From the sequence record OR699282.2: a stretch of DNA of 64,000 bases. One strand, written 5' to 3'. The notes beneath the pieces are model-generated. The model saw nothing but the letters and a program-made list of their open reading frames with translations, was not told where the DNA came from and made no database searches. How positions within the stretch are numbered: position 1 is the first letter of the stretch; every line of letters starts with the position of its first letter. Positions 1 through 64,000 of the stretch are shown here, one piece after another. The position numbers and the translations under genes were made by a program.

Positions 1-117
1 GTTCAATTCCTGGCTGAACTATATCGTCAAGTGCCGTTTATCATTAATGTACTAGAAGGTAATGATACATTATCACATGCAGATGTGATTAATTTTCTTG
101 GAAACTTGCATGTGTGA
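1..117 (+). CDS. 3' end of a hypothetical CDS entering the window
   Basis: Frame 1 is open from base 1 (VQFLAELYRQVPF...) to TGA at 115-117. Confidence 0.6.
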   Translation, partial: VQFLAELYRQVPFIINVLEGNDTLSHADVINFLGNLHV

Positions 118-397
118 TGAAATAAATCTTACAGGATATTTTTTACAAGAATCAATGATTAAATTTAGTGATAAATTTTCAGTACTGGATGGTATCGAAA
201 TGTGGCATGTCAAACCACTGTTCCACACTTTCAGTAAAGAGCACAAAATGTTATTGACTGAAGCGAGTAAATCAAATAACATATGTGAAATCAAAATTGG
301 TGTAAATGTCTATAAAGGGATGGTTATCTTTTTTGACAATAACAGCAACTACTTTTATATTGTTAAGGAGCATTACGTTGACAAATACAAATACTAA
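110..397 (+). CDS. hypothetical protein
   Basis: ORF track 98..397; ATG at 110 overlaps the upstream stop. Confidence 0.6.
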   Translation: MCDEINLTGYFLQESMIKFSDKFSVLDGIEMWHVKPLFHTFSKEHKMLLTEASKSNNICEIKIGVNVYKGMVIFFDNNSNYFYIVKEHYVDKYKY

Positions 398-992
398 TAC
401 ATACTTCCGTTATCTTCGCTTAGGTCTTTCCCTACGTCCGATCCGTGGAAAGTGCGATTCACTCGCTGACCTTGACTATGCATATGCATTACATCATGAA
501 GGTGTACAGTATGTATTGGGTGATTATGGTGAATTTGAAGAAACAAATGACAGTACTGGAATTAATGCTGGTGTAGAAAATCTTAACAACATTGCTAACA
601 GTTCTCGCCATGACATTGTGTTACAGATTCAAAACTTTATTGAGCAGCACACAGGTAAACGTGTTTGGTGCTATGTCGGTACTGATGCACAAATGTCAAT
701 TTCATTCGGTAACGATGAAGGATATGTTGCACAGCTTATTATGGATTTTGAATCTGAAGAGAAGTTTTTAGAATTCAAAGAAAAGATTATTCAGTCACTT
801 GTTGATATGGGTATCCCCGAAGATAAAATGCCAGAAGTTCAAAACATTGATGAATTTGTTTTGATTCCATCTGATGAGAAATATGATGCAATGTTTACTG
901 CCCTTAATATTCCAGGAGTTATTGTGGAGTACTTTGATGATGGTGATGATAGTATCTATATCGATCTAGATGACGATGACGACGATGAATAA
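378..992 (+). CDS. hypothetical acidic protein with poly-Asp tail
   Basis: AAGGAG at 365-370, 7 nt before an in-frame TTG at 378; ends DLDDDDDDE. Confidence 0.7.
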   Translation: MTNTNTNTYFRYLRLGLSLRPIRGKCDSLADLDYAYALHHEGVQYVLGDYGEFEETNDSTGINAGVENLNNIANSSRHDIVLQIQNFIEQHTGKRVWCYVGTDAQMSISFGNDEGYVAQLIMDFESEEKFLEFKEKIIQSLVDMGIPEDKMPEVQNIDEFVLIPSDEKYDAMFTALNIPGVIVEYFDDGDDSIYIDLDDDDDDE

Positions 993-998
993 TGTACA

Positions 999-1026
999 TA
1001 GCCCGACATAAGTTCGGGCTATTTTT
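999..1026 (+). terminator. intrinsic terminator
   Basis: TAGCCCGA-CATAAGT-TCGGGCTA followed by a T run. Confidence 0.8.
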
Positions 1027-1038
1027 GTAAGGGGATAT

Positions 1039-3184
1039 ATGAATTATAAAGTTCTACAATATACATACAGTGTTTTGTTTGATTTACATCACAATGGAAG
1101 ATATCTCAATACAATACGAGAAAACACATTCACTCATACTATCTGGATTAATCACTTAATAATGATACGTGAATATTTTGTTAATAGTGAGATAATCATT
1201 CGTGGTAAAAAACAGAAGATAGAACAAGTTAATAGTTTTGGTGGTAAATTAGTACTATCATTTATAGATAGTAATACTAATGAAAGATATAGTATAGATT
1301 TGGTGGACATATGAATTATAAAGATTTCCTACTAACATACAAGATTATTCGAGATTTAGCACACGACAATGATAGCCCTAGTCTAGAAGACACATGCACT
1401 GAAATGATTCATACAATTCGTGGTAAGATTAAAAAAAAATTCAGTACTGTTATTATTGGTGATGACCATGCAGAATTTTCTGATATAATCATTAGACGTG
1501 ATGGTAAAGTTGAGGTTCAGTACTACACTGATTTTGGATTTACCAGTATTCCGTTGGAGATATTCCCTTGGGATTAAATTTAAATGATATACAATTCACT
1601 TATAAGATCCTATATGATTTGTATGATGTATACCTTGTTAGTAACAAAATAGGTTCACATAACCCATACAAAGAACAACCATTTATTGATTTATATATTG
1701 AGTACTTAGATTCAGTAGGTGAATATATAAAAAAGAATTACAGTACTTTTATCGATGGAAATGATAAATTCGATTTCTATGGTGTGCAATCATATAATGG
1801 TATAATCCATGTTCAATTTCAGGAAATAACCGATAGGGGATTTATCGAGATTAAAGTTGTGAAGTTGGTGAATTTATAAGAGGTTACATATGTTATTAAA
1901 TGATATACAATTCACATACAAATTTTTGTATATCCAATACGCTACGGTTGATGCTGGAGAATATCTCTACAGTGAAATCTATCGTTCGGTATGGATAAAG
2001 TTTTTGGATGAATTACATGATTATTACCATGATTTGTGTATAGTTCGTGATAATAAAATATACAAATTCCGCGATATTGTTAGTCATAGCGGTAAGCTAC
2101 GATTGGAATTAAGTACTGATAGTGATGTTGATTGGATTGGTGTAAATTTACTGGAATTGAAGAATGAAAAACAACTTAAAGGAAATACAAGTATTTTATA
2201 AATTCTTATACTTATCATATGTAAAAGATGAGTACTATGAAAGTGTGTATTATTTTTTATGGCAACATTACCGTACTATAGTAAGAGATTTATATATAGG
2301 AAAATCTATCATATCCAATGGTGAAAAATGTATCTGTACGGATGTAGTTAGTTTTAATGGTTCTTTAACATTGTGTTTCAGATGCGATAATAATAGTGGA
2401 TCATTTTCATTAAACGTATATCAGTTAGAAGGAATAAATTTTGAATAAATGTCCATATTGTAACAGTACTCAATTAGCTCGTTTCCGTTTAGATTCAGAC
2501 TGGGCGACTGGTGCTGGTGATTTCTTCCCTATTAATGATGATGCAGAATACACCGAAGAACAGCACAAAGATTTTGATAAATCATGGCGACCTGACATTG
2601 AGTGCATTTATTGCCTTAATTGTGAGCGTGTTCATGACTAAAGCTGAACTAATAGTTCATACATATAAAATGATATCAAGTACTGAGTTATCATATAGTG
2701 CAGATAATCCAGTACTGGATTATTTTGTTGAATTATTGAAAGAGCATTATATTGGTAAATCACTGATTCTTAATAATATTAATTTCACGGTAAAGGATGT
2801 AGCACCTGGAAAAAACGTACTAATAGTATGTGTTACTTCATCTGATAACCCAGTATACCCAATATCAATAATTTTTGAGATATTAGGAGATTTATGAATA
2901 TCATTTTAATGCAGAAAACATATGCTATATTGGTGAAAGATTATTCCATTACTTTCGATTCACAAGAAAGTGCTCTACATAACCTATACAAAAACGTAAC
3001 ACAAGAATACAGAAATATGTTTTCTGACTTAGTAGTAGGAAGGTATTTCAGTACTAGAAAATACCCAAAACTTCAAATAGTTGATGTTTCTTTTTATTTC
3101 AATGGTCATATTACTATTCATAGTTTAGACCAAGATTCAACAACGTACTTAAACTTTTCATTTGATGAGGTAACATTTTTATGA
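1039..3184 (+). other. tandem array of 7 small (about 85-105 aa) paralogous CDS: 1039, 1311, 1568, 1890, 2164, 2634, 2894
   Basis: Shared N-terminal (Q/L)xTYKxL motif and (Y/V)(I/V)G(K/R) motif; overlapping or abutting start and stop codons. Confidence 0.7.
2441..2641 (+). CDS. small Zn-ribbon protein
   Basis: CPYC...CLNC cysteine pairs. Confidence 0.6.
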   Translation: MNKCPYCNSTQLARFRLDSDWATGAGDFFPINDDAEYTEEQHKDFDKSWRPDIECIYCLNCERVHD

Positions 3185-3357
3185 GAACAGTATTTTTTAT
3201 CTGGAGTCTTTTTTCATTGGCAGTACTGACAGTATGTGGGATTTGTTTCCTTTCATCAATTAATACTTGGTATATCAATTTACTATTTCCATTTGTCGGT
3301 GTTGGTTTAGGGTTTACTTTGCATAGTGTATGTAAGGATTACAATGAGAACAAATGA
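3181..3357 (+). CDS. small two-TM membrane protein (58 aa, not in ORF track)
   Basis: Manual translation MRTVFFIWSLFSLAVLTVCGICF...PFVGVGLGFTLHSVCKDYNENK*. Confidence 0.6.
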   Translation: MRTVFFIWSLFSLAVLTVCGICFLSSINTWYINLLFPFVGVGLGFTLHSVCKDYNENK

Positions 3358-3622
3358 AGTACTTATTGCTGAAACAATGAAGATGATTTACAATATCACG
3401 TCAGCACAGAATATGCCCTATCCAACTAAGTCTTTATTGAGGACTGTGTATCTGGGGATAGTACAGGAATACTACAAATCCAAGCACCGAAGCATTATTA
3501 GTGTTTATCGTGATTATGAAAGGATTCGTATTTTATTCTGGAACAAGAATCGAGTACGTTCTGAATGTGACCTAGTGGACTTTAAATTAGAGAATCTTTA
3601 TTGCTATAAACAGGGACAATAG
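3344..3622 (+). CDS. hypothetical protein
   Basis: AAGGA before ATG at 3344. Confidence 0.6.
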   Translation: MRTNEVLIAETMKMIYNITSAQNMPYPTKSLLRTVYLGIVQEYYKSKHRSIISVYRDYERIRILFWNKNRVRSECDLVDFKLENLYCYKQGQ

Positions 3623-3671
3623 TTTAATTCATGATATAATAATGGGTAAGGAACAATAATTAACACAAGGA

Positions 3672-4409
3672 GTGTGTGAAATGCTTGACCGTATCCGTTT
3701 CGCTACAGAGATGGCGAATGAATTAAACATGGCAAATTTCCAAATGTTAACATCAGTAATGGCTGAACATGCATGTGCTTATTCTGTAAGTGGTGTGCAG
3801 TGTGGTCAGGAGAATATGTTAGCAGATGTTTATAGTGAAGTGCAAAGTAAGCAATATAGTGTAAAGACATATAAGGATAAGTTTGTTAGTCTTTATATGA
3901 ACGAAGATATTGCCGAAGACCGTAAATTCACTGATTTTATTATTGAACGCCGAGTATCAGGTGTATCTAATCCTAATGCATCAAGCGAGGAAGTTTTTGC
4001 AGAAGTACTGAAAGATATATACGAAAATGAATTAAAAAGTAAGAATCATTACAATGTACGTGAAACTAACACAGTGCTCTTGGGATATGATGAAGACGAA
4101 GAATACTATTATTTTCGTATGACTGAAGTTCCTTTTGAATACAAATCTCCATATACAACTACAGTGAAAGAATTTACTGAAAAAAGTAAAAACTTCATGA
4201 AGCATGAAGGAAATCGTTGTAGTATAAATGGTTATGACGAAAATGGCATTCACATTTATGAATGGGTTCACCCAAATTGTCAGACATACACTCGTTGCTT
4301 GAAAAAACGTTATAATTTAGAAGAGCATGAATCATTCTATTTTAAAGTTAAGAAGCAAGGTTACACTCGCCCCGCCGATTCTGAATTGATGGGTATGATA
4401 TATTTCTAA
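3672..4409 (+). CDS. hypothetical protein (245 aa)
   Basis: AAGGAG RBS; TGATATAAT extended -10 at about 3631-3639. Confidence 0.75.
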   Translation: MCEMLDRIRFATEMANELNMANFQMLTSVMAEHACAYSVSGVQCGQENMLADVYSEVQSKQYSVKTYKDKFVSLYMNEDIAEDRKFTDFIIERRVSGVSNPNASSEEVFAEVLKDIYENELKSKNHYNVRETNTVLLGYDEDEEYYYFRMTEVPFEYKSPYTTTVKEFTEKSKNFMKHEGNRCSINGYDENGIHIYEWVHPNCQTYTRCLKKRYNLEEHESFYFKVKKQGYTRPADSELMGMIYF

Positions 4410-4419
4410 GGAAACTTCT

Positions 4420-5048
4420 ATGGATTTTTATCTACACACATGGACATACGAACAATATATTACATTATATCTTGAAATTATTAACACAGAACCTAGGTGT
4501 GGTTGTTGGTTCGCAGATATCATAAAAGAGTATGCTGACGAGTTCGAGTTTGTGTATCTTGGGTCTGATATATTTGTAAAAAGTGTAGGTAAAACCGGAC
4601 GAATCACTGATATAGATTACGACACTGTTAGTGTGAATTTCTATGTTGATTTTCCTGATGCTGGAGTTGATGGTGTATATTGTCTTTATGAAATAATTTA
4701 AATTCTTAGGCCAGCGTTTGCTGGTCTTTTTTCGCAGGTACAAAGATGTTCAGTATAGATTTAATTAACAGTACTATCAAAATGTTGGCTGATTTGGTGA
4801 GACAATCCAATGGAACTTTATATCCATCAATGTATAAAATGTTTGACCGATACATCAAGGATTGTAACATATCATTATATGGACTTACTGTTGATATAGA
4901 CGATTACTATGGAATTAATACTTCATATAAAACAGGAATTTTAATTGGTATTAATATAAAGATGGGGTATTTCCCTTATTACTGTATAGGATTACCAGAT
5001 AATACTTTGGTAGAATATCCAGCCAGTACTATTAAATTAAGAGGATAA
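4420..5048 (+). other. two small hypothetical CDS (4420-4701, 4746-5048) separated by a hairpin terminator at 4709-4732
   Basis: ORF track; GGCCAGC-GTTT-GCTGGTC plus T6. Confidence 0.65.
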
Positions 5049-5055
5049 AACTAAA

Positions 5056-6320
5056 ATGAATGTATTAGAATTAAGTACTAAGCTGATTAGTATGCGTAAT
5101 GAGTGGTACGATTGGTTTTATAATGGTACTGATATGGATTTTTCAAAATATCCATTTATGGAATCAGGATGTGATGCAAGATACCGCTGGTTGAGCAAAG
5201 ATTGTTCTGGTTTACATATTCTAGTTGACGATAGTGGTCAGGGAATTATAAAAGATTTACTTCAAGTTGAACAACTCGTCCATGATAATTGGTGTGATAA
5301 CGATCCATACCTTGGAAATATGATTTATGTAAGTGAAGATGATTGCATATTCGTTATCCAGCGTCATGGTAATTCTATGTTTTATGTAGCAGATAGCAGT
5401 ACTCCAGAAGGTGCAGCAGCCGATGGACTTATGCCTAAGATTGATATATTGGAATTTGGATTACCTGAGCACTTCCAGATTAGTACTTTATACGATATTC
5501 CACCACTTGAGTTCTTTGAAGAATTTAAATTGTACTACAATGATCTTCAAAAATTGAGTACTGATCGACGCATTGAAATAACTGTTAAGTACATGGACGG
5601 AACGAAATTAACTGATACGGGGATAGAATTTTGATTAAAGATTTAGATAGAATTTTATATGTACTAAGGGGTGTAATTACATTACATCCACAAATCAATC
5701 GAATTGAAAGTACATTTCAGTTGGAGTCAAGAGAAACTCCATATTCACATATATCAAATGTAGTTGGTTCACTCAGTACTGAAGACTCGTCTTACGATAT
5801 TTGTGTATGTGAAGTACAACCAAGTTCGGATCTTGGATTTGCTATTTTTGATAAAGATCAAAATCTCATTAGTATGTTTCAGTGCAATAATCCTTTTTGG
5901 AAAACATGCCTGTATCCAGAGTGGGCTATGCTTGATCCAACCAAGAGTACCATTAAAGTTTATGACTCTAAAAATGATGAAGTCGTTATTGATTTGGATG
6001 AGTCAATGTCAGAGGAAGAACACTTTCAGCTAATGATGATGCGTGCTATGCCGGAATACAATGCAATGATTAACACTGTGCAATACATTAAGGATACCAT
6101 GCCAGCGTTGCGTACACATGAGTTTTGTCATCCGGTATTGTATGAACATCTAGATTTAGACTTCAGTACTATTAAATTTAAAGATAGTGTTAAAAAATAT
6201 ATTCAAGAGAATGTTAAATTTGATTTTATTAGTACTATGAACAATAATCCAAAAACTAATTTTAGGCATCAGTACAATGAATCTTTGTCTAATGGACGTG
6301 ATACCAGTTGGTGGAAATAA
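5056..6320 (+). other. two related hypothetical CDS (5056-5634, 5631-6320)
   Basis: Both carry an E-H-F-Q motif (LPEHFQIS, SEEEHFQL). Confidence 0.65.
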
Positions 6321-6321
6321 T

Positions 6322-6585
6322 ATGAATATTCAAGATAGATTACAATTACTGTACACACTTGAACAGGCTGCTTATGATCTTGTTCGAAAAATCTCAGATG
6401 AACTACCTAAAGGAACTAAAGTTCGTGTACGTGAGATGAATTATTTTTCTGGAGTAATTGAAGAACAAGTACTAACAGTGAATAAAGTAACATACTATGA
6501 ATCTGAGTTGTCTATTCAGTGTGAATCTGATGATGGATTAATATCATATTATGGAACTGATGTAGATATAGAGGTAATAAAATGA
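6322..6585 (+). CDS. small hypothetical protein, helix plus beta-barrel family
   Basis: LPKGTKVRV motif resembles the paralog family. Confidence 0.6.
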   Translation: MNIQDRLQLLYTLEQAAYDLVRKISDELPKGTKVRVREMNYFSGVIEEQVLTVNKVTYYESELSIQCESDDGLISYYGTDVDIEVIK

Positions 6586-7724
6586 CCCTTTTGCAAATAT
6601 ATGAAGATTTAATGCACTTATGTAATACAAACGATGCATTCTTTTATGTGGATCATAAAAGTCCTGCTGGTGGCACGTATCGTGTATTCAGTTATCGTCT
6701 AGCATCATACACTGATTTCATGCAACCAAATGCGTTGGAAACCCGTGGCTCTATGTGGGAAATTGATGAAGAAGGTGAAATGATACGTTGTGCAGCACGT
6801 ACAATGAAAAAGTTCTTCAATGCTTACGAGAATCCTGCTACAATGTTCCCTGCTAACACCACATGCGATGACATTGCGGTAGTGATGCCTAAGTTGGATG
6901 GTTCGATTATCAGTACTTACCGTGATAATGATGGTGAGATTCGTTGTAAATCACATACTGCATTGTATTCTGACCATGCGATTAACAGTACTCGACTTAT
7001 TAACGAGAACCAGAATTTGTATCAGTACATCGACGAAGCGGAACGTTTAGGTTACACAGTTAATATGGAGTATACAAGCCCAGAGTACCGAATTGTATTA
7101 CCATATCAGGTAGAACAACTGTTTGTACTGAACGTTCGTCATCGTGTGAGTGGTGAGTTGCTATGTGGTAAAGCACTACGTGATAAGTTTCCATGTCTTG
7201 CACAGTACAGTACTAATATGACTGGAAAAGATATTCATCACACTTTTCCGGTACGAAATACCTTCCGTGAAAGCGTGGAGGAAGTTCATAAAATGCTTGA
7301 TATTGAGGGTTTTGTGTGCATCCTAAATAATGGGACAATGTGTAAAATAAAGACTGACTGGTACAGTTCATTACATCTTACAAAAGATAGTATTATTATT
7401 GATTCTCATTTATATGAAGCAGTATTAAATGGTTCAAGTGATGATTTAAAACAATTGTTCAGTACTGATGAATATGCTATGCAAAAGATATTAAGAATGG
7501 AACAATTGGTATTTTCGTGCTATAATGCATTACAAGATGAAGTAGAAAGCTTCGTCAAGGAACACAAGCACTTGGAGCGAAAGGAATTCGCAATGAAGGT
7601 TCAGGAGTGTTTAACTAATGAACTGAATCGTCAGGGCTTGGCCTTTGCAATGTATAACAATAAGAAAGTTGATTACAAAGAGACTCTTATAAAATACATG
7701 AAAATTGTACTAAAGGATTTTTAG
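6582..7724 (+). CDS. rnlA: T4 Rnl1-like RNA ligase
   Basis: Nucleotidyltransferase motifs KLDGS (I), EYTSP, EGFV (IV), KIKT (V); N-terminal FSYRLASY-like segment; near PNK. Confidence 0.92.
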   Translation: MTLLQIYEDLMHLCNTNDAFFYVDHKSPAGGTYRVFSYRLASYTDFMQPNALETRGSMWEIDEEGEMIRCAARTMKKFFNAYENPATMFPANTTCDDIAVVMPKLDGSIISTYRDNDGEIRCKSHTALYSDHAINSTRLINENQNLYQYIDEAERLGYTVNMEYTSPEYRIVLPYQVEQLFVLNVRHRVSGELLCGKALRDKFPCLAQYSTNMTGKDIHHTFPVRNTFRESVEEVHKMLDIEGFVCILNNGTMCKIKTDWYSSLHLTKDSIIIDSHLYEAVLNGSSDDLKQLFSTDEYAMQKILRMEQLVFSCYNALQDEVESFVKEHKHLERKEFAMKVQECLTNELNRQGLAFAMYNNKKVDYKETLIKYMKIVLKDF

Positions 7725-7751
7725 TACTATCTAGCCTAAGCACAAGGAGAA

Positions 7752-8009
7752 GTGATGGCTAAACCTAAGTATAAAAATGACGGTTCCCTTTCTCCGACTG
7801 AGTTCAGGAAAATACAAGAAGAAATCGATGAATTACAGCACAAACGCTCAATGAAAGGTGTGAAGATAAGTAAGAAACGAATCGAGAATACCTTCGGATG
7901 TAGTAGTACTGAATACAAGAAGAAAAGGAAACCAAAAGGTGTTAAGCCGAGAATACATGATGTAACTCGCTATACATCGAAACGTGAAAATAAATTCGAC
8001 CCACTATAA
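7752..8009 (+). CDS. small highly basic protein
   Basis: AAGGAG RBS; Lys/Arg-rich. Confidence 0.65.
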   Translation: MMAKPKYKNDGSLSPTEFRKIQEEIDELQHKRSMKGVKISKKRIENTFGCSSTEYKKKRKPKGVKPRIHDVTRYTSKRENKFDPL

Positions 8010-8018
8010 GGAGTTCAT

Positions 8019-8544
8019 ATGAAAGTTGAAGTTCAGCATAGTATTGTTCAGGATATGTCAGTAGTTAAATTTCTTTCCTTGAAAGATTATTTCAGATGTA
8101 TCAAGTTCCTAGAAGAATCTCAATTACAGTGGACCCCATTAAAGTACAGTTCATCCAATGATACTGCTAGTATTCGTTGTGATGAATCTGTACTTGTGAA
8201 AATCTCCAAGCGATTTGGGATTGGGAAATACAATGATAAACAATGCACAAAGTAATTTACTATATATAAAGTCAGTAGAAGCTGAAATTAAAAATTCAGT
8301 ACAAACTATCGTCGATGAAATGATTGACAAATACAAGAGCAATCTTATTGGGAAGAAAGTCAGATGTTGGGATTACACATTCAAACACTGGTACGATTCC
8401 GAGATTGTGAAAGTTGATGTGAATACTGATAGTAATGGTCTAATTAATGGTATTGCGTATATTGGTGTTTTAATACGCAAGGGAACACCACAGGAATGGC
8501 TAACTTATCATAATATAGAGCATGTTAAATTTTTAGAGGATTAA
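8019..8544 (+). other. two small hypothetical CDS (8019-8255, 8233-8544)
   Basis: ORF track; the second has LIGKKVRCW of the paralog family. Confidence 0.6.
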
Positions 8545-8547
8545 AGG

Positions 8548-9480
8548 ATGCCAACTATCACACTAACAGTTGGATTGCCTGGGTGTGGTAAAACTACATG
8601 GGCAGTGCAAGAGATTAAAAACGCCAAATCCAAGACTATCAACATCAACCGTGATGATATTCGTGAATCTATGGCTGGGTCACATGATGCTTACAAATTC
8701 AACGATGCTAATGAGAAGTACGTAACTAATTTACAGTTCAGTGCAGCAAATTCAGCAGCAGAGAATGGTTGGAACATCATCATATCCGATACGAACCTTA
8801 AACAACATTTCCGTAATCTATGGAAAGTATGGGCTAAAGATAATGGCTATGATTACAAAGAAAAGAACTTCTATGATGATTTTGTACCTAATGAAGACCG
8901 TGGTGCAGATGTTCATGAATTCTTTAAGATTAAAGAGTTCGTAAAACTTTGCAAGAAATATAATCTCCAGCGTGAGCGTTCAGTACAAGATAATATCATT
9001 GACACTATGGCAGATACGTACTATTATAGTAAAGCATTGCACATTGGTTACTATGGTAATTCACGAGAAGCTGCTATTATCGTTGATATCGACGGTACTC
9101 TTGCTCATAAATGGGGTCGTAATCCTTACGATGAAAGTACTGTTCTTCAGGATACACCTGATGAAGAAGTTATTTTGTCTATTATCGCTGAAGCAGTTTT
9201 TCATAAACGCAAGATTATCGTCATGAGTGGGCGTACTGAAGGGTGTCGTGCTGATACCGAACAGTGGCTTAAGAATTGGGGTGTTCCTTACGATGCATTG
9301 TTTATGCGAGATATCGATGATAAACGTCCTGATGATGTTGTAAAATTCGACCTGTACATGAAAAATGTGGTTGATCATTACGATGTTAAAAAGGTATATG
9401 ATGACCGCGATCAAGTTGTATTCATGTGGCGTAAACTACTTGGGTTGAAAGTTTTCCAAGTGGCTGAAGGAAATTTCTAA
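8548..9480 (+). CDS. pseT: polynucleotide 5'-kinase / 3'-phosphatase (T4 PseT-like)
   Basis: P-loop GLPGCGKTT, NRDDIR, HAD motif DIDGT, and C-terminal DDR. Confidence 0.95.
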   Translation: MPTITLTVGLPGCGKTTWAVQEIKNAKSKTININRDDIRESMAGSHDAYKFNDANEKYVTNLQFSAANSAAENGWNIIISDTNLKQHFRNLWKVWAKDNGYDYKEKNFYDDFVPNEDRGADVHEFFKIKEFVKLCKKYNLQRERSVQDNIIDTMADTYYYSKALHIGYYGNSREAAIIVDIDGTLAHKWGRNPYDESTVLQDTPDEEVILSIIAEAVFHKRKIIVMSGRTEGCRADTEQWLKNWGVPYDALFMRDIDDKRPDDVVKFDLYMKNVVDHYDVKKVYDDRDQVVFMWRKLLGLKVFQVAEGNF

Positions 9481-9483
9481 TAC

Positions 9484-9516
9484 AAAAGGGATCATATATT
9501 GGTCCCTTTTTCTTTT
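9484..9516 (+). terminator. intrinsic terminator
   Basis: AAAAGGGATCA-TATAT-TGGTCCCTTTT followed by a T-rich tail. Confidence 0.75.
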
Positions 9517-9705
9517 AAGGTACATTATAGTGAATGTAACAACACAGATGTTATTACGAAAAGACTACTTAGAAAATATAGAACGATACTATAGATTGTC
9601 TTTGTATGAAAATAAGCATAAAAATTATAGTTTTGATAAACTACTAAATTCCAGTACTGATGATTATCTATTTTCATCAATGTTTTATGTGAGAGGTTTA
9701 TTATA

Positions 9706-11495
9706 ATGGATAAATTTCACACAGATATAACACAGATAGGTAATCTTATCAATAGTCTAATTACTGATTTAGAAGAAAAGTACTTAGGTCGAAATGTATA
9801 CGTAGAAATGTATGAAACATATGGTGTTATTGATATGATTTATTACAGTGCATTGAAGTGTGAAATACGTTTAACAATATGTTTGTTTGAAAAAAATACA
9901 TTCAACAGAAGTACTGCAATTCGCCAAGTTGGAGTTGATGATATAGAATTATACGAGGAACAATAATGTTTGAGCAGGACTTAGAGATATTCAAAAGTCA
10001 TATTGATTACTTGACTATATTAGAAAATGATTTAACTACAAAGTACAAAGGCATTCGTGTTCTGTGCTGGTATGATGATTGGGATTATAAACGTGAACTC
10101 ACGATTGATCGAATTTATTTCAGTGACGGTGTACTAAATGTACATGGTGTAAATGATTTTGGTCATTCATATACATATTCTAATAATGCTAAATTTAAAA
10201 GGATCTACAATGAATGAATATTATCATAATTTATTCGATTACATAAAACTAATAGATGATCTTTCTTTTGAATTTCTCAGTACTGAAAAAGTTCTTGAAC
10301 CTCTCTATTATGATTGTATTAGTTCACTATGTTTAGATGAAAAAGAGATATTAGCAAACAACTTACCATCCACGGTCTGTACAATCAATGGTTCCAAGGC
10401 ATTAGTGTGCGAGGTTAATTTTCATAAATCACTTAATACAATTGTTTACAAGTTCGATAACACTTGGGTAAATCATGTAACCAGTAATATTAAATCTGTG
10501 AGATTTTTATGAATATAAAAAAATTATTTGAACAAGTAAATTTATTGTACTGGTGTTCAGACGGTTCAGATAAGGAATATAGTGAAGTTTATTTAGAACT
10601 GTTTAGAACTGAAATTCATCAAATTCGAAGATACCTAATTGATAACAAAACTAAAGTACAAGTAAGATACCATAACGGTACGTTAAAGAATGGTGTAATT
10701 ATTGGATTGATAGTTACACGAATGTCTAATAATATTAAAGTTGCAGTTAGATTAATGACTGATGATGGTGTCTACACAATAGAAGCTAGTGAGATTATAT
10801 ATTAAATGGATATACAAACATTCAATAAACTTAAGTACTATGATGATGGTTTTGCATTAATAATTAACGAACTTGATGGAATACCATACGAATATCATAA
10901 TCAAGTAATGAAGATAATAAAATGTATATGTGAAGAATTAAAAAGTATATTTAAAAATGAATATGTTTATGATTTAGGTAATAGTAGCAAAAAACTATAC
11001 ATAAAGAAATTCTGGGGAACGCATTGCGGTTTGATGGTCGATTTAGGTTTAAGTTTAGACGATAATTCTGAATCATGTTCATTATATATAGATGAAATGC
11101 GAATATCATGAGACGTATCAGAATTCGGTGATATAATTTGATTACATCACCAATAGGGAGAAGTTGAAGTGAATGGTTCGTTTTTAACAATATTAGAAAA
11201 GACAACCGAGATGCTTTCTAGCTCGTTAATGCAGATTTTCAGTACTAATAATTTATACAATACCCAGGTGTTAGATTCAATTAATAATAACTATGTGGTA
11301 AGTATATCTGATGAAATATGTCCATTTAACGCGTATTCAATTTATAGTGTAGAAGAGTTTCATATATCCGAGATTCGATGTGGTTTTGGTGCTTGGTTAG
11401 TTCTAAATGAACGTTCAGGGTTGTCTTTATACATCGAAGAAGTTAGTAAATTTATATACAAAGGAGTAGAATATGTTAACCCCAATTATTCTTAG
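9706..11495 (+). other. run of 6 small hypothetical CDS (9706, 9966, 10210, 10509, 10806, 11169), mostly paralog family
   Basis: N-terminal helix followed by KY(L/K)G..V motifs; coupled stop/start codons. Confidence 0.65.
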
Positions 11496-12102
11496 CAGTG
11501 CATATGTAATCGGTATTATTATTTCTGGTATGCTTGCATATAACTATAACAGAAGTGTTCTAGGTTATGTAGTACTTGGTACAGTACTAAGTCCAGTGAT
11601 TGCCATTGGTCTTCTTGTTATGCTAGGTGAGAAAAATACAAGCTTCTTTATTACTAAAGAACTTGATAAAATCACTCCAGCACCAGAAACAGTTATTCCA
11701 GAAGTTAAAGAAGAAGTTAAAGAAGTTGAAGTTCAAATGCAAGTTAAAGTGTATAATACACTTGAAGAAACTGATCCTAAAGTTGTAGTGAATGTAGTTC
11801 CAGTAGTTGAAGATGTGAAACCAAAAGCTCCTAAAGTACAGAAAAATACTAAAACTGCAAAGAAAGCTCGTTACACTAAAGGTAAGAACAAAGGTAAATC
11901 TAAGGATGAACCACAACTAGGTGTTCATGACCATACTGCACAAATTGCAACGGCAGCGACCGCAGCAGCAATCGTAACATCACCAATCTACAACAATGAT
12001 GATTACAGTGATTATAGCCGTCACAGCAGTTCTTCCTCTGATTCTTGTTCCTATGATAGCTCTAGTTCTGATTCAAGTTCATCGTCTGGAAGTTGTGATT
12101 AA
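11473..12102 (+). CDS. membrane protein with Ser/Asp-rich tail
   Basis: Two N-terminal TM segments, Lys-rich middle, C-terminal SSSSSDSCSYDSSSSDSSSSSGSCD. Confidence 0.8.
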   Translation: MLTPIILSSAYVIGIIISGMLAYNYNRSVLGYVVLGTVLSPVIAIGLLVMLGEKNTSFFITKELDKITPAPETVIPEVKEEVKEVEVQMQVKVYNTLEETDPKVVVNVVPVVEDVKPKAPKVQKNTKTAKKARYTKGKNKGKSKDEPQLGVHDHTAQIATAATAAAIVTSPIYNNDDYSDYSRHSSSSSDSCSYDSSSSDSSSSSGSCD

Positions 12103-12900
12103 TGTCAATGAAACCACTAATTCAACATAATATTTTTTATAGGTCATTATTCAAAATTCAAGATGATTTTTATCAGACGTTGAGTAATGATCTTATAGGT
12201 AAAACTGTACGATATTCGGAACAATACATCAAACGTATGACAAGTGAGTATATTGACCCTGAATACGAATACGACATTGAACACATTAATCCCAATACTA
12301 GAATGAAAATCATTGAGATATTTAAGAATGGGAGAACTATAGGTGCTGAAATTGAGTACTTGAATTGTGATTGTTACATAGATACCGAGTTAAGTTTGGA
12401 TTATCTTGTTTTAGTGGATGATGAGGAATAATTATGATAACATTTTTTGCAATATATGGTTTTGTAGCATTTGTTACATTTATAACCAACTTTCTAGTAC
12501 TTAATTGGGGTTGTTTTAAAGATGAAATCATGATTATCATGAATCTCCAAACAGCAGCACTGATGGCTATTATTTGGCCTGTAACATTAGTATATATTTT
12601 TATTTCACTTACCCAAGATATTATTAACAAATATAAGAGAAAGAAATAATGTTCAACACTGACTTATCACATTTGCGATATCTTATGTCTTTGGCTGATG
12701 ATTTTATAAATGATCTGAAGCCAAAATATATTGGTCAAGAAGTACGATTAATAAACTCCAGAGGGTATGGAAAGTATATTATTACTGATATGTATATTAG
12801 TGGTGGTGAATGGCGTTTTAAAATTAATACTTATCTTAAAGATGGTTCTTTTGCTGGAACACAAGTTACTAAACACACTAATATTATATGGTTGGAGTAA
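12102..12900 (+). other. three small CDS (12102, 12434 membrane, 12649)
   Basis: ORF track; LIGKTVRY and KYIGQEVR motifs. Confidence 0.65.
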
Positions 12901-12902
12901 TA

Positions 12903-13646
12903 ATGAAACACTTCTTAGAAGTAACTGTACCTGATGATAAAGATTTATACATTGTAGGTGATTTGCATGGTAATGGTAAACTATGGGATGCTACAGTGAA
13001 AGAATTTGGTATTACACACAATGATTATGTTTTCAGTGTAGGTGATATTATCGACCGTGGAGAACAAAATTCAAAGCTCCTTTTTGAATTTTTGTTCGGA
13101 GAAAATCGTTACATGATTGCGGGTAATCATGAGATGATGTGCGTTGATTCGGAAACACTTCGAGATTGGTATCATTGTTGGATAAGTAATGGTGGTGATA
13201 AATTCCTTGATGAAGTTGGAGGAACAGGCATTCAATTCTTTCGTCAGTACTTAAAGGATCTCCCTATGATTATCCAAATCAATCACCGAGGATTGAAGAT
13301 TGGGTTAGTTCATGCTGGAGTTCCGTTGGAATATACAACATGGGAACGATTTGTTAATGGGACAAAATCACTTAGTGCTGATATAATTGATAAGTGCTTG
13401 TGGGATAGAAAAACATTCGATTATTGTAGAACTAATAATACATATTATGCACCTAAGTTAGATGGAGTGCATTGTGTCTTTAGTGGACATACAGCAGTTA
13501 CAGACCCACTCATTTACGGTAATCGCATTTGGATTGATAGTCAGTTCTTGACGGGTGACTTAACTCTCGCTACTCCACAAAGTGGTGGGATGAGATATTT
13601 ACGTAAAGAAAAAGATGAGTACTCATTCAATCGTTTCAAAAGGTAA
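12903..13646 (+). CDS. Ser/Thr protein phosphatase, lambda NinI/PphA-like metallophosphoesterase
   Basis: GDLHG, GDIIDRG, GNHE, HAG and GHT motifs. Confidence 0.9.
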   Translation: MKHFLEVTVPDDKDLYIVGDLHGNGKLWDATVKEFGITHNDYVFSVGDIIDRGEQNSKLLFEFLFGENRYMIAGNHEMMCVDSETLRDWYHCWISNGGDKFLDEVGGTGIQFFRQYLKDLPMIIQINHRGLKIGLVHAGVPLEYTTWERFVNGTKSLSADIIDKCLWDRKTFDYCRTNNTYYAPKLDGVHCVFSGHTAVTDPLIYGNRIWIDSQFLTGDLTLATPQSGGMRYLRKEKDEYSFNRFKR

Positions 13647-13651
13647 TAATT

Positions 13652-13921
13652 ATGCATGATGTAGTTAAAAAATATTTGAATGATAGATATATTATGAAAA
13701 AATCTATTAATTCTATCCTAAAAGACCATGCAAATCAAATACGTGAGATTCTATCAAATAAACTTATTGGTTGTTCAGTTGAGTTCAACTACAAAAAGAA
13801 TGTCGTGAAGGTTGGAGTTATTAAACGTGTAGTTGCTGTTTATGACCAAGATGTATATGTTGAAATAGAATATGATGATAAATTATCACAATTAAGTACT
13901 GAAGATTTAACATTTTTATAA
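13652..13921 (+). CDS. small hypothetical protein, paralog family
   Basis: KLIGCSVEF motif. Confidence 0.6.
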   Translation: MHDVVKKYLNDRYIMKKSINSILKDHANQIREILSNKLIGCSVEFNYKKNVVKVGVIKRVVAVYDQDVYVEIEYDDKLSQLSTEDLTFL

Positions 13922-13931
13922 GGAAATAGAA

Positions 13932-14159
13932 ATGAAAGTAATTCAAGTTATGGTAGAAAAATACCAAACTGAAGATGGTCGTATTTTTGATTCAGCTAAA
14001 CAAGCTGAACACCATGAACGTATTATTTCTGGTGCACGTAAAGTATGTCCTACATGTAATGGAACACAACAAGTACCGTCAGAAGATTACCGCAGCTTTT
14101 ATGCTTGTCCACACTGTGATGGTAAAGGGTTTTTAGAAAAACAAGAGGTATGGAAATGA
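13932..14159 (+). CDS. DnaJ-type Zn-finger small protein
   Basis: CPTCNGT and CPHCDGKG repeats. Confidence 0.7.
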   Translation: MKVIQVMVEKYQTEDGRIFDSAKQAEHHERIISGARKVCPTCNGTQQVPSEDYRSFYACPHCDGKGFLEKQEVWK

Positions 14160-14569
14160 AATTGTATTGCTTAACTAATATGTACTGTCAAGGTGTCCAA
14201 GCTGGCATTCAAGCATTCCATGCTGGTGTTAAACTAATTAAAGAGTATGAAGGTTCTGCTTTCAGTACTATTATTGATGAATGGTACTATGAACACGAAA
14301 CTATTGTAGTACTAAATGCTGGTGGACATGATAAGTTAAATTCTTATTATAACAACCTTAGCAAACAGGGAAAAGTTCCGTTTGCCAAATTCAATGAAGC
14401 TGGATTGAATGATGCTATTACCTGTGTAGCAGTACTGTGTACGTCTGAAATGATTGAAGACATGGCTGTTATGCGTATGAATCTTCCTGCTGGTGATCAA
14501 CTAATGCAAGTAAAATATGGTGCATTGTTTGACACATTAAAAGCAATCAGCACAATGAGGACAATTTGA
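14156..14569 (+). CDS. peptidyl-tRNA hydrolase 2 (Pth2)-like protein
   Basis: AGIQAFHA, TIVVLN and C-terminal E.GLNDAIT.VAV pattern resemble the PTH2 fold. Confidence 0.55.
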   Translation: MKLYCLTNMYCQGVQAGIQAFHAGVKLIKEYEGSAFSTIIDEWYYEHETIVVLNAGGHDKLNSYYNNLSKQGKVPFAKFNEAGLNDAITCVAVLCTSEMIEDMAVMRMNLPAGDQLMQVKYGALFDTLKAISTMRTI

Positions 14570-15768
14570 TGGATTTTCCAGAGAAGTTATTTGTTGCACG
14601 TTCCTATGTAAACCACAACCAAGTTGATGGTTTTATTATCGATGCAACAAAATCACATACAAAAGCGTTTGAAACAAAGAAAGAGAGAGCAGAGTACTGG
14701 GCAAAGAAGAACAATCTTCCATCGTTATATATTGACAACGTTCCAACTACGGGATTTTGTGTAGTTGATAAATTAACAACTCATGCACGAGAAACATATT
14801 TCACGATCCGTCACCCAGAAGGATTTGAATTTATGATTAGTGCAAAAAACATGAATGATTTAATTATCAATAACGATATAATCAAAGGTGTTTTTGTAGA
14901 CCCAATGTTTTTCAACAATAACTTAGAATTAATTAATGGTAAAACAAAAACGTTTGCTAAGTTAGTTGAAAAAGAAAATAAAAAAGAACAACAAAAAGAA
15001 ACTGTAGCAGGTCTTAAAGTTGGTGATGGTTTCACTTATCTTAAAGAAGATTACTATTACTGCGGTAAAGTACATGCAATTTGTATAAAGAAAACTAAAG
15101 AATTTGCATATCCAGACAAAAGTTCAGTTTATCATTTACTTTTTAACAGTACTCGTGGAACTTATGCATTGAATCAACGTTTGGATAATTACAATCTTGA
15201 ACCTCGTGCACTCTTGAATAAGAAGACTACAGCAGATGAAGAAATTAAACTTGCTAATGAATTTTGGCAAAGCTATAGAACAAACAGACATAACCCATTA
15301 GGTGAATCTAACATTCCAGTACTGGTACACAATAAATCATTTAAAGCAAAAGACCTTAAAATTAAATACGAAGAAATAAATGTTGATGATCTTATGAATA
15401 ATGGACGTTTCAACGAGAACGTACCATTTATGACTAAAGATAATGAACAAACATATCGCGTATTTTTTGGTGTAAGTAATAATACAACGCGTAGTTATTA
15501 TGGGCGTAGTGGAGATTATAATATCCATTATAATGATAAATTTGAACGCTTTAGTGCATATCCAGTTCAAATTGATGATAATGGGATTATGGTAATGGAT
15601 GTTGATATTAATGAACACTCATCATTTAGTACATGGAATGGCTATCGTTCCCCATTCTTCCCACCAAATGAACGCAAAACATCAAGCACTCGTTACTACC
15701 AAGACAAACCATGTCACGTTCAACTATCAATTAGTAATCCACTTTATATTGGAAAGTATTATCTATAA
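14566..15768 (+). CDS. hypothetical protein (400 aa)
   Basis: Long ORF coupled to both neighbours. Confidence 0.8.
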   Translation: MMDFPEKLFVARSYVNHNQVDGFIIDATKSHTKAFETKKERAEYWAKKNNLPSLYIDNVPTTGFCVVDKLTTHARETYFTIRHPEGFEFMISAKNMNDLIINNDIIKGVFVDPMFFNNNLELINGKTKTFAKLVEKENKKEQQKETVAGLKVGDGFTYLKEDYYYCGKVHAICIKKTKEFAYPDKSSVYHLLFNSTRGTYALNQRLDNYNLEPRALLNKKTTADEEIKLANEFWQSYRTNRHNPLGESNIPVLVHNKSFKAKDLKIKYEEINVDDLMNNGRFNENVPFMTKDNEQTYRVFFGVSNNTTRSYYGRSGDYNIHYNDKFERFSAYPVQIDDNGIMVMDVDINEHSSFSTWNGYRSPFFPPNERKTSSTRYYQDKPCHVQLSISNPLYIGKYYL

Positions 15769-15779
15769 AGGAATATACA

Positions 15780-17198
15780 ATGAGCATTTTAGCAATTCTT
15801 GAAAGCATTAAAAATACTAGCAGTACTCTGGGCAAAAAGGCTATTCTTGAACAAAATAAAGATAATGTAACTTTACAAAAAGTACTGAAATATACACTAG
15901 ACCCTTCTATCGTAAGTGGCTATAAGAAGCTCCCTGACGCTGATGACGTATATCAACATATGACGTTAGATGAAGCAATTGATAAGCTAGAATGCATTTA
16001 CAAGCGTGATGTGACAGGAAATGCGGGGCGTGATTTCATTGCTTCAGTACTGGGTTCTGTATCAGAAGATGACCAAGAAGTTCTTCGTAAAATGCTCACG
16101 AAGAACCTTGATTGTGGTATTCAAGAAAAGAACTGCAATGATGTATTTGGTAAAGGATTCATCAAAGACGAACCATATATGCGTTGTTCTTTGATTGACA
16201 AAAAGACTGCAAAGAACATCAACTTCAAAGATTATGGTTACGCTATATCAGAAGTGAAAATGGATGGTCAGTACTTGAACCACGTTGTCATTAATGGTTC
16301 ATTAACTTCTACATCCCGTAATGGTAAACTATACGACTTCCTGGGTTGTCGTGATGGTGAGATGGCAGGTCTTGCTCACATCATCCAAAGTAAAGATGAA
16401 CGTTTTAGTAGTGGTGTGGTCTTTATGGGGGAAGGTGTAGTACTGGACAATGATGGAGAAACCATTCTCCCACGCACTACTGGCAACGGTATAATTCAGA
16501 AAGCTGGTAAAGATAGCATCAGTCAGAATGAAGCAATGCGTACTGTATTCGTTCTATGGGATGTTGTTCCATATGATGCATTTTGTGAAGGTGTATGGGA
16601 TGTAAAACGTAAAGAACGTCGCGAGATCTTAGTAGATGCAATTAACGAACTCAATAGTGATTTTGTTCGTATGGTTGGATTCCGTAAAGTTCTAAACATC
16701 AAAGAAGCATTTGAGTACAATAGTGAACTAATGAACGAAGGTGAAGAGGGTTCAGTACTGAAATGCGAAGATGGTATCTGGAAATCTCACACTTCTCCTA
16801 AGCAGTTGAAAATGAAACTTAAGATGCAATTGGATTTGCGTATTGTTGGTTTCAATGAAGGTGAAGGGAAGCGTAAAGGTAGCCTTGGTTCTTTACAACT
16901 GGAAAGTGCATGTGGCACATTGAAAGTTAATGTAGGTACAGGCATCCGTGAAAAAGATGCCGAATGGACGTTTAAAACCATTTGGGAAAGAATGCAAGAA
17001 CTTATTGGTAAAGTGGTTACAGTTGAGTGTAATGACATTGTATTCGAGAAGCGTACTGGTGAGCCATCACTGTTCTTACCAGTGTTTATTGAATTTAGAT
17101 TTGACAAAAACACTTGTGACGACTATACTCGTATTTTAGAAATTCGTGATAGTGCTGTTGAGGTGTTCTCAAACAGTATCATTGAATCACTTGGCTAA
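15780..17198 (+). CDS. lig: ATP-dependent DNA ligase (T4 gp30-like)
   Basis: Motif I EVKMDG, EEGSVLK, K.KLK, OB-domain GSL and LFLPVF...RFDK. Confidence 0.95.
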   Translation: MSILAILESIKNTSSTLGKKAILEQNKDNVTLQKVLKYTLDPSIVSGYKKLPDADDVYQHMTLDEAIDKLECIYKRDVTGNAGRDFIASVLGSVSEDDQEVLRKMLTKNLDCGIQEKNCNDVFGKGFIKDEPYMRCSLIDKKTAKNINFKDYGYAISEVKMDGQYLNHVVINGSLTSTSRNGKLYDFLGCRDGEMAGLAHIIQSKDERFSSGVVFMGEGVVLDNDGETILPRTTGNGIIQKAGKDSISQNEAMRTVFVLWDVVPYDAFCEGVWDVKRKERREILVDAINELNSDFVRMVGFRKVLNIKEAFEYNSELMNEGEEGSVLKCEDGIWKSHTSPKQLKMKLKMQLDLRIVGFNEGEGKRKGSLGSLQLESACGTLKVNVGTGIREKDAEWTFKTIWERMQELIGKVVTVECNDIVFEKRTGEPSLFLPVFIEFRFDKNTCDDYTRILEIRDSAVEVFSNSIIESLG

Positions 17199-17217
17199 AC
17201 ACTTATAGGAGGTAATT

Positions 17218-18009
17218 ATGAAATTTGTTGTAACGTCTGACGTACACGGTGGTACTGATTACCTCCATAGTGGTGATTACAGTGATACAGTACTGATTAT
17301 TGCTGGGGATTTTGATGAAGTTAAACGTAGTCGTTATCGTACTGGCATTGAATCCCTGTGTAAACAGTTTAAGAATGTAGTACTGGTTCCTGGCAATCAT
17401 GAATATTATGGTTCCAATATCCACAAAACGCATAAAGTACTGTCCGATATGCAAGATGAGATTCCAAATTTCATCTTTTTGCAAAACAAATTTGTATGGC
17501 TGGATGGAGTACTGCTTGTTGGTAGTACTCTGTGGACAGACTTCGATAAAGGTAATTCTTTGACGAAGTTTGATGCTTGTCAGAAGATGAACGATTACAA
17601 ACATATCCGTCATGGAACAACATCAGAGCCTTGGCGTAAGAAACTGACACCAGATGATACTGAGTTTATGCATCACAAAGATAAACAATTTATCAAAAAT
17701 TCTATTGACACAGTTCGCTTTATGCATGATAATGATTTCAAGGTCATCGTGGTTACCCATCACGCACCAAGTTATCAAAGTGTTTCACCAAAATATAAAA
17801 ATGATTCACTGAATGGTTGTTACTGTTCCGATATGGATCAGTACATTGAAGATTTGGGTGCTGATGTTTGGATTCATGGTCATGTTCATAGTAGCTTTGA
17901 CTACCACATTGGTAAGACACGTATCATTTGTAATCCACGAGGCTATGAATCATACAGTGGAGCTTGTGAGAATTTTGATTACAATCCTAAATTTGTATTT
18001 GAAATTTAA
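17218..18009 (+). CDS. calcineurin-like metallophosphoesterase
   Basis: SDVH, AGD, PGNHEYY, THHAP, HGHVH and NPRGY motifs. Confidence 0.9.
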   Translation: MKFVVTSDVHGGTDYLHSGDYSDTVLIIAGDFDEVKRSRYRTGIESLCKQFKNVVLVPGNHEYYGSNIHKTHKVLSDMQDEIPNFIFLQNKFVWLDGVLLVGSTLWTDFDKGNSLTKFDACQKMNDYKHIRHGTTSEPWRKKLTPDDTEFMHHKDKQFIKNSIDTVRFMHDNDFKVIVVTHHAPSYQSVSPKYKNDSLNGCYCSDMDQYIEDLGADVWIHGHVHSSFDYHIGKTRIICNPRGYESYSGACENFDYNPKFVFEI

Positions 18010-18021
18010 TGAGAGGATATT

Positions 18022-18811
18022 GTGTCATTAATTTATTTTGAACTACCAGAATATACCAATTATCCAAGCCGAGTTATTTGCTCAGTTTATAGTAATGCAT
18101 ATCATCACTTGTTAGTGAATAGTAATAAAGCTGTGCATTATTATCGAAATAAAGAACCACGTACATTAAAGAATCGTTATGGGTTTGACCCAACTAACAC
18201 TGAAGTTGAACTCTGTGATCTGTTCGGGGAAGTAATGGTGGTGTTGAAACGAGATATTCATCTTTTCCATACATACAAACTTAATCAGTACTTTATGGAA
18301 ACACTGTCTATACGTTCCCATGCTCCGATGATTAAAGTTGATTTGAATTATGTTGATGATAAATTGAAATATGATTTCATTAATTCACTTGTTTATTTGG
18401 AGTAATATGAATATACGTTCAGTACGAATATTTTCATTTGTTGATATGAATAAAAAACACTCTTATGTGTTTGAAAATGTCAATAAGTTAAATCCTCATA
18501 CGGCAAAAATGATTGAAACCATGAAGAACTTGAGTTTACATATAGAAGTTTACTATCTTCATGACGATTCTGTTTATGTATATGATGATGGATGGTATGA
18601 CGGTGTGTTTTATGATGACATTAGCACTACTGCTGATTACTACTTTCTAGTGAGTAATCCACTATTCAGTACTAAAACTTTGTTTGACATTACCGATACA
18701 AGCGTGTATGATACAAGTCATGTTGAGTTACTTAAGTTTGATCCAGTATTATTCAACAAAGAGACGGCGTATTGGATGACTGATTTCTTTTCAAATATTC
18801 CAGTAAAATAG
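18022..18811 (+). other. two hypothetical CDS (18022-18405 and about 18407-18811)
   Basis: ORF track with GAGGA/GGAG RBSs. Confidence 0.6.
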
Positions 18812-18812
18812 T

Positions 18813-18841
18813 TTGGACATTTTAAATCTTAGTGATATAAT
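18813..18841 (+). promoter_or_regulatory. sigma70-type promoter for clpP
   Basis: TTGGAC-N17-TATAAT with TG extension. Confidence 0.65.
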
Positions 18842-18875
18842 ACTCACAACAACGAAATAATAGAGGAAATTAATA

Positions 18876-19571
18876 ATGGTTGAACAATTCATGTTTGGTG
18901 GTTATGCTAATGGCGAAGTACGTAACATTTCTATTCCTTACGTAGTTGAGAAAGTTAATGGTTCAGAACGTACATATGATCTAGCATCTCGTATGATGCA
19001 AGACCGTATCATTTTCCTTGATACTGATTTCAATGATCAAATGGCACATATCATCAAACAACAATTGGTATGGTTAGACTCACAAGGTGATTCCCCTATT
19101 ACATTCTACATTAGTTCACCGGGTGGTTCAGTACACGCAGGTTTGGGTATTGCAGATGTTGCTAAGTCTTGTATTTCTCCAATTCGCACTGTAGTAATGG
19201 GCTATGCAGCATCAATGGGTTGCTATACACAATCTGTAATTGGCACTAAAGGTTTCCGTTTAGGTGGTAAGCGTTCTTATTTCATGTGTCACCAAGTAAG
19301 TTCTGGTACACAAGGTCTAATTACTGACCAGAAGATTTCACTTAAACATTCTGATGCCCTAAACACTCTATTGACTAAAGAAATTGCAGAAGCAGTTGGT
19401 GTAACACACGAACAACTACTTAAAGATGCAGACCGTGATTTGTGGTTAAATGCAGAAGAAGCTCTTGAATATGGTGAACATGGTTTCATCGATGGTATTA
19501 TTCTTGGGCCACGCAATGAAGAAGGTAAGTACTTAGTTAAGCGTCGCGGTGGCGTGGAAGAGTGGGTGTAA
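18876..19571 (+). CDS. clpP: ClpP protease subunit
   Basis: YDLASRMMQDRIIFL, SSPGGSV, AASMG (Ser), CHQ (His), DRDLWLNAEEALEYG (Asp). Confidence 0.92.
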   Translation: MVEQFMFGGYANGEVRNISIPYVVEKVNGSERTYDLASRMMQDRIIFLDTDFNDQMAHIIKQQLVWLDSQGDSPITFYISSPGGSVHAGLGIADVAKSCISPIRTVVMGYAASMGCYTQSVIGTKGFRLGGKRSYFMCHQVSSGTQGLITDQKISLKHSDALNTLLTKEIAEAVGVTHEQLLKDADRDLWLNAEEALEYGEHGFIDGIILGPRNEEGKYLVKRRGGVEEWV

Positions 19572-19619
19572 GATAGATTTTGATGCCTCAATATGGGGCA
19601 TCATCTTTGTGGAGATTAT

Positions 19620-19910
19620 ATGAAAGTACTAGTACGTAATAATACGGAAGTAGCAAATGTATTAGAAGATTCCGATTTTATTAATGTTGCGTTCGATCAA
19701 ATTAGTGCAGTAGCACTTGAATTAAAAAATGTAGATGAATCTGAGCGTGTGCTGAATGGTTTTGCAATTGTACTTGAATTAATGAAAGAAGTACTAATTA
19801 AAAAGAACATTAATCCAGTTGATGCGGTTCAACATGCAGAAGCTGTGCGTAAAGAACACGGTACATTCTCTGACAAAAAATACATTCAAACTGATGAGGT
19901 AAAAGAATAA
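19620..19910 (+). CDS. degenerate MazG-superfamily (COG4997-like) protein
   Basis: KVLVRN start and RKEHGTF end resemble KLVRD...KREERGGF; acidic EExxE motif not evident. Confidence 0.45.
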   Translation: MKVLVRNNTEVANVLEDSDFINVAFDQISAVALELKNVDESERVLNGFAIVLELMKEVLIKKNINPVDAVQHAEAVRKEHGTFSDKKYIQTDEVKE

Positions 19911-19911
19911 T

Positions 19912-20358
19912 ATGTCCAATGCACAATATAAAGATGGTTATGACGCATACAAAGCAAAAGTAGTTCTAAGTGCTGAACAGCTAAAAATGCAGCATCCATT
20001 ATATCGTCAGGGCTATCGTGCAGCACAAGCAGAAGCAATGAAGAAAAATAATGTAACTTTTCCTACTACACTATATGATATTCCAAAACGTCCACACATT
20101 TTTAAAGCTGAATGGACTGATATTATGGCAGCGACAAAGCGTCCACGCTTTGCTAAATTACACACCGATGAAGGTCGCTGGTTGCTAATGGGGATTATGA
20201 AAGCAGTTGAGAATCAATCTCATAAGATTGTTCGTTATAAAGATGTTGTTGCTATGGTTGATAAAGCATTTGACCTTGTACTTCAATATGGTTATGATGA
20301 AGGTGTTCTAACTGTCGCTGATTGTGAAAAATATCAGTACACCCCATATCAAAAATAA
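19912..20358 (+). CDS. hypothetical protein
   Basis: ORF track; followed by terminator at 20369-20397. Confidence 0.75.
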   Translation: MSNAQYKDGYDAYKAKVVLSAEQLKMQHPLYRQGYRAAQAEAMKKNNVTFPTTLYDIPKRPHIFKAEWTDIMAATKRPRFAKLHTDEGRWLLMGIMKAVENQSHKIVRYKDVVAMVDKAFDLVLQYGYDEGVLTVADCEKYQYTPYQK

Positions 20359-20478
20359 TATTGTGAAAAGGAATCCTATCATGGGATTCCTATTTTTATT
20401 GCTGTATATCAATTTTCCATTGATCATATTTTGATCTATATGAGCTAAATACCCAAGGAATCATTGTTACTAGGGTAG

Positions 20479-21529
20479 GTGAATATGCAGCAATATAATT
20501 TAACTGAAGAACAAAGTGATATTTTTTACCATCATATGTTTTTAATTGATGAATTTGCTTTAAAAATTAATTCTGAAGCAATTGATATATTGAAGAAATG
20601 GTATAGTTGTTATAATAAAAACAAAAAGTGGTATTGGTTTAATAGAAATATAAAATCATTTCTAAAAACAATCACACACACTGATAGTATTGAGTTAATA
20701 CATAGTTCTATTGGATATAGTTACTTAACTAAACACAACAGTACTATGATGTTATCAGGGTTTAAAGTTGAAAGAATTTCCAAGTTAACAGGTTTATCAT
20801 TAGAAACAATTCTATATGATATTGAGAAAATTTGGAAAACTATAGAATTAATGCATAAAAATATGTCATTCATATATAGAAATTATGATATATTCACTGA
20901 TGTAAGACAATATCATAATAAACCGTATGTATTGGATGAAAAGTACTATAATCATATGGAAGTTTGTTCTAAACTCGTTGATGATTGGAATCTAGAGGGA
21001 CATAATGAAATACACACACCTAAGTATAGATGATACTAATATCTGGTTAGATAACATAATCAAGACATTAGAATTAATTAAACTTACATTACAAAAAACT
21101 ACTGATATTGAAATTAAAATTAAACAAGAAATATTAAACTATTATCATAGAAACAAATATAGCACGTTTATCTCTAAATTAATTTATGGATTATATGATA
21201 TTGAAGATATTTGCATCGGTTACAGTACTGGTATTTGCTTCACAGTTAATGGTTTAAAAAATGATTTAAATTTCAGACTTTCCGATGAAGAGCAAGATTT
21301 TCGTAGATTTTGTGATAATATTATGGATACAGATAAAATTACATTTGTTATTGAATTAAATCAAACGTGGTCTACATATGCAGATAAACCATTTGAAATT
21401 AATGAAACAGATGTGTTAAACTATATTCGAGTTATGAAAATTCATGATTTGTGTAAAAACGCATTGTTAAGTATTGGAGCTTATAATGAAACATACGACT
21501 TGGTTGAAGATAGCAGAAGTAGTTGCTGA
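20479..21529 (+). other. pair of paralogous hypothetical CDS (20479-21033, 21005-21529)
   Basis: Shared C-terminal YxxKP(Y/F)xxxE motif. Confidence 0.6.
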
Positions 21530-21965
21530 GGAAAGTAAATGTATTTCACAAAAAGTTGGTTGTGTTATTGTTAAAAATAACCGAGTATTGAGTACTGGAT
21601 ACAATGGTACTCCATCAAAACAACCAAATTGTTGTGATGTGAATCAACACTTAGTCAATGATGGACGTTTTCAAGACTGGGTTAGTGATGAAGCAAAGCA
21701 TGAACATCATGAGTGGAGTAATATTCATGAAATCCATGCTGAAATGAACGCTTTACTCTATAGTTCTCCTGCTGAACGTCAAGGTGCTACTCTTTACACA
21801 ACACTACAACCATGTTATACTTGTTCTAAGTTGATCGCAGGTAGTGGGATTTCACGTGTAATTTATCTCAAAAATTATCCTCGTACACCACCAGAAGCTA
21901 TTAAAGTACTGGAAGATGCTGGAATTATTGTTAATTGCATTTATGATAAGGGTCTTGATAAATGA
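21486..21965 (+). CDS. cd: dCMP deaminase
   Basis: SKCISQKVGCVIV, GYNG, HAEMNA and PCYTC Zn motifs. Confidence 0.92.
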   Translation: MKHTTWLKIAEVVAEESKCISQKVGCVIVKNNRVLSTGYNGTPSKQPNCCDVNQHLVNDGRFQDWVSDEAKHEHHEWSNIHEIHAEMNALLYSSPAERQGATLYTTLQPCYTCSKLIAGSGISRVIYLKNYPRTPPEAIKVLEDAGIIVNCIYDKGLDK

Positions 21966-22219
21966 CAGTAATAATTATTATTGCTTTTCTAATAACAGTG
22001 TTTTTTATTTTTATGTTATATATAGTTGCTATGGATGAACCTAATACTTCTTTTCGAAATTATGAAGTTCGTTTTTCTGCACAAAATAATAAGTACTATA
22101 TTGTAAACTGTATACAGCGTAGTGAGAAAAGGGTAACAAGTAGATTTGGATTTACCATTTATTATAAAGACCGAGTAGAAGCTGATATGATTTGTCAGAA
22201 GCTTAATACTGTAGAATAA
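21962..22219 (+). CDS. small membrane-anchored protein
   Basis: Hydrophobic N-terminal helix. Confidence 0.6.
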   Translation: MTVIIIIAFLITVFFIFMLYIVAMDEPNTSFRNYEVRFSAQNNKYYIVNCIQRSEKRVTSRFGFTIYYKDRVEADMICQKLNTVE

Positions 22220-22246
22220 AAAAAGGAGCCGTATGGCTCCTTTTTT
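22218..22246. terminator. bidirectional intrinsic terminator
   Basis: A7-GGAGCC-GTAT-GGCTCC-T6 between convergent ORFs. Confidence 0.9.
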
Positions 22247-22247
22247 G

Positions 22248-22625
22248 TTAACCAGGGAGGTTACAATAATACAAATCCCAAGGGTGATATTTCATCGCAC
22301 CAGTACTCAATTTAATTTTATGAAACTGGAATGATTCGGCAAATGCACTATCGTCAATCTTAATACAAAAAGTGTTTTTGGCTAGAGTTGGTGCAATTTC
22401 CAATGCTGTTTTAGATGCATCTAATCTAATTTTATCTTTATCATAACTAGTGATAGTTACAAAACGATAAACATTAAAATCAGTATCAATGAGATCGTAA
22501 ACACAACTAGAACGTTGATTAAAGATGTTCAAGTTATATTTCAATTCACCGTTTATATTAGCTGCGGTTACACAAAACCCGCCGATATTGAATGGTAGTT
22601 TACCTTGTGCTGCGATAGCTTTCAT
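22248..22625 (-). CDS. hypothetical protein, the only convincing minus-strand gene
   Basis: Fills an otherwise empty interval; AAGGA RBS on the minus strand; shares the bidirectional terminator. Confidence 0.75.
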   Translation of the reverse strand: MKAIAAQGKLPFNIGGFCVTAANINGELKYNLNIFNQRSSCVYDLIDTDFNVYRFVTITSYDKDKIRLDASKTALEIAPTLAKNTFCIKIDDSAFAESFQFHKIKLSTGAMKYHPWDLYYCNLPG

Positions 22626-22695
22626 ATTTTATTTCCTTTTTTAAATATAAGTATGAAATATATTTGTTTTTTACATCAGATGCACCATGAACTAG

Positions 22696-22815
22696 TTGAC
22701 AAAACATCAGTGGTATGATATGATCTGTTATAAACTGTACACCTTAAGTTTTATTTTTAAAAATTTGAGTTAAGTACAGAAAAAGTTTGACTTAAGTGTT
22801 TAAGTACTATATTAT
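22696..22815 (+). promoter_or_regulatory. two tandem sigma70-type promoters
   Basis: TTGACA(22696)-N17-TATGAT and TTGACT(22787)-N17-TATTAT. Confidence 0.65.
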
Positions 22816-22850
22816 TTATATCTTCCTAAACAAAATTGAGGACTTGTTAT

Positions 22851-23459
22851 ATGAAAAGACTATGGCTTGAAGTGATACAAGCAGCGATGTTTCTATTGTT
22901 AATAAATTTTCCAGCCAGTGCTGGTATTGAAAGTAAAAATGTGATAAAGTATAATCCTGAAACCCGAAATGTATATTTCATATCAGATATTACAGATGGG
23001 TCGCTCAAGAGAATGATAGAGTTGTATGATAAAGAACACTATGATACCATCACAATTACATCTCCTGGTGGTGATTTTGATGCAGGTATTCGAATGGCAA
23101 ACTTTGTTAGAGACAATGGGATAAATTTAATTGTTTCTAGGTATTGCAATTCAGCATGTACTGTGGTATTCTTTAGTGTATCTCCCGAAAAGCGATATAT
23201 GACAAATCGCTCAGTACTGGGTCTTCATAACATTTCGATTAAAAGTAATGTTACTGATGGTGATAATTCATTTGTGTCTGTAAGACAGTTATCAACTTTT
23301 ACCGAAGAAATGGCAACAAAGGTAGGTTTCCTTTTTTCACTATATGCAGCAAATGGAATCCCACCAGAAGTACTATTTAGAGTTAGTCGTTCTCGTGGTG
23401 AAGATGTTGTAATATTAACAAAACCAGAACTGGTTTTTTACGGTTCAGTCAAACAATAA
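22851..23459 (+). CDS. exported ClpP/crotonase-fold protein
   Basis: Signal-peptide-like N-terminus (...FPASA); ITSPGG, CNSACT and LGLH motifs. Confidence 0.7.
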   Translation: MKRLWLEVIQAAMFLLLINFPASAGIESKNVIKYNPETRNVYFISDITDGSLKRMIELYDKEHYDTITITSPGGDFDAGIRMANFVRDNGINLIVSRYCNSACTVVFFSVSPEKRYMTNRSVLGLHNISIKSNVTDGDNSFVSVRQLSTFTEEMATKVGFLFSLYAANGIPPEVLFRVSRSRGEDVVILTKPELVFYGSVKQ

Positions 23460-23529
23460 AAATAATTAAAATAACAGGATGATTATGATGTACTTCCTTT
23501 GTTATTAATTATATTGAGATTATATAACT

Positions 23530-23790
23530 ATGACAAACATCCAAAACTTGACATCTATTATTTTTTATGCTACTGTAGTAATGTATGCTACAGTTATTTT
23601 TCTAACAGTTTTCATTTACAAAGATTATCGTAATGGCTTTATTGATCCAACTACAATGAAGTTCAATTCAAAATTCGAAGCAATAATTTATTATGTACTA
23701 TCAACTTCATACTTGGTGTGCCTAATGTTGTTAGGAGCACTAATTTATATCTTATACACAACATTATTTGCAATTGGAGCTATTTTATGA
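23530..23790 (+). CDS. two-TM membrane protein
   Basis: Two hydrophobic segments. Confidence 0.65.
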   Translation: MTNIQNLTSIIFYATVVMYATVIFLTVFIYKDYRNGFIDPTTMKFNSKFEAIIYYVLSTSYLVCLMLLGALIYILYTTLFAIGAIL

Positions 23791-24380
23791 CCTGTATTAT
23801 TGCACACACTGACGGAGTAAGTTCTTTTATTGCTGGGGATAAGTTAGGAAGCAATGGATTTACAAAAACTGTTCAAACTGAGCCAAAGGTATTCGAGAAA
23901 GAATTTATCAAGTTACATGATGATGGACTAACTAGAACTAAAGAAGTAATGGCATTGGGTTATACTACATCATTTCGTATGGGTCAGTTGTTAAATTATA
24001 ACCTTAATTTACCTGAACAAGATGCTAGTCAAACATTTTCACAATATTTGGTTCTTAAAGTTATTCCAATTATTCGTCAAATGTTTAAAGAAGAATGGGG
24101 TGCACGAGATGCATCACAAGATGTAGGTGGTGGACAATTTATCATTCTCCACAATCATACAATCTATGAAGTTCAAGAAGACTTTTCAGTACTACAACCT
24201 AAAACAAGAATTACCGCAGTAGGTAGTGGGACATATCATGCAATTGCAGCAATGCAAGCATATATTGAAGTTGAGAACGAATCTAAAAAACCACTACACG
24301 AACGTATCAAATCAATTTTTAAAATTGTTAGTGATAATGTAACAAGCGTAAGCGAAGAGTTTGATGTTTTAAAATATTAA
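23787..24380 (+). CDS. HslV/proteasome-beta-like Ntn hydrolase
   Basis: M-T-C-I-I-A N-terminal Thr nucleophile, AGD and AVGSG motifs. Confidence 0.75.
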   Translation: MTCIIAHTDGVSSFIAGDKLGSNGFTKTVQTEPKVFEKEFIKLHDDGLTRTKEVMALGYTTSFRMGQLLNYNLNLPEQDASQTFSQYLVLKVIPIIRQMFKEEWGARDASQDVGGGQFIILHNHTIYEVQEDFSVLQPKTRITAVGSGTYHAIAAMQAYIEVENESKKPLHERIKSIFKIVSDNVTSVSEEFDVLKY

Positions 24381-24407
24381 AAGTACTAATATTATAAGAG
24401 AGAATAG

Positions 24408-24602
24408 ATGATGGCATACACAATTTATGAATGGGTTTTGAGTTTTTTTATAGTTTTTTCTATTGTTGTAATTTATAACAATGCTAAATGCTTATATAGG
24501 GACTTGAAATCCAATGGTTATCACAAAGATAATAATTTTATGTATGCCTATCATATTGGAATCATTCTGTTATTATCAATATATTTAATTGTTTTTTTAT
24601 AA
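24408..24602 (+). CDS. small membrane protein
   Basis: Two hydrophobic segments. Confidence 0.6.
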   Translation: MMAYTIYEWVLSFFIVFSIVVIYNNAKCLYRDLKSNGYHKDNNFMYAYHIGIILLLSIYLIVFL

Positions 24603-24611
24603 GGATTGAAT

Positions 24612-25364
24612 ATGATATCAGAAAAATTTATAAGCAATGAAGGTAAAAAGCGATTACTGATTATATCAGGTGCAGGACTTTCTGTTGAAAGTGGTATGGA
24701 ACCTTTTCGATTTGATGATGGTTTGTGGGATACATTTAAAATTAATGATGTATGTAACATTGCTAGTTTAACTACAAAATATCATGTTGTTCATTCTTTC
24801 TATAATACATTACGTGTAAAATTGGGACAATGCGAACCCAATGCAATGCATTATTTTATAAAATCGTTAGAAGATCAATATGGTGATTGCTTCCTTCATA
24901 TGACTTCTAACATGGATGATCTTTATACTCGTATCGGTGGTCATGAGCTTAAACTTCATGGAAACTTGTGCGAAGTTATTGAAAATTATAGTATCAATTC
25001 TGATGATTATAATGTTATTAACTGCGGATACGAACCATACATACCAAAACATGATGTTTTTGCTAAACCAAATGTAGTAATGATTGGAGAATATCATCGT
25101 TATGTTGATGGTATTCGCTTACCAATTTACGAAGAACGAAATAATGTGTTGAAATCTCTTAATGAAAATGATACAGTTATTGTAATTGGTAGTAGCGATA
25201 CAGTACTGGTGTGGTCGAGATTAGCAGCAGCATTGCCATGTTATAGTGTTAATGTTAACATTCGTAAAAATGATAATGATTTTTTGTTTAATGAAAAAGT
25301 TATCAAGCCAGCAACCAAAGCAATACCTCAACTAGAGACTATAATTAAGGAACGTATGAAATGA
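24612..25364 (+). CDS. Sir2/CobB-like NAD-dependent deacylase
   Basis: GAGLSVESG..PFR, TSNMDDL, LHG, KPNVV, GSS and NVN motifs. Confidence 0.88.
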   Translation: MISEKFISNEGKKRLLIISGAGLSVESGMEPFRFDDGLWDTFKINDVCNIASLTTKYHVVHSFYNTLRVKLGQCEPNAMHYFIKSLEDQYGDCFLHMTSNMDDLYTRIGGHELKLHGNLCEVIENYSINSDDYNVINCGYEPYIPKHDVFAKPNVVMIGEYHRYVDGIRLPIYEERNNVLKSLNENDTVIVIGSSDTVLVWSRLAAALPCYSVNVNIRKNDNDFLFNEKVIKPATKAIPQLETIIKERMK

Positions 25365-25912
25365 GTGTTAAAGAAGTTCCCTTTGGTGAATATGGCACAC
25401 GTGCAAATTTTGTATTTTGCTATTTCTTTGCAAGAAAATGCAACCCTTACGAAAACTATGAGTTAAATGATATACCAGAAGTAAATCTGGTATTACTACA
25501 ATTACGATGGGATGGTCTTCTTGGTGGATGTGGTGGAACCGTAGAAAGTACTGATATCTCACTAGAAGATGCGTTGCGTCGTGAAGTTCAAGAAGAAATG
25601 GATTACAATATTTTTGTTTCCCATCTTCGACCACTCAAAACTTTTGAAATTTACCCAGGTGCAAACAGTCATAGTTTTAGCTATGAAGTGAGCTATGACG
25701 AGTTGAAACACATTAGAGATGGATACACTAATGCTAAACATGCAAGTGCAGAAGTGGCTGGTGTAAATTTATGTCATATTTCTCGTTATTCTAAGGGACA
25801 AAATCGAGAAGCGGGATATAATAATCTTATGACACAGAACTTCATCGGTACAGCAAAACAAGAATTGGAGTATCTGGTTCAAAAAGAAAACTTACTAATT
25901 AGTTATCTATAG
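25361..25912 (+). CDS. NUDT16-like Nudix hydrolase
   Basis: LQLRWDGLLGGCGG..SLEDALRREVQEE and NFIGTAKQEL parallel NUDT16 MQMRFDGRLGFPGG..SLEDGLNRELREE and SFIGSAREQL as recalled. Confidence 0.8.
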   Translation: MSVKEVPFGEYGTRANFVFCYFFARKCNPYENYELNDIPEVNLVLLQLRWDGLLGGCGGTVESTDISLEDALRREVQEEMDYNIFVSHLRPLKTFEIYPGANSHSFSYEVSYDELKHIRDGYTNAKHASAEVAGVNLCHISRYSKGQNREAGYNNLMTQNFIGTAKQELEYLVQKENLLISYL

Positions 25913-25921
25913 GAGTTTAAC

Positions 25922-26242
25922 ATGTCTTACTCAATGTTTTTGGATGATATTCGTGATGCAAATCTATATTATCCAAACCAAGATATGGTGGTATGTCGTG
26001 ACTTTAAAAGTGCATGTGAATATGTTATTGAAAATGGAATTCCAGCATTTGTATCATTCGACCATGACTTGGGTGATGTGAGCGAAGACGAAAAGACTGG
26101 ATATTCTTTTGCTAAGTTTCTTATTGATTATATGTTTGATAATAATATTAAAGAACCGTTTGAGTACTTTGTTCACAGTAGTAATCCTGTTGGTAAAATT
26201 AATATTGAAACATACTTAAACAATGGATTTAACGCATTATGA
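25922..26242 (+). CDS. cyclic-phosphate-processing receiver-domain protein
   Basis: FLDDIR, SFDHDLG, TGY and HSSNPVG motifs. Confidence 0.8.
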   Translation: MSYSMFLDDIRDANLYYPNQDMVVCRDFKSACEYVIENGIPAFVSFDHDLGDVSEDEKTGYSFAKFLIDYMFDNNIKEPFEYFVHSSNPVGKINIETYLNNGFNAL

Positions 26243-26541
26243 TTCAAACACACATCAAAAGTCTTATTTGTACTGTTCTGTTAGGTGCAGGAGTTCTTTG
26301 GTTCGGACAGTATCACGAGAACACTAAGCGTACCAACATTCACTACAATACCGCAGAAGTTGTTAGTTTAGGACAATGTAGCGAGTCCAAATGTTCATTT
26401 ATGTATAAAACCCAAAATGGTGAAGTACGTAATGGACTATCAAGAGAACCAGTTTCAATTGGTCAACTTGTTTACCAGGAGTGCTGGGAAGAAAAGGTTC
26501 GAGGTTCACGTTGCTATGTTGAATACGAACCAAATATGTAA
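26239..26541 (+). CDS. membrane-anchored Cys-containing protein
   Basis: N-terminal TM; four Cys in the exported part. Confidence 0.6.
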   Translation: MIQTHIKSLICTVLLGAGVLWFGQYHENTKRTNIHYNTAEVVSLGQCSESKCSFMYKTQNGEVRNGLSREPVSIGQLVYQECWEEKVRGSRCYVEYEPNM

Positions 26542-26601
26542 TAATCCGAGTCAATAACATTAGTCGAGTACAAGGATGTACTCATAACTCAAGGATGTTT
26601 T

Positions 26602-28041
26602 ATGAAAAAATATACAATTGACACAAACGTACTACTATCTGACCCTAATGCATCTATTGCTTTTGATGGTGCTGCAATCATTCTACCATTTACAGTACTG
26701 GAAGAATTGGATTCAATTAAGAGTCGTAATGTAGATGTTTCACGCGATGCTCGTGTTGCTATTCGTAACATTGAAGCAATTATTGCAGATGCATCACATG
26801 ATGAGATTAGTAGTACTGGTGTTAATATTGCTGATGTTCATACCAATATGAATCCTGATAGCAAATTGTTTGTTATTACAAACGAAGAAGCTGAAGCACT
26901 AATTCGTACTAAAGGTTCAGAAGAGAAAGTTCAAACCCTTCTCAAAAGCACAGTACCTGATGATAAAATCATTCTGGTAGCTTTAGCAACAGAATCAGTA
27001 CTGGTAACTCGTGATATCAACATGCGTATCAAAGCACTAAGTTATGGTGTCGAGGTACAAGATTATCGCCATGATATTGTTATTGGTGATAGTGATTTGA
27101 TTCACATTGGTCAACACCATTTGGAAATTAATTTTTGGGAAGTATATAGCAACTTAACCAATACTAATATTCAATCCGAACAAGTTGGTCGTCGTTTGTA
27201 TCATTACATTTCTAAAAGCTTGATTGAACATTTGCTTCCACAAAATCTATGCATCGGTGATTATCTATATGATGATGCAGACGTATTATTTGTGTACGAA
27301 GGTCAATCAGCAATTGAGGAAGATGATGGAACACTAACACCAGAAGATATTTTGGTATTCCAAGATATTGGACAATCAGTAGCTTTACGTGCTAAAGTAT
27401 GGGATATTAAAGCAAAGAATATCCAACAAGCACTCGCCATCAACAGTATTCTCGATCCTGATGTACATCTAACAGTACTGCTAGGTTCTGCTGGTACTGG
27501 TAAAACACTAATTACGATTGCTACTGCATTAGAATTAGTACTGGAAAAACGTAAATACGACCGAATCATCTTCTCTAAAACTCAAGACTCACAGTTTGAA
27601 GATATTGGTTTCTTGCCAGGTTCAGAAGCAGAAAAAGTGATTCCATTCTGTGGAGCCGCAATTGACGCGTTAGAGTTTCTTCATAAAGATGATGCTAACC
27701 CACAAGGTAGTATTGAAGAGATTATGAAACGTAATGTTATTCAATTTAAAGCACTAAACTTTGTACGTGGACGTTCATTCACCAACACTATTCTAGTAGT
27801 TGATGAATTCCAAAACATTACACCTGCACAAGCCAAAACAATCTTGACACGAGCAGGATTAAACTGTAAAGTAGTAATTATGGGTAACTTGAGTCAGATT
27901 GACAGTAAGTTTATTAGTCCTGTTAACAGTGGTTTGACATATGTAACTGAGAAGTTTAAAGATTGGGCAGGTTGTCGTGTCATCGAACTAGAAGGTGTTG
28001 TTCGTTCACCACTTGCAGAATTTGCTGAAGAAAATATGTAA
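26602..28041 (+). CDS. phoH: PIN domain plus PhoH ATPase
   Basis: IDTNVLL, EELD, DDKI and TRDINMRIKA (PIN); GSAGTGKT, RGRSF and DEFQN (PhoH). Confidence 0.93.
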   Translation: MKKYTIDTNVLLSDPNASIAFDGAAIILPFTVLEELDSIKSRNVDVSRDARVAIRNIEAIIADASHDEISSTGVNIADVHTNMNPDSKLFVITNEEAEALIRTKGSEEKVQTLLKSTVPDDKIILVALATESVLVTRDINMRIKALSYGVEVQDYRHDIVIGDSDLIHIGQHHLEINFWEVYSNLTNTNIQSEQVGRRLYHYISKSLIEHLLPQNLCIGDYLYDDADVLFVYEGQSAIEEDDGTLTPEDILVFQDIGQSVALRAKVWDIKAKNIQQALAINSILDPDVHLTVLLGSAGTGKTLITIATALELVLEKRKYDRIIFSKTQDSQFEDIGFLPGSEAEKVIPFCGAAIDALEFLHKDDANPQGSIEEIMKRNVIQFKALNFVRGRSFTNTILVVDEFQNITPAQAKTILTRAGLNCKVVIMGNLSQIDSKFISPVNSGLTYVTEKFKDWAGCRVIELEGVVRSPLAEFAEENM

Positions 28042-28044
28042 TAT

Positions 28045-28078
28045 TGTATGGGACATAATGTCCCATACATGATATAAT
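28045..28078 (+). promoter_or_regulatory. promoter whose -35 lies in a perfect 11-bp inverted repeat
   Basis: TGTATGGGACA-TAA-TGTCCCATACA; GGGACA-N17-TATAAT with TG extension. Confidence 0.7.
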
Positions 28079-28109
28079 GTTGTTATCATAATACAGAAGG
28101 AGATATAAA

Positions 28110-28307
28110 ATGGCTAAACAACCTAAGAAACAAGAACCAGTAGCAAAAGTTAAGAAAGAGAAAGTTATTCAATCTAAAGAACAACGTATGTACGAACAAC
28201 GTAAGAGTGAAACCCTATCCGGTCTACAAGCTCTACGCAAACAAGGTGTACTAACTCGTGCTCAATACCGTGAGATAGTAGCACAAAAAGGTTATTGGGG
28301 CATTTGA
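28110..28307 (+). CDS. small basic protein (65 aa), apparently monocistronic
   Basis: AAGGAG RBS; own promoter; terminator at 28402-28428. Confidence 0.75.
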   Translation: MAKQPKKQEPVAKVKKEKVIQSKEQRMYEQRKSETLSGLQALRKQGVLTRAQYREIVAQKGYWGI

Positions 28308-28524
28308 AGCAATAAACTGGAGTTCATGATAAATACTTTCATAAGAATAATAATACTTTTTATTAATTTAAAAAGAACTCCATGTGTTATTTCAGTTTTT
28401 CATCCCTGTCTTTTGGCAGGGATTTTTTATATCTATATCTTGACAAAAGGAACAAATCATGAGAACATGTATTAAAGGAAGAATGACTTTCCATTAGGTT
28501 ATTTTAACTTAAAGGAGATTTCAT

Positions 28525-30089
28525 ATGTTTTTTGACCAAACATTTACGTTGTATCACGATTCTGGTAAAGTTGAGATTATTGATAATCTGTTAGAGTACA
28601 TTGCGGAACATGACGGTATAGACCGTTTCCACAGTAAGATGAAATTCGATTTAGCTGAATTCAACAAAAAGAATCGTGAAACATTTTGGAAGAACCGTTT
28701 CTATTACGAAATGTTTCCAGAAAAGTTTGTGGGTTATTATCTTTGTACTGAAAAAGGATTACTTGTATCTCCTGATTTACTTATGGGTGAATACATGATA
28801 CTCTATAATGAGTACTGGGAACATAAACGTAAAGCTCGTGATACTGAATGGCGACATAAGCGTTCGTATATGTACAAACATAACCACTCACGATACAAGC
28901 GTCCTAAGACTCAACAAGAGCGTCGTATGGCTTGTGCAGTACTGAAGGATGAGGGGGAACCTGAAATACGTGGAAGACGTAAGATGCGTTCATTACCATC
29001 GTATTGGGACGATATCAGAACAAGACATAGTACTGGCTGGAAATACAGTACTAAACGTAAACATCAATACAAAGGGAGCTAATGCTCCCTAATTTTATAG
29101 GTGAACTTTATGAACAAAATTGACGTTACTGTAGTGATTGGTTATATTGAAATTGAACCGTGTGGCATTGATACCTTTATTGACACTCTTAATAAGTATC
29201 GTGCTGAATATAACGGTCCCATTAGTCTTTCACCAGACGGTGGTTACGGCGGGTTCGATGGATACAATGTAATTTGGACCAGAGAAGAAACTGACGAAGA
29301 ATATAATACACGAATTGAAGCTGAATCTAAAAGATGTGAAGAAATTGAACGTCAAGAAATGAAACACTTAATGAACAAGAAATCATTAAGTACCGAAGAG
29401 AAATCTAAACTGCTAAAATACATCAAGGATTACATGTAATGAAAAATGTAACTCAAGAAAAGATTCTGTACCTTGCAAAGTACAATGGTGGTTTCAATAT
29501 CATTAGCCGTGAGTACAGTGGTAATTTGGCTAAGTTGATTGACAGTTTGTTAGAATTTGATTTCATTAAATGGGAAACTAATGAACTTTGGTACGAATAT
29601 GCTGGTCAGAAATGGGAAAGTGATTATGATAATGCAATACATTCATACACTATCACCAAAGCAGGTGAAGTTCGATTAGCCATTATGCGTTGTGCATATA
29701 CTTACAAAAATCATAAAGGTGAAGAAAAACATATTCGCAGAAATGAAGAGCTATTACTTCTCATGGAAGCAGCAAAAGTTACAATGCATGATTTGTTCCA
29801 CCACCCACGTTGGTATGAAAATCTAACAAAAGCAGAGTACAAAGCTTTACGTTACATTGATGAACAAAACAACAACCCAGTTGAAGTTGATGATGTTAGT
29901 GATGACGAACTAAGCCTCAAAAATGTATTTGAAAGTACCAGTACTGAAAGTATTACAGACATTTCTGTACAGATGGCACTAAAAGCAATGGAACTTTTCA
30001 AGACACAATATGAAGGACACAGTGCTGAAGAAGTAGAGCGTGAGTTCATTACACGCGTACAGATTGCATTGTTCCAATCGAAAAAGTAG
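28525..30089 (+). other. three hypothetical CDS (28525-29082, 29101-29439, 29439-30089)
   Basis: ORF track; AAGGAG RBS for the first; TTGACA at 28440. Confidence 0.7.
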
Positions 30090-30102
30090 GATGATATGAA
30101 AT

Positions 30103-30284
30103 ATGAACATCCGTGATGGGTTATCATATAAAGAAGCAGGTAAAGATGGTGTCAAAGTCTTTGCATTTGTGCACTTGACATGTTCGCTTTGTAATGCGAT
30201 AATATAAGTTCAGAAGAGATGGAACGTGAGTTCCTTACTTACATGAATGTTAAACTAGCCAAATGGCGTAAATCAATTCAATAG
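30103..30284 (+). pseudogene. decayed duplicate of the C-terminal domain of 29439-30089
   Basis: ALDMFAL*CDNISSEEMEREF parallels ALKAMELF...HSAEEVEREF, with an in-frame TAA at 30192 and a probable frameshift. Confidence 0.5.
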
Positions 30285-30293
30285 GTATTTTAA

Positions 30294-31265
30294 ATGAAAA
30301 CTAAAATTATTTCTGAACAAAAAATTGGCAATACTACAGTACTGAATCTTGAAGTTCAAGGTCTTAGTAATGTTCGTTCTCTTACGGTTTGTACTCAGAG
30401 AGATGATTTGACTGATTTCTATAGCTCAGAATACATGTCAGAAGAACCTTGGGATATGGGATGGTTGGACGGTAGTAGTTATATCAGTTCACGTTATAGT
30501 TTTGGTTCTCATGAAAATATTGAACAATTAAAAAATGAGTATATTAAACTCAGTGATACTATTGAAATGAAAGAAGAAGATTGTGTAGAACTTTTCATTT
30601 TTGAATTCGATGCCGGAAATGGTAATTCATTACTAGTAAGTAATATTGAAGAACATTTAATGTATCATGAAATTGAAGATGTAGATTTTGAAAGTATTAA
30701 AAATGTTGTTCATATGGTTGGTGGTAGTATTACTGATGATTCAGATATCGGTCATAATATTTCACTTTGCTTAATTTCTCATCCAAAAACTCGTGGTTTT
30801 AAAGTTCCACAAGATGAAACTTACGTGTCTGAAACTGCTGATGAAGGAATTTATCCTTGGAATGATTATGTAGAATACTATGGTCATTTCTGTTCTGATA
30901 CAAAAGAACTGAAAAAAGGCGAACAATATTTTGATATGTTCCGTGCTGCACAGCGTTTAGTACTGAATAATACTGAACTATTTCCTGATCGCGGCGAAGA
31001 AAATATGATTGATATTATCTTCAAGAACTATGATTATGTACAGAACATTCCTGATAATGTACATTTGGAATATGTTCACGGTTCTTCAAACAAATTCTAT
31101 AATATTGAATTGAATGCTCCAGTGTGTGAAGTAATTATTGAGTACGGTGCTATTGGTAAAACCAGTACTACTGATGGTGAAGAATTCGAAACTATTGAAG
31201 AAGCACGTAAGTTCTTCGAGAAGAAAGTAATTTCCAAAATTAAAAGTGGTTATAGCCCAAAATGA
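30294..31265 (+). CDS. acidic protein with C-terminal WGR domain
   Basis: SNKFYNIE...EYGAIG...EEARKFFEKKVISKIKSGY. Confidence 0.75.
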   Translation: MKTKIISEQKIGNTTVLNLEVQGLSNVRSLTVCTQRDDLTDFYSSEYMSEEPWDMGWLDGSSYISSRYSFGSHENIEQLKNEYIKLSDTIEMKEEDCVELFIFEFDAGNGNSLLVSNIEEHLMYHEIEDVDFESIKNVVHMVGGSITDDSDIGHNISLCLISHPKTRGFKVPQDETYVSETADEGIYPWNDYVEYYGHFCSDTKELKKGEQYFDMFRAAQRLVLNNTELFPDRGEENMIDIIFKNYDYVQNIPDNVHLEYVHGSSNKFYNIELNAPVCEVIIEYGAIGKTSTTDGEEFETIEEARKFFEKKVISKIKSGYSPK

Positions 31266-31642
31266 AAATCACACGCTTTGGTAAAACCTTTGAACTAAAC
31301 ATTGTTTCTGTTTATAAAAAAGGAAAATCAGGAAAGTTAAGCACTGATAATATTAGATTTGTTATTAGTGATTATTATGATATGTTTAATCAGGCATTTG
31401 AAGAAAATAAATTTGGTTTGATTTTATGTAAACCACAAAAACCGGAATTAGGTATTTTGGATTTAAGAACTGATAAGTCTGATTTTATTGGTAATCTTGA
31501 TATTATTGAATTTAAAGTTGATATATCAAAAGAACATTTTAGAGTTAAAAACTATAATTATTACAAAGTTGATATTAATTCTATCGAAGTACAAAACGTA
31601 CTTGATGAACTTATCAGTAATAATTCGTGTTTTACTAAATGA
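31262..31642 (+). CDS. hypothetical protein
   Basis: ORF track. Confidence 0.6.
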   Translation: MKITRFGKTFELNIVSVYKKGKSGKLSTDNIRFVISDYYDMFNQAFEENKFGLILCKPQKPELGILDLRTDKSDFIGNLDIIEFKVDISKEHFRVKNYNYYKVDINSIEVQNVLDELISNNSCFTK

Positions 31643-31653
31643 GAAAAAATATC

Positions 31654-31887
31654 ATGAAAAATATATTCATTACATTAACAATATTTGTATCCATTATTCT
31701 CTGTGGTTGTGCTCCTAAAGTTGATGAGATGGATGCTGAAATCATCCGTCAAGGTTTAACAAAACTAAATCACCAAGGAACACTATACGCATGTCATACT
31801 ATGCGTCATGGACAAGATCTTAATCTCATGTGCAGGAAGATTGTGAATCGCAAACGTCTTAATACTGTTCCGAAGGATGCACAATGA
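31654..31887 (+). CDS. lipoprotein
   Basis: Signal peptide with lipobox LCG-C. Confidence 0.7.
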   Translation: MKNIFITLTIFVSIILCGCAPKVDEMDAEIIRQGLTKLNHQGTLYACHTMRHGQDLNLMCRKIVNRKRLNTVPKDAQ

Positions 31888-32054
31888 AAGAAGTAATTGG
31901 CTACAAATGTAAAAATTGTGGCAAAGATAAGGGTAAGCATTCAGTACAAGGAATGGCTTGCCCGAATCCAGGTCGTGGTAATTTCAGAGGGTTCAGTACT
32001 GAAAAGTCTTACGAGCCGGATCATACCAAACCTGTAATGGGTTATAAATTATGA
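31884..32054 (+). CDS. small Cys/His protein (56 aa, not in ORF track)
   Basis: Manual translation MKEVIGYKCKNCGKDKGKH...CPNP...; AAGGA RBS. Confidence 0.55.
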   Translation: MKEVIGYKCKNCGKDKGKHSVQGMACPNPGRGNFRGFSTEKSYEPDHTKPVMGYKL

Positions 32055-33070
32055 GTGATTATGTAGCATTTCTTCATCGCTTTGGAGAAGCTAAAGAAAA
32101 ACATATTATCCGTATGCCATTATATGGTGAAAAAGACTGGTACAAAAGTACTATCAGTGTAGGTGCATTTCGTGACCGTGAAGCTGGATTCTTTCTGGGT
32201 AAGAAACATGAACGAGAGGTACTTTGCTCACTGTGGCGTTTGGATGAATGGGATAGTGAGAACGTAAGAACTGCTGAATCAATGCTGGCTATTGTTGGTA
32301 TTGCGAACTATCAGCATCCATATGACCTATTACCTACATTTGAACATGCTTCTTTGTTTGACTTTTACAAAGCAGTAGGGTATGATTATAAAAAGAAACG
32401 TTACATTTAATATCAGTACTGTCATAATGGCAGTACTTTTTAATTGGAGATTACTATGACTACATCGGAAAAGTACTGGTGGATTTTGGCTCATCCCAAA
32501 TTCATAAACAAAGATATGGTTCCAGCTAGGATTGATATAGAACCTCATGATGTGTGTCCAATGACAAATCGAATTGAAGATTTCAAAGCATTGAATACAA
32601 AGACTCAATTTTGGGTAGAATTTCTTTCACCAATGTATATTGAGCAAGACGACGAATGGGTACAAGCACATGATTATCAATTGGATTGTGGTGGTGATAC
32701 GTATGAAGAGGCGATTGAAAAATTATACAAAAATGTGCTAAACACATATGGTAATTACACCCAACAAGAAGCAGATAACACATTTAATAAGATCCATGCA
32801 TTCAAATCTACTCCATCAATTTTTAATCCCACTAAAACTGTTTGGGAGGAACGACACAGTTGGAGTTCATGTGTAATCGATGAAGAAACCAAAGAAAAAA
32901 TCATCGATGATATAAAAAATTTAAAAAATACGATAGAAGCCTTGCGTGAATTCATAATGTCTTGTACAATAGAACAACAGAAAGAGGCAAAGATACATTT
33001 GGAGAGTGAAGAATGTAAACTTTGGGTTCTAGAGAAATCTATTGAAAAGGGTATAGACTTAGACTTATGA
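32051..33070 (+). other. two hypothetical CDS (32051-32410, about 32456-33070)
   Basis: ORF track. Confidence 0.7.
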
Positions 33071-33435
33071 ATAGTAAATTGGAGAAACTAATCGAAGAAT
33101 TACGCCAGATGCCACCTATTGAACAAGTAGGAAATTACAAACGGTATCGTGTTATTGCTCGTGCACTTGATAAAAAAGGTAGAGTACTGGCAACTCGCAC
33201 AAATTCTTATACACAGACTCACCCAGTACAGAAGGGTTTCGCCATTCGTGCTGGGCGACCGCAAGGTGAGTTTCTTCATGCTGAAATTTCATGTTTACTG
33301 GCTGCTCGTACTGATGTTCATACTTTACTGATTGCACGGATAAGTAAAGATGGAATTCCTGTTCCGGCTAAACCATGTGAAATTTGCTCATTAGCAATAA
33401 AAGAATATGGGGTGAAAGAGATTATCCACACATGA
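33067..33435 (+). CDS. second cytidine-deaminase-superfamily protein
   Basis: HAEISC and KPCEIC Zn motifs. Confidence 0.8.
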   Translation: MNSKLEKLIEELRQMPPIEQVGNYKRYRVIARALDKKGRVLATRTNSYTQTHPVQKGFAIRAGRPQGEFLHAEISCLLAARTDVHTLLIARISKDGIPVPAKPCEICSLAIKEYGVKEIIHT

Positions 33436-33663
33436 AAATTGAAAGATATGCTAAGCATACTGTTGGGTGTGTAAATGATATATTCTATTATTATATTTTT
33501 GCACCTGAACTACGTTTTCAAATCACAACATACAATGATGGCAGATTTAAAGATACAAACTTCCTCATAACCGACTTAGCAAAGTATGCGAATACAGAAC
33601 ATTTTAATCATTTAGTATTTGTGTACTGTATACCAAACCCAAATAAAAAGTAGGAGATTAAAA

Positions 33664-34023
33664 ATGGCTAAAACAATTTCTTTAAAAAATGAAAATGTAG
33701 GACAACGCAAAGATGGTTTCTTTGGTTTTTCTTGGACAACATTATTCTTTGGACCGTTCCCTGCATTGTTTCGTGGTGACTTTATTACGTTCATCGGTGC
33801 ATTTGTAATTTACTTCATCCTCAACGCAGTGTCATTTTGGATTGTGGGTACAATTGCAATGGTTGTATGGGCATTTCTTTATAATAAGTACTACACCGTG
33901 AATCTCATCAAGAATGGGTATAAATTCAATGGCACACATGAAGAAAATGCTGAAGCTGCAATGGCTTTGCAAATTGATTTGAATAAAAACAACACAGTTG
34001 ATAAAAATAAAGATCCTGAATAA
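33664..34023 (+). CDS. membrane protein, HrgC/DUF2628-like
   Basis: GFSWTTLFFGPFPALFRGD, two TM segments, and YNKYY..NLIKNGY. Confidence 0.65.
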   Translation: MAKTISLKNENVGQRKDGFFGFSWTTLFFGPFPALFRGDFITFIGAFVIYFILNAVSFWIVGTIAMVVWAFLYNKYYTVNLIKNGYKFNGTHEENAEAAMALQIDLNKNNTVDKNKDPE

Positions 34024-34839
34024 ATGGAAAAATACGATATAATTTACGATTATTATGGTAAGGCTTATATGAAGTGTGGGCGTTATGTTGAACTCTCTAA
34101 TAGAGAATCAATAGATCCCCACACTCTTATAACAATTCATAATTCGTACTATAAAAAAGTTACAATAGCTAATTTTGCAACATACGTAAATAATCCTTTA
34201 TTTCCTTACATTATTCAGTACTACTGTAGAGTTATCAAATAAGGTAAAAAGAAATGTTAGCTGATGAATTTATGTCACTAAGTATCAAGATATTTGATAT
34301 ACTAGGTGATGAAACAGATTTCAATCTAAGCGACAAAGATATTCCATTGGAAGATGGTGGATACTTTTTTGCGATTGGAACTACGTATAATCTGGATCTT
34401 TCAAAGCCTATCAGTGATGATAGTGATTATAATGCAACAACATATTTTGATTTCCAGCTTGATGGACATAAAGAGCGTTTACTAACGTACAGACGTAAAG
34501 GTAGTTTCAATAGAACCGAGATTACAATAATGGATTTTGAAAAACGCATTGAACTAGCTAAGAAACATCCATTCATCAGTACTCATACATTTAATAGACT
34601 AATCGATCTATTAGATAATTATCCATATACAATCCGAGGGTCGTTACGTTTAAATGCAGAATGAAATCTTCAAAAAAGAATACGATGGTGAAAGTCTCTA
34701 TGATATTCAAAGAGACGTACATGAAGCATTCGATTCAAGATTTAACCCATTAGCTGAACAAATCCCACAAGATGAGTTTGGTTTTCAGGAAGGCACTTTC
34801 ACAGTGACTATTACATGGAGTCCAGATGAGACTAGCTAA
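34024..34839 (+). other. three small hypothetical CDS (34024, 34254, 34654)
   Basis: ORF track; terminator at 34942-34963. Confidence 0.6.
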
Positions 34840-34998
34840 ACTTGTAATAGGTTGTAGTGCACTTGCTGCATATATGCTTTTTTCCGCACCAACCAATGTA
34901 TTACTGTTAATTTGGGCAGTTGTTATATTAGCAGTACTTTAAAGCACCCTAGTGGTGCTTTTTCTATTTGTGCAAATAAAAACCAATGTGACTTTTCC

Positions 34999-35040
34999 TT
35001 GATATAGGTCAAGAGAAATAACCTGTTCTGACGCTATAAT
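34999..35040 (+). promoter_or_regulatory. FNR-dependent class II promoter for nrdD
   Basis: TTGAT-ATAG-GTCAA (1 mismatch to the FNR consensus) centred at 35005.5; TATAAT at 35035-35040, giving -41.5 geometry; no good -35. Confidence 0.7.
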
Positions 35041-35101
35041 GTTGTCTGGTGATATTAAATATCTTCACCCCCAGATGATTTCAAAATACAAGGAATGTAC
35101 A

Positions 35102-36907
35102 ATGCAATTAGATAAATTATATACTGACGTAACGAATTTCCTCAATCAGAGCAATACTGATCTTACCAACGAAAATGCGAACAAAGATGCGAAATGCGTC
35201 AATACACACAGGGATTTACTTGCAGGTATCCTATCTAAGCATTATTCACAAGATGTTATTCCAAATGAGCTAATGCAGTGGCATAATGATGGTTATGGTC
35301 ATATTCATGATTTAGACTACTATATCAGCCCATTAACCAACTGTTGCTTAGTTAACTACCCAGATATGCTAAAAAATGGATTTACCATTGGTTGTGCCAA
35401 AATTGAAGAACCAAAGAGTTTTAGTGTAGCATGTACAGTACTGACACAAATTGTTCAGGCTGTTGCTAGTTCCCAGTATGGTGGACAATCGTTGGCTCAT
35501 ATTGACGTTGGTCTTGAACCTTACGTTCAAAAGTCATGGGATAAGCTGTTAGAAAAACAAAAGAAATATAATCTAAGTGATGAATTCATTGAAGAAGAAC
35601 TACGAAAAGAAGTATACGATGGCTGTCAAACATTACTTTACCAAACTAATTCAATGATTAGTACTAATGGTCAAGCTGCATTTATTTCTCTTAGTTTAGG
35701 TCTTAATACTTCTAAATTTGGTAAATTAATTACTGAACAGTACTTAAAAGTTCATGAGAATGGTTTAGGTAAAGATAAGATTACTCCAGTGTTTCCTAAA
35801 GTTATTTTCTTTCTACAAGATGGTATAAACATGAATGCAAATGATAGCAATTATGACCTCAAACAGTTAGCTATGCGTTGTGCATCAAAAAGAATCTATC
35901 CAGATTTTGTTTCAGTACCATTAAATCACAAAGTGACTGGAAGTAGTAGTACTGCTGTAACACCGATGGGCTGTCGTTCATTCTTAGGAAAATGGGAAGA
36001 TTCAAATGGAAATGAACAATATAACGGTCGTTTCAATTTAGGCGTAGTTTCTATCAATTTACCTCTAATTGCTCTTGAGAGTGCTTCTGATGGAGAGTTT
36101 TTTGATAAGATAGACGAGCACATGAATATTGCATATCGTGCTCAGATGAACCGTGTGGAGCGTTTAAAAGGCACTAAAGCGAAGCAGAATCCAATTTTGT
36201 TCATGGAAGGTGCATTAGCACGTTTAGGTGCAGAAGAAACCATTGACAAGCTATTTTACAATGGTTATGCTAGTATTAGTATTGGTTATGTTGGTCTTGT
36301 TGAATGTTCAGAAATCCTCACTGGTTCTATCAGTAAGGAGTTTTGTATGTCAGTACTGAATTATATGAAAGTAAAATGTGATGAGTTCAAAAAAGAAAGT
36401 AATATTGCTTTTAGTCTATATGGAACTCCAGCAGAGTCGCTTTGTTATAAATTTGCACGTTGCATTGAAGCAAAATATCCTTCAGTACTAAAACGTGATT
36501 ACATCACAAATTCCTTCCATCAACCAGTATGGGTAGAAAGTTCTCCATTTGATAAATGGAGTTATGAAGAAGGGTTTGCTTACCTAAGTAACGGTGGAAA
36601 CATCAGTTATGTTGAATCTCCAAACTTAGCAAACAACATTCAAGCACTTGAAACATTAGTTAACTATGCGTACACTAAGATACCATATTTTGGTATTAAC
36701 CAACCAGTTGACCATTGTTATGAATGTGGCTTCCAGGGTGAGTTCAGTGTAGATAAACATGGTTTCCACTGTCCTGTATGTGATAATCGTAATGAGAAGA
36801 CAATCTCAGTGATTCGTCGTGTTTCTGGGTACTTGGGTAATCCTTCTTCGCGTGGCTTCAATAAAGGCAAGCAACAAGAGTGTTGTGAGCGTATTCAGCA
36901 CAAATAA
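35102..36907 (+). CDS. nrdD: anaerobic (class III) ribonucleoside-triphosphate reductase, no ATP cone
   Basis: HIHDLD, NCCL, PMGCRS, PAE, CxxC..CxxC and glycyl-radical RRVSGYLG; AAGGA RBS before ATG at 35102. Confidence 0.96.
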   Translation: MQLDKLYTDVTNFLNQSNTDLTNENANKDAKCVNTHRDLLAGILSKHYSQDVIPNELMQWHNDGYGHIHDLDYYISPLTNCCLVNYPDMLKNGFTIGCAKIEEPKSFSVACTVLTQIVQAVASSQYGGQSLAHIDVGLEPYVQKSWDKLLEKQKKYNLSDEFIEEELRKEVYDGCQTLLYQTNSMISTNGQAAFISLSLGLNTSKFGKLITEQYLKVHENGLGKDKITPVFPKVIFFLQDGINMNANDSNYDLKQLAMRCASKRIYPDFVSVPLNHKVTGSSSTAVTPMGCRSFLGKWEDSNGNEQYNGRFNLGVVSINLPLIALESASDGEFFDKIDEHMNIAYRAQMNRVERLKGTKAKQNPILFMEGALARLGAEETIDKLFYNGYASISIGYVGLVECSEILTGSISKEFCMSVLNYMKVKCDEFKKESNIAFSLYGTPAESLCYKFARCIEAKYPSVLKRDYITNSFHQPVWVESSPFDKWSYEEGFAYLSNGGNISYVESPNLANNIQALETLVNYAYTKIPYFGINQPVDHCYECGFQGEFSVDKHGFHCPVCDNRNEKTISVIRRVSGYLGNPSSRGFNKGKQQECCERIQHK

Positions 36908-36915
36908 GGTAAATT

Positions 36916-37248
36916 ATGGATTTAAAGCCAATTGTGGTTAACAAATACAAAGAACCGTATGATGTGTATATTGGACGTGGGTCTAAATGGGGAAACCCAT
37001 TTACCCATATTAAAGATAAACAAACCAAAGCCGAGTTCATTGTTAGTACAAGAGAAGAATCAATTGAAAAATTCAGAGAATACATTATTGAACGTATTTC
37101 TTGTGGAGAAGTTAAGATTGATGAATTACTTGAACTCGCAGGGAAACGCCTTGGTTGTTTCTGTAAACCAAAATCATGTCACGGCGATGTTCTTGTCGAA
37201 ATAGTGAGTGCAATATTAGATGAATTACCAGACGATAATCAAGGATGA
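36916..37248 (+). CDS. DUF4326 family protein
   Basis: VYIGRGSKWGNPF and LGCFCKPKSCHGDVL. Confidence 0.85.
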   Translation: MDLKPIVVNKYKEPYDVYIGRGSKWGNPFTHIKDKQTKAEFIVSTREESIEKFREYIIERISCGEVKIDELLELAGKRLGCFCKPKSCHGDVLVEIVSAILDELPDDNQG

Positions 37249-37690
37249 TTTAGTAAATGGAGAGGGCGTTCGCTGCTCTTTATTTGTTAGTGGGTGTTCG
37301 CACGGATGTGATGGTTGCTTCAATGAAGAAGCATGGGATTACAGAAGTGGTCAATTGTTCAGTACTGAAACAGTTGAGATTATACTACAGGAACTAAAAA
37401 AACCATATGTTAGTGGTTTGTCACTTCTAGGCGGCGATCCATTAATGAAAAAGAATATAGATGAAGTTTTAAATCTATGCAAAGTAGTTAAAGAAACTTA
37501 TCCTAGTAAAACTATTTGGTGCTGGAGTGGGTATACTTTAGATGAGATTATGAAAAATCATGCTAAAGATATACTTCAGTACTTAGATGTATTAGTTGAT
37601 GGTAAGTTTATTGAGTCCGAAAAGAATTTAAAATTACCTTTCCGTGGTTCAAATAATCAAAGAATACTATATAAAAATAAAGATTTTTAG
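37220..37690 (+). CDS. nrdG: class III RNR activating radical-SAM enzyme
   Basis: NGEGVRCSLFVSGCSHGCDGCFN, GGDP, DGKF and RGSNNQR. Confidence 0.95.
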   Translation: MNYQTIIKDDLVNGEGVRCSLFVSGCSHGCDGCFNEEAWDYRSGQLFSTETVEIILQELKKPYVSGLSLLGGDPLMKKNIDEVLNLCKVVKETYPSKTIWCWSGYTLDEIMKNHAKDILQYLDVLVDGKFIESEKNLKLPFRGSNNQRILYKNKDF

Positions 37691-37693
37691 CAT

Positions 37694-37732
37694 AAGCACC
37701 CGTTGGGTGCTTTTTTATTATGTATATAAATA
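37694..37732 (+). promoter_or_regulatory. terminator followed by a T4-late-like TATAAATA box
   Basis: AAGCACCC-GTT-GGGTGCTT plus T run at 37694-37716; TATAAATA at 37725-37732 ahead of the structural genes. Confidence 0.6.
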
Positions 37733-37766
37733 CATTAACTAATATCTAATTTATAAGGGATATATA

Positions 37767-40463
37767 ATGTCAAAGAAAATATATGGTGGCTTAGATGTCA
37801 CACATAATGTGACAGTTAATGGTAAAAGAACAATTCAAGGAATAAATGAACAAGTTTTTGATTCCAACGGTAACTTGGAATTAGATACTTATTCCAGAGA
37901 TGAAGTACTAGATATAGTAAGTATGATGCCAATCTCCCATTATGGTTCACAAAACTATCTACCTGCGGGTGTTTCTGGGGATTTCAATGGTGCATCAGAA
38001 AACCAGTCACAACGTAGAAATAAAATTTTATTAGAAAACGATGGTACACTAGTACTTTTACGTAGTGGGACAAACGGTAGTGTTGAGGGATTATTTTATT
38101 CATATTTGGCTAACGCATTATCAGTTGATGACATGAGCCGTACAATTAACACCAGTCGTCAATACAAGCCTGGGTTTTTTGGTTCAAATAGAGTTGCGAT
38201 TGGTTTATACAATACTGATCCAAATATTTTACTCGGTAGATATATTGATACTTCTAACAGTACTAATGGTTTGTTCATATCAATTACCAATGGTACATTA
38301 GATGATAAATTGCATACTGGTTTTTTCGTTAACCAAGCAGATATATCACCTGAAGGTGGTATTGAATATGCTATGATGGCAGAAGATGGTTCTATATATG
38401 TTTTTAACGTACTTAATGAAAATAACCAACTACAATTAGTTGTTGTTAAAGTTGTTTATAATATAAGCAATGGTACTTATACTGCAACTCGAATTACTGG
38501 ATGGACTACTAAAACATTTTATAACACAACTTATTCTGCACAAAATAATATGGTTATTACTAATCAGGTAACATCAACAAATATTGCTGATAAACCTTAT
38601 GTGTATGTTCCACAAAATCTACGTGGTATTGGGATTTACATGACATCAATTGATTTATATGTTGCACAGCAGCCAGGAACGCAGAATTTCCGCTTTAGAA
38701 TGAACGGGGACGCTTGGTTTACAATGGCAACATATAATACACGTCCACAGCATAGTTACAGTTTTGTGTTCAATATGAGTACTAAACAATGTACATTAGA
38801 TGCAGGTAACGATATTGGTTCATATCAAGCACCATTAGTTATAACTAATACTGGTTCGGCATTAGTTCCTACTGGTAACGTTTTAAATAACGATCCATTG
38901 TATAACCATGCAAATGCAAGAAACATTTATAGTTCATATTTTTATTTGAATTCTGGTGAAGCTTTTTGTACTGCATGTCCAAACTTAGCAGAACCATTAC
39001 TTATGCAAAAAGCTAAGTTTCCTATTCAAATAGTTTATAGTATGCTGAATGTCCGTGCTGTACTTTCTACTGACTTCAAAGGTGGTATAGTTCGCCCGTC
39101 TTTTGGTTCAGCGGTTGGTTCATTTATTAATGGTGTAGAATTACTACCAGATAACAGTACTAAACAATATTCACGTGCATCAGGTAGTGGTGGATTTAGA
39201 CCATCATATGCAGTTCATAAAAGTACTCCTAATTTTACATTTAAATCATTATCTTTAGGAACAATACAAGGTTATGAACCTACAGTTGAACGTGCTAATG
39301 TTGATGATAATGCAAATAATAGAATTTTTATTAGTAGTATTTCTGGGTCAACTGTCACAACCAATGGTGGTATTTTTATGGTTGGGCAACGTTATTCACA
39401 ATCATTATCCTATGATAAAAACTTAAATGGCACAGGAATTATAAGCGTTACACAATCAGTACTGGACAATTTTAGAAATACTGAATATGCCAAAGTTCTA
39501 AGTGATTGGAATTTATCAGCACAAGCATACCGTGATATGACACTATTTGTTCCACAACAAACAGACATTCCAGCTTTTGTTATGTTGAGTACAATTACTA
39601 ATGATTATAGAAACTATATTAGAATTGCTGAAGTTAATGTCAATACTAGAGTTGGTAATATTACATCTATTACATTTAAGCGTTTAGTACTTGAGAATAC
39701 GTATGGTGATAACTTTACACCAACTGGGAATGGTTCGATTGCATCTTCTTCTGTTGGTTTGACAATATATGATGGTGGTTCATTCTACTTCATTGGTGGT
39801 TCTGACCCATTATCACATCCAACAATAGGTAATACTGCAACTCATCAATTTAGAGCATATGTAACTAAATCAACTGCACAATTTACAAGTTTTATAATTA
39901 CTGGTTCTCATGCCAGTTATGAACAAGGAAGTCAACCAGCAGCATTACCTGGTATTGGTTTTGGAATTTTTGAACCAATTGATTACTCAAATAAAATGAC
40001 ATTCAAAAAATATGGAACAACGATTGCAGACTATAATAACTGGACTGCACAAGGTAGCCCAATTAACGTAGTATCCCAGGACGTTGCTCAAGGGTTTATT
40101 GTATATTTTACAGAGGAAACACCAGTTATTCTTTCAGGTAAGTCATTTTCACTACCAGTTTCAAATATTGATTTGAGAACTATTAAGTCTAATCCAGCAA
40201 ATACAACATTTTATGTATATGTTAAATTGGAACAAGGATTGGCAAACTATTACATAACTACTGATGTTATTTCTGAAACAGGAACAACTGCATATAATAT
40301 TTTTTGGATAGGTACAATTCAAACTAATGCAATTCAAATCGAAACAATTAATATACAAAAACGTTCCCGTTTAGATATATTTGGTGCTTCACTTGAATCA
40401 GCAGGTTCATCGTTCCCAGTTAGCTACGGTCTACCATCACAAACAGGAACCATAAACTGGTAA
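37767..40463 (+). CDS. large virion fibre/appendage-like protein (898 aa)
   Basis: Beta-rich G/S/T/N composition; paralogous to 41079-43808; preceded by a late-type promoter. Confidence 0.7.
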   Translation: MSKKIYGGLDVTHNVTVNGKRTIQGINEQVFDSNGNLELDTYSRDEVLDIVSMMPISHYGSQNYLPAGVSGDFNGASENQSQRRNKILLENDGTLVLLRSGTNGSVEGLFYSYLANALSVDDMSRTINTSRQYKPGFFGSNRVAIGLYNTDPNILLGRYIDTSNSTNGLFISITNGTLDDKLHTGFFVNQADISPEGGIEYAMMAEDGSIYVFNVLNENNQLQLVVVKVVYNISNGTYTATRITGWTTKTFYNTTYSAQNNMVITNQVTSTNIADKPYVYVPQNLRGIGIYMTSIDLYVAQQPGTQNFRFRMNGDAWFTMATYNTRPQHSYSFVFNMSTKQCTLDAGNDIGSYQAPLVITNTGSALVPTGNVLNNDPLYNHANARNIYSSYFYLNSGEAFCTACPNLAEPLLMQKAKFPIQIVYSMLNVRAVLSTDFKGGIVRPSFGSAVGSFINGVELLPDNSTKQYSRASGSGGFRPSYAVHKSTPNFTFKSLSLGTIQGYEPTVERANVDDNANNRIFISSISGSTVTTNGGIFMVGQRYSQSLSYDKNLNGTGIISVTQSVLDNFRNTEYAKVLSDWNLSAQAYRDMTLFVPQQTDIPAFVMLSTITNDYRNYIRIAEVNVNTRVGNITSITFKRLVLENTYGDNFTPTGNGSIASSSVGLTIYDGGSFYFIGGSDPLSHPTIGNTATHQFRAYVTKSTAQFTSFIITGSHASYEQGSQPAALPGIGFGIFEPIDYSNKMTFKKYGTTIADYNNWTAQGSPINVVSQDVAQGFIVYFTEETPVILSGKSFSLPVSNIDLRTIKSNPANTTFYVYVKLEQGLANYYITTDVISETGTTAYNIFWIGTIQTNAIQIETINIQKRSRLDIFGASLESAGSSFPVSYGLPSQTGTINW

Positions 40464-40474
40464 AGGATTACATA

Positions 40475-41062
40475 ATGGCATATAAAATAAGAGCAGACCT
40501 TAAGGCAATGCAACAAGTTACAGTTCAGGGTAAAAGTACTGGTCTTGGTGTATTAGGTAATAATATGACTTATTACCCAACAAATTCAAATGGGGAATGT
40601 ACATTCCCCTCTATTACCAAAGATGAAGTTAACTTTATTGTCAATGGATTACCACTTACACAATACGGAGAATTGTATGATGACGCTAGTCTAAATATTA
40701 CTTCATCAGGCTATAGTCTTACATTTAACAGACAGATACCATCATTTATTGGTGGTTATCTTTATAAATTTCCAGCAGTTTCTATTTTTGCTTCAACTGT
40801 TTCATCTGGAACACAAACACAATACGTATATGCAACGTTAGTTCTCGGTGAACCAATTTATAAAATATCACCAACACAAATACAAGAATCTGAAATTATA
40901 ATGTTTATTGGTACTCTGACCGTTGGTACAAGTGGTATTACAAATATAAACATTAATAAAGTATCCAGATTTAGTACATATAGACCTAGTGTTACACAAA
41001 AAGGTTCTTCATTCCCAGTCAGTACTGGAAAACCATCAGAAACTGGTACAATTGGTTGGTAA
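40475..41062 (+). CDS. short paralog of the fibre-like proteins (195 aa)
   Basis: Shares the N-terminal and C-terminal (GSSFPVSTGKPSETGTIGW) modules. Confidence 0.7.
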   Translation: MAYKIRADLKAMQQVTVQGKSTGLGVLGNNMTYYPTNSNGECTFPSITKDEVNFIVNGLPLTQYGELYDDASLNITSSGYSLTFNRQIPSFIGGYLYKFPAVSIFASTVSSGTQTQYVYATLVLGEPIYKISPTQIQESEIIMFIGTLTVGTSGITNININKVSRFSTYRPSVTQKGSSFPVSTGKPSETGTIGW

Positions 41063-41078
41063 ATTAAGGAAAAGAAAG

Positions 41079-43808
41079 ATGTCATCAAAACGAATTATAG
41101 GAAGTGCCGAGATCCTTGGGAACTTGGCAATTGGACAAAGGTACGCTATGCGTACTTTTAATGGAACCTCACCGAATGCCAATACTGGAATTGTTCAATA
41201 TCCAATATATAAGCGTTCAGAAGTTCAAAGTATTTTAGATATGTTGCCTATATCACGTGTAGGAGAAATGGATTACTTACCATTAAACGTAAGTGGGTCG
41301 TATGAAGGTGCTACACCTATGTCAAGTGACCAAGTAGTTCAGCCAACAATTATTGAAGATGATGGAACCGCCGTTGTTCTGCGTAGCGGAACCAATGGTA
41401 GTACTAAAGGTTTTTATTATTCATTTATACGAGAAATCAGAAATATAACTATGATTTCACAAGAAAGTGTTATTTCAACCAATTCAATGTATAAACCTTC
41501 AATTATGAGTAGTACTGAAAATATTAAGTATTTTATTGGCTCTAATGGTTATGAGATGCTTGGATGTTTAAGTACTGAAGATAATTATATTTTTACTATA
41601 ACCAATGGCACATTTAACGAAATATCACATATTCATGCTAAAGTGCCAAGTACTTCTTTTGGTAATGATATGCCAATATATACACATATTGTTGGGACAA
41701 AGGTTTATATTTGGTGTAAAGATAAAAGTGTTTCTAATTTAGGATTAGCACTTTCAATTTATACAGTAGAGCTAAGTGATGTGAAAGCAAGCTCAATGGC
41801 ATCATTAACAAAAGTTACTGGGTTATCAGGTCAAACTGTTCGAAACACAAGTTATTCTGCATCTAATAACATAAGAGTGTTCGATAAATTATATAGTGTT
41901 GGTACTAGCTCGGATTCATTATTCGAAGTTACATCACCAGTATCACGTGTAGAATTTTCAGACTATACAGACTTTAACATTCAAGCCAACGTTAGTCCTG
42001 ATTTATCAAAAATACGTGTAACTTTATATCCAACACATCGAATGGTTACACCTTTGTATATTTCAACAGTTTATGGTACTGGAATCAGTTTTGTTTATAA
42101 TATAAACTCAAAATCTATGTCACTAGATGGTAGTGCTCGTGCACCTGCAACTGTTTCATATAATAATGGATTTCAAGTTTCTAACCCATTTGAAATTAAT
42201 ATGGTCAACTTCACAGGGACAACTGCTGCTGGTGTATTAGGAAACGCAGGTGGTTTATGTCAAACTAAAGATGGTTTGGTATTTGCATCTAAATTTAGAT
42301 GGAGTTCAACTGAATTTTATGGTCTACAACGATATAAGGTTAGTGGTACACCGTTTGATTCATGGGTTGCCAGTACTAGAACCGCAAGTAACGTTATAAA
42401 TGCAAACGTTTTACCAGTTTTTGGTAGTGCTGTTGGTGCAAACCTTTTAGGTGTACGTTTCATCGATAATAGAAAAATATTATTAGCATGTTCTGGTACG
42501 TATGATGATGTAACATATAATTATAATAATACTGTTTTTTCTGAAATAGGTTCACAACCAACATATCAATATAACTCAGTTCAAAATAATACTACATTAA
42601 ATGGTTTTGCACCACAATCTAATCGTAAACAAATAGGCGATGATTTTACATACACTGCTATGATTTCTCTTGTTGATACCGATGGTAGTGTTAGATGCTA
42701 TGGAACATCATTCATTGAAGGTGTATATAAAACAAGTGGTGGATTATTAAATCCAGATACTTTAGAATTTGATGAAACATATACAATAGAACCAACGGTA
42801 TTAGAATCATTAAAACAAGATATTTTTGCTAATATAGGAAACTCTGGCATTGTTGGTACACTATCTGGACAAATTGTATTATATTATGTACCTGATAATA
42901 CTTTTTCTAAATCCATCGCAGTAGTTTCAGCATATAATCTTAACAATAACCAAGGTTATGCAATCTATGCCGAAGTTGATGTTGTATTATCTGGAACTAA
43001 CATAACTTCAGCTACATTGGTGAGTACTAGATATGAAACACTGAGTTCTGTTACAGGAATTATTACTGAAGCATATATGAAACGTTGTACTGGTCTAACA
43101 GTTGCAAAATATTCAGGATTTGGTTACATTGGTGTTGATGCCGTTCATCAATTTTCACAACCAGGTAATGCACAATTTAAGATGATGATAGCTAAAACAG
43201 TAGATGGTGTCATAACATCAAATCGTTTTTTATCATCTAGTTACATCCAACTTGGTGCAGCATATCAACATGGTGTTATTCCTGGTGTTGGTTTTGGATA
43301 TTACAATTTTCAAGATTCTGACTATCAAACCAAATCTGTATTCAGCGTTTTTGGTACAACATCTGCTGAAATGGATGGTTTAATTAGTGGAAATGGTAGC
43401 GTTAAAGAAAAGATTGTGGTAGTATCACAAGACGTTGCACAAGGATTCTCAGTGTACTTTACACGTGAAGTTCCGGTGTTTTTAGGTGGAATTTTCGACA
43501 GACTACCTATACAAAGTGTTGATTTAAGTACTGTAAAAAGTAACCCAGCTAATACTACGTTCTATTTGTATATACAAATGAACAGGAATACTAAGAAAGC
43601 GTCATATGTTATTAGTACTGAAACAATTGATGAATCTTTAACTAGCACTTACATTGGTAAGATAGTTACTGGAACTTCAGGAATAACTTCAATTGATACA
43701 GAAAAAGTAACTCGTTTTTTGACATATCGTCCAAGTACAACGAAACGTGGTTCAGCGATACCTGCCAGTACTGGTGTACCATCAGGTCCAGGTACACGTT
43801 GGAAATAA
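41079..43808 (+). CDS. large virion fibre/appendage-like protein (909 aa)
   Basis: EDDGTAVVLRSGTNGS, SQDVAQGF and KSNPANTTFY motifs shared with 37767. Confidence 0.7.
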   Translation: MSSKRIIGSAEILGNLAIGQRYAMRTFNGTSPNANTGIVQYPIYKRSEVQSILDMLPISRVGEMDYLPLNVSGSYEGATPMSSDQVVQPTIIEDDGTAVVLRSGTNGSTKGFYYSFIREIRNITMISQESVISTNSMYKPSIMSSTENIKYFIGSNGYEMLGCLSTEDNYIFTITNGTFNEISHIHAKVPSTSFGNDMPIYTHIVGTKVYIWCKDKSVSNLGLALSIYTVELSDVKASSMASLTKVTGLSGQTVRNTSYSASNNIRVFDKLYSVGTSSDSLFEVTSPVSRVEFSDYTDFNIQANVSPDLSKIRVTLYPTHRMVTPLYISTVYGTGISFVYNINSKSMSLDGSARAPATVSYNNGFQVSNPFEINMVNFTGTTAAGVLGNAGGLCQTKDGLVFASKFRWSSTEFYGLQRYKVSGTPFDSWVASTRTASNVINANVLPVFGSAVGANLLGVRFIDNRKILLACSGTYDDVTYNYNNTVFSEIGSQPTYQYNSVQNNTTLNGFAPQSNRKQIGDDFTYTAMISLVDTDGSVRCYGTSFIEGVYKTSGGLLNPDTLEFDETYTIEPTVLESLKQDIFANIGNSGIVGTLSGQIVLYYVPDNTFSKSIAVVSAYNLNNNQGYAIYAEVDVVLSGTNITSATLVSTRYETLSSVTGIITEAYMKRCTGLTVAKYSGFGYIGVDAVHQFSQPGNAQFKMMIAKTVDGVITSNRFLSSSYIQLGAAYQHGVIPGVGFGYYNFQDSDYQTKSVFSVFGTTSAEMDGLISGNGSVKEKIVVVSQDVAQGFSVYFTREVPVFLGGIFDRLPIQSVDLSTVKSNPANTTFYLYIQMNRNTKKASYVISTETIDESLTSTYIGKIVTGTSGITSIDTEKVTRFLTYRPSTTKRGSAIPASTGVPSGPGTRWK

Positions 43809-43812
43809 ATTT

Positions 43813-43853
43813 AAAGCTCGTCTATTGACGGGCTTTTCTTTTATGTGTATAAT
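43813..43853 (+). promoter_or_regulatory. terminator overlapping a sigma70 promoter
   Basis: AAGCTCGTC-TATT-GACGGGCTT plus T-rich tail; TTGACG(43825)-N17-TATAAT(43848). Confidence 0.75.
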
Positions 43854-43875
43854 TGAATAAAAATAGGAGGAAATT

Positions 43876-45476
43876 ATGGTCAAAACTTTATTACCACCAC
43901 CAAAACGTCACAAAATCAAAGAAATGAAAGAACAACGTACATTAAAGATGTACAACAATTTAGTTAAGTTACTGTGTAAAAGTCCATCGCTCAAAGCAGA
44001 GTTTAAAACTGATGATGACCGTAAAGCACTAATTGAGATGAAATATATGCTCAGTAAAATGTCCTTTTACAAATTTGTAAAAGAATACGCATCTGACCCA
44101 TTTAGTCCTCGTTGGAGAGCCAAACCAAGAGAGTATTTTTACGGTGGTTCATATACAGATCGCATTCAAGACACAGTGATGGGAGTTGAATTTGAAATCG
44201 ATTATGAGCCGAATGGTGAGGAAATCTTGCAGATTGAGAAACGTTTACCAAGTGAAGAAGAAATTTATGTTTATGCAAGAAAACTTTCAACTTACAGTTC
44301 AAGAATTACTCTAGGCAATTTAGATTCATTAATTATTTTCTATACACGTGTTGGTGTAGATAAGATGGTAACTAAACTCAATGAACTTTCATTACAACAA
44401 AAACAGATTAATGCATACAAAGACATTACTGATTTATACTAATGAGGAATGGATATGTTTTTTGGATCAGTTGGAAAACAAAACAGTACTTTAATTTGGC
44501 ATGAAATTATCTTTAAAATTATATCTAAAAGCTACTCACTAAAGGATATTATCACCACAGATAATGATAGACGTATCCTGTTAGATGCAAAATATAAATT
44601 GAGCAAACACCCTTTACTTTCTTTAATCATTGATTACGTTAATGATTATGAATCTAGTCGTTGGAAGTGGGAAGACGGCGGTTTATTTCGTGGAAAAACA
44701 TTCTACGGTGCGGAACGATATGTTTTCAGTGATGCATCAAATGGCGTTAAGTTTGTTATTAGAAACTTTAACTCCAAAGAAAATGATTATCTTGAAAGTG
44801 GAGTGAAAGTATATATCGATAATAATAGCAATGTCCTAACATATGACGAATCACTAATTATGTTACAAATAATGCGTGGTGTTGAAGGTGTAAGAAACAA
44901 CCTTACTAAATTGAAAATCCAGCAAAATGATATACATAATAGACAGAAAATTAAGGGTTTATATAAATGATTTCATTTTTCAAAAAGAAACAAAAAGTTG
45001 ATGAAACAGGATTAGAATCGTTTCTATGGACTCTTATCATCAAAAAAAGTCCATTGATAAAAGAATATGCTATCAATGATGCTAATAGAAAAACTATCAT
45101 TGAATACAAATACGAATTATCAAAATGTGATCCAATCGTTTATCACTTTGCGAAGTACTGTTCAAAAAATTTATCGGATATCACAATAGACCATGAGTCA
45201 GTTCCAATGAGCTTTCCTTATGGTGATTGGGTAGATACTTTTGATATTTTTGATGGGTCCAATGGATTCAGTTTCTTTTACTCGTCAAATAAAGCAAATG
45301 TTCGTATTAAAACAGAGATAGGTTGGGCACAGCATAGCTCAAATAAAGAAGATTATAATTTACTAGCTGACGTATACCGAAGTGTGAAGAATTCAAAGGA
45401 TATTGATGAAAGAATTAAAAAGCAAAATCGTATTTCTTTATCACTTGAAACATACAAGTCAAAGTATGGTGGTTAA
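43876..45476 (+). other. three tandem paralogous CDS (43876, 44449, 44967)
   Basis: Shared KSxxxK...DxxR(K/R)x(L/I)xxxKYxLSK motif. Confidence 0.75.
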
Positions 45477-45478
45477 CG

Positions 45479-45880
45479 ATGACTACAGTTGATGATATCT
45501 ACAGCACTATACGCAATATGAGTACAGATAGAAAAGTATTTGGTGATAAAGAAAAATCTAAGTGTTATGGTATTGATTCTTTTGATATAATTTCTTATGA
45601 GTACAACACGAGTGGAAATAGTTCACTGAATATCGTCTGCCCTCGTGACCCAGAAAATAATTTTATGTATGTTGAAATTAATAATGATGGAATATTTTTT
45701 ACAAAAGTTTTTAAAGGTGGAATTAATTACGAACCAATTGAATGTATGAATGAAGAAACTTTCTTTCAAGAAGATACAATTATCAATTTAGGTTTTAGTT
45801 TTGATGATTATAAAACATTAGAACATGACTTTAATCGTTATTATAACGGTTTCTTAAAGGAGTTAACAATTTATCTATGA
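45479..45880 (+). CDS. hypothetical protein, EExFFQ family
   Basis: MNEETFFQEDTIINL. Confidence 0.65.
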   Translation: MTTVDDIYSTIRNMSTDRKVFGDKEKSKCYGIDSFDIISYEYNTSGNSSLNIVCPRDPENNFMYVEINNDGIFFTKVFKGGINYEPIECMNEETFFQEDTIINLGFSFDDYKTLEHDFNRYYNGFLKELTIYL

Positions 45881-47109
45881 ATAACCAATATGTTGAACAA
45901 ACAATAGTGAAACACTTGGCTGGGTCACAAGCCTACGGAACCAGTACACCTGAAAGTGATACTGATTATCGTGGTATTTTTCTTGCTAATAAAGAATTTA
46001 TTCTTACGCCATTCTATAAGGTCAAAGAAGTAGCTGATAAAAATGAAGAAGATACTAAATTCTATGAGTTAAATCAGTATTTAAAATTATACACTGAAGC
46101 CAACCCTAATATATTGGAATCACTATGGGTCGATCCAGAACACATTGTAGAAAGTACTGAGATTTATGACTATCTTCGTTCATTTAACCAAAAACTTCTT
46201 AGTTCCAAGATTGCATTTTCATACACTGGATATGCATATAATCAGATTAAGCGTATGACAAATCATCACGGTTGGATGGATAAAGAGCGTATTGCTGAAA
46301 AACGATTAAATGAGATTTTAGAAGAACACCCTGTCGATGAGGTTCTTGCGTGGATGTATGATTCATTCCCACAGTATCTTGTTGAACGTTTAGATACATC
46401 CAACTTACATCCATTTAATGCTAAAAAGATTGATTTTGAAAAATATATGCGTGATACGTCATTGCAGTTAGTTTCGAAAAATCCATTAAAGCAATATCAT
46501 TTTGTAAGATTAGTGCATAACTACACTACTGAAAAAATTCTTGATCGTGATTTCAATTTATTGAATTTTAATAATGGTTATGAACTAATTCATTACGGAG
46601 AAAACATTTTTGCGATTATTAAAAATCCGAATGAAAGCACTATCAACGGTGATGGATCATTGCGTTATTTTTCTAAAGAGCGTAGTACTGAAGAGTTGAA
46701 AACCAAACCAGAACTAATTGTCAAATTTAACGAAAAAGAATATCAGGAAAATAGTGAGAATAGGAAAAGTTATCATAAATGGAAAGAAAATCGTAATGCC
46801 AAACGTGCTATTTTAGAATCACAACACGGATACGATTGTAAACATGCTATGCACACAATCCGACTTTTGAATAGTGCAGAAGAAGCATTACAAAGTGGAA
46901 TTATTCAAGTTAAACGACCAGATGCACAAATGTTGATGGATATTCGTAATGGTAAATGGAAGTATGAAGAAGTATTAGAATATTTCGATGATAAAGTACA
47001 ATACATTCGTGATGTTCTATATAAGAAATCAGTACTTCCTAAAAAACCAAACATCAAGTTAGCATCAAAAATTATCATTGATATTAGAGAAATGCAATGG
47101 TATAAGTAA
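45877..47109 (+). CDS. Pol-beta-superfamily nucleotidyltransferase (RlaP/YcgL-like)
   Basis: AGSQAYGTSTPESDTDYRGIF, NPNILE and YDCKHAMHTIRLL. Confidence 0.85.
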   Translation: MNNQYVEQTIVKHLAGSQAYGTSTPESDTDYRGIFLANKEFILTPFYKVKEVADKNEEDTKFYELNQYLKLYTEANPNILESLWVDPEHIVESTEIYDYLRSFNQKLLSSKIAFSYTGYAYNQIKRMTNHHGWMDKERIAEKRLNEILEEHPVDEVLAWMYDSFPQYLVERLDTSNLHPFNAKKIDFEKYMRDTSLQLVSKNPLKQYHFVRLVHNYTTEKILDRDFNLLNFNNGYELIHYGENIFAIIKNPNESTINGDGSLRYFSKERSTEELKTKPELIVKFNEKEYQENSENRKSYHKWKENRNAKRAILESQHGYDCKHAMHTIRLLNSAEEALQSGIIQVKRPDAQMLMDIRNGKWKYEEVLEYFDDKVQYIRDVLYKKSVLPKKPNIKLASKIIIDIREMQWYK

Positions 47110-47186
47110 CATATACAAGTGTAATGGTACTAAAAATGCCATTACACTCAATAAATACTCAATATAAATTAACACAAGGATTAAGT

Positions 47187-47814
47187 ATGGCACAACAAAT
47201 TTTCACAGATATCCACACTACCGGAGTTATTAAATTTCAAAATAATTTTTCAGGTGCAACTGGTGTAGACATTAAAAATGATGGTTTTAACATTGTCAGT
47301 ACTCGGATCTATTGATGGTGAAGATAGTTCTCTTAGTGATTCTGTGATTGCATCATTCGGAACTAATAAAAACAGTTCTTTTATTATATCTGGATGGACT
47401 GGAATGACTGATTCTGAAAATAATGTTAAGATAAAAGCTAAAGCTACTAACGAGAATCATGAAACAGAATGGGTAACATTATATGATAGTGCAAGTAATA
47501 AGTTATATAATGTATTAAGTTCTAATAATATTTTAATTAATCCACTGTCGGGTAATGCTGTTTTTAATATTAATTTATCTGATAGAAATACTACTATTTC
47601 GATTGGTGCGGCTCCTACTGAAGTTTATTCAATTACCATCCTATTAACACAACAAACAGGTTCAAACCTAGTTAATTGGGGTTCTAATGTTAAATGGTCA
47701 TATAACAGACCAGTTGTTCTTTCTTATGAAATTGGTGAAAAAGATATTATTTCATTAGAAACATATGATAAAGGAGTTACATGGTACGGTGCATTAATTA
47801 GAGCAGGAGTATGA
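47187..47814 (+). pseudogene. tail-associated protein split by an apparent +1 frameshift (47187-47315 / 47278-47814)
   Basis: First ORF has an AAGGA RBS and a fibre-like N-terminus; the second lacks an RBS and ends in a phage tail-type W..NVKW...P.LS...D...G.TWYG domain. Confidence 0.55.
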
Positions 47815-47815
47815 T

Positions 47816-50605
47816 ATGTTAAACAATAATATTGATAATATTGTACAACTTCTTTATGGGCATCACAAATTTATTGAAAGAAATACTGGTGATACAATAG
47901 ACCCAACAGTACAACATTATGTGGTGAATAATCAGGGTGTTTTGGCGAACAACCGTCATTTTATTAACTATTCTGCAATGGAAGGTCAACCAAACGGTGA
48001 CGGGACAACAGAAGGTCAAAGTCTATTAATTTTAGGATACATTTATGCGTATCTGGCAACAAATGATCCAATGTTTTTAGATAAAGCCAAATGGTACTGG
48101 GATGCATATCATCAGTACTTTTATGCTGGACGTGAATTACCAGATCCACCTACACCACTACAATGTAACTGGATAGTTAATGCCAAAGAACCTATATTGG
48201 CTAACTGGCCTTTAGCTGATGATGGATGGCCTACACATGGTGGTTTCAAGGGTGTAGAATTTACATTTACAAATGGACAATGTAAAATACCACATGGTGC
48301 ACCTTATTATGGTCAGTTCTTGGATAAAGTAACATTTGCATTCAAAGGTGCTTTAGCATGGAACCAAATAAATGCGTCAGTAAAAGCATTATTACCAGAT
48401 GGTAGTGTTGATTGGGATACACCAGGTGAACAATATGATGTTGACTGGATTATCGATTTCATGGGTAGAAAAATCGACTGGGATGGTAATATTTTAGCAG
48501 AAGGTTTTGACGAATCTGAAAAAGGAACTGTTCAATTAAAGAATACAACAATTAATGGTGTATATAAATTAAATTTTGCAAATCGTCAACCAGTAGAATA
48601 TGGTGGTGTGATAATTCAACGAAATGAAATGCAACACAACCGCCCACTTCATGTTCCAATTGATTTGGAATTTGCGGATAACGCATCAGATGCAGAATTG
48701 TGGTTTAGTGATGCTTCTTATTTGTTATATAAAATAACAAAAGAAAGAAAACATTATTTGGGTTGGAAATGTTCACTACTAACGTGTTATGCTTATGGTG
48801 ATATTGACTCCAGAGATAAATTTTTCAGACAAAGTACAATTGTAACCACACCATTCACTGATGGTATTTCCTATGAATATTTTTATCCAAGTGATGCTAT
48901 TGCTAAGTTTGGTAGAAATTCTCTAGGATATATTACTATCAGGCAAGACCAAAGTGCACAAAGTACAATGGAACAACAAGCTATTTGGTTCAGGGTCAAT
49001 GCTGATTCTAAATTACTTGTAGACTATGGTGGTGTATGTGATGATGGTAAGCCGTTATCATTTAAACCAGTACTGGAATTGTCAAAAACAAAAAATGACC
49101 ATGATGTTGTTCGTTATCGTTGTGGCTTACCGGAAAGTAAAGACCAAAATATCACACATTCATTAACACCTTTAAGTGCATTTGTTAGAGAAAAGAAAGC
49201 AGATGGTTCCCCTTATATAATTGCTGATAGTAGAATTGTTGTTCCTTATGGTGCAGCTACGTCCGAAATGATATATAGTACTGATATATTAGTTACACGC
49301 CGCGATACCATTAATCAGTTAGTTTGTGGTGAAGATGATGGTGCTGTTATTGGATTTTGGCTATTAGCAACAAATAAGTCTGAAGTTAAATCTTTTACCT
49401 ATCGTTCATATGAAGATGATTACAATATAAGAATTGTAGATGATAATGGTTGGAGATGGTGGTGGATGATTCCTGCAACACACGGGGAATGGACTACAAT
49501 CACACTAAGTCCCGATACATTACGTTTATCTGGGTATCAGCCAAATCATCCAAGTTCTGACCCAAGACCAGATGCACCAGTTTATAGTGAACTAGAAGAT
49601 ATTACTATTTTACCTGATACAACCCCAGTAGATGGTGTTACTGCAATAATTGATTGGTATTGTATTAATGACATTCCAGAATTATACACGGATGCTGACG
49701 GTGATGACTATACTATGACATTTTCAATAACAATTGCAGGTGAATCACCATATACTGCACAGTTAGGGGATTGTGTAATCAAAGATTATTTGTTAAACTC
49801 ATTGCATTACACACCAGGAACAATACCATTTTCTAACATCACTGACCCGTATGCGAACCAGTATTCAGGATGGCGTGGTTTACCGTATCCAGGTTATCAA
49901 TATCCTGTGATATATTGTTTTAAAGACCAGCCAGTAGATAACACACGCTTAGGAAACATGTTAAGCTTTATGAAAGATTCCCAAACATGGTTTACTCAAC
50001 AATTCGGTACTGTTGGTCCGTGTGCACAAGCATATGTTTGGAACCGCTGGGATAACTTAAAATATGGTGAACCAGATACATTTACTATGCTACATTGGGG
50101 TGATCAAGCATGGAGTGGGTATGAACCACGTGCGTTCTTTGGGGCTGCCAGAGCATGGCAAGAACTCGCAGAGAGAGGAATTGAACCACCAGCAGATCTT
50201 GTTGAATTTTGTGAGAATTGGATTCACTTTTTAATTCAATTTCAAAAAGATAATGATGGTCGTTCACCAACAATCTTCAATAAAGATGGCACAGTTGAAG
50301 GTCCAGATTGGGACTTTACAGGTCATATGTGTGGGTTGTGGTTAGCTGGGGCTTGTGCTGCTGGATTGGCTGGATGTAAAATAGAAGGTCTAACAACACT
50401 CGCTGATAACTTAGTTCTCGAACTTCAAAAGAATTATGTTATTGTAAATCCAGGTTCACCAATGAATGGTTCATGGAGTCCAGCAGTTAGAGAAGGTACT
50501 GATAATGGTATGTTTTTTGGTTTCTGGGCAGGTGAGATTATGCGTGGATTGGGATTATACTCAATGTACCGCTTAAACACACCAAATCGTTTCCGTGATT
50601 TATAA
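47816..50605 (+). CDS. GH8-like (alpha/alpha)6 glycoside hydrolase with inserted beta-sandwich domains, probably virion-associated
   Basis: TTEGQS and NASDAELW parallel the GH8 catalytic segments (BcsZ TSEGQS, SASDGDVW); CBM-like W-rich insert. Confidence 0.7.
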   Translation: MLNNNIDNIVQLLYGHHKFIERNTGDTIDPTVQHYVVNNQGVLANNRHFINYSAMEGQPNGDGTTEGQSLLILGYIYAYLATNDPMFLDKAKWYWDAYHQYFYAGRELPDPPTPLQCNWIVNAKEPILANWPLADDGWPTHGGFKGVEFTFTNGQCKIPHGAPYYGQFLDKVTFAFKGALAWNQINASVKALLPDGSVDWDTPGEQYDVDWIIDFMGRKIDWDGNILAEGFDESEKGTVQLKNTTINGVYKLNFANRQPVEYGGVIIQRNEMQHNRPLHVPIDLEFADNASDAELWFSDASYLLYKITKERKHYLGWKCSLLTCYAYGDIDSRDKFFRQSTIVTTPFTDGISYEYFYPSDAIAKFGRNSLGYITIRQDQSAQSTMEQQAIWFRVNADSKLLVDYGGVCDDGKPLSFKPVLELSKTKNDHDVVRYRCGLPESKDQNITHSLTPLSAFVREKKADGSPYIIADSRIVVPYGAATSEMIYSTDILVTRRDTINQLVCGEDDGAVIGFWLLATNKSEVKSFTYRSYEDDYNIRIVDDNGWRWWWMIPATHGEWTTITLSPDTLRLSGYQPNHPSSDPRPDAPVYSELEDITILPDTTPVDGVTAIIDWYCINDIPELYTDADGDDYTMTFSITIAGESPYTAQLGDCVIKDYLLNSLHYTPGTIPFSNITDPYANQYSGWRGLPYPGYQYPVIYCFKDQPVDNTRLGNMLSFMKDSQTWFTQQFGTVGPCAQAYVWNRWDNLKYGEPDTFTMLHWGDQAWSGYEPRAFFGAARAWQELAERGIEPPADLVEFCENWIHFLIQFQKDNDGRSPTIFNKDGTVEGPDWDFTGHMCGLWLAGACAAGLAGCKIEGLTTLADNLVLELQKNYVIVNPGSPMNGSWSPAVREGTDNGMFFGFWAGEIMRGLGLYSMYRLNTPNRFRDL

Positions 50606-50606
50606 C

Positions 50607-50667
50607 TTGACATAGAAAAAGTAATTATGTATAATCAGAGAACTTCATATGGAGTTCTCTTTTTTTA
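50607..50667 (+). promoter_or_regulatory. consensus sigma70 promoter overlapping an upstream terminator
   Basis: TTGACA(50607)-N17-TATAAT(50630); hairpin AGAGAACT...AGTTCTCT plus T run. Confidence 0.85.
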
Positions 50668-50679
50668 TAAGGTGATAAA

Positions 50680-51099
50680 ATGTTAAATGAACGTATTAAA
50701 AATGCACTACATGTATTGAACCAAGAAGTAAATTCTATTGATAAAAGTACTGACCGTTATAAAGTAATGCATGAAATCAAACAAGAATTGGAATCTATTA
50801 ATAAGGGAGAATGGTGGTATCTTCAGCCCGAATATCAAACTCGTGAATTAAACGATGTTGAAAAAGAAATTGTCAAATTCATCACTACTCGTTACTGTGA
50901 TACATCAGAGAATGATGTATCAGCGAACTTCAATCTTACTAAATTGGAAGTCGAAGAAAAATTCAATTTTGATTGGCTTGATTGGCTTGAAATGGTCATG
51001 GAACTAGAAGAAAAATTCAATGTTGAAGTTGATGAAAAGTTCGAGAATAATGAAACTAAGCTGTATGAACTAGCAGAACATATTCAAAAAATGCTGTAA
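50680..51099 (+). CDS. acyl carrier protein-like protein with Trp at the phosphopantetheine Ser position
   Basis: DWLDWLEMVMELEEKFNVEVDE versus ACP [23 protein letters not shown]. Confidence 0.8.
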   Translation: MLNERIKNALHVLNQEVNSIDKSTDRYKVMHEIKQELESINKGEWWYLQPEYQTRELNDVEKEIVKFITTRYCDTSENDVSANFNLTKLEVEEKFNFDWLDWLEMVMELEEKFNVEVDEKFENNETKLYELAEHIQKML

Positions 51100-51152
51100 A
51101 CCTATACAATTGTATACTCTAAATAATATCATCAACTATAGGAGATATTATT

Positions 51153-51527
51153 ATGAGTATGTTAGAAATAATTGTTTCAAAAATTCTGATTCCATTTTGG
51201 AAACCAATTTCTTTTGTATTATTGATTGGCGGTTCAGCTTATGCTGGTTGGGAAGCTAATACTTATTACAGTGGCTATCAACAAAGCATAGAGCAACAAA
51301 TAGCTAAAAAAGTTGATACCGCCTTGGATAAAATGCAACAAGAAAATGCAAAAAATTACCTTGAAACGAAAAAAATCATGGAAGATAATGCTAAAGTTAT
51401 TGAAACAAAGGTTCCTTTTATTGTAGAACGTGAAGTTTATAAGAATGTATGTTTAGATGAAGATGGTGTAAAAGTACTGAATGAACTAAAACAAAATTCT
51501 CAAGCTGCGAGGAATAAATTCAAATGA
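51153..51527 (+). CDS. Rz: i-spanin (Rz-like)
   Basis: N-terminal TM, coiled coil, and C-terminal VY.NVCLDEDG. Confidence 0.75.
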   Translation: MSMLEIIVSKILIPFWKPISFVLLIGGSAYAGWEANTYYSGYQQSIEQQIAKKVDTALDKMQQENAKNYLETKKIMEDNAKVIETKVPFIVEREVYKNVCLDEDGVKVLNELKQNSQAARNKFK

Positions 51528-51832
51528 AAAAATTATTAGTTCCGTTTATTTCTTTTTTAATTATAAGTGGATGTGCCGAACAAGTAAAACTACAATCCCC
51601 TGCACCAATTAAACAAGAAATTCTGTTAGAAAGATGTGATGATGATACACCTCTACCACAAAAAATTATGATTGACAAAAATGGTTTTAAAGGTTATGAT
51701 GGTGCAGAAATTCTTAAAGTACTTACTCGTTGGGATGCAGTCTACAATGAATGTGCTTTAAAACACGACGCATTGATTAAAACTATTCGTGATTTACAAG
51801 GTAAAGATATTAAAATCAATATCAAGGAATAA
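51524..51832 (+). CDS. Rz1: o-spanin lipoprotein (Rz1-like)
   Basis: Lipobox ISG-C; Pro-containing; second Cys pair; overlaps the i-spanin end. Confidence 0.75.
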   Translation: MKKLLVPFISFLIISGCAEQVKLQSPAPIKQEILLERCDDDTPLPQKIMIDKNGFKGYDGAEILKVLTRWDAVYNECALKHDALIKTIRDLQGKDIKINIKE

Positions 51833-51833
51833 A

Positions 51834-52445
51834 ATGAACAAATATCATGTTTACTATACGACAAAATTATCACTTCTTGAAGAATTAAATCAACGAAGTA
51901 CTAAGATGAAACGCTACACTTTAAATGGTATTACTTTTCGATATTTCCCACAAAAAGTTCTTACTTTTGTTAAGAATCCAAAATGCGTGGCATGTGGGAT
52001 TGAAGCTACTGAAGTACGCATTGAACGTTCATTATGTTCTGATCCAGTATATGGTAAACCACATTTAAATGTATATGCTGTATGTGGTCTTTATGAAGTT
52101 TTAATGACAGTTGACCATAATCATCTGGCATCTAAGGGTGGACCTGATTTAGAGTCAAACTTTAATACTATGTGCTCCAGATGTAATCAACTACGTTCGA
52201 ATAAAACTGAAACAGTTGATGAGTTTCTTGAGAAAGTTAAAGGTCGTAATCTTCTCCAAGAACATATGAATAATTTCTTTAATGTACAAAAAAAGAAAAA
52301 TAACATTGACAAGTCGAAACTACTAGAAGAACGTAGGTTACGTCAAGAATTATGGGAAACTGATCATCTATGGCATGTTCGAGAGTTTGGTCGTCATATG
52401 AAAGCTTTGAAAAAAGAACAGAAGAAATTGAATAAACATGATTGA
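51834..52445 (+). CDS. HNH endonuclease
   Basis: CVACG, TVDH..LASKGG, N...MCSRCNQLR. Confidence 0.85.
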   Translation: MNKYHVYYTTKLSLLEELNQRSTKMKRYTLNGITFRYFPQKVLTFVKNPKCVACGIEATEVRIERSLCSDPVYGKPHLNVYAVCGLYEVLMTVDHNHLASKGGPDLESNFNTMCSRCNQLRSNKTETVDEFLEKVKGRNLLQEHMNNFFNVQKKKNNIDKSKLLEERRLRQELWETDHLWHVREFGRHMKALKKEQKKLNKHD

Positions 52446-52497
52446 TATGATATTATAGGGACTTGAGTATTCAAGTCCTTTTTTTTGGAGAAAATAA

Positions 52498-53254
52498 ATG
52501 AAATCTAAAATCTTTTTACCACAATTAATGTGGCATCTAGCAGAGTTAGATGAAAATGATGAATATACGGACTATGGTGCATGGGATGACAGTACTGAAA
52601 CTTTTAAACCAGATGTAAAATATAAAATCATCTGCAATGAAAGCAAAGGACACAAAAGGTGGACTGAAGAATTTGATCTCGTATTTCTTGACATGAGCAC
52701 AAATAAGTTTTATCATTGTAATTATGAACGAGGTTTAACAGAAGATAGACCAGTACAACCATTCAGTACTGAAACTGATGGTATTAAGTGCAATGAAGTT
52801 TCTGTTACCAGAGAAGAAATTATCACTTATCGAACTTTGTGGAAATATTTGTAAAATGCTTAAAGAATTAGATTTTTCAAACTTAGAAATTATCAGTGCT
52901 GTAAAAAACATTTCCGATATGGGAGATGAGAAAGCAGTTCTTGTTACTATTACTTTTGTAAAAGAAAAAGATAGCTATAGCCATTTAACTGGTATTGAAG
53001 AACTAATTCATAAAACCAATCTTGAGAATGATGGTAAACTCATCAAGCTTCAGGCTTCCTACACGCAAAAAACGTCAAATTTTATAGACCTAAATAATGT
53101 AGTCAAGGTGGTATACAATCATCCTGAACACACATATAGGAACACGACAAGAAATGAAAATGTTGCTAACGATTCGAATATTATCGAAGATGTTGAATTC
53201 ATAAACACAATTTTTGATCGTTGTTCTAAGGATTTAAAAAAAGTATACATGTAA
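52498..53254 (+). other. two hypothetical CDS (52498-52854, 52856-53254)
   Basis: ORF track; upstream terminator at 52459-52486. Confidence 0.65.
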
Positions 53255-53283
53255 TGGGACATTATATGTTCCAATGATATAAT
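53255..53283 (+). promoter_or_regulatory. sigma70-type promoter into the non-coding region
   Basis: TGGGAC-N17-TATAAT with TG extension, the same architecture as at 28050. Confidence 0.65.
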
Positions 53284-53289
53284 GTATAT

Positions 53290-53804
53290 AGAAAATGACA
53301 ACGGACATTGAAAAATGGACACTGAGAACCTACTTCTCTTGAAAATGTAAAGGATAGATGAGCTTTACCGTTGTAGCGAACAGCAGAAGAAACCTGTTAG
53401 AGTACTGGCATTCAAACAAACACGATGTAAGACCACGAATCACGGCGACACGGCTGTATAAAGAACTCCGATAAGCATACAGAGAGTTCCTAGATAGATG
53501 TATAAGGTTCGCACCTTACCAGATTTGCTAAGGGAGTTCAAGAATAGCGGACGCAATTTTTACAAGAAAGTTGCGTCCAAAATTTGAGAACAAGTACTAC
53601 TTTGATCGAATAGAGTTAGTACTGAGTGCTGTTGATGAAAAGACCAGCGACCGTTGCATATGACTGCGATAGAGAGAAACCGAGCAACCCGCTTTCGCTC
53701 TCTAAATTTTGGTACAAGAAAGATCCGTCCAAAATTTGAGAAATTCGCAATTCGATAATATCCGATGCCATCATCGTCAAGAGAGACTTAATTGTCTCTT
53801 TTTT
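53290..53804 (+). ncRNA. candidate structured non-coding RNA of about 515 nt, family unknown
   Basis: No credible ORF; raised GC; at least 7 hairpins; bounded by a promoter and a terminator (AGAGAC-TTAATT-GTCTCT plus T run, 53782-53804). Confidence 0.6.
53561..53742 (+). repeat. two 30-nt direct repeats (53561-53590, 53713-53742), 28/30 identical
   Basis: TACAAGAAAG(TTG/ATC)CGTCCAAAATTTGAGAA. Confidence 0.95.
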
Positions 53805-53944
53805 ATTACCTTCATTCCCCTGCGGGGGGATGTAATAGTCCTCAACAAATCCCGTCAAGTTTTTAAAGTACATTATCATTTTCAGAAGGAACTAGTTTAC
53901 GAAGTAAACGCAGTGACTTCTTGAGTTACGAGAGAACGAAGTGA

Positions 53945-54373
53945 ATGAGTAACACAACGAAAATATCCGATAAATCCGAATTAACACAAATGTTATTCAA
54001 AGAATATTTTGAGTTTCAGATAAAAGACGAACAACAATTACCACAGCAATATTTGAAAAGAATTAAAGATCCGTCAGTAATTACTAAAGAAACTAATTTT
54101 TATAATAGTATTTTGGATTTCGTTAAATCAGTTCATACAACAAGACCTATTGTAGTTTTGTTTTTTGATAAATCTATTCCTTTAGTAGTTCCTGAAAATG
54201 TATTTTTTATTTCAGAAACTGATTTAAATAATCAAAGTACTGTAAGTAGATTAAGAAATTGCTTACTTGTAGTATGTGATTCTTCTTTGTATAATAACAG
54301 AATACTATGGGATAGAAGTAAACGCAATGCAGTTTCTGAAATGAATCCTGAAATTACCTTTATTATTAACTAA
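53945..54373 (+). CDS. hypothetical protein
   Basis: ORF track. Confidence 0.6.
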   Translation: MSNTTKISDKSELTQMLFKEYFEFQIKDEQQLPQQYLKRIKDPSVITKETNFYNSILDFVKSVHTTRPIVVLFFDKSIPLVVPENVFFISETDLNNQSTVSRLRNCLLVVCDSSLYNNRILWDRSKRNAVSEMNPEITFIIN

Positions 54374-54405
54374 ATAATAAGAGAATAACTCTAAGGAGAG
54401 ATATT

Positions 54406-54846
54406 ATGGAAGATATTAATGATTTACGACACGTAATGGACTTTATCGGAAGTACTGAAGAAGATAATTCGTATGATGAAGTACTATTAACTTTTATTGA
54501 AAATAGTTTGTTTTTAAGTTCTGCTGCACATAACTGGCACTTACAATGTCATTTTTATACAAAGCATTTACAATTAGATGAACTATATAAAGAATTACCA
54601 GAATATGTAGACGCATTTGTTGAAGGTATCATGAATAATCGTGGTGCTTTACAAGTTGGAACTGGTAATAGTTATCGTTTTACACCAATTGAAGATTGTG
54701 TACCAATTCTTGAAGAATATGTAGAGCAATGTAGAGCAATTCATGATATGCTTGAAGAATCAGGTGATTACGGCAGTGTAAACACATTAGAAGATATTAT
54801 GAGTTTTGTTGAAGGAACACTTTACAAACTTAAAGTTTTACAATAA
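54406..54846 (+). CDS. ferritin/Dps-like four-helix protein (DUF5856-like)
   Basis: AHNWHLQ..Y.KHLQLDELY......VDAFVEG pattern. Confidence 0.7.
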   Translation: MEDINDLRHVMDFIGSTEEDNSYDEVLLTFIENSLFLSSAAHNWHLQCHFYTKHLQLDELYKELPEYVDAFVEGIMNNRGALQVGTGNSYRFTPIEDCVPILEEYVEQCRAIHDMLEESGDYGSVNTLEDIMSFVEGTLYKLKVLQ

Positions 54847-54894
54847 AATATATGGAGAGTCATTGTGACTCTCCTTTTCTTTTGGACAAATAAA

Positions 54895-57800
54895 ATGAAA
54901 TCTCATGATTTAGCAAAATTACTACTATCTCAACCAAATCTAGAAATTTATCATTATGATGCAGAGAGTGACTTGCATTATCAGAATTTTGATAATAAAT
55001 TAATGGTCACCCCATCTGGCATTTTCACAACGGTAAAACCCACATCAGTTTCTGAAAATGTACTTACACCATACGAAACCCCGCTCTTGGGTCATGTACA
55101 AATTTTCTTTAAGGATGGTACTATTACTCCAAAATTGGAGGGTTCATCTATTCAAACTGTTCTTAACTTAGAATCTGGGTTGATATTTAACATTCCTTAT
55201 GAAAAGCCAATTGTTTTATTAGGTAAAAATCAATCAGCACCATCAGGGAATCAAAATGCTGTTTGGTATACACCCGATGATATTGATTTCATTTCTGTAC
55301 TGACAGAATATGAACCTAATACTTGGCATGGAACATGGGAAACTATGTCGTATGATGAAGCAATTGAATGTGGTAAAAATTTAGTTAAAATGTTATTTCC
55401 ACAAAAAGAAGAACTTTCACAAGAACAAATTGATTCATTTTCTAAAGATTTTCCTGATTCTGAATTCAATGTAAAAGTATCACCTTCTATGATTGATAAA
55501 ATTAAAAAATAAAAGAGGTTGAACATGAGTGATTACCGCGTAACATCTGGACTAATGGCACGTCTTATTGAAGCAGTTCCTGAAGATGATTATGAAGCTA
55601 TTTCAGATCGTCTTTTTGACGCAGATTCTAAACTCCATATTACATATGATGGTGCATTGATTTACAGTACTGATATTGATATGTCTAGTTATGAATTTGA
55701 GATTTCTTTTGGTAACAAACTAACTACTGAAGAATTCGCTCGAAAATGTGAGCGTGAAGGATTCTGTATTGATATTAGTTCAGTTCAGCCATACACATCA
55801 CTGTGGTATGATGGTGCTGATAGTCCAATGTCTACTACATCTTTACAGGATTTTCTAAATGCAAATCAAAAAGATTAAATTCCACCAGCATTGTTCTATA
55901 CATGAATGTGATGATTGTGGTATACAAATGAGTGACATTTATACAGTTTCCTGTAAAGGTTTCAAATTCACTCACGGTGAACCTGCTTATTGTTATGGTA
56001 CAGAAGAAGGTGATATCGAAGTAGTACTGAAAGAATTGTTCCAGTACTTGCAAAGTGTAGGTCATGATGTTACAATACCCACATATTATGAAGATGATTA
56101 TGATGCACATGTAGAAGAAAATACATATTATAATCAATTCGTTTATGGTAATGGTTTTATCACATACCTACATGAGAATGGTATTGAGGTAAAAACTAAG
56201 TACACCAGTGATGATTATGATGATGATAATTCTATGGAGATTGAAGATTGAAAGCAAAAGACTTAGCAGCACTGTTGTTGCAGAATCCTGAAATGGAAGT
56301 GTATCATGAGCACATGCACATTGATGACATGTGTGACGCTTATTATTCACCAGAAAATGTGTCTGGTATTGAAATTACCCCTAGTGGAGTATTCATCAGT
56401 ACTGAACGTATTGATTATAATTCTCAGCAAGAAATCAAAACTCCACATAATAAACCTCGCATTGGTGCTATTGACCTAGTATTTCATCAGGACCGTTTGG
56501 TGGAATATGATGAAGACGATGGTACTACCCGAACTGATGTTGAGAATGTTGTTTTTCGTTTTTATAATGCATACGAAGACCCAACTACTGGAGAAGATTT
56601 CTTCCGTGAGCTATTAGAGGATGGAGAAGTTTATGGTCAGGATGGTACGGTTTTTGTACTGGACCCTAACTATGAGCCAGATCACAATACATGGCAATTC
56701 TATACACCAGAAGATGTAATGGAAGTTAAAGTACTTACTGATCTTGACGATAATTGGAATCCTATGTATACTTCAATGACATATGAAGAAGCCAAAGAAT
56801 ACTTCGTTTCTAAACTAAACATTACAAAATAATAAGGATTCACAAATTTATGAAAATTGTTGCAAGTGCATGGATGAAACTACCAGATGGTACAACTGCG
56901 TTTGAAGAATATGGCTTTGTTGAAAGTGTCGATGAATTAAAGCGTTTCAAGTGTGAAAATGATGATGATGTTTTTGATATTGTATTTGTATATCATCATA
57001 TTCCTAATGATACTGATTATGAACATTATTATTATCATCCTGATTTGTTGGAAACACTTGTATGCGACAACTATCATGAAATTGATGAAAATACAGCTTT
57101 ACTAATGTTGAGTACCGTATCTCCGGTATAAGGAGTAATATGTATAATCTTATAATTATCCGCGAACCATATGAATCTGACAACAGTTCAACTGATGGTG
57201 AGGTTTTAGTATATCAAAGTTATGAACAAAGTGGCATTGAACATGAATTAAAAGATTATTTACGTCAACATATATATCTATATCGTACTGAACCACGTGA
57301 ACAGTATGGAGATATAATGTTTATCGTAACTCATAATGGTGCAGTAATTGAACATGTAAATATGACAAATAACATGTATTTTCATAATTACACTGACACG
57401 TCTAAAGAATTAGGAAACGATTTCAAGTCTGTTTTCGATGCATTGCGTATCAATTTTTTTAAAAATGACAAATTCTGTACTGATATTAGATTAGAAGAAG
57501 CAAATACAAAAAAGAAACTTTCTCGAAAATACGAGAGTGATAGAAAAAAAGAACAAGAGATTCAGCGTTTACACGAATTGATGAAAAAATACCCTAATGA
57601 GGTACAACATGGCTCTTAGAGGTTCAAATCAATATAAATGTATTGCAGAGATCAGGAAGAAAGATGGAACACTTGTAGACCGAGCATTGAAGCAAGAATA
57701 TAAAGAATTACGTGATGTGGTACATAATGATAGTTATGGTGGGATGCGTCGTCAAAAAATTTATGAATATCTAAAGAAAGGTTTAGAAATTCAGGTTAAT

Positions 57801-58164
57801 GGTCTTCATTGCATTCAAACAAAAAACGATCCTGATATTCTACGTTTGTTGAAAGAAGATAAGATTGAAATGTTTAATGTTCCTATTTCATTCTATGGTA
57901 ATAAACTAAAATGTAAGCATACTTTCTTGAGGATTAAAAATGGTTGATTCATTTATGAAAAAAATCTTTAAAAAATTACTATCTGGATTTGAAAAAGCAG
58001 TAAGTCTTATTTTCAGTTCAGTTGTAATGGTTATTACAGTACTGGCGTTTTCTCTAGTACTGCATTTTGTACCATTCTGGTTAATCTTTATTGTACTTAT
58101 TGCTCTGCTAGGTGCACATGTTTATTATGTTTACCGTGACGCATTGGATGATGATAACGATTAA
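54895..58164 (+). other. run of acidic hypothetical CDS (54895, 55525, 55859, 56248, 56850, 57140, 57609, 57940)
   Basis: ORF track; 54895 and 56248 are paralogs (MKxxDLAxLLLxxPxxE(I/V)YH); terminators at 54853 and 58173. Confidence 0.65.
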
Positions 58165-58183
58165 ATGTATTTGACCTCACTAT

Positions 58184-59774
58184 GTGGGGTCTTTTTTTAA
58201 GGAAAATTATATGCTTATAGAAACAGAAACATTTAAGCGTTTTATTGACGTATGTCGTGATACGTGTTTTTGTTATCTTTCATCACAAGAACAGTTCGAT
58301 GCAATGAGTGATGTGTTAGGATATCGCCGTTCGGTATTGATGTATTTTGATGGTCCTTTGATTGAAGTTCATGATGATGTGTATTCCCTACAATATGTAT
58401 CAATTAACAATGCGTTCATTTTTATTGCTGACTCGTACTCAATTGTAGTTGAGGAACGTGGTAAAGGTATACCAACAACACACTATATTGATTGTCAAAG
58501 AACTGATTGTGTTTATAGTTCTGGACTAATACAAACACCAATTCCATATCCTAGCATTTATATAAACACACTCCATCAAGAAATTATTGAGTACTGTAAT
58601 AGTATTTCTGATACAGATACACAGTATTTTCCTATTGTATTATTGAAAGGAGTTAGAACATGAGATGGCGTAAACGACACGTAAAAAGATTTGATAAAAT
58701 AATCAAAAAATATTACTCACATAAGTTAGATCCAATCATACTTCAACTAAGAAGTAGTATGTTTGATAGACGTTTTCCACAGTGTTTAGAATCGTACAGT
58801 CGTAAACGTTACAAGAATGAATACCTGGTATATCGTTATGATTTATCAGAATTCTTTTTGAATACTCGTGTATCTGTACCCATCAGACTGTACTCAAGGG
58901 TAAAACGAAGTAGGGTTCAAGATATTACATATGGATATCTTATGATTGAAATCGACGACCTCAATGAAAAAACTGGCAGAAATTACAGTACTTTATGTCT
59001 GGAAAACCATGATTCAATAAAAAGAATCATAGAAGAGTTGGGAAAGTGAGATTTTTAGTGCTATAATTGGAGATGAGTATGAAATACATCGATAAAGGTA
59101 CAGTGGAGACACAGTACTGGAATATCCATATTGCTGGTGATATTCAAACAGCAAGAGAATACACAAGAAAATTTGCGTTTAAGCATGGCTTTTGTGTACA
59201 ATTAATTCCCTGTGAATATATCTACACTGGTGGTCTTGAAAGTGGGATGTGTGCTCGTATTATTCAGTACCCACGCTTTCCAAAAGAAGAAGTATATCTC
59301 AACCGAGATGTATTAAACTATGCAAAGGGTTTAGCTGAAGAGTTGTGTCAAAAGAGCTTTACTATAGAGCGAAATAATGATACAATTTATTATGAAAGTG
59401 ATGAACCTTTACACAAGAAATAAAAGGAAAATATATGAATGGACTAAAGAAATTTGGTAAAGATTTTCTAAAATGTATACGCTATACATATGATGCAAAC
59501 CCAGAAATGACTGCTATTGTGGGTGTGTTTATTACACTTGTTGTATTAAGTTTTATTGTGGTGTAAAAGTATGATTGAAATCAATGCTGATATCTATTGT
59601 AGTGCAGCACCAAATTACTTCATTTATGCTTTGAGTACATTTGGTGAAACTGACGGTGAAACTTTTGTTTTAGTAGATAATACGACATGGTACAAAACAA
59701 GTAATAAAATTCCTAAAGACGTTTTGGAAACATATGTTCGTATTGAAAATAAAAACATATATGTAAATTTATAG
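58184..59774 (+). other. run of hypothetical CDS (about 58211, 58660, 59073, small TM at 59435, about 59571)
   Basis: ORF track; 59073 carries a YIYTGG.ESG....IQYPRFP motif. Confidence 0.6.
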
Positions 59775-59781
59775 GTAAAAT

Positions 59782-60192
59782 ATGATTGAAATGGAAGGAA
59801 CTCTGGTGTATGATCCAGACCGTGGCACTATGAAAAAGAAGAAGGACTTCTGGTTAGTACTACAACTTCCATTACAGTTGGTTCGATACTACCAGTACTT
59901 CATCAGAACTGACTTACATATTGATATTAAAGACCCACAATGGGGAGCACATGTCAGTATCGTTCGTGGTGAAGTGCCACCAAATCCAGAGTACTGGAAA
60001 AAGTACGATGGAATGAAAGTAAAGATAAAGTTCAATCCTTGTATTGAGATAGTAAAAGATAAAAAGAATCCAGGTTCATTCTTTATCATTGAATTTGAAG
60101 ATGATTTCATCACACATATTAGAAATGAACTAGGACTACCAACCAAGTACTTTAAATATCACATCACTGTAGGTAGAACCTACTACGATTAA
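59782..60192 (+). CDS. minimal 2H phosphoesterase
   Basis: Paired HxS/HxT motifs AHVSI and YHITV. Confidence 0.7.
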   Translation: MIEMEGTLVYDPDRGTMKKKKDFWLVLQLPLQLVRYYQYFIRTDLHIDIKDPQWGAHVSIVRGEVPPNPEYWKKYDGMKVKIKFNPCIEIVKDKKNPGSFFIIEFEDDFITHIRNELGLPTKYFKYHITVGRTYYD

Positions 60193-60360
60193 TGTGGTTT
60201 TTATGGTAAATATATCTTGTAATAAAATAAAAATATGCTATACTACTTAAACATTTGAAAAGAACGTTTTTGTACTGTAGAAAGTCCGATGAGGCTTTTG
60301 CAAATGGCCTCTTTGCCATCTTTGTGATTGCCCATCTTAACAATCAACAAAGGAGGCGTT

Positions 60361-61287
60361 TTGAAACAAGCGAAAAAAGCACTGAAAACTAAGACTACTT
60401 ATGGTGTTCTAGTTTGCACAGTACTTGTCGCTGCGATTGGATTTTATGGTTTTTCTCAAAATGATCGTGTATCATCATCGGACGAAAGTCAGGTACACAA
60501 TTTAAAACCACAAGTTACGCAAATTCAAAAGCAGGAATTACCAAAGGTAGAAATATCAAAGGATGTTCCACGCGGCGAGAAGCATTATACGGTTCAACCT
60601 GGTGATAGTTATTATTCTATTGCTAAAAAGTTTAAACCTAAAAATGTACAACTTGAAGAGTATGTTATTTTGTTGAAAAATATCAATTTAAATGCTACTC
60701 TTCATACTTCTCAGGGTATCTTTATCCCAACAAAAGAGGATTTGAAGAACGTATTGTTACCAGATGTGACTGTACTGTTTGATTATAATGATCCAGAAAT
60801 TGTCAATCACATCAAAGAAGCTGAAGGTTCAATTGAATTTCAGTCCAAGAACAAACGCCGTTTACTTGGTGGGAAAGTCGGAGTTCCTTTCCACAATTCT
60901 AAATTTCATCCTTACAAGGACATGAAAGGTAATTATACAATAGGTTATGGGCATTATTTGGGTAGAAAAGAATCTGATGCGATTAAGTACAGAAACGGTA
61001 TTACCAAAGCTCAAGCCAATAAACTTTTAATGCAAGATATGAAAAGAACATATAATGACTTTTTATTATTGATGCAGAAAAAAGAAGCAGTAAATCTGAC
61101 CAAAGAACAACAACGTATTCTTTATGAAATGTCCTATACAATGGGTGTTGATAAATTAGCAACGTTTAATAAACTTTGGAAAAGTGTGAAAAATGATAAC
61201 CCTAAGAAATTTAAAAAAGAAATTATGAATTCCTTATGGTATCGTCAAGTTACAAACCGAGCAGATTTGTTGTTAAGTTCACTCTAA
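60361..61287 (+). CDS. TM + LysM + T4-lysozyme-like muramidase
   Basis: YTVQPGDSYYSIAKK (LysM); AEG...YKDMKGNYTIGYGH and WYRQVTNRA parallel T4 lysozyme; AGGAGG RBS before TTG. Confidence 0.88.
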   Translation: MKQAKKALKTKTTYGVLVCTVLVAAIGFYGFSQNDRVSSSDESQVHNLKPQVTQIQKQELPKVEISKDVPRGEKHYTVQPGDSYYSIAKKFKPKNVQLEEYVILLKNINLNATLHTSQGIFIPTKEDLKNVLLPDVTVLFDYNDPEIVNHIKEAEGSIEFQSKNKRRLLGGKVGVPFHNSKFHPYKDMKGNYTIGYGHYLGRKESDAIKYRNGITKAQANKLLMQDMKRTYNDFLLLMQKKEAVNLTKEQQRILYEMSYTMGVDKLATFNKLWKSVKNDNPKKFKKEIMNSLWYRQVTNRADLLLSSL

Positions 61288-61303
61288 AAAAGGAAGGTGA
61301 AGT

Positions 61304-61636
61304 ATGCTAAATCTAAATATTCAAGGCAACGTTGATATCACTCCAGCAATCCAAGATGCTATTTACAATGAAGCAAAAAGTCTGGATAAGTACCGTACTT
61401 CTTCAGTACTAGACATTGGTGTTCATGTTAAGAAAGAGCATAAAACTCAATATGCTGTAACTTTAACTGCTGGTAGTAAATCAGTAACTGCTGATGATGC
61501 TGATTTGTATAAAGCAATTGTTGAATCTTTTGATAAGATGGAAACTGTATTCAGTAAAGACAAAAGCATTAAATTACACCGCCGAAACCATCCAGAACAC
61601 CCAGTTCTTGATGATTTGACAGAAAACGAAGAGTAA
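61304..61636 (+). CDS. hpf: ribosome hibernation factor HPF/RaiA-like
   Basis: LNIQGNVDITPAIQDAI...DLYKAIVESFDKME matches the S30AE/HPF pattern; terminator at 61648-61674. Confidence 0.8.
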   Translation: MLNLNIQGNVDITPAIQDAIYNEAKSLDKYRTSSVLDIGVHVKKEHKTQYAVTLTAGSKSVTADDADLYKAIVESFDKMETVFSKDKSIKLHRRNHPEHPVLDDLTENEE

Positions 61637-61691
61637 TATATATACTAAAGGGACAGATTAATTCTGTCCCTTTTCTTATGGAGTTTTAATT

Positions 61692-63230
61692 ATGAATTAT
61701 TCCTGGATGGAAATTGTAAAATCTCTAATATCAACACATGATATGGACTTACCTGAACACCTAGTTATTAATAGATGGTACTATCCATATCCAGATAACC
61801 GTTGTGTTGGGATTGGATTTTTTATTAATGAAAAATCTCAATATATTGGATTAATTGAAGATTATACAAAAACCAACATTGCGTTCTCTATTGAGTTGAA
61901 TGTAGATCACATAAAATACTACACCAATAAAATGGACGAAGACGATGGTGATGTTATAATTCCAGCAGAAATAGACGAAGCTTCATTTTTTCAGTTATCA
62001 TTAATTCATGATGTATCTGATATTACTTATGATAATGTGAAAGACCTTTTTATATTGTACAATAAACTGTATAATTACTTTTTGTAATGGAGATAAATTT
62101 ATGGAATATACAATATGTATAGTTATATGTATCATATCCTTACTAGTCGGGGTTGGTGTGATGATTTATTGTGATGCAGAACCCAGTACTGAAGTAGGAA
62201 CAACAATAACACTTAAACCTGGTGTTAAAGTTAATGATAATTATTGCTATGATCCAAACACAAACCGTTATGAGATTTGTTTATGAAAACATTCAACATT
62301 GTTCATATAATTGAACCGATTGCAGAACATATTAAAAACATAAGTAAGAACGAGTCAGGTTTTTTCTTCGATTTAGACAAACTTCATCGCACCAATGTAT
62401 CTAGTTTTAATCGTACTAAGAGACTTTACATCCGTATACACAACCTATGGTACAGTGACGATACGTTGATGATAGATATCACGGTTGATGAAGACATAAC
62501 ATTAAGATACATTGACGATTTTAAATCAGATGATATTCGTTCTGGCTCATTACCAATTGATGCTTCATATGAAGAATATATGCAATATCAGTTCATTGAT
62601 GACACATTTGGATTTGACTTTGATCTATATAATAGTATAATGAACGTATACCATATATACGAAAGGAATTTGAATGGACATTCGTAAAATACCAAATTTC
62701 CACAATACATTAAGGTTCTTTTCTGAACAAGAAATCAGTACTGAAATACGAGGCATAATTTCGTATAATCAATATAGAGTACTAACCACTAATAAATTTC
62801 AGGGTACTGTACGTATAAAAATACGAAACTCGTTAGTAGAGAATGATGAATTATTAATTACACTTAGAAAAAGTAAGATAGAATTAACATACGCAATTTT
62901 CGATACTACATATGAGTTGATGTGGAACACACTGTCAAAAAAAGAAGGTTCATTGCCAGTTGTTGATAATGGTCCTGAAACACTTGATCAGTACATGTTC
63001 ATTGATGATACATTTAGTATTGACTATCCATCATTTCAGTGTATACTAGATATACACGAAAAATATTACGACCGTCTACGTGACAGATTAATTTAATTGG
63101 AGGCATTATGATTGCTATATTAGAAGAAGATTGGGGTGTTTCCGAGCAAGGCACTGATGAATATGAATACCCAGAATATAAGCCCAAAGGCTTCTGGGAA
63201 CGTTTGCGTGATTGGTTGATGGGGGAATAA
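61692..63230 (+). other. hypothetical CDS (61692, 62101, 62283, 62674, small 63108-63230)
   Basis: 62283 and 62674 share QYxFIDDTF; 61692 has EASFFQ. Confidence 0.65.
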
Positions 63231-63231
63231 T

Positions 63232-64000
63232 ATGAAAAAGTATTTGGTTGGTGGCTACGTCCGTGACCGTTTAATGGGTCTTCTTGCAAAAGACAAAGAT
63301 TATGTCATTGTCGGAGCAACTGAATCTGATATTAAGTACTTGCAAAGTATTGGCTATAAGCAAGTAGGTAAGGATTTCCCTGTATATCTAAGTCCAGAAG
63401 GTAATGAACACGCATTAGCCCGTACTGAGCGTAAAACTGGTACTGGATATGGTGGCTTTGAAGTGGATACAAAAGGCGTAACACTCGAACAAGATTTGTA
63501 TCGCCGTGACCTAACAATAAATGCAATTTCGTATGATCCAGTACTACAAATTCATATCGATCCATACGGTGGTAAAGCTGATATCAAGAACAAGGTACTA
63601 CGTCATGTTTCTGACCATTTTAAAGAAGATCCATTACGTGTGTTACGTCTTGCTCGATTTGCTACTCGTTATTCTGACTTTACTATCCATGAAAGCACTG
63701 AGGAACTCGCTATTGGAATGGTCAATAGTGGTGAGTTAAATCATCTTGTTCCTGACCGTGTTTTTGTGGAATTCGAAAAAGCATTTTCCGAAGAAAAGCC
63801 TGCAAAGTTCCTTAAGACGCTAAGTAAATTTGGTTATTACGAAAAGGTGTTTAATACATCTTTGACCAAAAAGAATTTAGACCTTATTGATTATATTGCA
63901 GAGAACTGTACGGATGTATATAAACCATATTTTCTGTGGTCTATTCTTCTTGAAAATGAAGAAGTAAATAATGATTCAGTACTTAACGGTGCTATTAAAG
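63232..64000 (+). CDS. cca: tRNA nucleotidyltransferase (CCA-adding enzyme), 3'-truncated by the window; absent from the ORF track
   Basis: Manual translation YLVGGYVRD..DKDYVIVG, GKDFPV, ALARTERK, DLYRRDLTINA, EDPLRVLRLARF. Confidence 0.95.
   Translation, partial: MKKYLVGGYVRDRLMGLLAKDKDYVIVGATESDIKYLQSIGYKQVGKDFPVYLSPEGNEHALARTERKTGTGYGGFEVDTKGVTLEQDLYRRDLTINAISYDPVLQIHIDPYGGKADIKNKVLRHVSDHFKEDPLRVLRLARFATRYSDFTIHESTEELAIGMVNSGELNHLVPDRVFVEFEKAFSEEKPAKFLKTLSKFGYYEKVFNTSLTKKNLDLIDYIAENCTDVYKPYFLWSILLENEEVNNDSVLNGAIK

Follow-up and report, generated by a model that had tools for sequence, protein, structure and literature searches.

The genome of Escherichia phage BAU.Micro_ELP-22 (Asteriusvirus, 373 kb) carries the palindrome AGTACT so frequently that the question arises of what maintains it and whether anything reads it. 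The window analyzed here is a 64,000-nt stretch of this genome. An exact count located 177 copies, compared to the approximately 175 tallied by eye in a preliminary description, and the earlier counts per successive 10 kb (37, 32, 25, 29, and 20, followed by 34 in the last 14 kb) were reproduced without change. Base composition predicts 21.5 copies, in agreement with the ∼22 given previously. AGTACT is the most frequent hexamer of the window, ahead of AAAGAA (127 copies), and also ranks first in the whole genome, where 1060 copies are present and 126 are expected.

1..64000, no strand: field of 177 AGTACT sites, ∼1 per 362 bp, in all reading frames and in intergenic DNA

Dinucleotide-preserving shuffles of the window predict 17.2 copies, with a maximum of 27 among 100 shuffles, and Markov models predict 30 (order 2) or 57 (order 3). 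Within the coding sequences of the window, 168 copies were observed, compared to 33.4 (pooled) or 41.9 (within gene) when synonymous codons were shuffled with proteins and codon usage kept (z = 24 and 22, respectively); permutation of the codon order gives 23. A Katz-Burge-type shuffle, which keeps the protein, codon usage, and dinucleotides, gives 71 (maximum, 94; z = 14.7). The preliminary description had argued for selection at the DNA level and had named beforehand a dicodon shuffle as the comparison under which the enrichment might disappear; the enrichment outlasts it (177 versus 71). Conserved structural and replication genes contain 58 copies, versus 18.1 by synonymous shuffle. The sites occur independently of reading frame (79, 33, and 58 in the three frames, each four- to eightfold the shuffle expectation) and in intergenic DNA (2.4 per kb versus 2.8 per kb in coding DNA), both of which had been noted by eye. 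A frequent palindrome present in all frames and in noncoding DNA is also what characterizes the highly iterated palindromes (HIPs) of cyanobacteria.

Comparison with related genomes indicated that individual sites are retained. Relative to CMSTMSU (84% nucleotide identity), 70% of the AGTACT sites are conserved, compared to 41% of all hexamers. Synonymous conservation, a check proposed earlier, is 90.5% inside the sites, against 69% where those codons occur outside them (p = 7e-10). Between genera (69% nucleotide identity), 25 to 41% of the sites are aligned in place, versus 16 to 18% for any hexamer, and the site numbers hold at 52 to 75 per region. AGTACT sites are under purifying selection, with turnover between genera and retention of density; conservation above background between relatives is likewise a trait of HIPs.

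The spacing of the sites is more even than random. In the window, the gap CV is 0.81, compared to 0.99 in simulations (p = 0.002), and the largest gap is 1469 bp, compared to 2058 bp simulated. The same holds in four of five genome regions (gap CV of 0.79 to 0.88 versus 0.99 simulated), with the largest gaps under the 5th percentile of simulations; the exception is the 21- to 62-kb region, which contains the AGTACA block described below. The distribution is thus quasi-regular, as in HIPs, and genome-wide AGTACT is kept at ∼1 per 150 to 600 bp. Density is maximal in the 21-kb terminal repeats and declines from early to late regions. Along genes, it is uniform, without dependence on gene length, and the metagene profile displayed no clustering toward either end of genes, its one feature being the dip anticipated around the ribosome-binding site and start codon.

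AGTACT forms the center of a longer, 12-bp palindrome, ttCAGTACTGaa. The form CAGTACTG accounts for 40 of the 177 window sites and occurs 235 times genome-wide, versus 3.7 expected, and TTCAGTACTGAA occurs 24 times genome-wide, versus 0.04 expected. C at position −1 (43% of sites; G, 9%) and G at +1 are favored, with T-rich sequence upstream and A-rich sequence downstream, and these preferences are the same in each reading frame. Motif and flanks together are reverse-complement symmetric, which suggests that a protein with two-fold symmetry recognizes them on duplex DNA. The share of sites in the CAGTACTG form differs by lineage (3 to 27%); one factor may therefore read the core and another the flanks. 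A Type II methyltransferase would not usually show preferences beyond a 6-bp core.

A copy of AGTACT had been reported in a promoter spacer, and that copy is real, lying in the 17-nt spacer between TTGACT and TATTAT. It is listed here with the other individual loci of the window.

22787..22815, plus strand: sigma-70-like promoter read from the sequence, with TTGACT at 22787-22792 and TATTAT at 22810-22815
22803-22808: AGTACT in the 3′ part of the spacer of that promoter, upstream of a protease gene starting at 22851
24382..24387, no strand: intergenic AGTACT in AT-rich aaaAGTACTaatattataag, between an HslV-like peptidase gene and the next gene
32401..32437, plus strand: promoter-like element with TTACAT at 32401-32406, a 16-nt spacer, and CATAAT at 32423-32428, upstream of a gene starting at 32456
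32415-32420 and 32432-32437: two AGTACT sites, 17 bp apart, in that element, the first 2 nt upstream of the −10 hexamer and the second near the predicted start
53593-53598 and 53618-53623, no strand: two intergenic AGTACT sites in an unannotated gap, at a distance of 25 bp

The architecture at 22787..22815 recurs across the genome, where 67 of the 139 matches to TTGNNN-N16-18-TATAAT have AGTACT in or adjoining the hexamers. In the early promoters of the terminal repeats, the sites adjoin the −35 and −10 hexamers, and distances between pairs of sites peak at 20 to 22 bp. The SPO1 protein TF1 binds in terminal-repeat early promoters, and promoters of the Dam or SeqA type are methylation sensitive. 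AGTACT resembles these operators in its paired symmetric sites on one helix face (20 to 22 bp), overlapping the −35/−10 edges, and those of TF1 also in the concentration of the early promoters concerned in the terminal repeat; it differs from them in that >90% of the sites are intragenic, distant from promoters. A tblastn search of the phage for SlmA or a TetR-like protein gave no match, and no cognate promoter regulator was found.

To place the trait among phages, related and unrelated genomes were compared. AGTACT is five- to ninefold enriched in every Rak2-like genus sampled (5.1- to 8.7-fold in RaK2, OU509535, GAP32, CBB, XbC2, fHe-Yen9-04, Munch, an IMG/VR contig, CMSTMSU, and TH47); the listed host of XbC2 is Xanthomonas. 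The ratio is 0.1 in PA5oct and phi92-like PD211 and 0.7 to 0.9 in CM1, staphylococcal phage 80, and E. coli. A search of IMG/VR for further relatives returned two loci only.

Outside the window lies an 8.3-kb block that is devoid of AGTACT and instead carries 43 copies of AGTACA, all on the sense strand and in all three frames. The copies are conserved in EC22.5-2 (59/64) and TH47 (50/56), and a sequencing or base-calling artefact was rejected because of this site-by-site conservation in two independent genomes. The G at +1 is maintained in the block as AGTACAG. Outside the block, AGTACA is enriched ∼2.2-fold on the sense strand and 1.3- to 1.7-fold on the antisense strand. Pfam searches with ten proteins of the block found nothing. 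A simple symmetric-dimer model does not predict the block, which hints at a strand-specific component. Divergent forks or primase polarity, suggested by TGTACT at 22 to 25 kb and AGTACA at 29 to 37 kb, were rejected as an explanation because the TGTACT copies lie within paralogous genes of one family and do not count as independent sites. The block, the density gradient, the early-promoter placement, the 12-bp palindrome, and the clade-wide conservation all go beyond the preliminary description.

The gene ELP22_0179, located just upstream of the window, encodes a small Dam-family N6-adenine methyltransferase (Pfam PF05869; E = 6e-32). All of the enriched genera sampled have an orthologue and no PA5oct-type record does, a co-distribution with AGTACT that is confounded with phylogeny and amounts to effectively one gain and one contrast. 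No Pseudomonas phage is among the 85 matches to ELP22_0179 at E <= 1e-32; the terminase is common to 11 Pseudomonas phage records. Dam-family adenine methyltransferases are best known for GATC. The nearest relatives of ELP22_0179 outside the clade are in staphylococcal phages (43 to 46% identity) without the AGTACT anomaly; since phage 80, which has the nearest outside homologue, lacks it, the comparison gives no clue to the specificity of the methyltransferase. A PDB sequence search with the enzyme gave no match. The earlier suggestion of a modification site is plausible by way of this co-distributed candidate. The C5-cytosine methyltransferase ELP22_0494, which appears to be of the CpG type, was rejected as the AGTACT enzyme: a 50%-identical homologue occurs in a phi92-like phage with 1 AGTACT versus 13.8 expected, and bisulfite data for RaK2 indicate methylation at CpG (PMC3622015). 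The CpG methylation reported so far for RaK2 has no bearing on AGTACT itself.

As the commonest hexamer both of ELP-22 and of related phages, selected at the DNA level and built into early promoters, AGTACT looks like a genome-wide recognition mark. Such a mark had been postulated previously, and the codon and dicodon nulls, the frame-independent flanks, the synonymous conservation (90.5% versus 69%), and the even spacing support it. Our preferred reading, in which we place about even confidence, is that AGTACT is a HIP-like iterated recognition site, probably read by a phage-encoded protein. We infer from the observations above the reader, its identity, the methylation of AGTACT, and the use of the mark. 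Selection on DNA would hold the sites across whole Rak2-like jumbo phage genomes, and a two-fold symmetric protein of the phage would read them on double-stranded phage DNA, which would thereby be marked ∼12 times more densely than the E. coli sample. ELP22_0179 is the foremost candidate for writer or reader and would be an orphan methyltransferase paired with its own iterated palindrome in the manner of cyanobacterial HIP elements. At sigma-70-type early promoters, the pairs of sites 20 to 22 bp apart at −35/−10 may have an operator role; early transcription, for example, could be turned off when enough reader has built up or when the methylation state is altered following replication. The mark may explain early transcription shut-off. 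It takes up ∼1% of the bases, and the coding sequence bends to fit.

Chi, KOPS, and DNA uptake sequences (DUS) are asymmetric and orientation biased. AGTACT shares with them the form of a short word far above expectation, spread throughout coding DNA, kept by selection or drive, and much denser in its own DNA than in foreign DNA (∼12-fold relative to the E. coli sample). Unlike them, it is a palindrome and not an asymmetric word with strand bias, and polarity is confined to the AGTACA block. HIP1 (GCGATCGC) and the alternate HIPs are, like AGTACT, short palindromes in many-fold excess genome-wide and in any frame, with conserved sites, a quasi-regular distribution, an associated orphan DNA methyltransferase, and a debated function (PMC4390886, PMC13756078). 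In cyanobacteria, a high-frequency palindrome is accompanied by a methyltransferase specific for that palindrome (Elhai 2015, PMC4390886). AGTACT differs from HIP1 in being viral rather than cellular and AT-rich at 6 bp rather than GC-rich at 8 bp, in having a methyltransferase link by phyletic co-distribution only, in the lack of outer-base bias among substitutions, and in its early-promoter sites and one-strand AGTACA block. Cyanobacterial HIPs have been known for three decades and their function is still unsettled; with a HIP-like signal in a phage that grows lytically on E. coli K-12, the question of function could be tested directly. The preliminary description knew of no such system in these phages, in agreement with the literature searched, in which no paper mentions AGTACT together with them.

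An unlikely but substantial alternative is a pure HIP-type modification mark with repair drive, in which methylation-dependent repair needs and maintains the sites and there is no binder or regulatory role. It accommodates the iterated palindrome with conserved sites and quasi-regular spacing (PMC4390886, PMC13756078) as well as the co-distributed orphan methyltransferase. Strand-directed repair would presumably benefit a 373-kb genome that carries its own replication genes, the >1000 ScaI/Eco255I-type sites plausibly require modification, and an unrelated coliphage avoids AGTACT (1 versus 13.8 expected). However, the one-off neighbors of AGTACT, including the deamination-type AGTATT (37 versus 37 expected) and AATACT (46 versus 36), are not depleted; the sole depleted neighbor is AGGACT (6 versus 11 expected). 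Where orthologous sites differ, the changes are at positions 2 (11), 4 (9), 6 (6), and 1 (2), without the HIP1-like bias to the first and last nucleotides, in a small sample that includes one lower-quality genome. Homologues of MutS, MutL, and MutH are not among the genome annotations, and repair drive leaves the promoter-hexamer placement and the 12-bp symmetry unexplained. A very-short-patch-type repair bias, as at CCWGG in E. coli, was ruled out because one-off neighbors are not depleted.

More doubtful still is a strand-specific signal on single-stranded DNA or RNA with the core AGTAC, for which AGTACT would be the cheapest placement on both strands; such a signal might be read by a primase, by a Chi-like helicase-nuclease, or by a factor acting on RNA. 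The AGTACA block is the evidence in its favor, with its conserved, sense-only copies in three frames, together with the sense bias of AGTACA elsewhere and the drop in density from early to late regions, which fits a signal tied to transcript class. Yet flanks that are reverse-complement symmetric to 12 bp are not expected from a single-strand reader, the +1 G persists within the block, and intergenic density equals coding density. Codon usage could account for the sense bias of AGTACA, TGT (Cys) being rare, and the stretch of opposite polarity at 22 to 25 kb is a paralogous gene family.

It is improbable that AGTACT is the action site of another two-fold symmetric phage enzyme, such as a T4-type topoisomerase II, with dense sites easing untangling. 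The phage encodes topoisomerase II subunits, a cut at A|GTAC|T would be staggered by 4 nt, as is typical of type II enzymes, and both the palindrome, with its central 4-bp GTAC and symmetric flanks, and the even coverage without long gaps are consistent with such an action. However, we know of no type II topoisomerase with so strict a 6-bp specificity, and the promoter placement and early-region maximum would be left unexplained.

A decoy for a host protein, also suggested in the preliminary description, failed for SlmA, the only E. coli protein known to bind a site with an AGTACT core, and we consider it very improbable that the phage titrates or activates this nucleoid-occlusion factor to block division. 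The 12-bp SlmA site GTGAGTACTCAC is palindromic, is read on duplex DNA, and has a core identical to that of the phage sites (PMC3020112). Of the enriched phages sampled, almost all have enterobacteria as their listed hosts, and the trait is missing from the Pseudomonas relative. However, the flanks that SlmA requires (G1, T2, a purine at 3, A4, and G5; PMC3020112) are absent or avoided in the phage. There are 0 matches to GTRAGTACTYAC, only 11 to 12 of the 1060 sites have one good half-flank, which is below the prediction from flank composition, and the favored −1 base is C, a pyrimidine (43%, versus 9% for G), so the phage sites do not belong among SlmA binding sites. In addition, E. coli has ∼50 SlmA sites compared to 1060 AGTACT copies in the phage, the Xanthomonas-listed member of the clade is still enriched, and the phage has no SlmA homologue.

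Absence of function is scarcely credible, in that AGTACT as a by-product of codon or amino acid usage, repeats, or sequencing artefact is refuted by the shuffles, synonymous conservation, and multigenus presence: the protein sequences do carry part of the excess (23 by codon-order permutation versus 33 to 42 by synonymous shuffle), and some sites lie within duplicated promoters and the duplicated terminal repeat, but every null fails (z = 11 to 24), noncoding DNA is equally enriched, synonymous conservation is in excess, and the trait is found in independently sequenced genomes of at least five genera.

AGTACT runs opposite in sign to restriction-site avoidance, although the genome avoids many other palindromes. 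Approximately 25 GC-rich hexamer palindromes are missing from the window, and GCGC is absent from the ELP-22 genome (0 versus 320 expected) and from every Rak2-like sample, compared to ∼7 per kb in the E. coli sample. Extending the reading of AGTACT as an iterated recognition site, we tentatively suggest a two-part code that may separate Rak2-like phage DNA from host DNA, with AGTACT as a positive mark and the absence of GCGC as a negative one. AGTACT would be written or read by a phage protein, and in the AGTACA block the code would take a locally polar form. If this is true, phage enzymes could act on, protect, or silence phage DNA and attack host DNA, and viruses would gain their first described HIP system, one that is tractable in E. 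coli. The combination of AGTACT excess and GCGC absence is a simple metagenomic diagnostic for the Rak2-like clade.

The window corresponds to bases 62001-126000 of Escherichia phage BAU.Micro_ELP-22 (OR699282.2), here ELP-22. ELP-22 is an Asteriusvirus, a jumbo myovirus of the PBECO4/121Q group with a genome of 373,488 bp; the window is 96% coding, and its plus strand carries nearly all of the genes. AGTACT occurs 177 times in the window, more often than any other hexamer, compared to 21.5 copies expected from composition. The preliminary description had arrived at about 175, and its counts per 10 kb are identical to the exact ones. Dinucleotide shuffles of the window predicted 17 copies (maximum, 27), and the Markov expectations were 30 (order 2) and 57 (order 3). 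Within coding sequences, 168 copies were observed versus 33 to 42 in shuffles preserving proteins and codon usage (z = 22 to 24) and 71, with a maximum of 94, when dinucleotides were preserved as well (z = 14.7), so that the excess persists under both constraints. As had been proposed, it is independent of reading frame: each of the three frames is enriched 4- to 8-fold, and the intergenic density (2.4 per kb) equals that of coding DNA (2.8 per kb). An origin in codon usage, repeats, or artefact is contradicted by all null models and by the cross-genome tests, and the finding is genuine and strong. The window has no copy of about 25 GC-rich hexamer palindromes (GGATCC, CTGCAG, GAGCTC, GTCGAC, CCATGG, and others), and GATC, CTAG, GGCC, and CCGG are depleted 1.7- to 2.1-fold in the ELP-22 genome. 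Broad restriction-site avoidance coexists with a single hyperabundant palindrome, AGTACT.

Across the whole ELP-22 genome, AGTACT again leads all hexamers (1,060 copies versus 126 expected). Its density peaks in both copies of the ∼21-kb terminal repeat (64 to 68 per 10 kb, ∼20 times expectation), is intermediate in the window (20 to 42 per 10 kb), and reaches its minimum (11 to 19 per 10 kb) in the region of structural and replication genes, where 58 copies are present versus 18.1 by synonymous shuffle (z = 11.5). Spacing within regions is more regular than random (coefficient of variation [CV] of the gaps, 0.79 to 0.88 versus 0.99), and the largest gaps fall under the 5th percentile of simulations. 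Sites are placed evenly along genes, except that they are fewer at the start codon and ribosome-binding site, and gene length has no effect on their density.

The enrichment is strongest for the full palindrome and extends into its flanks. GTAC is only about 2-fold enriched, 43% of its copies lie within AGTACT, and AGTACT is far ahead of every other NGTACN. The motif is preceded by C in 43 to 49% of cases and followed by G in 47%, a preference present in all reading frames against codon-position backgrounds of 12 to 29%, and the outer flanks are T-rich upstream and A-rich downstream, which is reverse-complement symmetric. Longer words are correspondingly frequent genome-wide: CAGTACTG occurs 235 times (3.7 expected), TCAGTACTGA 60 times (0.4 expected), and TTCAGTACTGAA 24 times (0.04 expected). 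Symmetric flanks and extended words, such as the extended palindrome ttCAGTACTGaa, are as expected if a protein with 2-fold symmetry reads duplex DNA over a footprint of ∼12 bp.

Selection on the sites was assessed at two phylogenetic distances. Compared to CMSTMSU (45 kb aligned at 84% nucleotide identity), AGTACT is unchanged at 70% of sites, versus 41% for all hexamers in the same frames. Among codons with conserved first two bases, the third position is kept at a rate of 90.5% within the motif versus 69% for the same codons (AGT, ACT, GTA, and TAC) elsewhere (p = 7e-10); this excess synonymous conservation, together with the codon-aware shuffles, bears out the earlier suggestion of selection at the DNA level. 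Across genera, 39 to 44 orthologous genes were compared (about 65% amino acid and 69% nucleotide identity). Between 25 and 41% of ELP-22 sites are matched by a site at the corresponding alignment position in RaK2, GAP32, fHe-Yen9-04, or Munch, compared to 16 to 18% for any hexamer, and independent placement would give about 0.15 shared sites. The majority of sites are unshared between genera, although every genome holds 52 to 75 in the region. Conservation of sites and the upkeep of their number despite turnover indicate that selection acts on individual sites and, to a greater degree, on density.

One block outside the window departs from this pattern.

ELP-22 record 28726-37000 (identical coordinates in the ELP-22 piece L003), 8.3 kb: AGTACT, 0 copies; AGTACA, 43 copies, all on the sense strand

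The AGTACA copies are divided among the frames (15/14/13), lie in unrelated contexts, and, like AGTACT, favor C at -1 and G at +1. The block is unique in the ELP-22 genome, and 10 of its proteins have no Pfam match. It is kept site by site in EC22.5-2 (59/64) and in TH47 (50/56, at 87.5% nucleotide identity), which rules out an artefact of base calling at modified copies of the motif and indicates that the block is real and under selection. The block shows that the full palindrome is distinguished from a variant with AGTAC on one strand only. It thereby keeps alive the alternative to a mark on duplex DNA, namely, that an AGTAC signal is read strand specifically.

The small early genes of the terminal repeat have sigma-70-type promoters with AGTACT at two fixed positions, one overlapping the -35 hexamer at its upstream edge (aaaAGTACTTGCAA) and one abutting the -10 hexamer (AGTACTGTATAAT). 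Both boxes often occur together at a separation of 20 to 22 bp, where pair distances also peak genome-wide, and AGTACT is present in 67/139 genome-wide matches to TTGNNN-N16-18-TATAAT. The initial report of a copy inside a promoter holds for two cases in the window:

Window 22787-22815: AGTACT-bearing promoter
Window 32401-32437: AGTACT-bearing promoter-like sequence

This placement suggests an operator role, in which AGTACT would act at early promoters; promoter-linked copies are less than 1/10 of all sites. The direct terminal repeat (ELP-22 record 1-21300 and 352200-373488) is crowded with very small genes, each with its own sigma-70-like promoter upstream. It is followed at 21.5 to 27 kb by paralogous genes in tandem, each roughly 70 codons long, with a conserved gcTGTACTg, where AGTACT is absent for 4.8 kb.

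AGTACT is enriched 5.1- to 8.7-fold in all Rak2-like lineages sampled.

Rak2-like phages enriched in AGTACT
Asteriusvirus: CMSTMSU, TH47
Alcyoneusvirus: RaK2, OU509535
Mimasvirus: GAP32, CBB, XbC2 (listed host of XbC2, Xanthomonas)
Eneladusvirus: fHe-Yen9-04
Salmonella phage Munch
One IMG/VR contig

The motif is near expectation in Stenotrophomonas phage CM1, staphylococcal phage 80, and a 50-kb sample of E. coli K-12, the density in phage DNA being ∼12 times that of the E. coli sample. A single copy is present in the related Pseudomonas phage PA5oct (8.4 expected) and in the unrelated phi92-like coliphage PD211 (13.8 expected). The hosts of these two strongly depleted phages may select against the site, and their depletion makes the abundance in Rak2-like phages more striking. 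Since the trait tracks the phage clade, a phage-encoded reader is favored over a host one. The reading with the best support is that AGTACT marks duplex phage DNA throughout the genome for recognition by a symmetric protein that the phage encodes. A functional genome-wide mark had been proposed at the outset; excess, selection, and even spacing support it, and its purpose is inferred.

The CAGTACTG share of AGTACT sites varies by lineage (22 to 27% in Asteriusvirus and RaK2-type phages, 15 to 18% in GAP32 and XbC2, and 3 to 7% in CBB, fHe-Yen9-04, Munch, and the IMG/VR contig); enrichment of the core is constant. GCGC is absent from 373 kb of ELP-22 (320 expected) and from all Rak2-like samples (L010 to L013, L016, L017, L019, L021, L023, and L026 among the relatives' loci covered). 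E. coli has 341 copies per 50 kb, and GCGC is also present in PA5oct and the phi92-like phage. The lack of GCGC accompanies AGTACT enrichment across the sampled phages; a GCGC-specific nuclease encoded by the phages or an extreme form of restriction avoidance could account for this lack.

The literature searched contains no description of an AGTACT system in these phages, as the preliminary description had also stated. Among known systems, AGTACT most resembles the highly iterated palindrome (HIP) of cyanobacteria, where the frequent palindrome is accompanied by a methyltransferase specific for it (PMC4390886). ELP-22 has genes for a C5-cytosine methyltransferase (ELP22_0494; PF00145) and for a small N6-adenine methyltransferase of the Dam family (ELP22_0179; PF05869), the latter 0.7 to 1.2 kb upstream of the window and followed by an adjoining cytidylyltransferase-like gene.

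ELP-22 record 60770-61821 (L009:10770-11821 in a piece of the genome): methyltransferase and cytidylyltransferase-like pair, 0.2 to 1.2 kb upstream of the window start

The pair is annotated jointly in Asteriusvirus, RaK2, Munch-type, and EJP2 records. ELP22_0494 is an unlikely partner of AGTACT because RaK2 bisulfite data point to CpG methylation (PMC3622015) and a 50%-identical homolog is present in the AGTACT-poor phi92-like phage. ELP22_0179 has orthologs in every enriched genus sampled (records: Escherichia, 33; Klebsiella, 10; Erwinia, 8; Salmonella, 6; Yersinia, 4; Xanthomonas, Serratia, Pectobacterium, and Cronobacter, 2 each). None of its 85 matches at E ≤ 1e-32 is from a Pseudomonas phage, and the terminase is common to 11 Pseudomonas phage records. 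From this single phylogenetic contrast, the distribution of the candidate enzyme appears to fit the HIP rule, and the Dam-family methyltransferase is the leading candidate for a phage-encoded, symmetric reader.

Two other explanations were dropped. The suggestion of a decoy for a host site-specific protein fails for SlmA, the nucleoid-occlusion factor of E. coli, whose binding site, GTGAGTACTCAC, must have G1, T2, a purine at position 3, A4, and G5 (PMC3020112): GTRAGTACTYAC has no match in the phage genome, and the preferred flanks are wrong. Very-short-patch-type repair bias would deplete one-off neighbors of AGTACT, and no depletion was seen.

The gene at window 54406-54846 (+) is annotated as a starvation-inducible transcriptional regulator; its strong DUF5856 and weak Ferritin-like matches suggest a Dps-like product, possibly DNA binding or DNA compacting.

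CACCAG, ACCAGT, TCACCA, and ACCACC are locally very abundant at record 148000-160000 and 336000-344000 and in the homologous regions of relatives (e.g., 44 copies of ACCAGT in 8 kb). The first of these words is complementary to the Chi core, CTGGTG. Codon usage and the repeats in tail fiber and RCC1-like coding sequences are the probable cause of this excess. In the ELP-22 genome, the plus strand has 25 copies of full Chi and the minus strand has 14.

Follow-up and report, generated by a model that had tools for sequence, protein, structure and literature searches.

Introduction

Acyl carrier protein (ACP) ranks among the most connected bacterial proteins, and it offers in helix II a universal docking surface, on which D35, D38, E41 and E47 of the E. 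coli protein are the classic partner-recognition residues. ACPs also serve as accessory subunits, as for MukB and mitochondrial complex I. Some clients accept the protein in its unmodified form: apo- and holo-AcpP stimulate the MukB ATPase to an equal degree (Prince et al. 2021; PMC8602292), and apo-ACP inhibits the glycerol-3-phosphate acyltransferase PlsB as well as growth (Keating, Carey and Cronan 1995, as relayed in PMC3896788). Both effects are exerted by an ACP fold without a cofactor, through purely protein–protein contacts. Other clients are more demanding, as binding to IscS needs D35, D38 and Ser36 (PMC13343975), and SpoT is reported not to bind apo-ACP (PMC3896788).

Bacteriophages also encode proteins annotated as ACPs, and the location of such a gene beside the spanin genes has been remarked on in Eneladusvirus (PMC7760394). 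The literature we searched contained no paper discussing phage ACPs that lack the serine, and no description of a phage mimic exploiting the contacts of apo-ACP. Here, we analyzed a stretch of 64,000 nucleotides from sequence record OR699282.2 (the window), in which an initial annotation based on the letters alone had pointed to an ACP mimic with tryptophan in place of the invariant serine. We compared this gene with its orthologs, its genomic surroundings and the known ACP systems, and we argue that it encodes a docking protein rather than a carrier.

Results

An ACP homologue with tryptophan at the cofactor site

Over the analyzed region, identity is 100% to Escherichia phages JP4 and BAU.Micro_ELP-22 and 98–99% to PBECO4, 121Q and phAPEC6, which are jumbo myoviruses of ~350 kb belonging to the genus Asteriusvirus. 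The gene under study occupies positions 50680–51099 of the plus strand (ATG at 50680, TAA at 51097–51099), and a ribosome-binding site, AAGGTGA (50669–50675), can be read directly from the sequence 4 nt upstream of the start codon. Its product of 139 aa has no signal peptide and is 97–100% identical among PBECO4/121Q-type phages. It belongs to phrog_18343, which it matches over its full length (residues 2–139, E = 3.7e-61) and with which it shares the position upstream of a spanin pair; two phage “acyl carrier protein” PHROGs match at ~1e-6.

As a single sequence, the protein matches Pfam weakly (PF14573, 18.3 bits, below the 32-bit cut-off). A family profile built from 13 full-length (long-form) members, without any canonical ACP, matched solved ACPs of B. 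subtilis (E = 5e-10) and E. coli (E = 1.3e-8), and eight of the 13 members matched PF00550 (best E = 3.8e-7), so that significant homology to the carrier-protein family (PF00550/PF14573) was recovered at the profile level. The AlphaFold2 model (pLDDT 89, pTM 0.63) comprises two N-terminal helices (residues 4–18 and 23–41), a less confident linker and a four-helix domain. This ACP-fold domain spans residues 56–139 (50845–51096, plus strand), has a pI of 4.24 and includes helix II at residues 99–113. Carrier proteins made up all of the best 50 Foldseek matches and likewise all of the best 50 matches in an independent VIA-align search of 48,161 chains, with residues 54/56–139 covered (TM by target 0.70–0.78, Z up to 9.1). 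An ESM Atlas feature search returned only unnamed clusters and some PP-binding clusters. The protein is a homologue of bacterial ACP with an ACP fold. Profile homology, model and both structure searches agree in this with the initial annotation, which had proposed a C-terminal ACP fold including an acidic helix II and had made its reading depend on the predicted fold being ACP-like.

In the family profile alignment, W99 falls on the cofactor serine, corresponding to Ser36 of E. coli ACP, and the conserved serine of the D-S-L motif of acyl carrier proteins is therefore replaced by tryptophan at the phosphopantetheine position. The codon (TGG, 50974–50976) lies in an exact tandem, GATTGGCTTGATTGGCTT, at 50971–50988 of the plus strand (GATTGGCTT ×2), which encodes D98-W99-L100-D101-W102-L103. 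The substitution and its location within a twofold repeat had been described in the initial annotation and are visible in both sequence and alignment. Because the serine of the DSL motif is tryptophan, the Trp-type protein, judging from its sequence, cannot be loaded with phosphopantetheine at the canonical site, as had been proposed.

Compared with bacterial type II ACP (AcpP; PF00550), the phage protein shares the four-helix fold (profile homology with E = 5e-10 to 1e-8) and the acidic recognition helix II, which agrees with that of E. coli at 11 of 20 residues and contains the equivalents of D35, L37, D38, E41, M44, E47 and F50. It differs in the tryptophan at the DSL serine, in a single-sequence match below the Pfam cut-off, in an additional N-terminal hairpin of 55 aa that is predicted to dimerize, and in being phage-encoded without any fatty-acid or polyketide gene context.

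Variation of the serine site among orthologs

We aligned 33 sequences of the family and inferred a maximum-likelihood tree, which at its midpoint root separates into two well-supported halves (100/99). The Mimasvirus/Eneladusvirus half has the serine of D-S-L-D in eight of eight sequences, its long branches notwithstanding. In the Asteriusvirus/Alcyoneusvirus-type half, the same site carries S in A4, ph0011, UE-S1 and several metagenomic sequences, T in the RaK2 group, N or R in the Turkey5 group and E, D or K in four metagenomic lineages. Tryptophan is confined to a monophyletic clade (support 97/96) composed of the window, 121Q, WPEC5, vB_Ec-M-J, TH47 and CMSTMSU. On a tree calculated without this column, at least seven changes are needed at the site, four of them between serine and non-serine; the serine site drifts freely, without constraint, in this half of the family.

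The tryptophan is present in all near-identical variants in the protein database, and its codon is unchanged in a wastewater variant; it is therefore neither private to this genome nor a sequencing error, the outcome that would have undone the initial annotation. Scoring serine against tryptophan in phage homologs, which that annotation had proposed as a check, thus places the tryptophan as a fixed state of a supported clade. In relatives, the serine codon is TCA, from which TGG is two substitutions away, and the exact GATTGGCTT copy suggests that the codon may have arisen as a templated change from the adjacent D-W-L codons.

A second position behaves reciprocally. Trp102 is invariant in 14 of 14 representatives of the Ser-variable half, where position 99 is free, whereas in the Mimasvirus/Eneladusvirus half Ser99 is invariant and position 102 is M, T, E, Y, L or I. 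We read this reciprocal Ser99/Trp102 pattern in the alignment as a likely functional shift. Such a shift would have occurred at the base of the Asteriusvirus/Alcyoneusvirus-type clade and would have left the protein dependent on Trp102 but no longer on the serine. The serine was probably used in the ancestral form, whose function could involve the cofactor, since host AcpS may well load the Ser-bearing orthologs.

Selection and conservation of the docking surface

Serine loss was not accompanied by a relaxation of selection. Between the window and WPEC5, which represent the two branches of the Trp clade, dN/dS is 0.21 at a dS of 0.80 (0.29 for the ACP domain alone), so the gene remained under selection once the serine had gone. 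Pairs that retain the serine have similar ratios (e.g., 0.29 for A4 versus ph0011), dN/dS lies between 0.17 and 0.3 at dS up to 1.3, and the reading frame is intact in every genome read. The gene is under purifying selection.

The acidic docking helix II is the best-conserved part of the protein. Residues conserved in both halves of the tree are D98, D101, E104, M107, E110, F113 and E116 in or directly after helix II, and R26 and Y27 in the N-terminal hairpin. Among the 33 sequences, D98 and D101 are invariant and E104 and E110 are at least 90% conserved; these four residues correspond to D35, D38, E41 and E47 of E. coli ACP, and the acidic recognition surface is accordingly present in full. 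The invariant aspartates could, however, serve fold stability or an intramolecular contact instead of docking.

A family-wide N-terminal hairpin predicted to dimerize

The N-terminal extension of ~55 aa noted in the initial annotation is real and conserved across the whole family. It forms a helical hairpin in the AlphaFold2 model (residues 1–55; 50680–50844, plus strand), with A9, L10, E16, S23, R26 and Y27 as conserved residues, and it had no structural match of its own in the structure search. Homodimer prediction gave a score of 0.46, compared with 0.03 for the best control. In our calibration, 20 of 30 proteins with structures solved as pairs scored this high, as did 1 of 23 solved as single chains, counts that are only rough because the prediction used a custom alignment of 13 rows. 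The predicted interface is restricted to residues 1–46 of both copies, includes the clade-invariant A9, L10 and E16, and leaves the ACP heads free. According to these models, the hairpin is predicted to pair two copies and thereby display two free ACP-like heads.

Distribution in RaK2-like jumbo phages

An exhaustive HMMER search of 1.84 billion representatives yielded only 22 proteins at E ≤ 1e-3, of which ten were full-length members and the others fragments or short canonical ACPs. All named members come from RaK2-like jumbo phages, with one copy per genome. They fall into Asteriusvirus, Alcyoneusvirus (RaK2, K64-1, Muenster), Mimasvirus (GAP32, CBB, XbC2) and Eneladusvirus (Serratia BF, Yersinia fHe-Yen9-04 and the Erwinia pEa_SNUABM phages), and a further member is found in Erwinia phage Kaldavass. 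The contigs that carry metagenomic members reach 350 kb, and a scan of IMG/VR returned 121Q only. Database names for these genes include “acyl carrier protein”, acpP, “carrier domain-containing protein” and “D-alanyl carrier protein 1”.

The annotated ACPs of GAP32, CBB, XbC2, Serratia BF, fHe-Yen9-04 and the Erwinia Eneladusviruses (PMC7760394) are true orthologs of the protein studied here. They share its two-domain architecture and the slot immediately upstream of the spanin pair; unlike the window’s clade, they keep the DSLD serine (8/8) and lack the invariant Trp102. In the GAP32 record, the C-terminal ACP domain alone is annotated (255 bp), and a full ORF of 138 aa, including the conserved N-terminal hairpin, is open upstream of the annotated start. 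The ORF extends beyond the normal C-terminus in Salmonella phage SD-15_S21 (192 aa) and in CMSTMSU (142 aa), in both cases following a change near the last codons; these extensions probably reflect errors of assembly or sequencing, or else genuine frameshifts.

A second group of serine-less phage ACPs is formed by proteins of ~107 aa (phrog_4154), which are named “acyl carrier protein” in 273 phage records, nearly all of them Ackermannviridae (Vi01-like). Their helix II is near-canonical, the serine is absent, and the site holds D or E in all four sequences read (IME250, Vi01, phiD3 and PhaxI), making it consistently acidic compared with the variable site of the RaK2-like family. A weak direct sequence match connects them to residues 85–139 of the window protein. 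Their N-terminal extension is a different one, and their gene follows that of a vWA-domain protein.

Gene neighborhood

In all 15 loci inspected, the ACP-like gene lies immediately 5′ of an i-spanin/o-spanin pair. In the window, the Rz-like i-spanin gene (51153–51527, plus strand; phrog_1152, E = 6.6e-29) is the next gene of the same predicted transcription unit and is followed on the same strand by an o-spanin-like lipoprotein (51524–51832) with a lipobox-like motif, SGC, whose counterparts in phages Muenster and XbC2 are annotated as o-spanin. The last gene of the unit encodes an HNH endonuclease-like protein of 203 aa with a pI of 9.4 (51834–52445, plus strand, from the ATG at 51834). An HNH gene fills the same post-spanin slot in Asteriusvirus, RaK2, Yersinia fHe-Yen9-04 and four metagenomic relatives, a stability that is unusual for a homing-type nuclease; it is missing at the GAP32, CBB, Serratia BF, Kaldavass and XbC2 loci.

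The genes around the ACP-like gene encode proteins of unknown function, an RlaP-type nucleotidyltransferase, tail fibers, spanins, the HNH protein and DUF7325, and none of these neighbors is an acyl-handling gene. We extended the search to 121Q, the nearest complete genome (348,532 bp), in which no match to a phosphopantetheinyl transferase (PPTase; PF01648) was found and in which the ACP-like gene itself is the only PP-binding match (12 bits).

Upstream, a tail-fiber module encoding proteins of 178 and 929 aa (47278–50605) separates the RlaP gene from the ACP-like gene in the window, A4 and Turkey5, whereas the two genes are direct neighbors, with RlaP upstream, in WPEC5 and ph0011. The module looks like a mosaic insertion or replacement. 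Further upstream of RlaP, three tandem paralogues of 188, 173 and 169 aa with no assigned function lie at 43876–45476; they belong to phrog_18641 and phrog_7868, which cross-match.

Transcription signals

A sigma-70-type promoter (TTGACA-17 nt-TATAAT; 50607–50635, plus strand) that agrees with the consensus at 12 of 12 positions precedes the gene and is the only perfect match within the 64 kb. Allowing up to one mismatch gives 14 sites where shuffling predicts 2.2, and 13 of these lie on the plus strand. Between promoter and ATG lies a feature absent from the initial annotation, a terminator-like hairpin (50637–50667, plus strand) with a 10-bp stem, a 4-nt loop and a subsequent T run. Such promoter-plus-hairpin units occupy short intergenic gaps at 43813–43853 and 52428–52480 as well as at 50607–50667.

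The hairpin at 50637–50667 would end the transcript of the upstream tail gene. Because the promoter precedes this hairpin, transcription would be expected to start ~7 nt past the −10 hexamer, within the hairpin’s 5′ arm, and the new transcript would thereby escape termination. It would then cover the ACP-like gene, both spanin genes and the HNH gene up to the end of the four-gene unit, where a second terminator-like hairpin, likewise with a T run, is located (52457–52480, plus strand).

A4, Turkey5 and ph0011 have kept the promoter-hairpin unit, which is missing in WPEC5, where the ACP-like gene starts 10 nt after the RlaP gene. The consensus sigma70 promoter ascribed to the gene in the initial annotation is thus perfect in the window, but it is not a feature of the family, since the Trp-bearing WPEC5 does without it. 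Four read sets, one probable DNA run and three wastewater metatranscriptomes, gave scattered contigs of low depth that spanned genes, the upstream tail gene among them, and offered no support for a transcription start or for expression of the ACP-like gene.

Discussion

A probable cofactor-independent docking protein

Taken together, we consider it reasonably likely that the gene encodes a cofactor-independent ACP-fold docking protein and not a carrier. The protein most likely acts by binding, and, as far as the structural models indicate, it probably does so as a dimer. We infer that the acidic helix II and a patch around Trp102, here joined by Trp99, would be laid onto a basic site of a partner that accepts an ACP without its cofactor. 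The protein would either compete with host ACP at such a client or be the accessory subunit of a phage protein. Our assessment is split roughly evenly between a host and a phage partner.

Candidate partners in host and phage

The first possibility, which we put forward tentatively, is a decoy of host ACP: an apo-ACP mimic that blocks or hijacks a host client such as PlsB (phospholipid synthesis) or MukBEF (chromosome organization). Continued mimicry predicts a helix II that stays close to the bacterial consensus, and this is what we observe in the 11 of 20 residues identical to E. coli and the retained equivalents of D35, D38, E41 and E47, although the core-facing residues of helix II would be conserved for folding in any ACP. 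Precedent comes from apo-ACP itself, whose inhibition of growth is attributed to PlsB in the account relayed in PMC3896788 and which is bound by MukB; in E. coli, however, apo-ACP is the host’s own protein, whereas here it would be phage-encoded. The consensus sigma-70 promoter of the window fits expression by the unmodified host polymerase, but in the WPEC5 branch the gene lacks its own promoter. The predicted dimer would increase avidity for oligomeric clients. Such avidity may matter, as host ACP is in huge excess, and its concentration of ~100 µM (PMC8602292) means that a competitor needs high affinity or high expression.

The choice of client is narrowed by the cofactor. Clients that require it, such as SpoT and IscS with its dependence on Ser36, are poor candidates, and clients that accept apo-ACP, such as PlsB and MukB, are better ones. 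This speaks against SpoT, one of the targets named in the initial annotation. AcpS, another of its targets, is unattractive by reasoning, because the pool of host holo-ACP is already present when infection begins.

The second possibility, which we hold just as tentatively, is that the protein is an accessory subunit or adaptor of a phage protein, with the basic HNH protein, lysis or rII-type proteins and an assembly factor as candidate partners. ACPs are structural subunits in many of the solved complexes among the structure-search matches, and the gene keeps a fixed slot in a collinear block of phage genes, in a predicted four-gene unit with the spanins and the HNH protein of pI 9.4. The spanins are periplasmic, and the ACP-like protein has no signal peptide; their synteny says little, because the whole region is collinear among related phages, and we regard a spanin partnership as unlikely. 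We also considered an immunity function, modelled on the colicin immunity proteins, in which an acidic four-helix protein guards a basic HNH nuclease; this idea sits poorly with the Mimasvirus loci, which keep the ACP-like gene without any HNH gene. The evidence from virions is mixed: the Ser-type Eneladusvirus ortholog was detected with low peptide counts in virion preparations, but the phAPEC6 ortholog (gp313c, 97% identical) is missing from the 62 virion proteins identified by mass spectrometry, so that a role as virion component is not supported for this close ortholog.

A more far-reaching version of the host-directed reading would be that RaK2-like jumbo phages and, independently, Ackermannviridae encode apo-ACP mimics that seize or shut down a cofactor-independent client (such as MukBEF or PlsB), with the invariant Trp102, at the +3 position, standing in for the arm in the jumbo-phage clade and the dimer adding avidity. 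We offer this as speculation and think it rather unlikely in this full form.

The role of tryptophan and the fate of the serine

It is improbable that Trp99 itself mimics the phosphopantetheine arm, as the initial annotation had suggested. Trp99 is fixed within its clade, and it stands one helical turn from Trp102 at the start of helix II, where the two would form an aromatic patch at the point from which the arm emerges. However, position 99 is S, T, N, R, E, D or K in sister lineages that share the slot and the conserved surface, and the invariant aromatic residue is Trp102. If any tryptophan stands in for the cofactor arm, the alignment therefore points to Trp102 rather than Trp99.

The repeated loss of the catalytic serine and the lack of a PPTase or other acyl-handling gene in 121Q might suggest that the gene is the decaying or neutral leftover of what was once a phage acyl carrier protein. 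Such a reading is very hard to reconcile with a frame intact in every genome read, dN/dS of 0.17–0.3 at dS up to 1.3, strongly conserved surface residues, and a strong ribosome-binding site and promoter.

Implications

The docking surface has been kept under selection and the cofactor site discarded, which points to an ACP fold used purely for binding. We therefore regard the cofactor-independent docking protein as an ACP fold that was probably turned into a cofactor-free and, according to the models, dimeric binding module of putative function. For the serine-less forms, labels such as “acyl carrier protein”, acpP and “D-alanyl carrier protein” are misleading, and this mislabelling apparently extends to the whole ACP family of the Ackermannviridae, a group that finds wide use in work on phage therapy. 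Should the partner be a phage protein, the RaK2-like family would supply a viral example of an ACP taken on as a structural subunit. Should it be a client of host ACP, the protein would represent a new strategy of host takeover and a natural probe of ACP-dependent regulation.

Follow-up and report, generated by a model that had tools for sequence, protein, structure and literature searches.

A candidate large structured RNA found in RaK2-like jumbo phages and in chromosomal islands of Enterobacterales

Introduction

What is encoded in an ORF-free gap of 690 nt in the genome of a jumbo phage? Large ornate RNAs of bacteria and phages are rare, the main ones being RNase P, group I and group II introns, OLE, ROOL, GOLLD and raiA, and each of these classes opened new biology or structural principles. 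We analyzed the gap within a stretch of 64,000 nt from sequence record OR699282.2 (the window, numbered from its first letter), for which a preliminary description had proposed a novel large structured phage RNA with its own promoter and terminator. Conservation, covariation, the lack of an ORF and the lack of an Rfam match support this core claim, and comparison of homologues shows the locus to be a predicted autonomous gene for a large non-coding RNA that has its own extended −10 promoter and belongs to an uncatalogued family. A length of about 500 nt, invariant junctions and two pseudoknots proven by covariation give this family the hallmarks of the large ornate RNAs. As the best explanation we favour a new class of large RNA acting in trans, alone or together with host factors, and give this reading a probability of about 45%.

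Results and Discussion

Locus and coding content

The gap covers 53255–53944 and is bounded by the stop of the ORF at 52778–53254 and by the ATG at 53945. Only short ORFs are found inside, with 5–13 stops per frame in all six frames of both strands, so the locus is indeed without a plausible ORF as first described. It is the third-largest stretch uncovered by ORFs of at least 100 aa and not the largest ORF-free gap, as had been stated; one of the two longer stretches is an artefact of the window end. Its G+C content of 0.40 compares with 0.31 in the flanks and 0.29–0.36 in the other large gaps, and it is the only large gap that is GC-richer than its surroundings, in line with the earlier observation. 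According to BLASTN the region is 100% identical in the Escherichia phages PBECO4, SHEFM2K, G17 and Sharanji and 97% identical in 121Q, all of them RaK2-like jumbo myoviruses of the genus Asteriusvirus with about 350 kb. The flanking genes in 121Q are gp515, encoding a structural protein (window 52856–53254), and gp517 (window 53945–54373).

Could the locus be a decayed or unrecognised protein-coding gene, or simply a chance gap? GenBank does contain short hypothetical proteins inside the RNA (121Q gp516, A4_511 and RaK2 ORF245), but such annotated ORFs vary in strand and position from record to record, stops interrupt all six frames, and the substitutions are base-pair-compensatory and not codon-periodic. 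Across the relatives no conserved ORF was found that would explain the region: among 36 members none is conserved in position, strand and frame, and the longest ORFs have 40–97 aa. We regard this explanation as practically negligible.

Promoter and extent of the RNA

The outer elements of the proposed transcript are as follows.

53256–53283, + strand: sigma-70-type promoter with the −35 element GGGACA, a 16-nt spacer and the extended −10 element TGATATAAT (53275–53283), which is TATAAT with an upstream TG
53290–53806, + strand: large structured RNA (RNA1) of about 515 nt, from the putative start to the U-tract, delimited with homologues and covariation
53781–53806, + strand: terminator-like hairpin (GAGAGAC/GUCUCUU, stem 53781–53799) with a U-tract reaching to about 53804–53806

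A promoter scan of the window is by itself not above chance (7 sites vs 8.2 expected). The sigma-70-type promoter previously proposed at the start of the locus gains its support from the homologues, as all 36 copies have TATAAT at the same place, 75–110 nt 5′ of the AUGAG landmark, and 32 of them the full TGnTATAAT. The RNA would accordingly start near 53290, and the ends of the transcript of about 515 nt are both putative. At its 3′ end the intrinsic terminator that had been described holds in so far as hairpin and U-tract are present and the stem covaries in relatives, but the hairpin is missing in 6 of 36 members and was not flagged by our terminator scan; the stem at 53781–53799 was read directly from the sequence. 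The extent given before likewise needs amendment: a unit of about 515 nt is retained, but conserved sequence goes on for about 160 nt past the U-tract, to about 53965. Across the family the length of the RNA is roughly 430–620 nt.

A conserved fold with two pseudoknots

We aligned a set of 36 unique copies, which represent 11 sequence clusters, with MAFFT in two halves and counted pairs on a model built from covariation scans, using slid partners as control; since MAFFT misaligns some arms, the pair counts of these arms are underestimates. The 3′ half has 95.0% of its cells paired vs 39–50% with slid partners, and 37 of 52 pairs show compensatory changes, the observed values being reached by none of 500 shuffles. 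For the 5′ half these values are 87.9% vs 33–46%, with compensatory changes in 25 of 38 pairs. Covariation among relatives, which the preliminary description had named as a check, is therefore seen in both halves. The single sequence folds with −130.7 kcal/mol (z = −3.4 for the + strand and z = −2.9 for the − strand, vs shuffles), and the + strand is taken as the RNA because its G·U pairs would be A·C on the opposite strand. From the 5′ to the 3′ end the model comprises the following elements.

53298–53304, + strand: 5′ leader strand ACAACGG of pseudoknot PK2, pairing with the loop 53368–53374; 7 of 8 pairs compensatory
53330–53357, + strand: hairpin P, from covariation, with a conserved 9-nt loop GAAAAYGUA and followed by invariant AUGAG (53358–53362)
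53362–53377, + strand: hairpin Q, helix 100% paired, whose loop CCGUUGU (53368–53374) is the 3′ strand of PK2
53380–53457, + strand: helices R (53380–53384/53453–53457) and S (53394–53397/53442–53445), 99–100% paired; R compensatory in 4 of 5 pairs
53463–53489, + strand: hairpin T, GAACUC/GAGUUC, 6 of 6 pairs compensatory, followed by invariant GAUAGA
53504–53517, + strand: hairpin U, AAGG/CCUU, weak with 69% paired, a short-loop clade being misaligned by MAFFT
53527–53536, + strand: conserved GCUAAGGGAG, 3′ of hairpin U
53536–53591, + strand: variable arm X, with the base GUUC/GAAC from the covariation scan, carrying copy 1 of a 30-nt modular arm (53561–53590)
53594–53622, + strand: hairpin H1, from covariation, whose 7-nt loop AUCGAAU (53605–53611) makes pseudoknot PK1
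53628–53648, + strand: hairpin D, 100% paired, 4 of 4 pairs compensatory
53649–53664, + strand: joiner GACCGUUGCAUAUGAC, the most conserved stretch, its part GACCGUUGCA being invariant
53665–53749, + strand: three-way junction of helix A, hairpin B and arm C, helices 98–100% paired
53665–53669/53745–53749, + strand: helix A, closing the three-way junction
53672–53676/53692–53696, + strand: hairpin B, with the conserved 15-nt loop AAACNGRGCAACCCG
53699–53741, + strand: variable arm C, carrying copy 2 of the modular arm
53750–53756, + strand: 3′ strand AUUCGAU of PK1, 7 of 7 pairs compensatory and 100% paired
53763–53781, + strand: hairpin E and box 1 AUCAUCGUCAAG, 91% paired, with no compensatory change

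Covariation shows a predicted fold into a conserved multi-domain structure of at least 15 helices and two pseudoknots, PK1 and PK2, each of which is backed by covariation; for PK1 a copy from a Serratia island adds a further pairing variant. GUUGC of the joiner may also be the partner of GCAAC in the 15-nt loop of hairpin B, a putative pairing as neither side varies. Eight stems had been listed from the single sequence, and five of them are kept by covariation (GAACTC/GAGTTC, TAAGG/CCTTA, GGACGCAA../..TTGCGTCC, AGTACTA/TAGTACT and AAATTTTGG/CCAAAATTT). The remaining three deviate from the conserved pairings: helices P and Q, which covary, are incompatible with GAGAA/TTCTC and GTAAAG/CTTTAC, and AGAGAG of the stem AGAGAG/CTCTCT has CUUUC (53692–53696) as its partner instead. 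Helices R and S, the former long-range, enclose a variable hairpin and a conserved AAGAAACCYGU.

The conserved tail beyond the U-tract

Three further elements follow the U-tract.

53811–53834, + strand: hairpin F, UUCAUUCCCC-UGCG-GGGGGAUGU, with CCCC/GGGGGG, very stable, one occurrence in the window
53849–53859, + strand: box 2 AUCCCGUCAAG, a repeat of box 1, one occurrence in the window
53884–53965, + strand: module 2, two hairpins with the loops GAAC...AGUGA, overlapping the annotated ATG at 53945

Hairpin F (UUCAUUCCCC/GGGGGAUGAA) is present in all members examined, namely the 36 phage copies and the island copies that were read, and its alternation between U·G and C-G points to a + strand RNA. 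It is followed by the motif CCUCAACAAAUCCCGUCAAG and an AU-rich spacer, and the 3′ hairpin of module 2 covaries in 8 of 9 pairs in relatives. The final 30 nt or so of the main RNA, with box 1 (CGUCAAG) at the end, recur after hairpin F with box 2, and the two boxes change jointly between clades (CGUCAG/CGUCAG, CUUCAAG/CUUCAAG); one Serratia island has CGACAA/CGACAA and its near-twin CGUCAA/CGUCAA. Several possible roles of the boxes were discarded. A pairing of the leader with box 2 is confined to the Mimasvirus clade, one between box 2 and the 5′ strand of hairpin E covers too few bases to count, a minus-strand promoter (TTGACG as −35) would have a poor and unconserved −10, and an inter-box segment used as rolling-circle template has stops in every frame and a reverse transcriptase is absent.

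A structured domain directly 5′ of a terminator-like hairpin, with a repeated tail of about 30 nt and jointly changing boxes, would also suit a cis-acting transcriptional switch, in which the fold senses a signal and determines whether transcription stops at the U-tract or continues through hairpin F, box 2, module 2 and beyond. The switch pairing would set the 3′ strand of PK1 or the G-run of hairpin F against the AUC(N)C start of the boxes, and GGGAU (53827–53831) can in fact pair with AUCCC (53849–53853) in place of the C-run; in the islands described below read-through would enter a cI-like repressor gene antisense. Yet these alternative pairings are short and without covariation support, a domain of about 500 nt is several times the size of any known riboswitch aptamer, and the downstream region is unconserved, with co-directional genes after copy A, convergent baseplate genes after copy B and a repressor gene or unknown ORF in the islands. 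No regulated gene is conserved immediately 3′ on the same strand when copies A and B, those of RaK2 and those of the islands are compared. Such a switch is in our view distinctly unlikely.

Distribution and copy number in phages

BLASTN matched the segment 53325–53857 in 72 records of RaK2-like jumbo phages with 66–100% identity. The carriers belong to four or more genera including Asteriusvirus, Mimasvirus, Eneladusvirus and Alcyoneusvirus. Identities are 95–100% within Asteriusvirus, 79–88% for JNE01 and A4, and 66–72% for GAP32, CBB, XbC2, Yen9-04, Serratia BF, Erwinia phages, 7t3, Munch, fENko-Kae01 and EJP2; in RaK2, K64-1 and Muenster BLASTN picks up a 45-nt core only. The RNA comes after a sigma-factor gene in RaK2 and adjoins a Dam methylase gene in XaC1, whereas in BF, Hallingskeid, 7t3 and EJP2 its neighbours are endonuclease VII on one side and the baseplate hub on the other. 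As the neighbouring genes vary between genera, the RNA is therefore a self-contained unit. All copies lie in ORF-poor gaps of 0.7–0.9 kb, inside which several records annotate mutually inconsistent hypothetical proteins; recognition of the family would correct the annotation of dozens of deposited genomes.

IMG/VR was scanned first with the invariant core GACCGTTGCA-N20-34-GCAACCCGC and then with a motif of the 5′ domain, and matches were confirmed with a profile. The invariance of the core, which served as the motif of two scans, is partly due to ascertainment, yet the set derived from BLASTN is equally invariant. Seven pattern matches in GC-rich IMG/VR contigs lie in coding sequence and were discarded as chance.

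Each RaK2-like genome carries three to six diverged full-length paralogs. 121Q and PBECO4 have three copies, those of 121Q at about 192.8, 247.4 and 326.9 kb, and by identity the phage of the window has three as well; the number is four for Yen9-04, at least three for both CBB and GAP32, and six for one uncultivated genome (UViG). The copy analyzed here corresponds to the middle one (247.4 kb in 121Q) and the first copy is located some 1 kb before the first letter of the window; no further copy of the unit was found inside the window.

Copies in chromosomal islands

The core pattern, with confirmation by the family profile, also detected the unit at full length on chromosomal contigs from Citrobacter amalonaticus, Silvania, Buttiauxella, Serratia and other Enterobacteriaceae as well as in many metagenome contigs. 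Among complete E. coli genomes 2 of 5426 contain the RNA, and it was not found in the plasmids of PLSDB. The chromosomal copies are single per island and lie beside integrase genes in islands of roughly 10 kb (Citrobacter, E. coli, Serratia, Buttiauxella). In these copies the promoter, hairpin F, module 2 and both boxes are preserved, as are the two pseudoknots, for which new compensatory variants occur.

The Citrobacter island of about 9.5 kb is inserted in a pilin gene region and has the gene order large serine recombinase, RNA unit, orf165, CI-like S24 repressor, Cro-like HTH, three unknown ORFs, small resolvase and GmrSD. The island of E. coli LR-29-1 (about 10.8 kb) is located between ffs and ybaA and encodes an IS3-disrupted tyrosine integrase and a PDC-M45A-like protein. 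With the exception of the E. coli island and the L079 MAG, the RNA comes directly after the integrase gene in all ten islands that were checked; the integrases fall into two unrelated families. PADLOC, Pfam and PHROGs assigned among the island unknowns only the repressor, the Cro-like protein, LprI, GmrSD and the PDC-M45A-like protein. As the islands hold defence cargo (GmrSD, PDC-M45A-like), the RNA sits at the place of an accessory gene.

Three conserved unknown island proteins gave no match in a TBLASTN search against 50,697 phage records, and a BLASTP comparison of the island ORFs with the window ORFs revealed DUF4326 as the sole common protein. Among the components compared, the RNA unit is therefore the one conserved item that phages and islands were found to share, which speaks for a partner in the host or for no partner at all. 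A tree of 98 unique copies shows the island copies to be polyphyletic, scattered over four or more positions among the clades of phage paralogs; this placement implies that the unit moved repeatedly between phages and islands. The multi-copy family, the tail beyond the U-tract and the island occurrence were all absent from the first reading of the sequence.

An RNA-primed origin as the main alternative

The main alternative to an RNA acting in trans is an RNA-primed replication origin, at which a persistent read-through RNA–DNA hybrid formed at the G-run/C-run of hairpin F and the AU-rich spacer would prime the leading strand. Both roles suggested in the preliminary description, a scaffold or protein sponge and an R-loop origin transcript, stay candidate functions. 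The three to six copies would then be phage origins, and the island copy would let the island replicate without replication genes of its own. ColE1 RNA II and the T4 origins oriF and oriG give origin transcripts that form R-loops, and T4 has several origins per genome. The present locus resembles them in having a promoter for the host polymerase about 0.5 kb before a G-run, then an A/T-rich stretch, and no dedicated initiator protein; in detail, the promoter lies about 520–560 nt 5′ of the G6 run, which is followed by an A-rich box and the AT-rich spacer. Several dispersed copies in genomes of 350 kb, islands without a recognisable replication protein and the grouping of island copies with different phage clades, as predicted for mimicry of helper sites, also fit, and the conserved downstream hairpins could be assembly sites on single-stranded DNA. 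In contrast to ColE1 RNA II and the T4 origins, the locus has a terminator-like hairpin before the G-run, pseudoknots, invariant loops and no plasmid or skew signal. This covarying hairpin and its U-tract separate the RNA from the putative origin in 30 of 36 members, and two pseudoknots with many invariant loops far exceed the needs of known primer RNAs. There is moreover no GC-skew inflection at the locus and no unit on any PLSDB plasmid, both being weak tests, and unlike in ColE1 no antisense regulator is evident, a conserved promoter for an antisense RNA being absent. An origin thus seems unlikely to us.

Comparison with known RNA families

The 4227 covariance models of Rfam 15 were run at the gathering threshold and at a permissive threshold (E of 10 or less). 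The whole window gave no match at the gathering threshold and 53100–54000 gave only noise at E ≤ 10; there was also no relevant match in 16 loci comprising diverged paralogs and island copies, nor in the E. coli and Citrobacter copies. The Infernal search against Rfam proposed earlier, with ROOL, GOLLD, tmRNA and group I introns in mind, thus returned no family. ARAGORN found neither tRNA nor tmRNA in the window and no RNase P covariance model matched, which agrees with the earlier note that hallmarks of these three RNAs are absent.

The RNA is similar in size class to RNase P and group I introns and, like them, has long-range pseudoknots and invariant junction nucleotides. It differs from RNase P in lacking the P4-type CR-I/CR-V pairing and in not matching the models RNaseP_bact_a/b; PK2 joins the leader to the Q loop and PK1 joins the H1 loop to the strand after helix A, and neither corresponds to the P4 topology. 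Unlike group I and group II introns it has its own promoter, does not lie inside a gene and is not matched by Intron_gpI/gpII. Copy B and the island copies are located between opposite-strand genes. Possible likenesses to E. coli RNase P J11/12, the 23S sarcin-ricin loop, rrn boxA and the 16S leader were given no weight.

The resemblance in size, pseudoknots and invariant junction nucleotides to the cores of RNase P and group I introns raises the possibility of a new large ribozyme or self-processing mobile RNA, with an active site formed by the joiner, the three-way junction and the 15-nt loop and with the boxes as processing or ligation sites. The boxes, identical to each other but different between clades, would behave like paired reaction sites, and the repeated movement of the unit between phages and islands would suit a mobile RNA. 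Against it, no Rfam ribozyme model was matched, the family alignment has no conserved position for an internal guide complementary to boxes 1 and 2, and the paralogs occupy conserved, ancient positions, which speaks against recent mobility. We consider a ribozyme of this kind very unlikely.

We compared the RNA with ROOL (RF03087) and GOLLD (RF01998), large ornate RNAs of phages and prophages for which cryo-EM has revealed cages (PMC12286853). Shared features are a length of 500–800 nt, many helices, pseudoknots, location in phages or prophages and no need for a cognate protein, the last being a prediction for the present RNA. The present RNA differs in having no match to them in sequence or structure by Rfam cmscan, in its occurrence in Enterobacterales and not in Lactobacillales and rumen organisms, and in its three to six paralogs per genome and conserved downstream tail. 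By kind the nearest known RNAs are ROOL and GOLLD, by layout ColE1 RNA II, and by size and topology RNase P and group I introns.

In the jumbo phage PA5oct, a more distant relative from the same broad clade, RNA-seq revealed ncRNA002 as an abundant transcript of 451 nt that is highly transcribed from early infection (PMC7318152). It likewise comes from an ORF-free locus of about 450 nt, but it finds no support as an expressed homologue, as reading revealed no common motifs and BLASTN did not retrieve it. In the literature we found no description of the present RNA; fragments of it could be among the 10,006 candidate phage RNAs, with a mean length of 67 nt, of another report (PMC10690425).

A proposed large RNA acting in trans

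For the favoured large RNA acting in trans we propose that host sigma-70 RNA polymerase would make it early and abundantly, since the strength of the host-type promoters and the presence of several copies suggest that it is abundant from the first minutes after infection. The RNA would act in trans as a compact folded particle, a reading favoured because no conserved component besides the RNA unit was found in both phages and islands. A conserved partner is also implied by the many unpaired positions that do not vary, and GACCGUUGCA, the loop AAACNGRGCAACCCG, GAUAGA, UAAGGGAG, AUGAG and GAAAAYGUA may interact with a conserved component of the host or with further copies of the RNA. It could thereby be a decoy, a scaffold or an RNA-only assembly like ROOL and GOLLD that would need no protein from phage or island. 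Three observations speak against this trans-acting RNA: hairpin F, box 2, the spacer and module 2 are not needed by a simple stand-alone RNA gene, the U-tract hairpin is missing in 6 of 36 members, and polyphyly of the island copies is also expected if satellites mimic a cis-acting site.

A bolder and rather improbable version would see here the founding member of a new class of large catalytic or self-assembling RNA, traded among giant lytic phages of Enterobacterales and small defence-carrying islands and used without a dedicated protein for manipulating a core machine of the host or for processing or priming nucleic acids, with the paired 3′ boxes as reaction or switching sites. That giant lytic phages and 10-kb islands have the RNA in common without a common conserved protein among those tested points to an RNA-only role toward the host or in replication. 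As carrier phages such as Sharanji, on K-12 MG1655, grow on laboratory strains of E. coli, genetics, RNA-seq, pulldowns and cryo-EM are feasible for this RNA.

Further copies of the RNA and its modular arm

Besides the copy in the window, the Asteriusvirus phage 121Q (KM507819) carries two more diverged paralogs of the RNA, both of which lie outside the window, and the RNA is also found in two small integrative islands, each roughly 10 kb long, in both of which it adjoins the integrase (L handles denote loci outside the window, with positions counted within each locus).

121Q, ~192.8 kb (L323:2874-3381): RNA paralog, some 1 kb to the left of where the window begins
121Q, ~326.9 kb (L055:1674-2179): RNA paralog flanked by the genes for endonuclease VII and the baseplate hub
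L285:5801-15103: island of Citrobacter amalonaticus P55
L284:15900-26700: island of E. coli LR-29-1

In addition to unknown ORFs, the islands contain a CI/Cro-like switch, and as defence cargo they bear GmrSD and a PDC-M45A-like dual-OB protein; they may represent a kind of satellite or defence island that has yet to be described. Near another island copy of the RNA, at a distance of about 1 kb in host DNA of an Enterobacteriaceae MAG, we detected an unrelated TPP riboswitch (Rfam RF00059, 73.5 bits; L079:5385-5481, − strand).

Within the RNA itself a direct repeat of 30 nt with 93% identity forms a modular arm (UACAAnAnAG..CCGUCCAAAAUUUGAG), which in relatives is placed in arm X, arm C or both. 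This placement is what a transposable structural module might show.

53561-53590 and 53713-53742: the two copies of the modular arm

Annotation of the surrounding region

Many deposited genomes annotate short hypothetical proteins within the RNA (121Q gp516, A4_511, Yen9-04 g347/g348, RaK2 ORF245, 7t3_0445-0447 and Hallingskeid CDS0412-0414), the equivalent in the window being 53616-53879 (− strand). As their strand and position are inconsistent between the GenBank records, these proteins are probably spurious. A second conserved structured module follows 3' of the RNA, and because the annotated ATG of the next ORF (53945) is located inside one of its hairpins, this start codon may be misannotated or hidden from translation. 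The HNH endonuclease ORF three genes upstream of the RNA shows no linkage to it in other genera.

53884-53965: second module, hairpins with GAAC...AGUGA loops
51789-52445: HNH endonuclease ORF (121Q gp513)

Four other long stretches of the window are also poor in ORFs, each with the same AT-richness as the sequence on either side.

993-1567: ORF-poor, TGATATAAT at 1481
2898-3671: ORF-poor, TGATATAAT at 3632
9481-10152: ORF-poor
28042-28524: ORF-poor, TGATATAAT at 28070

They look like promoter regions rather than structured RNA genes. The extended −10 motif TGnTATAAT occurs 15 times in the whole window, 13 of these on the + strand (examples at 1481, 1798, 3632, 7518, 11129, 13379, 18833, 20608, 28070, 45583, 53275, 59059 and 61952), an abundance that fits the presence of many promoters for the host polymerase in this genome region.
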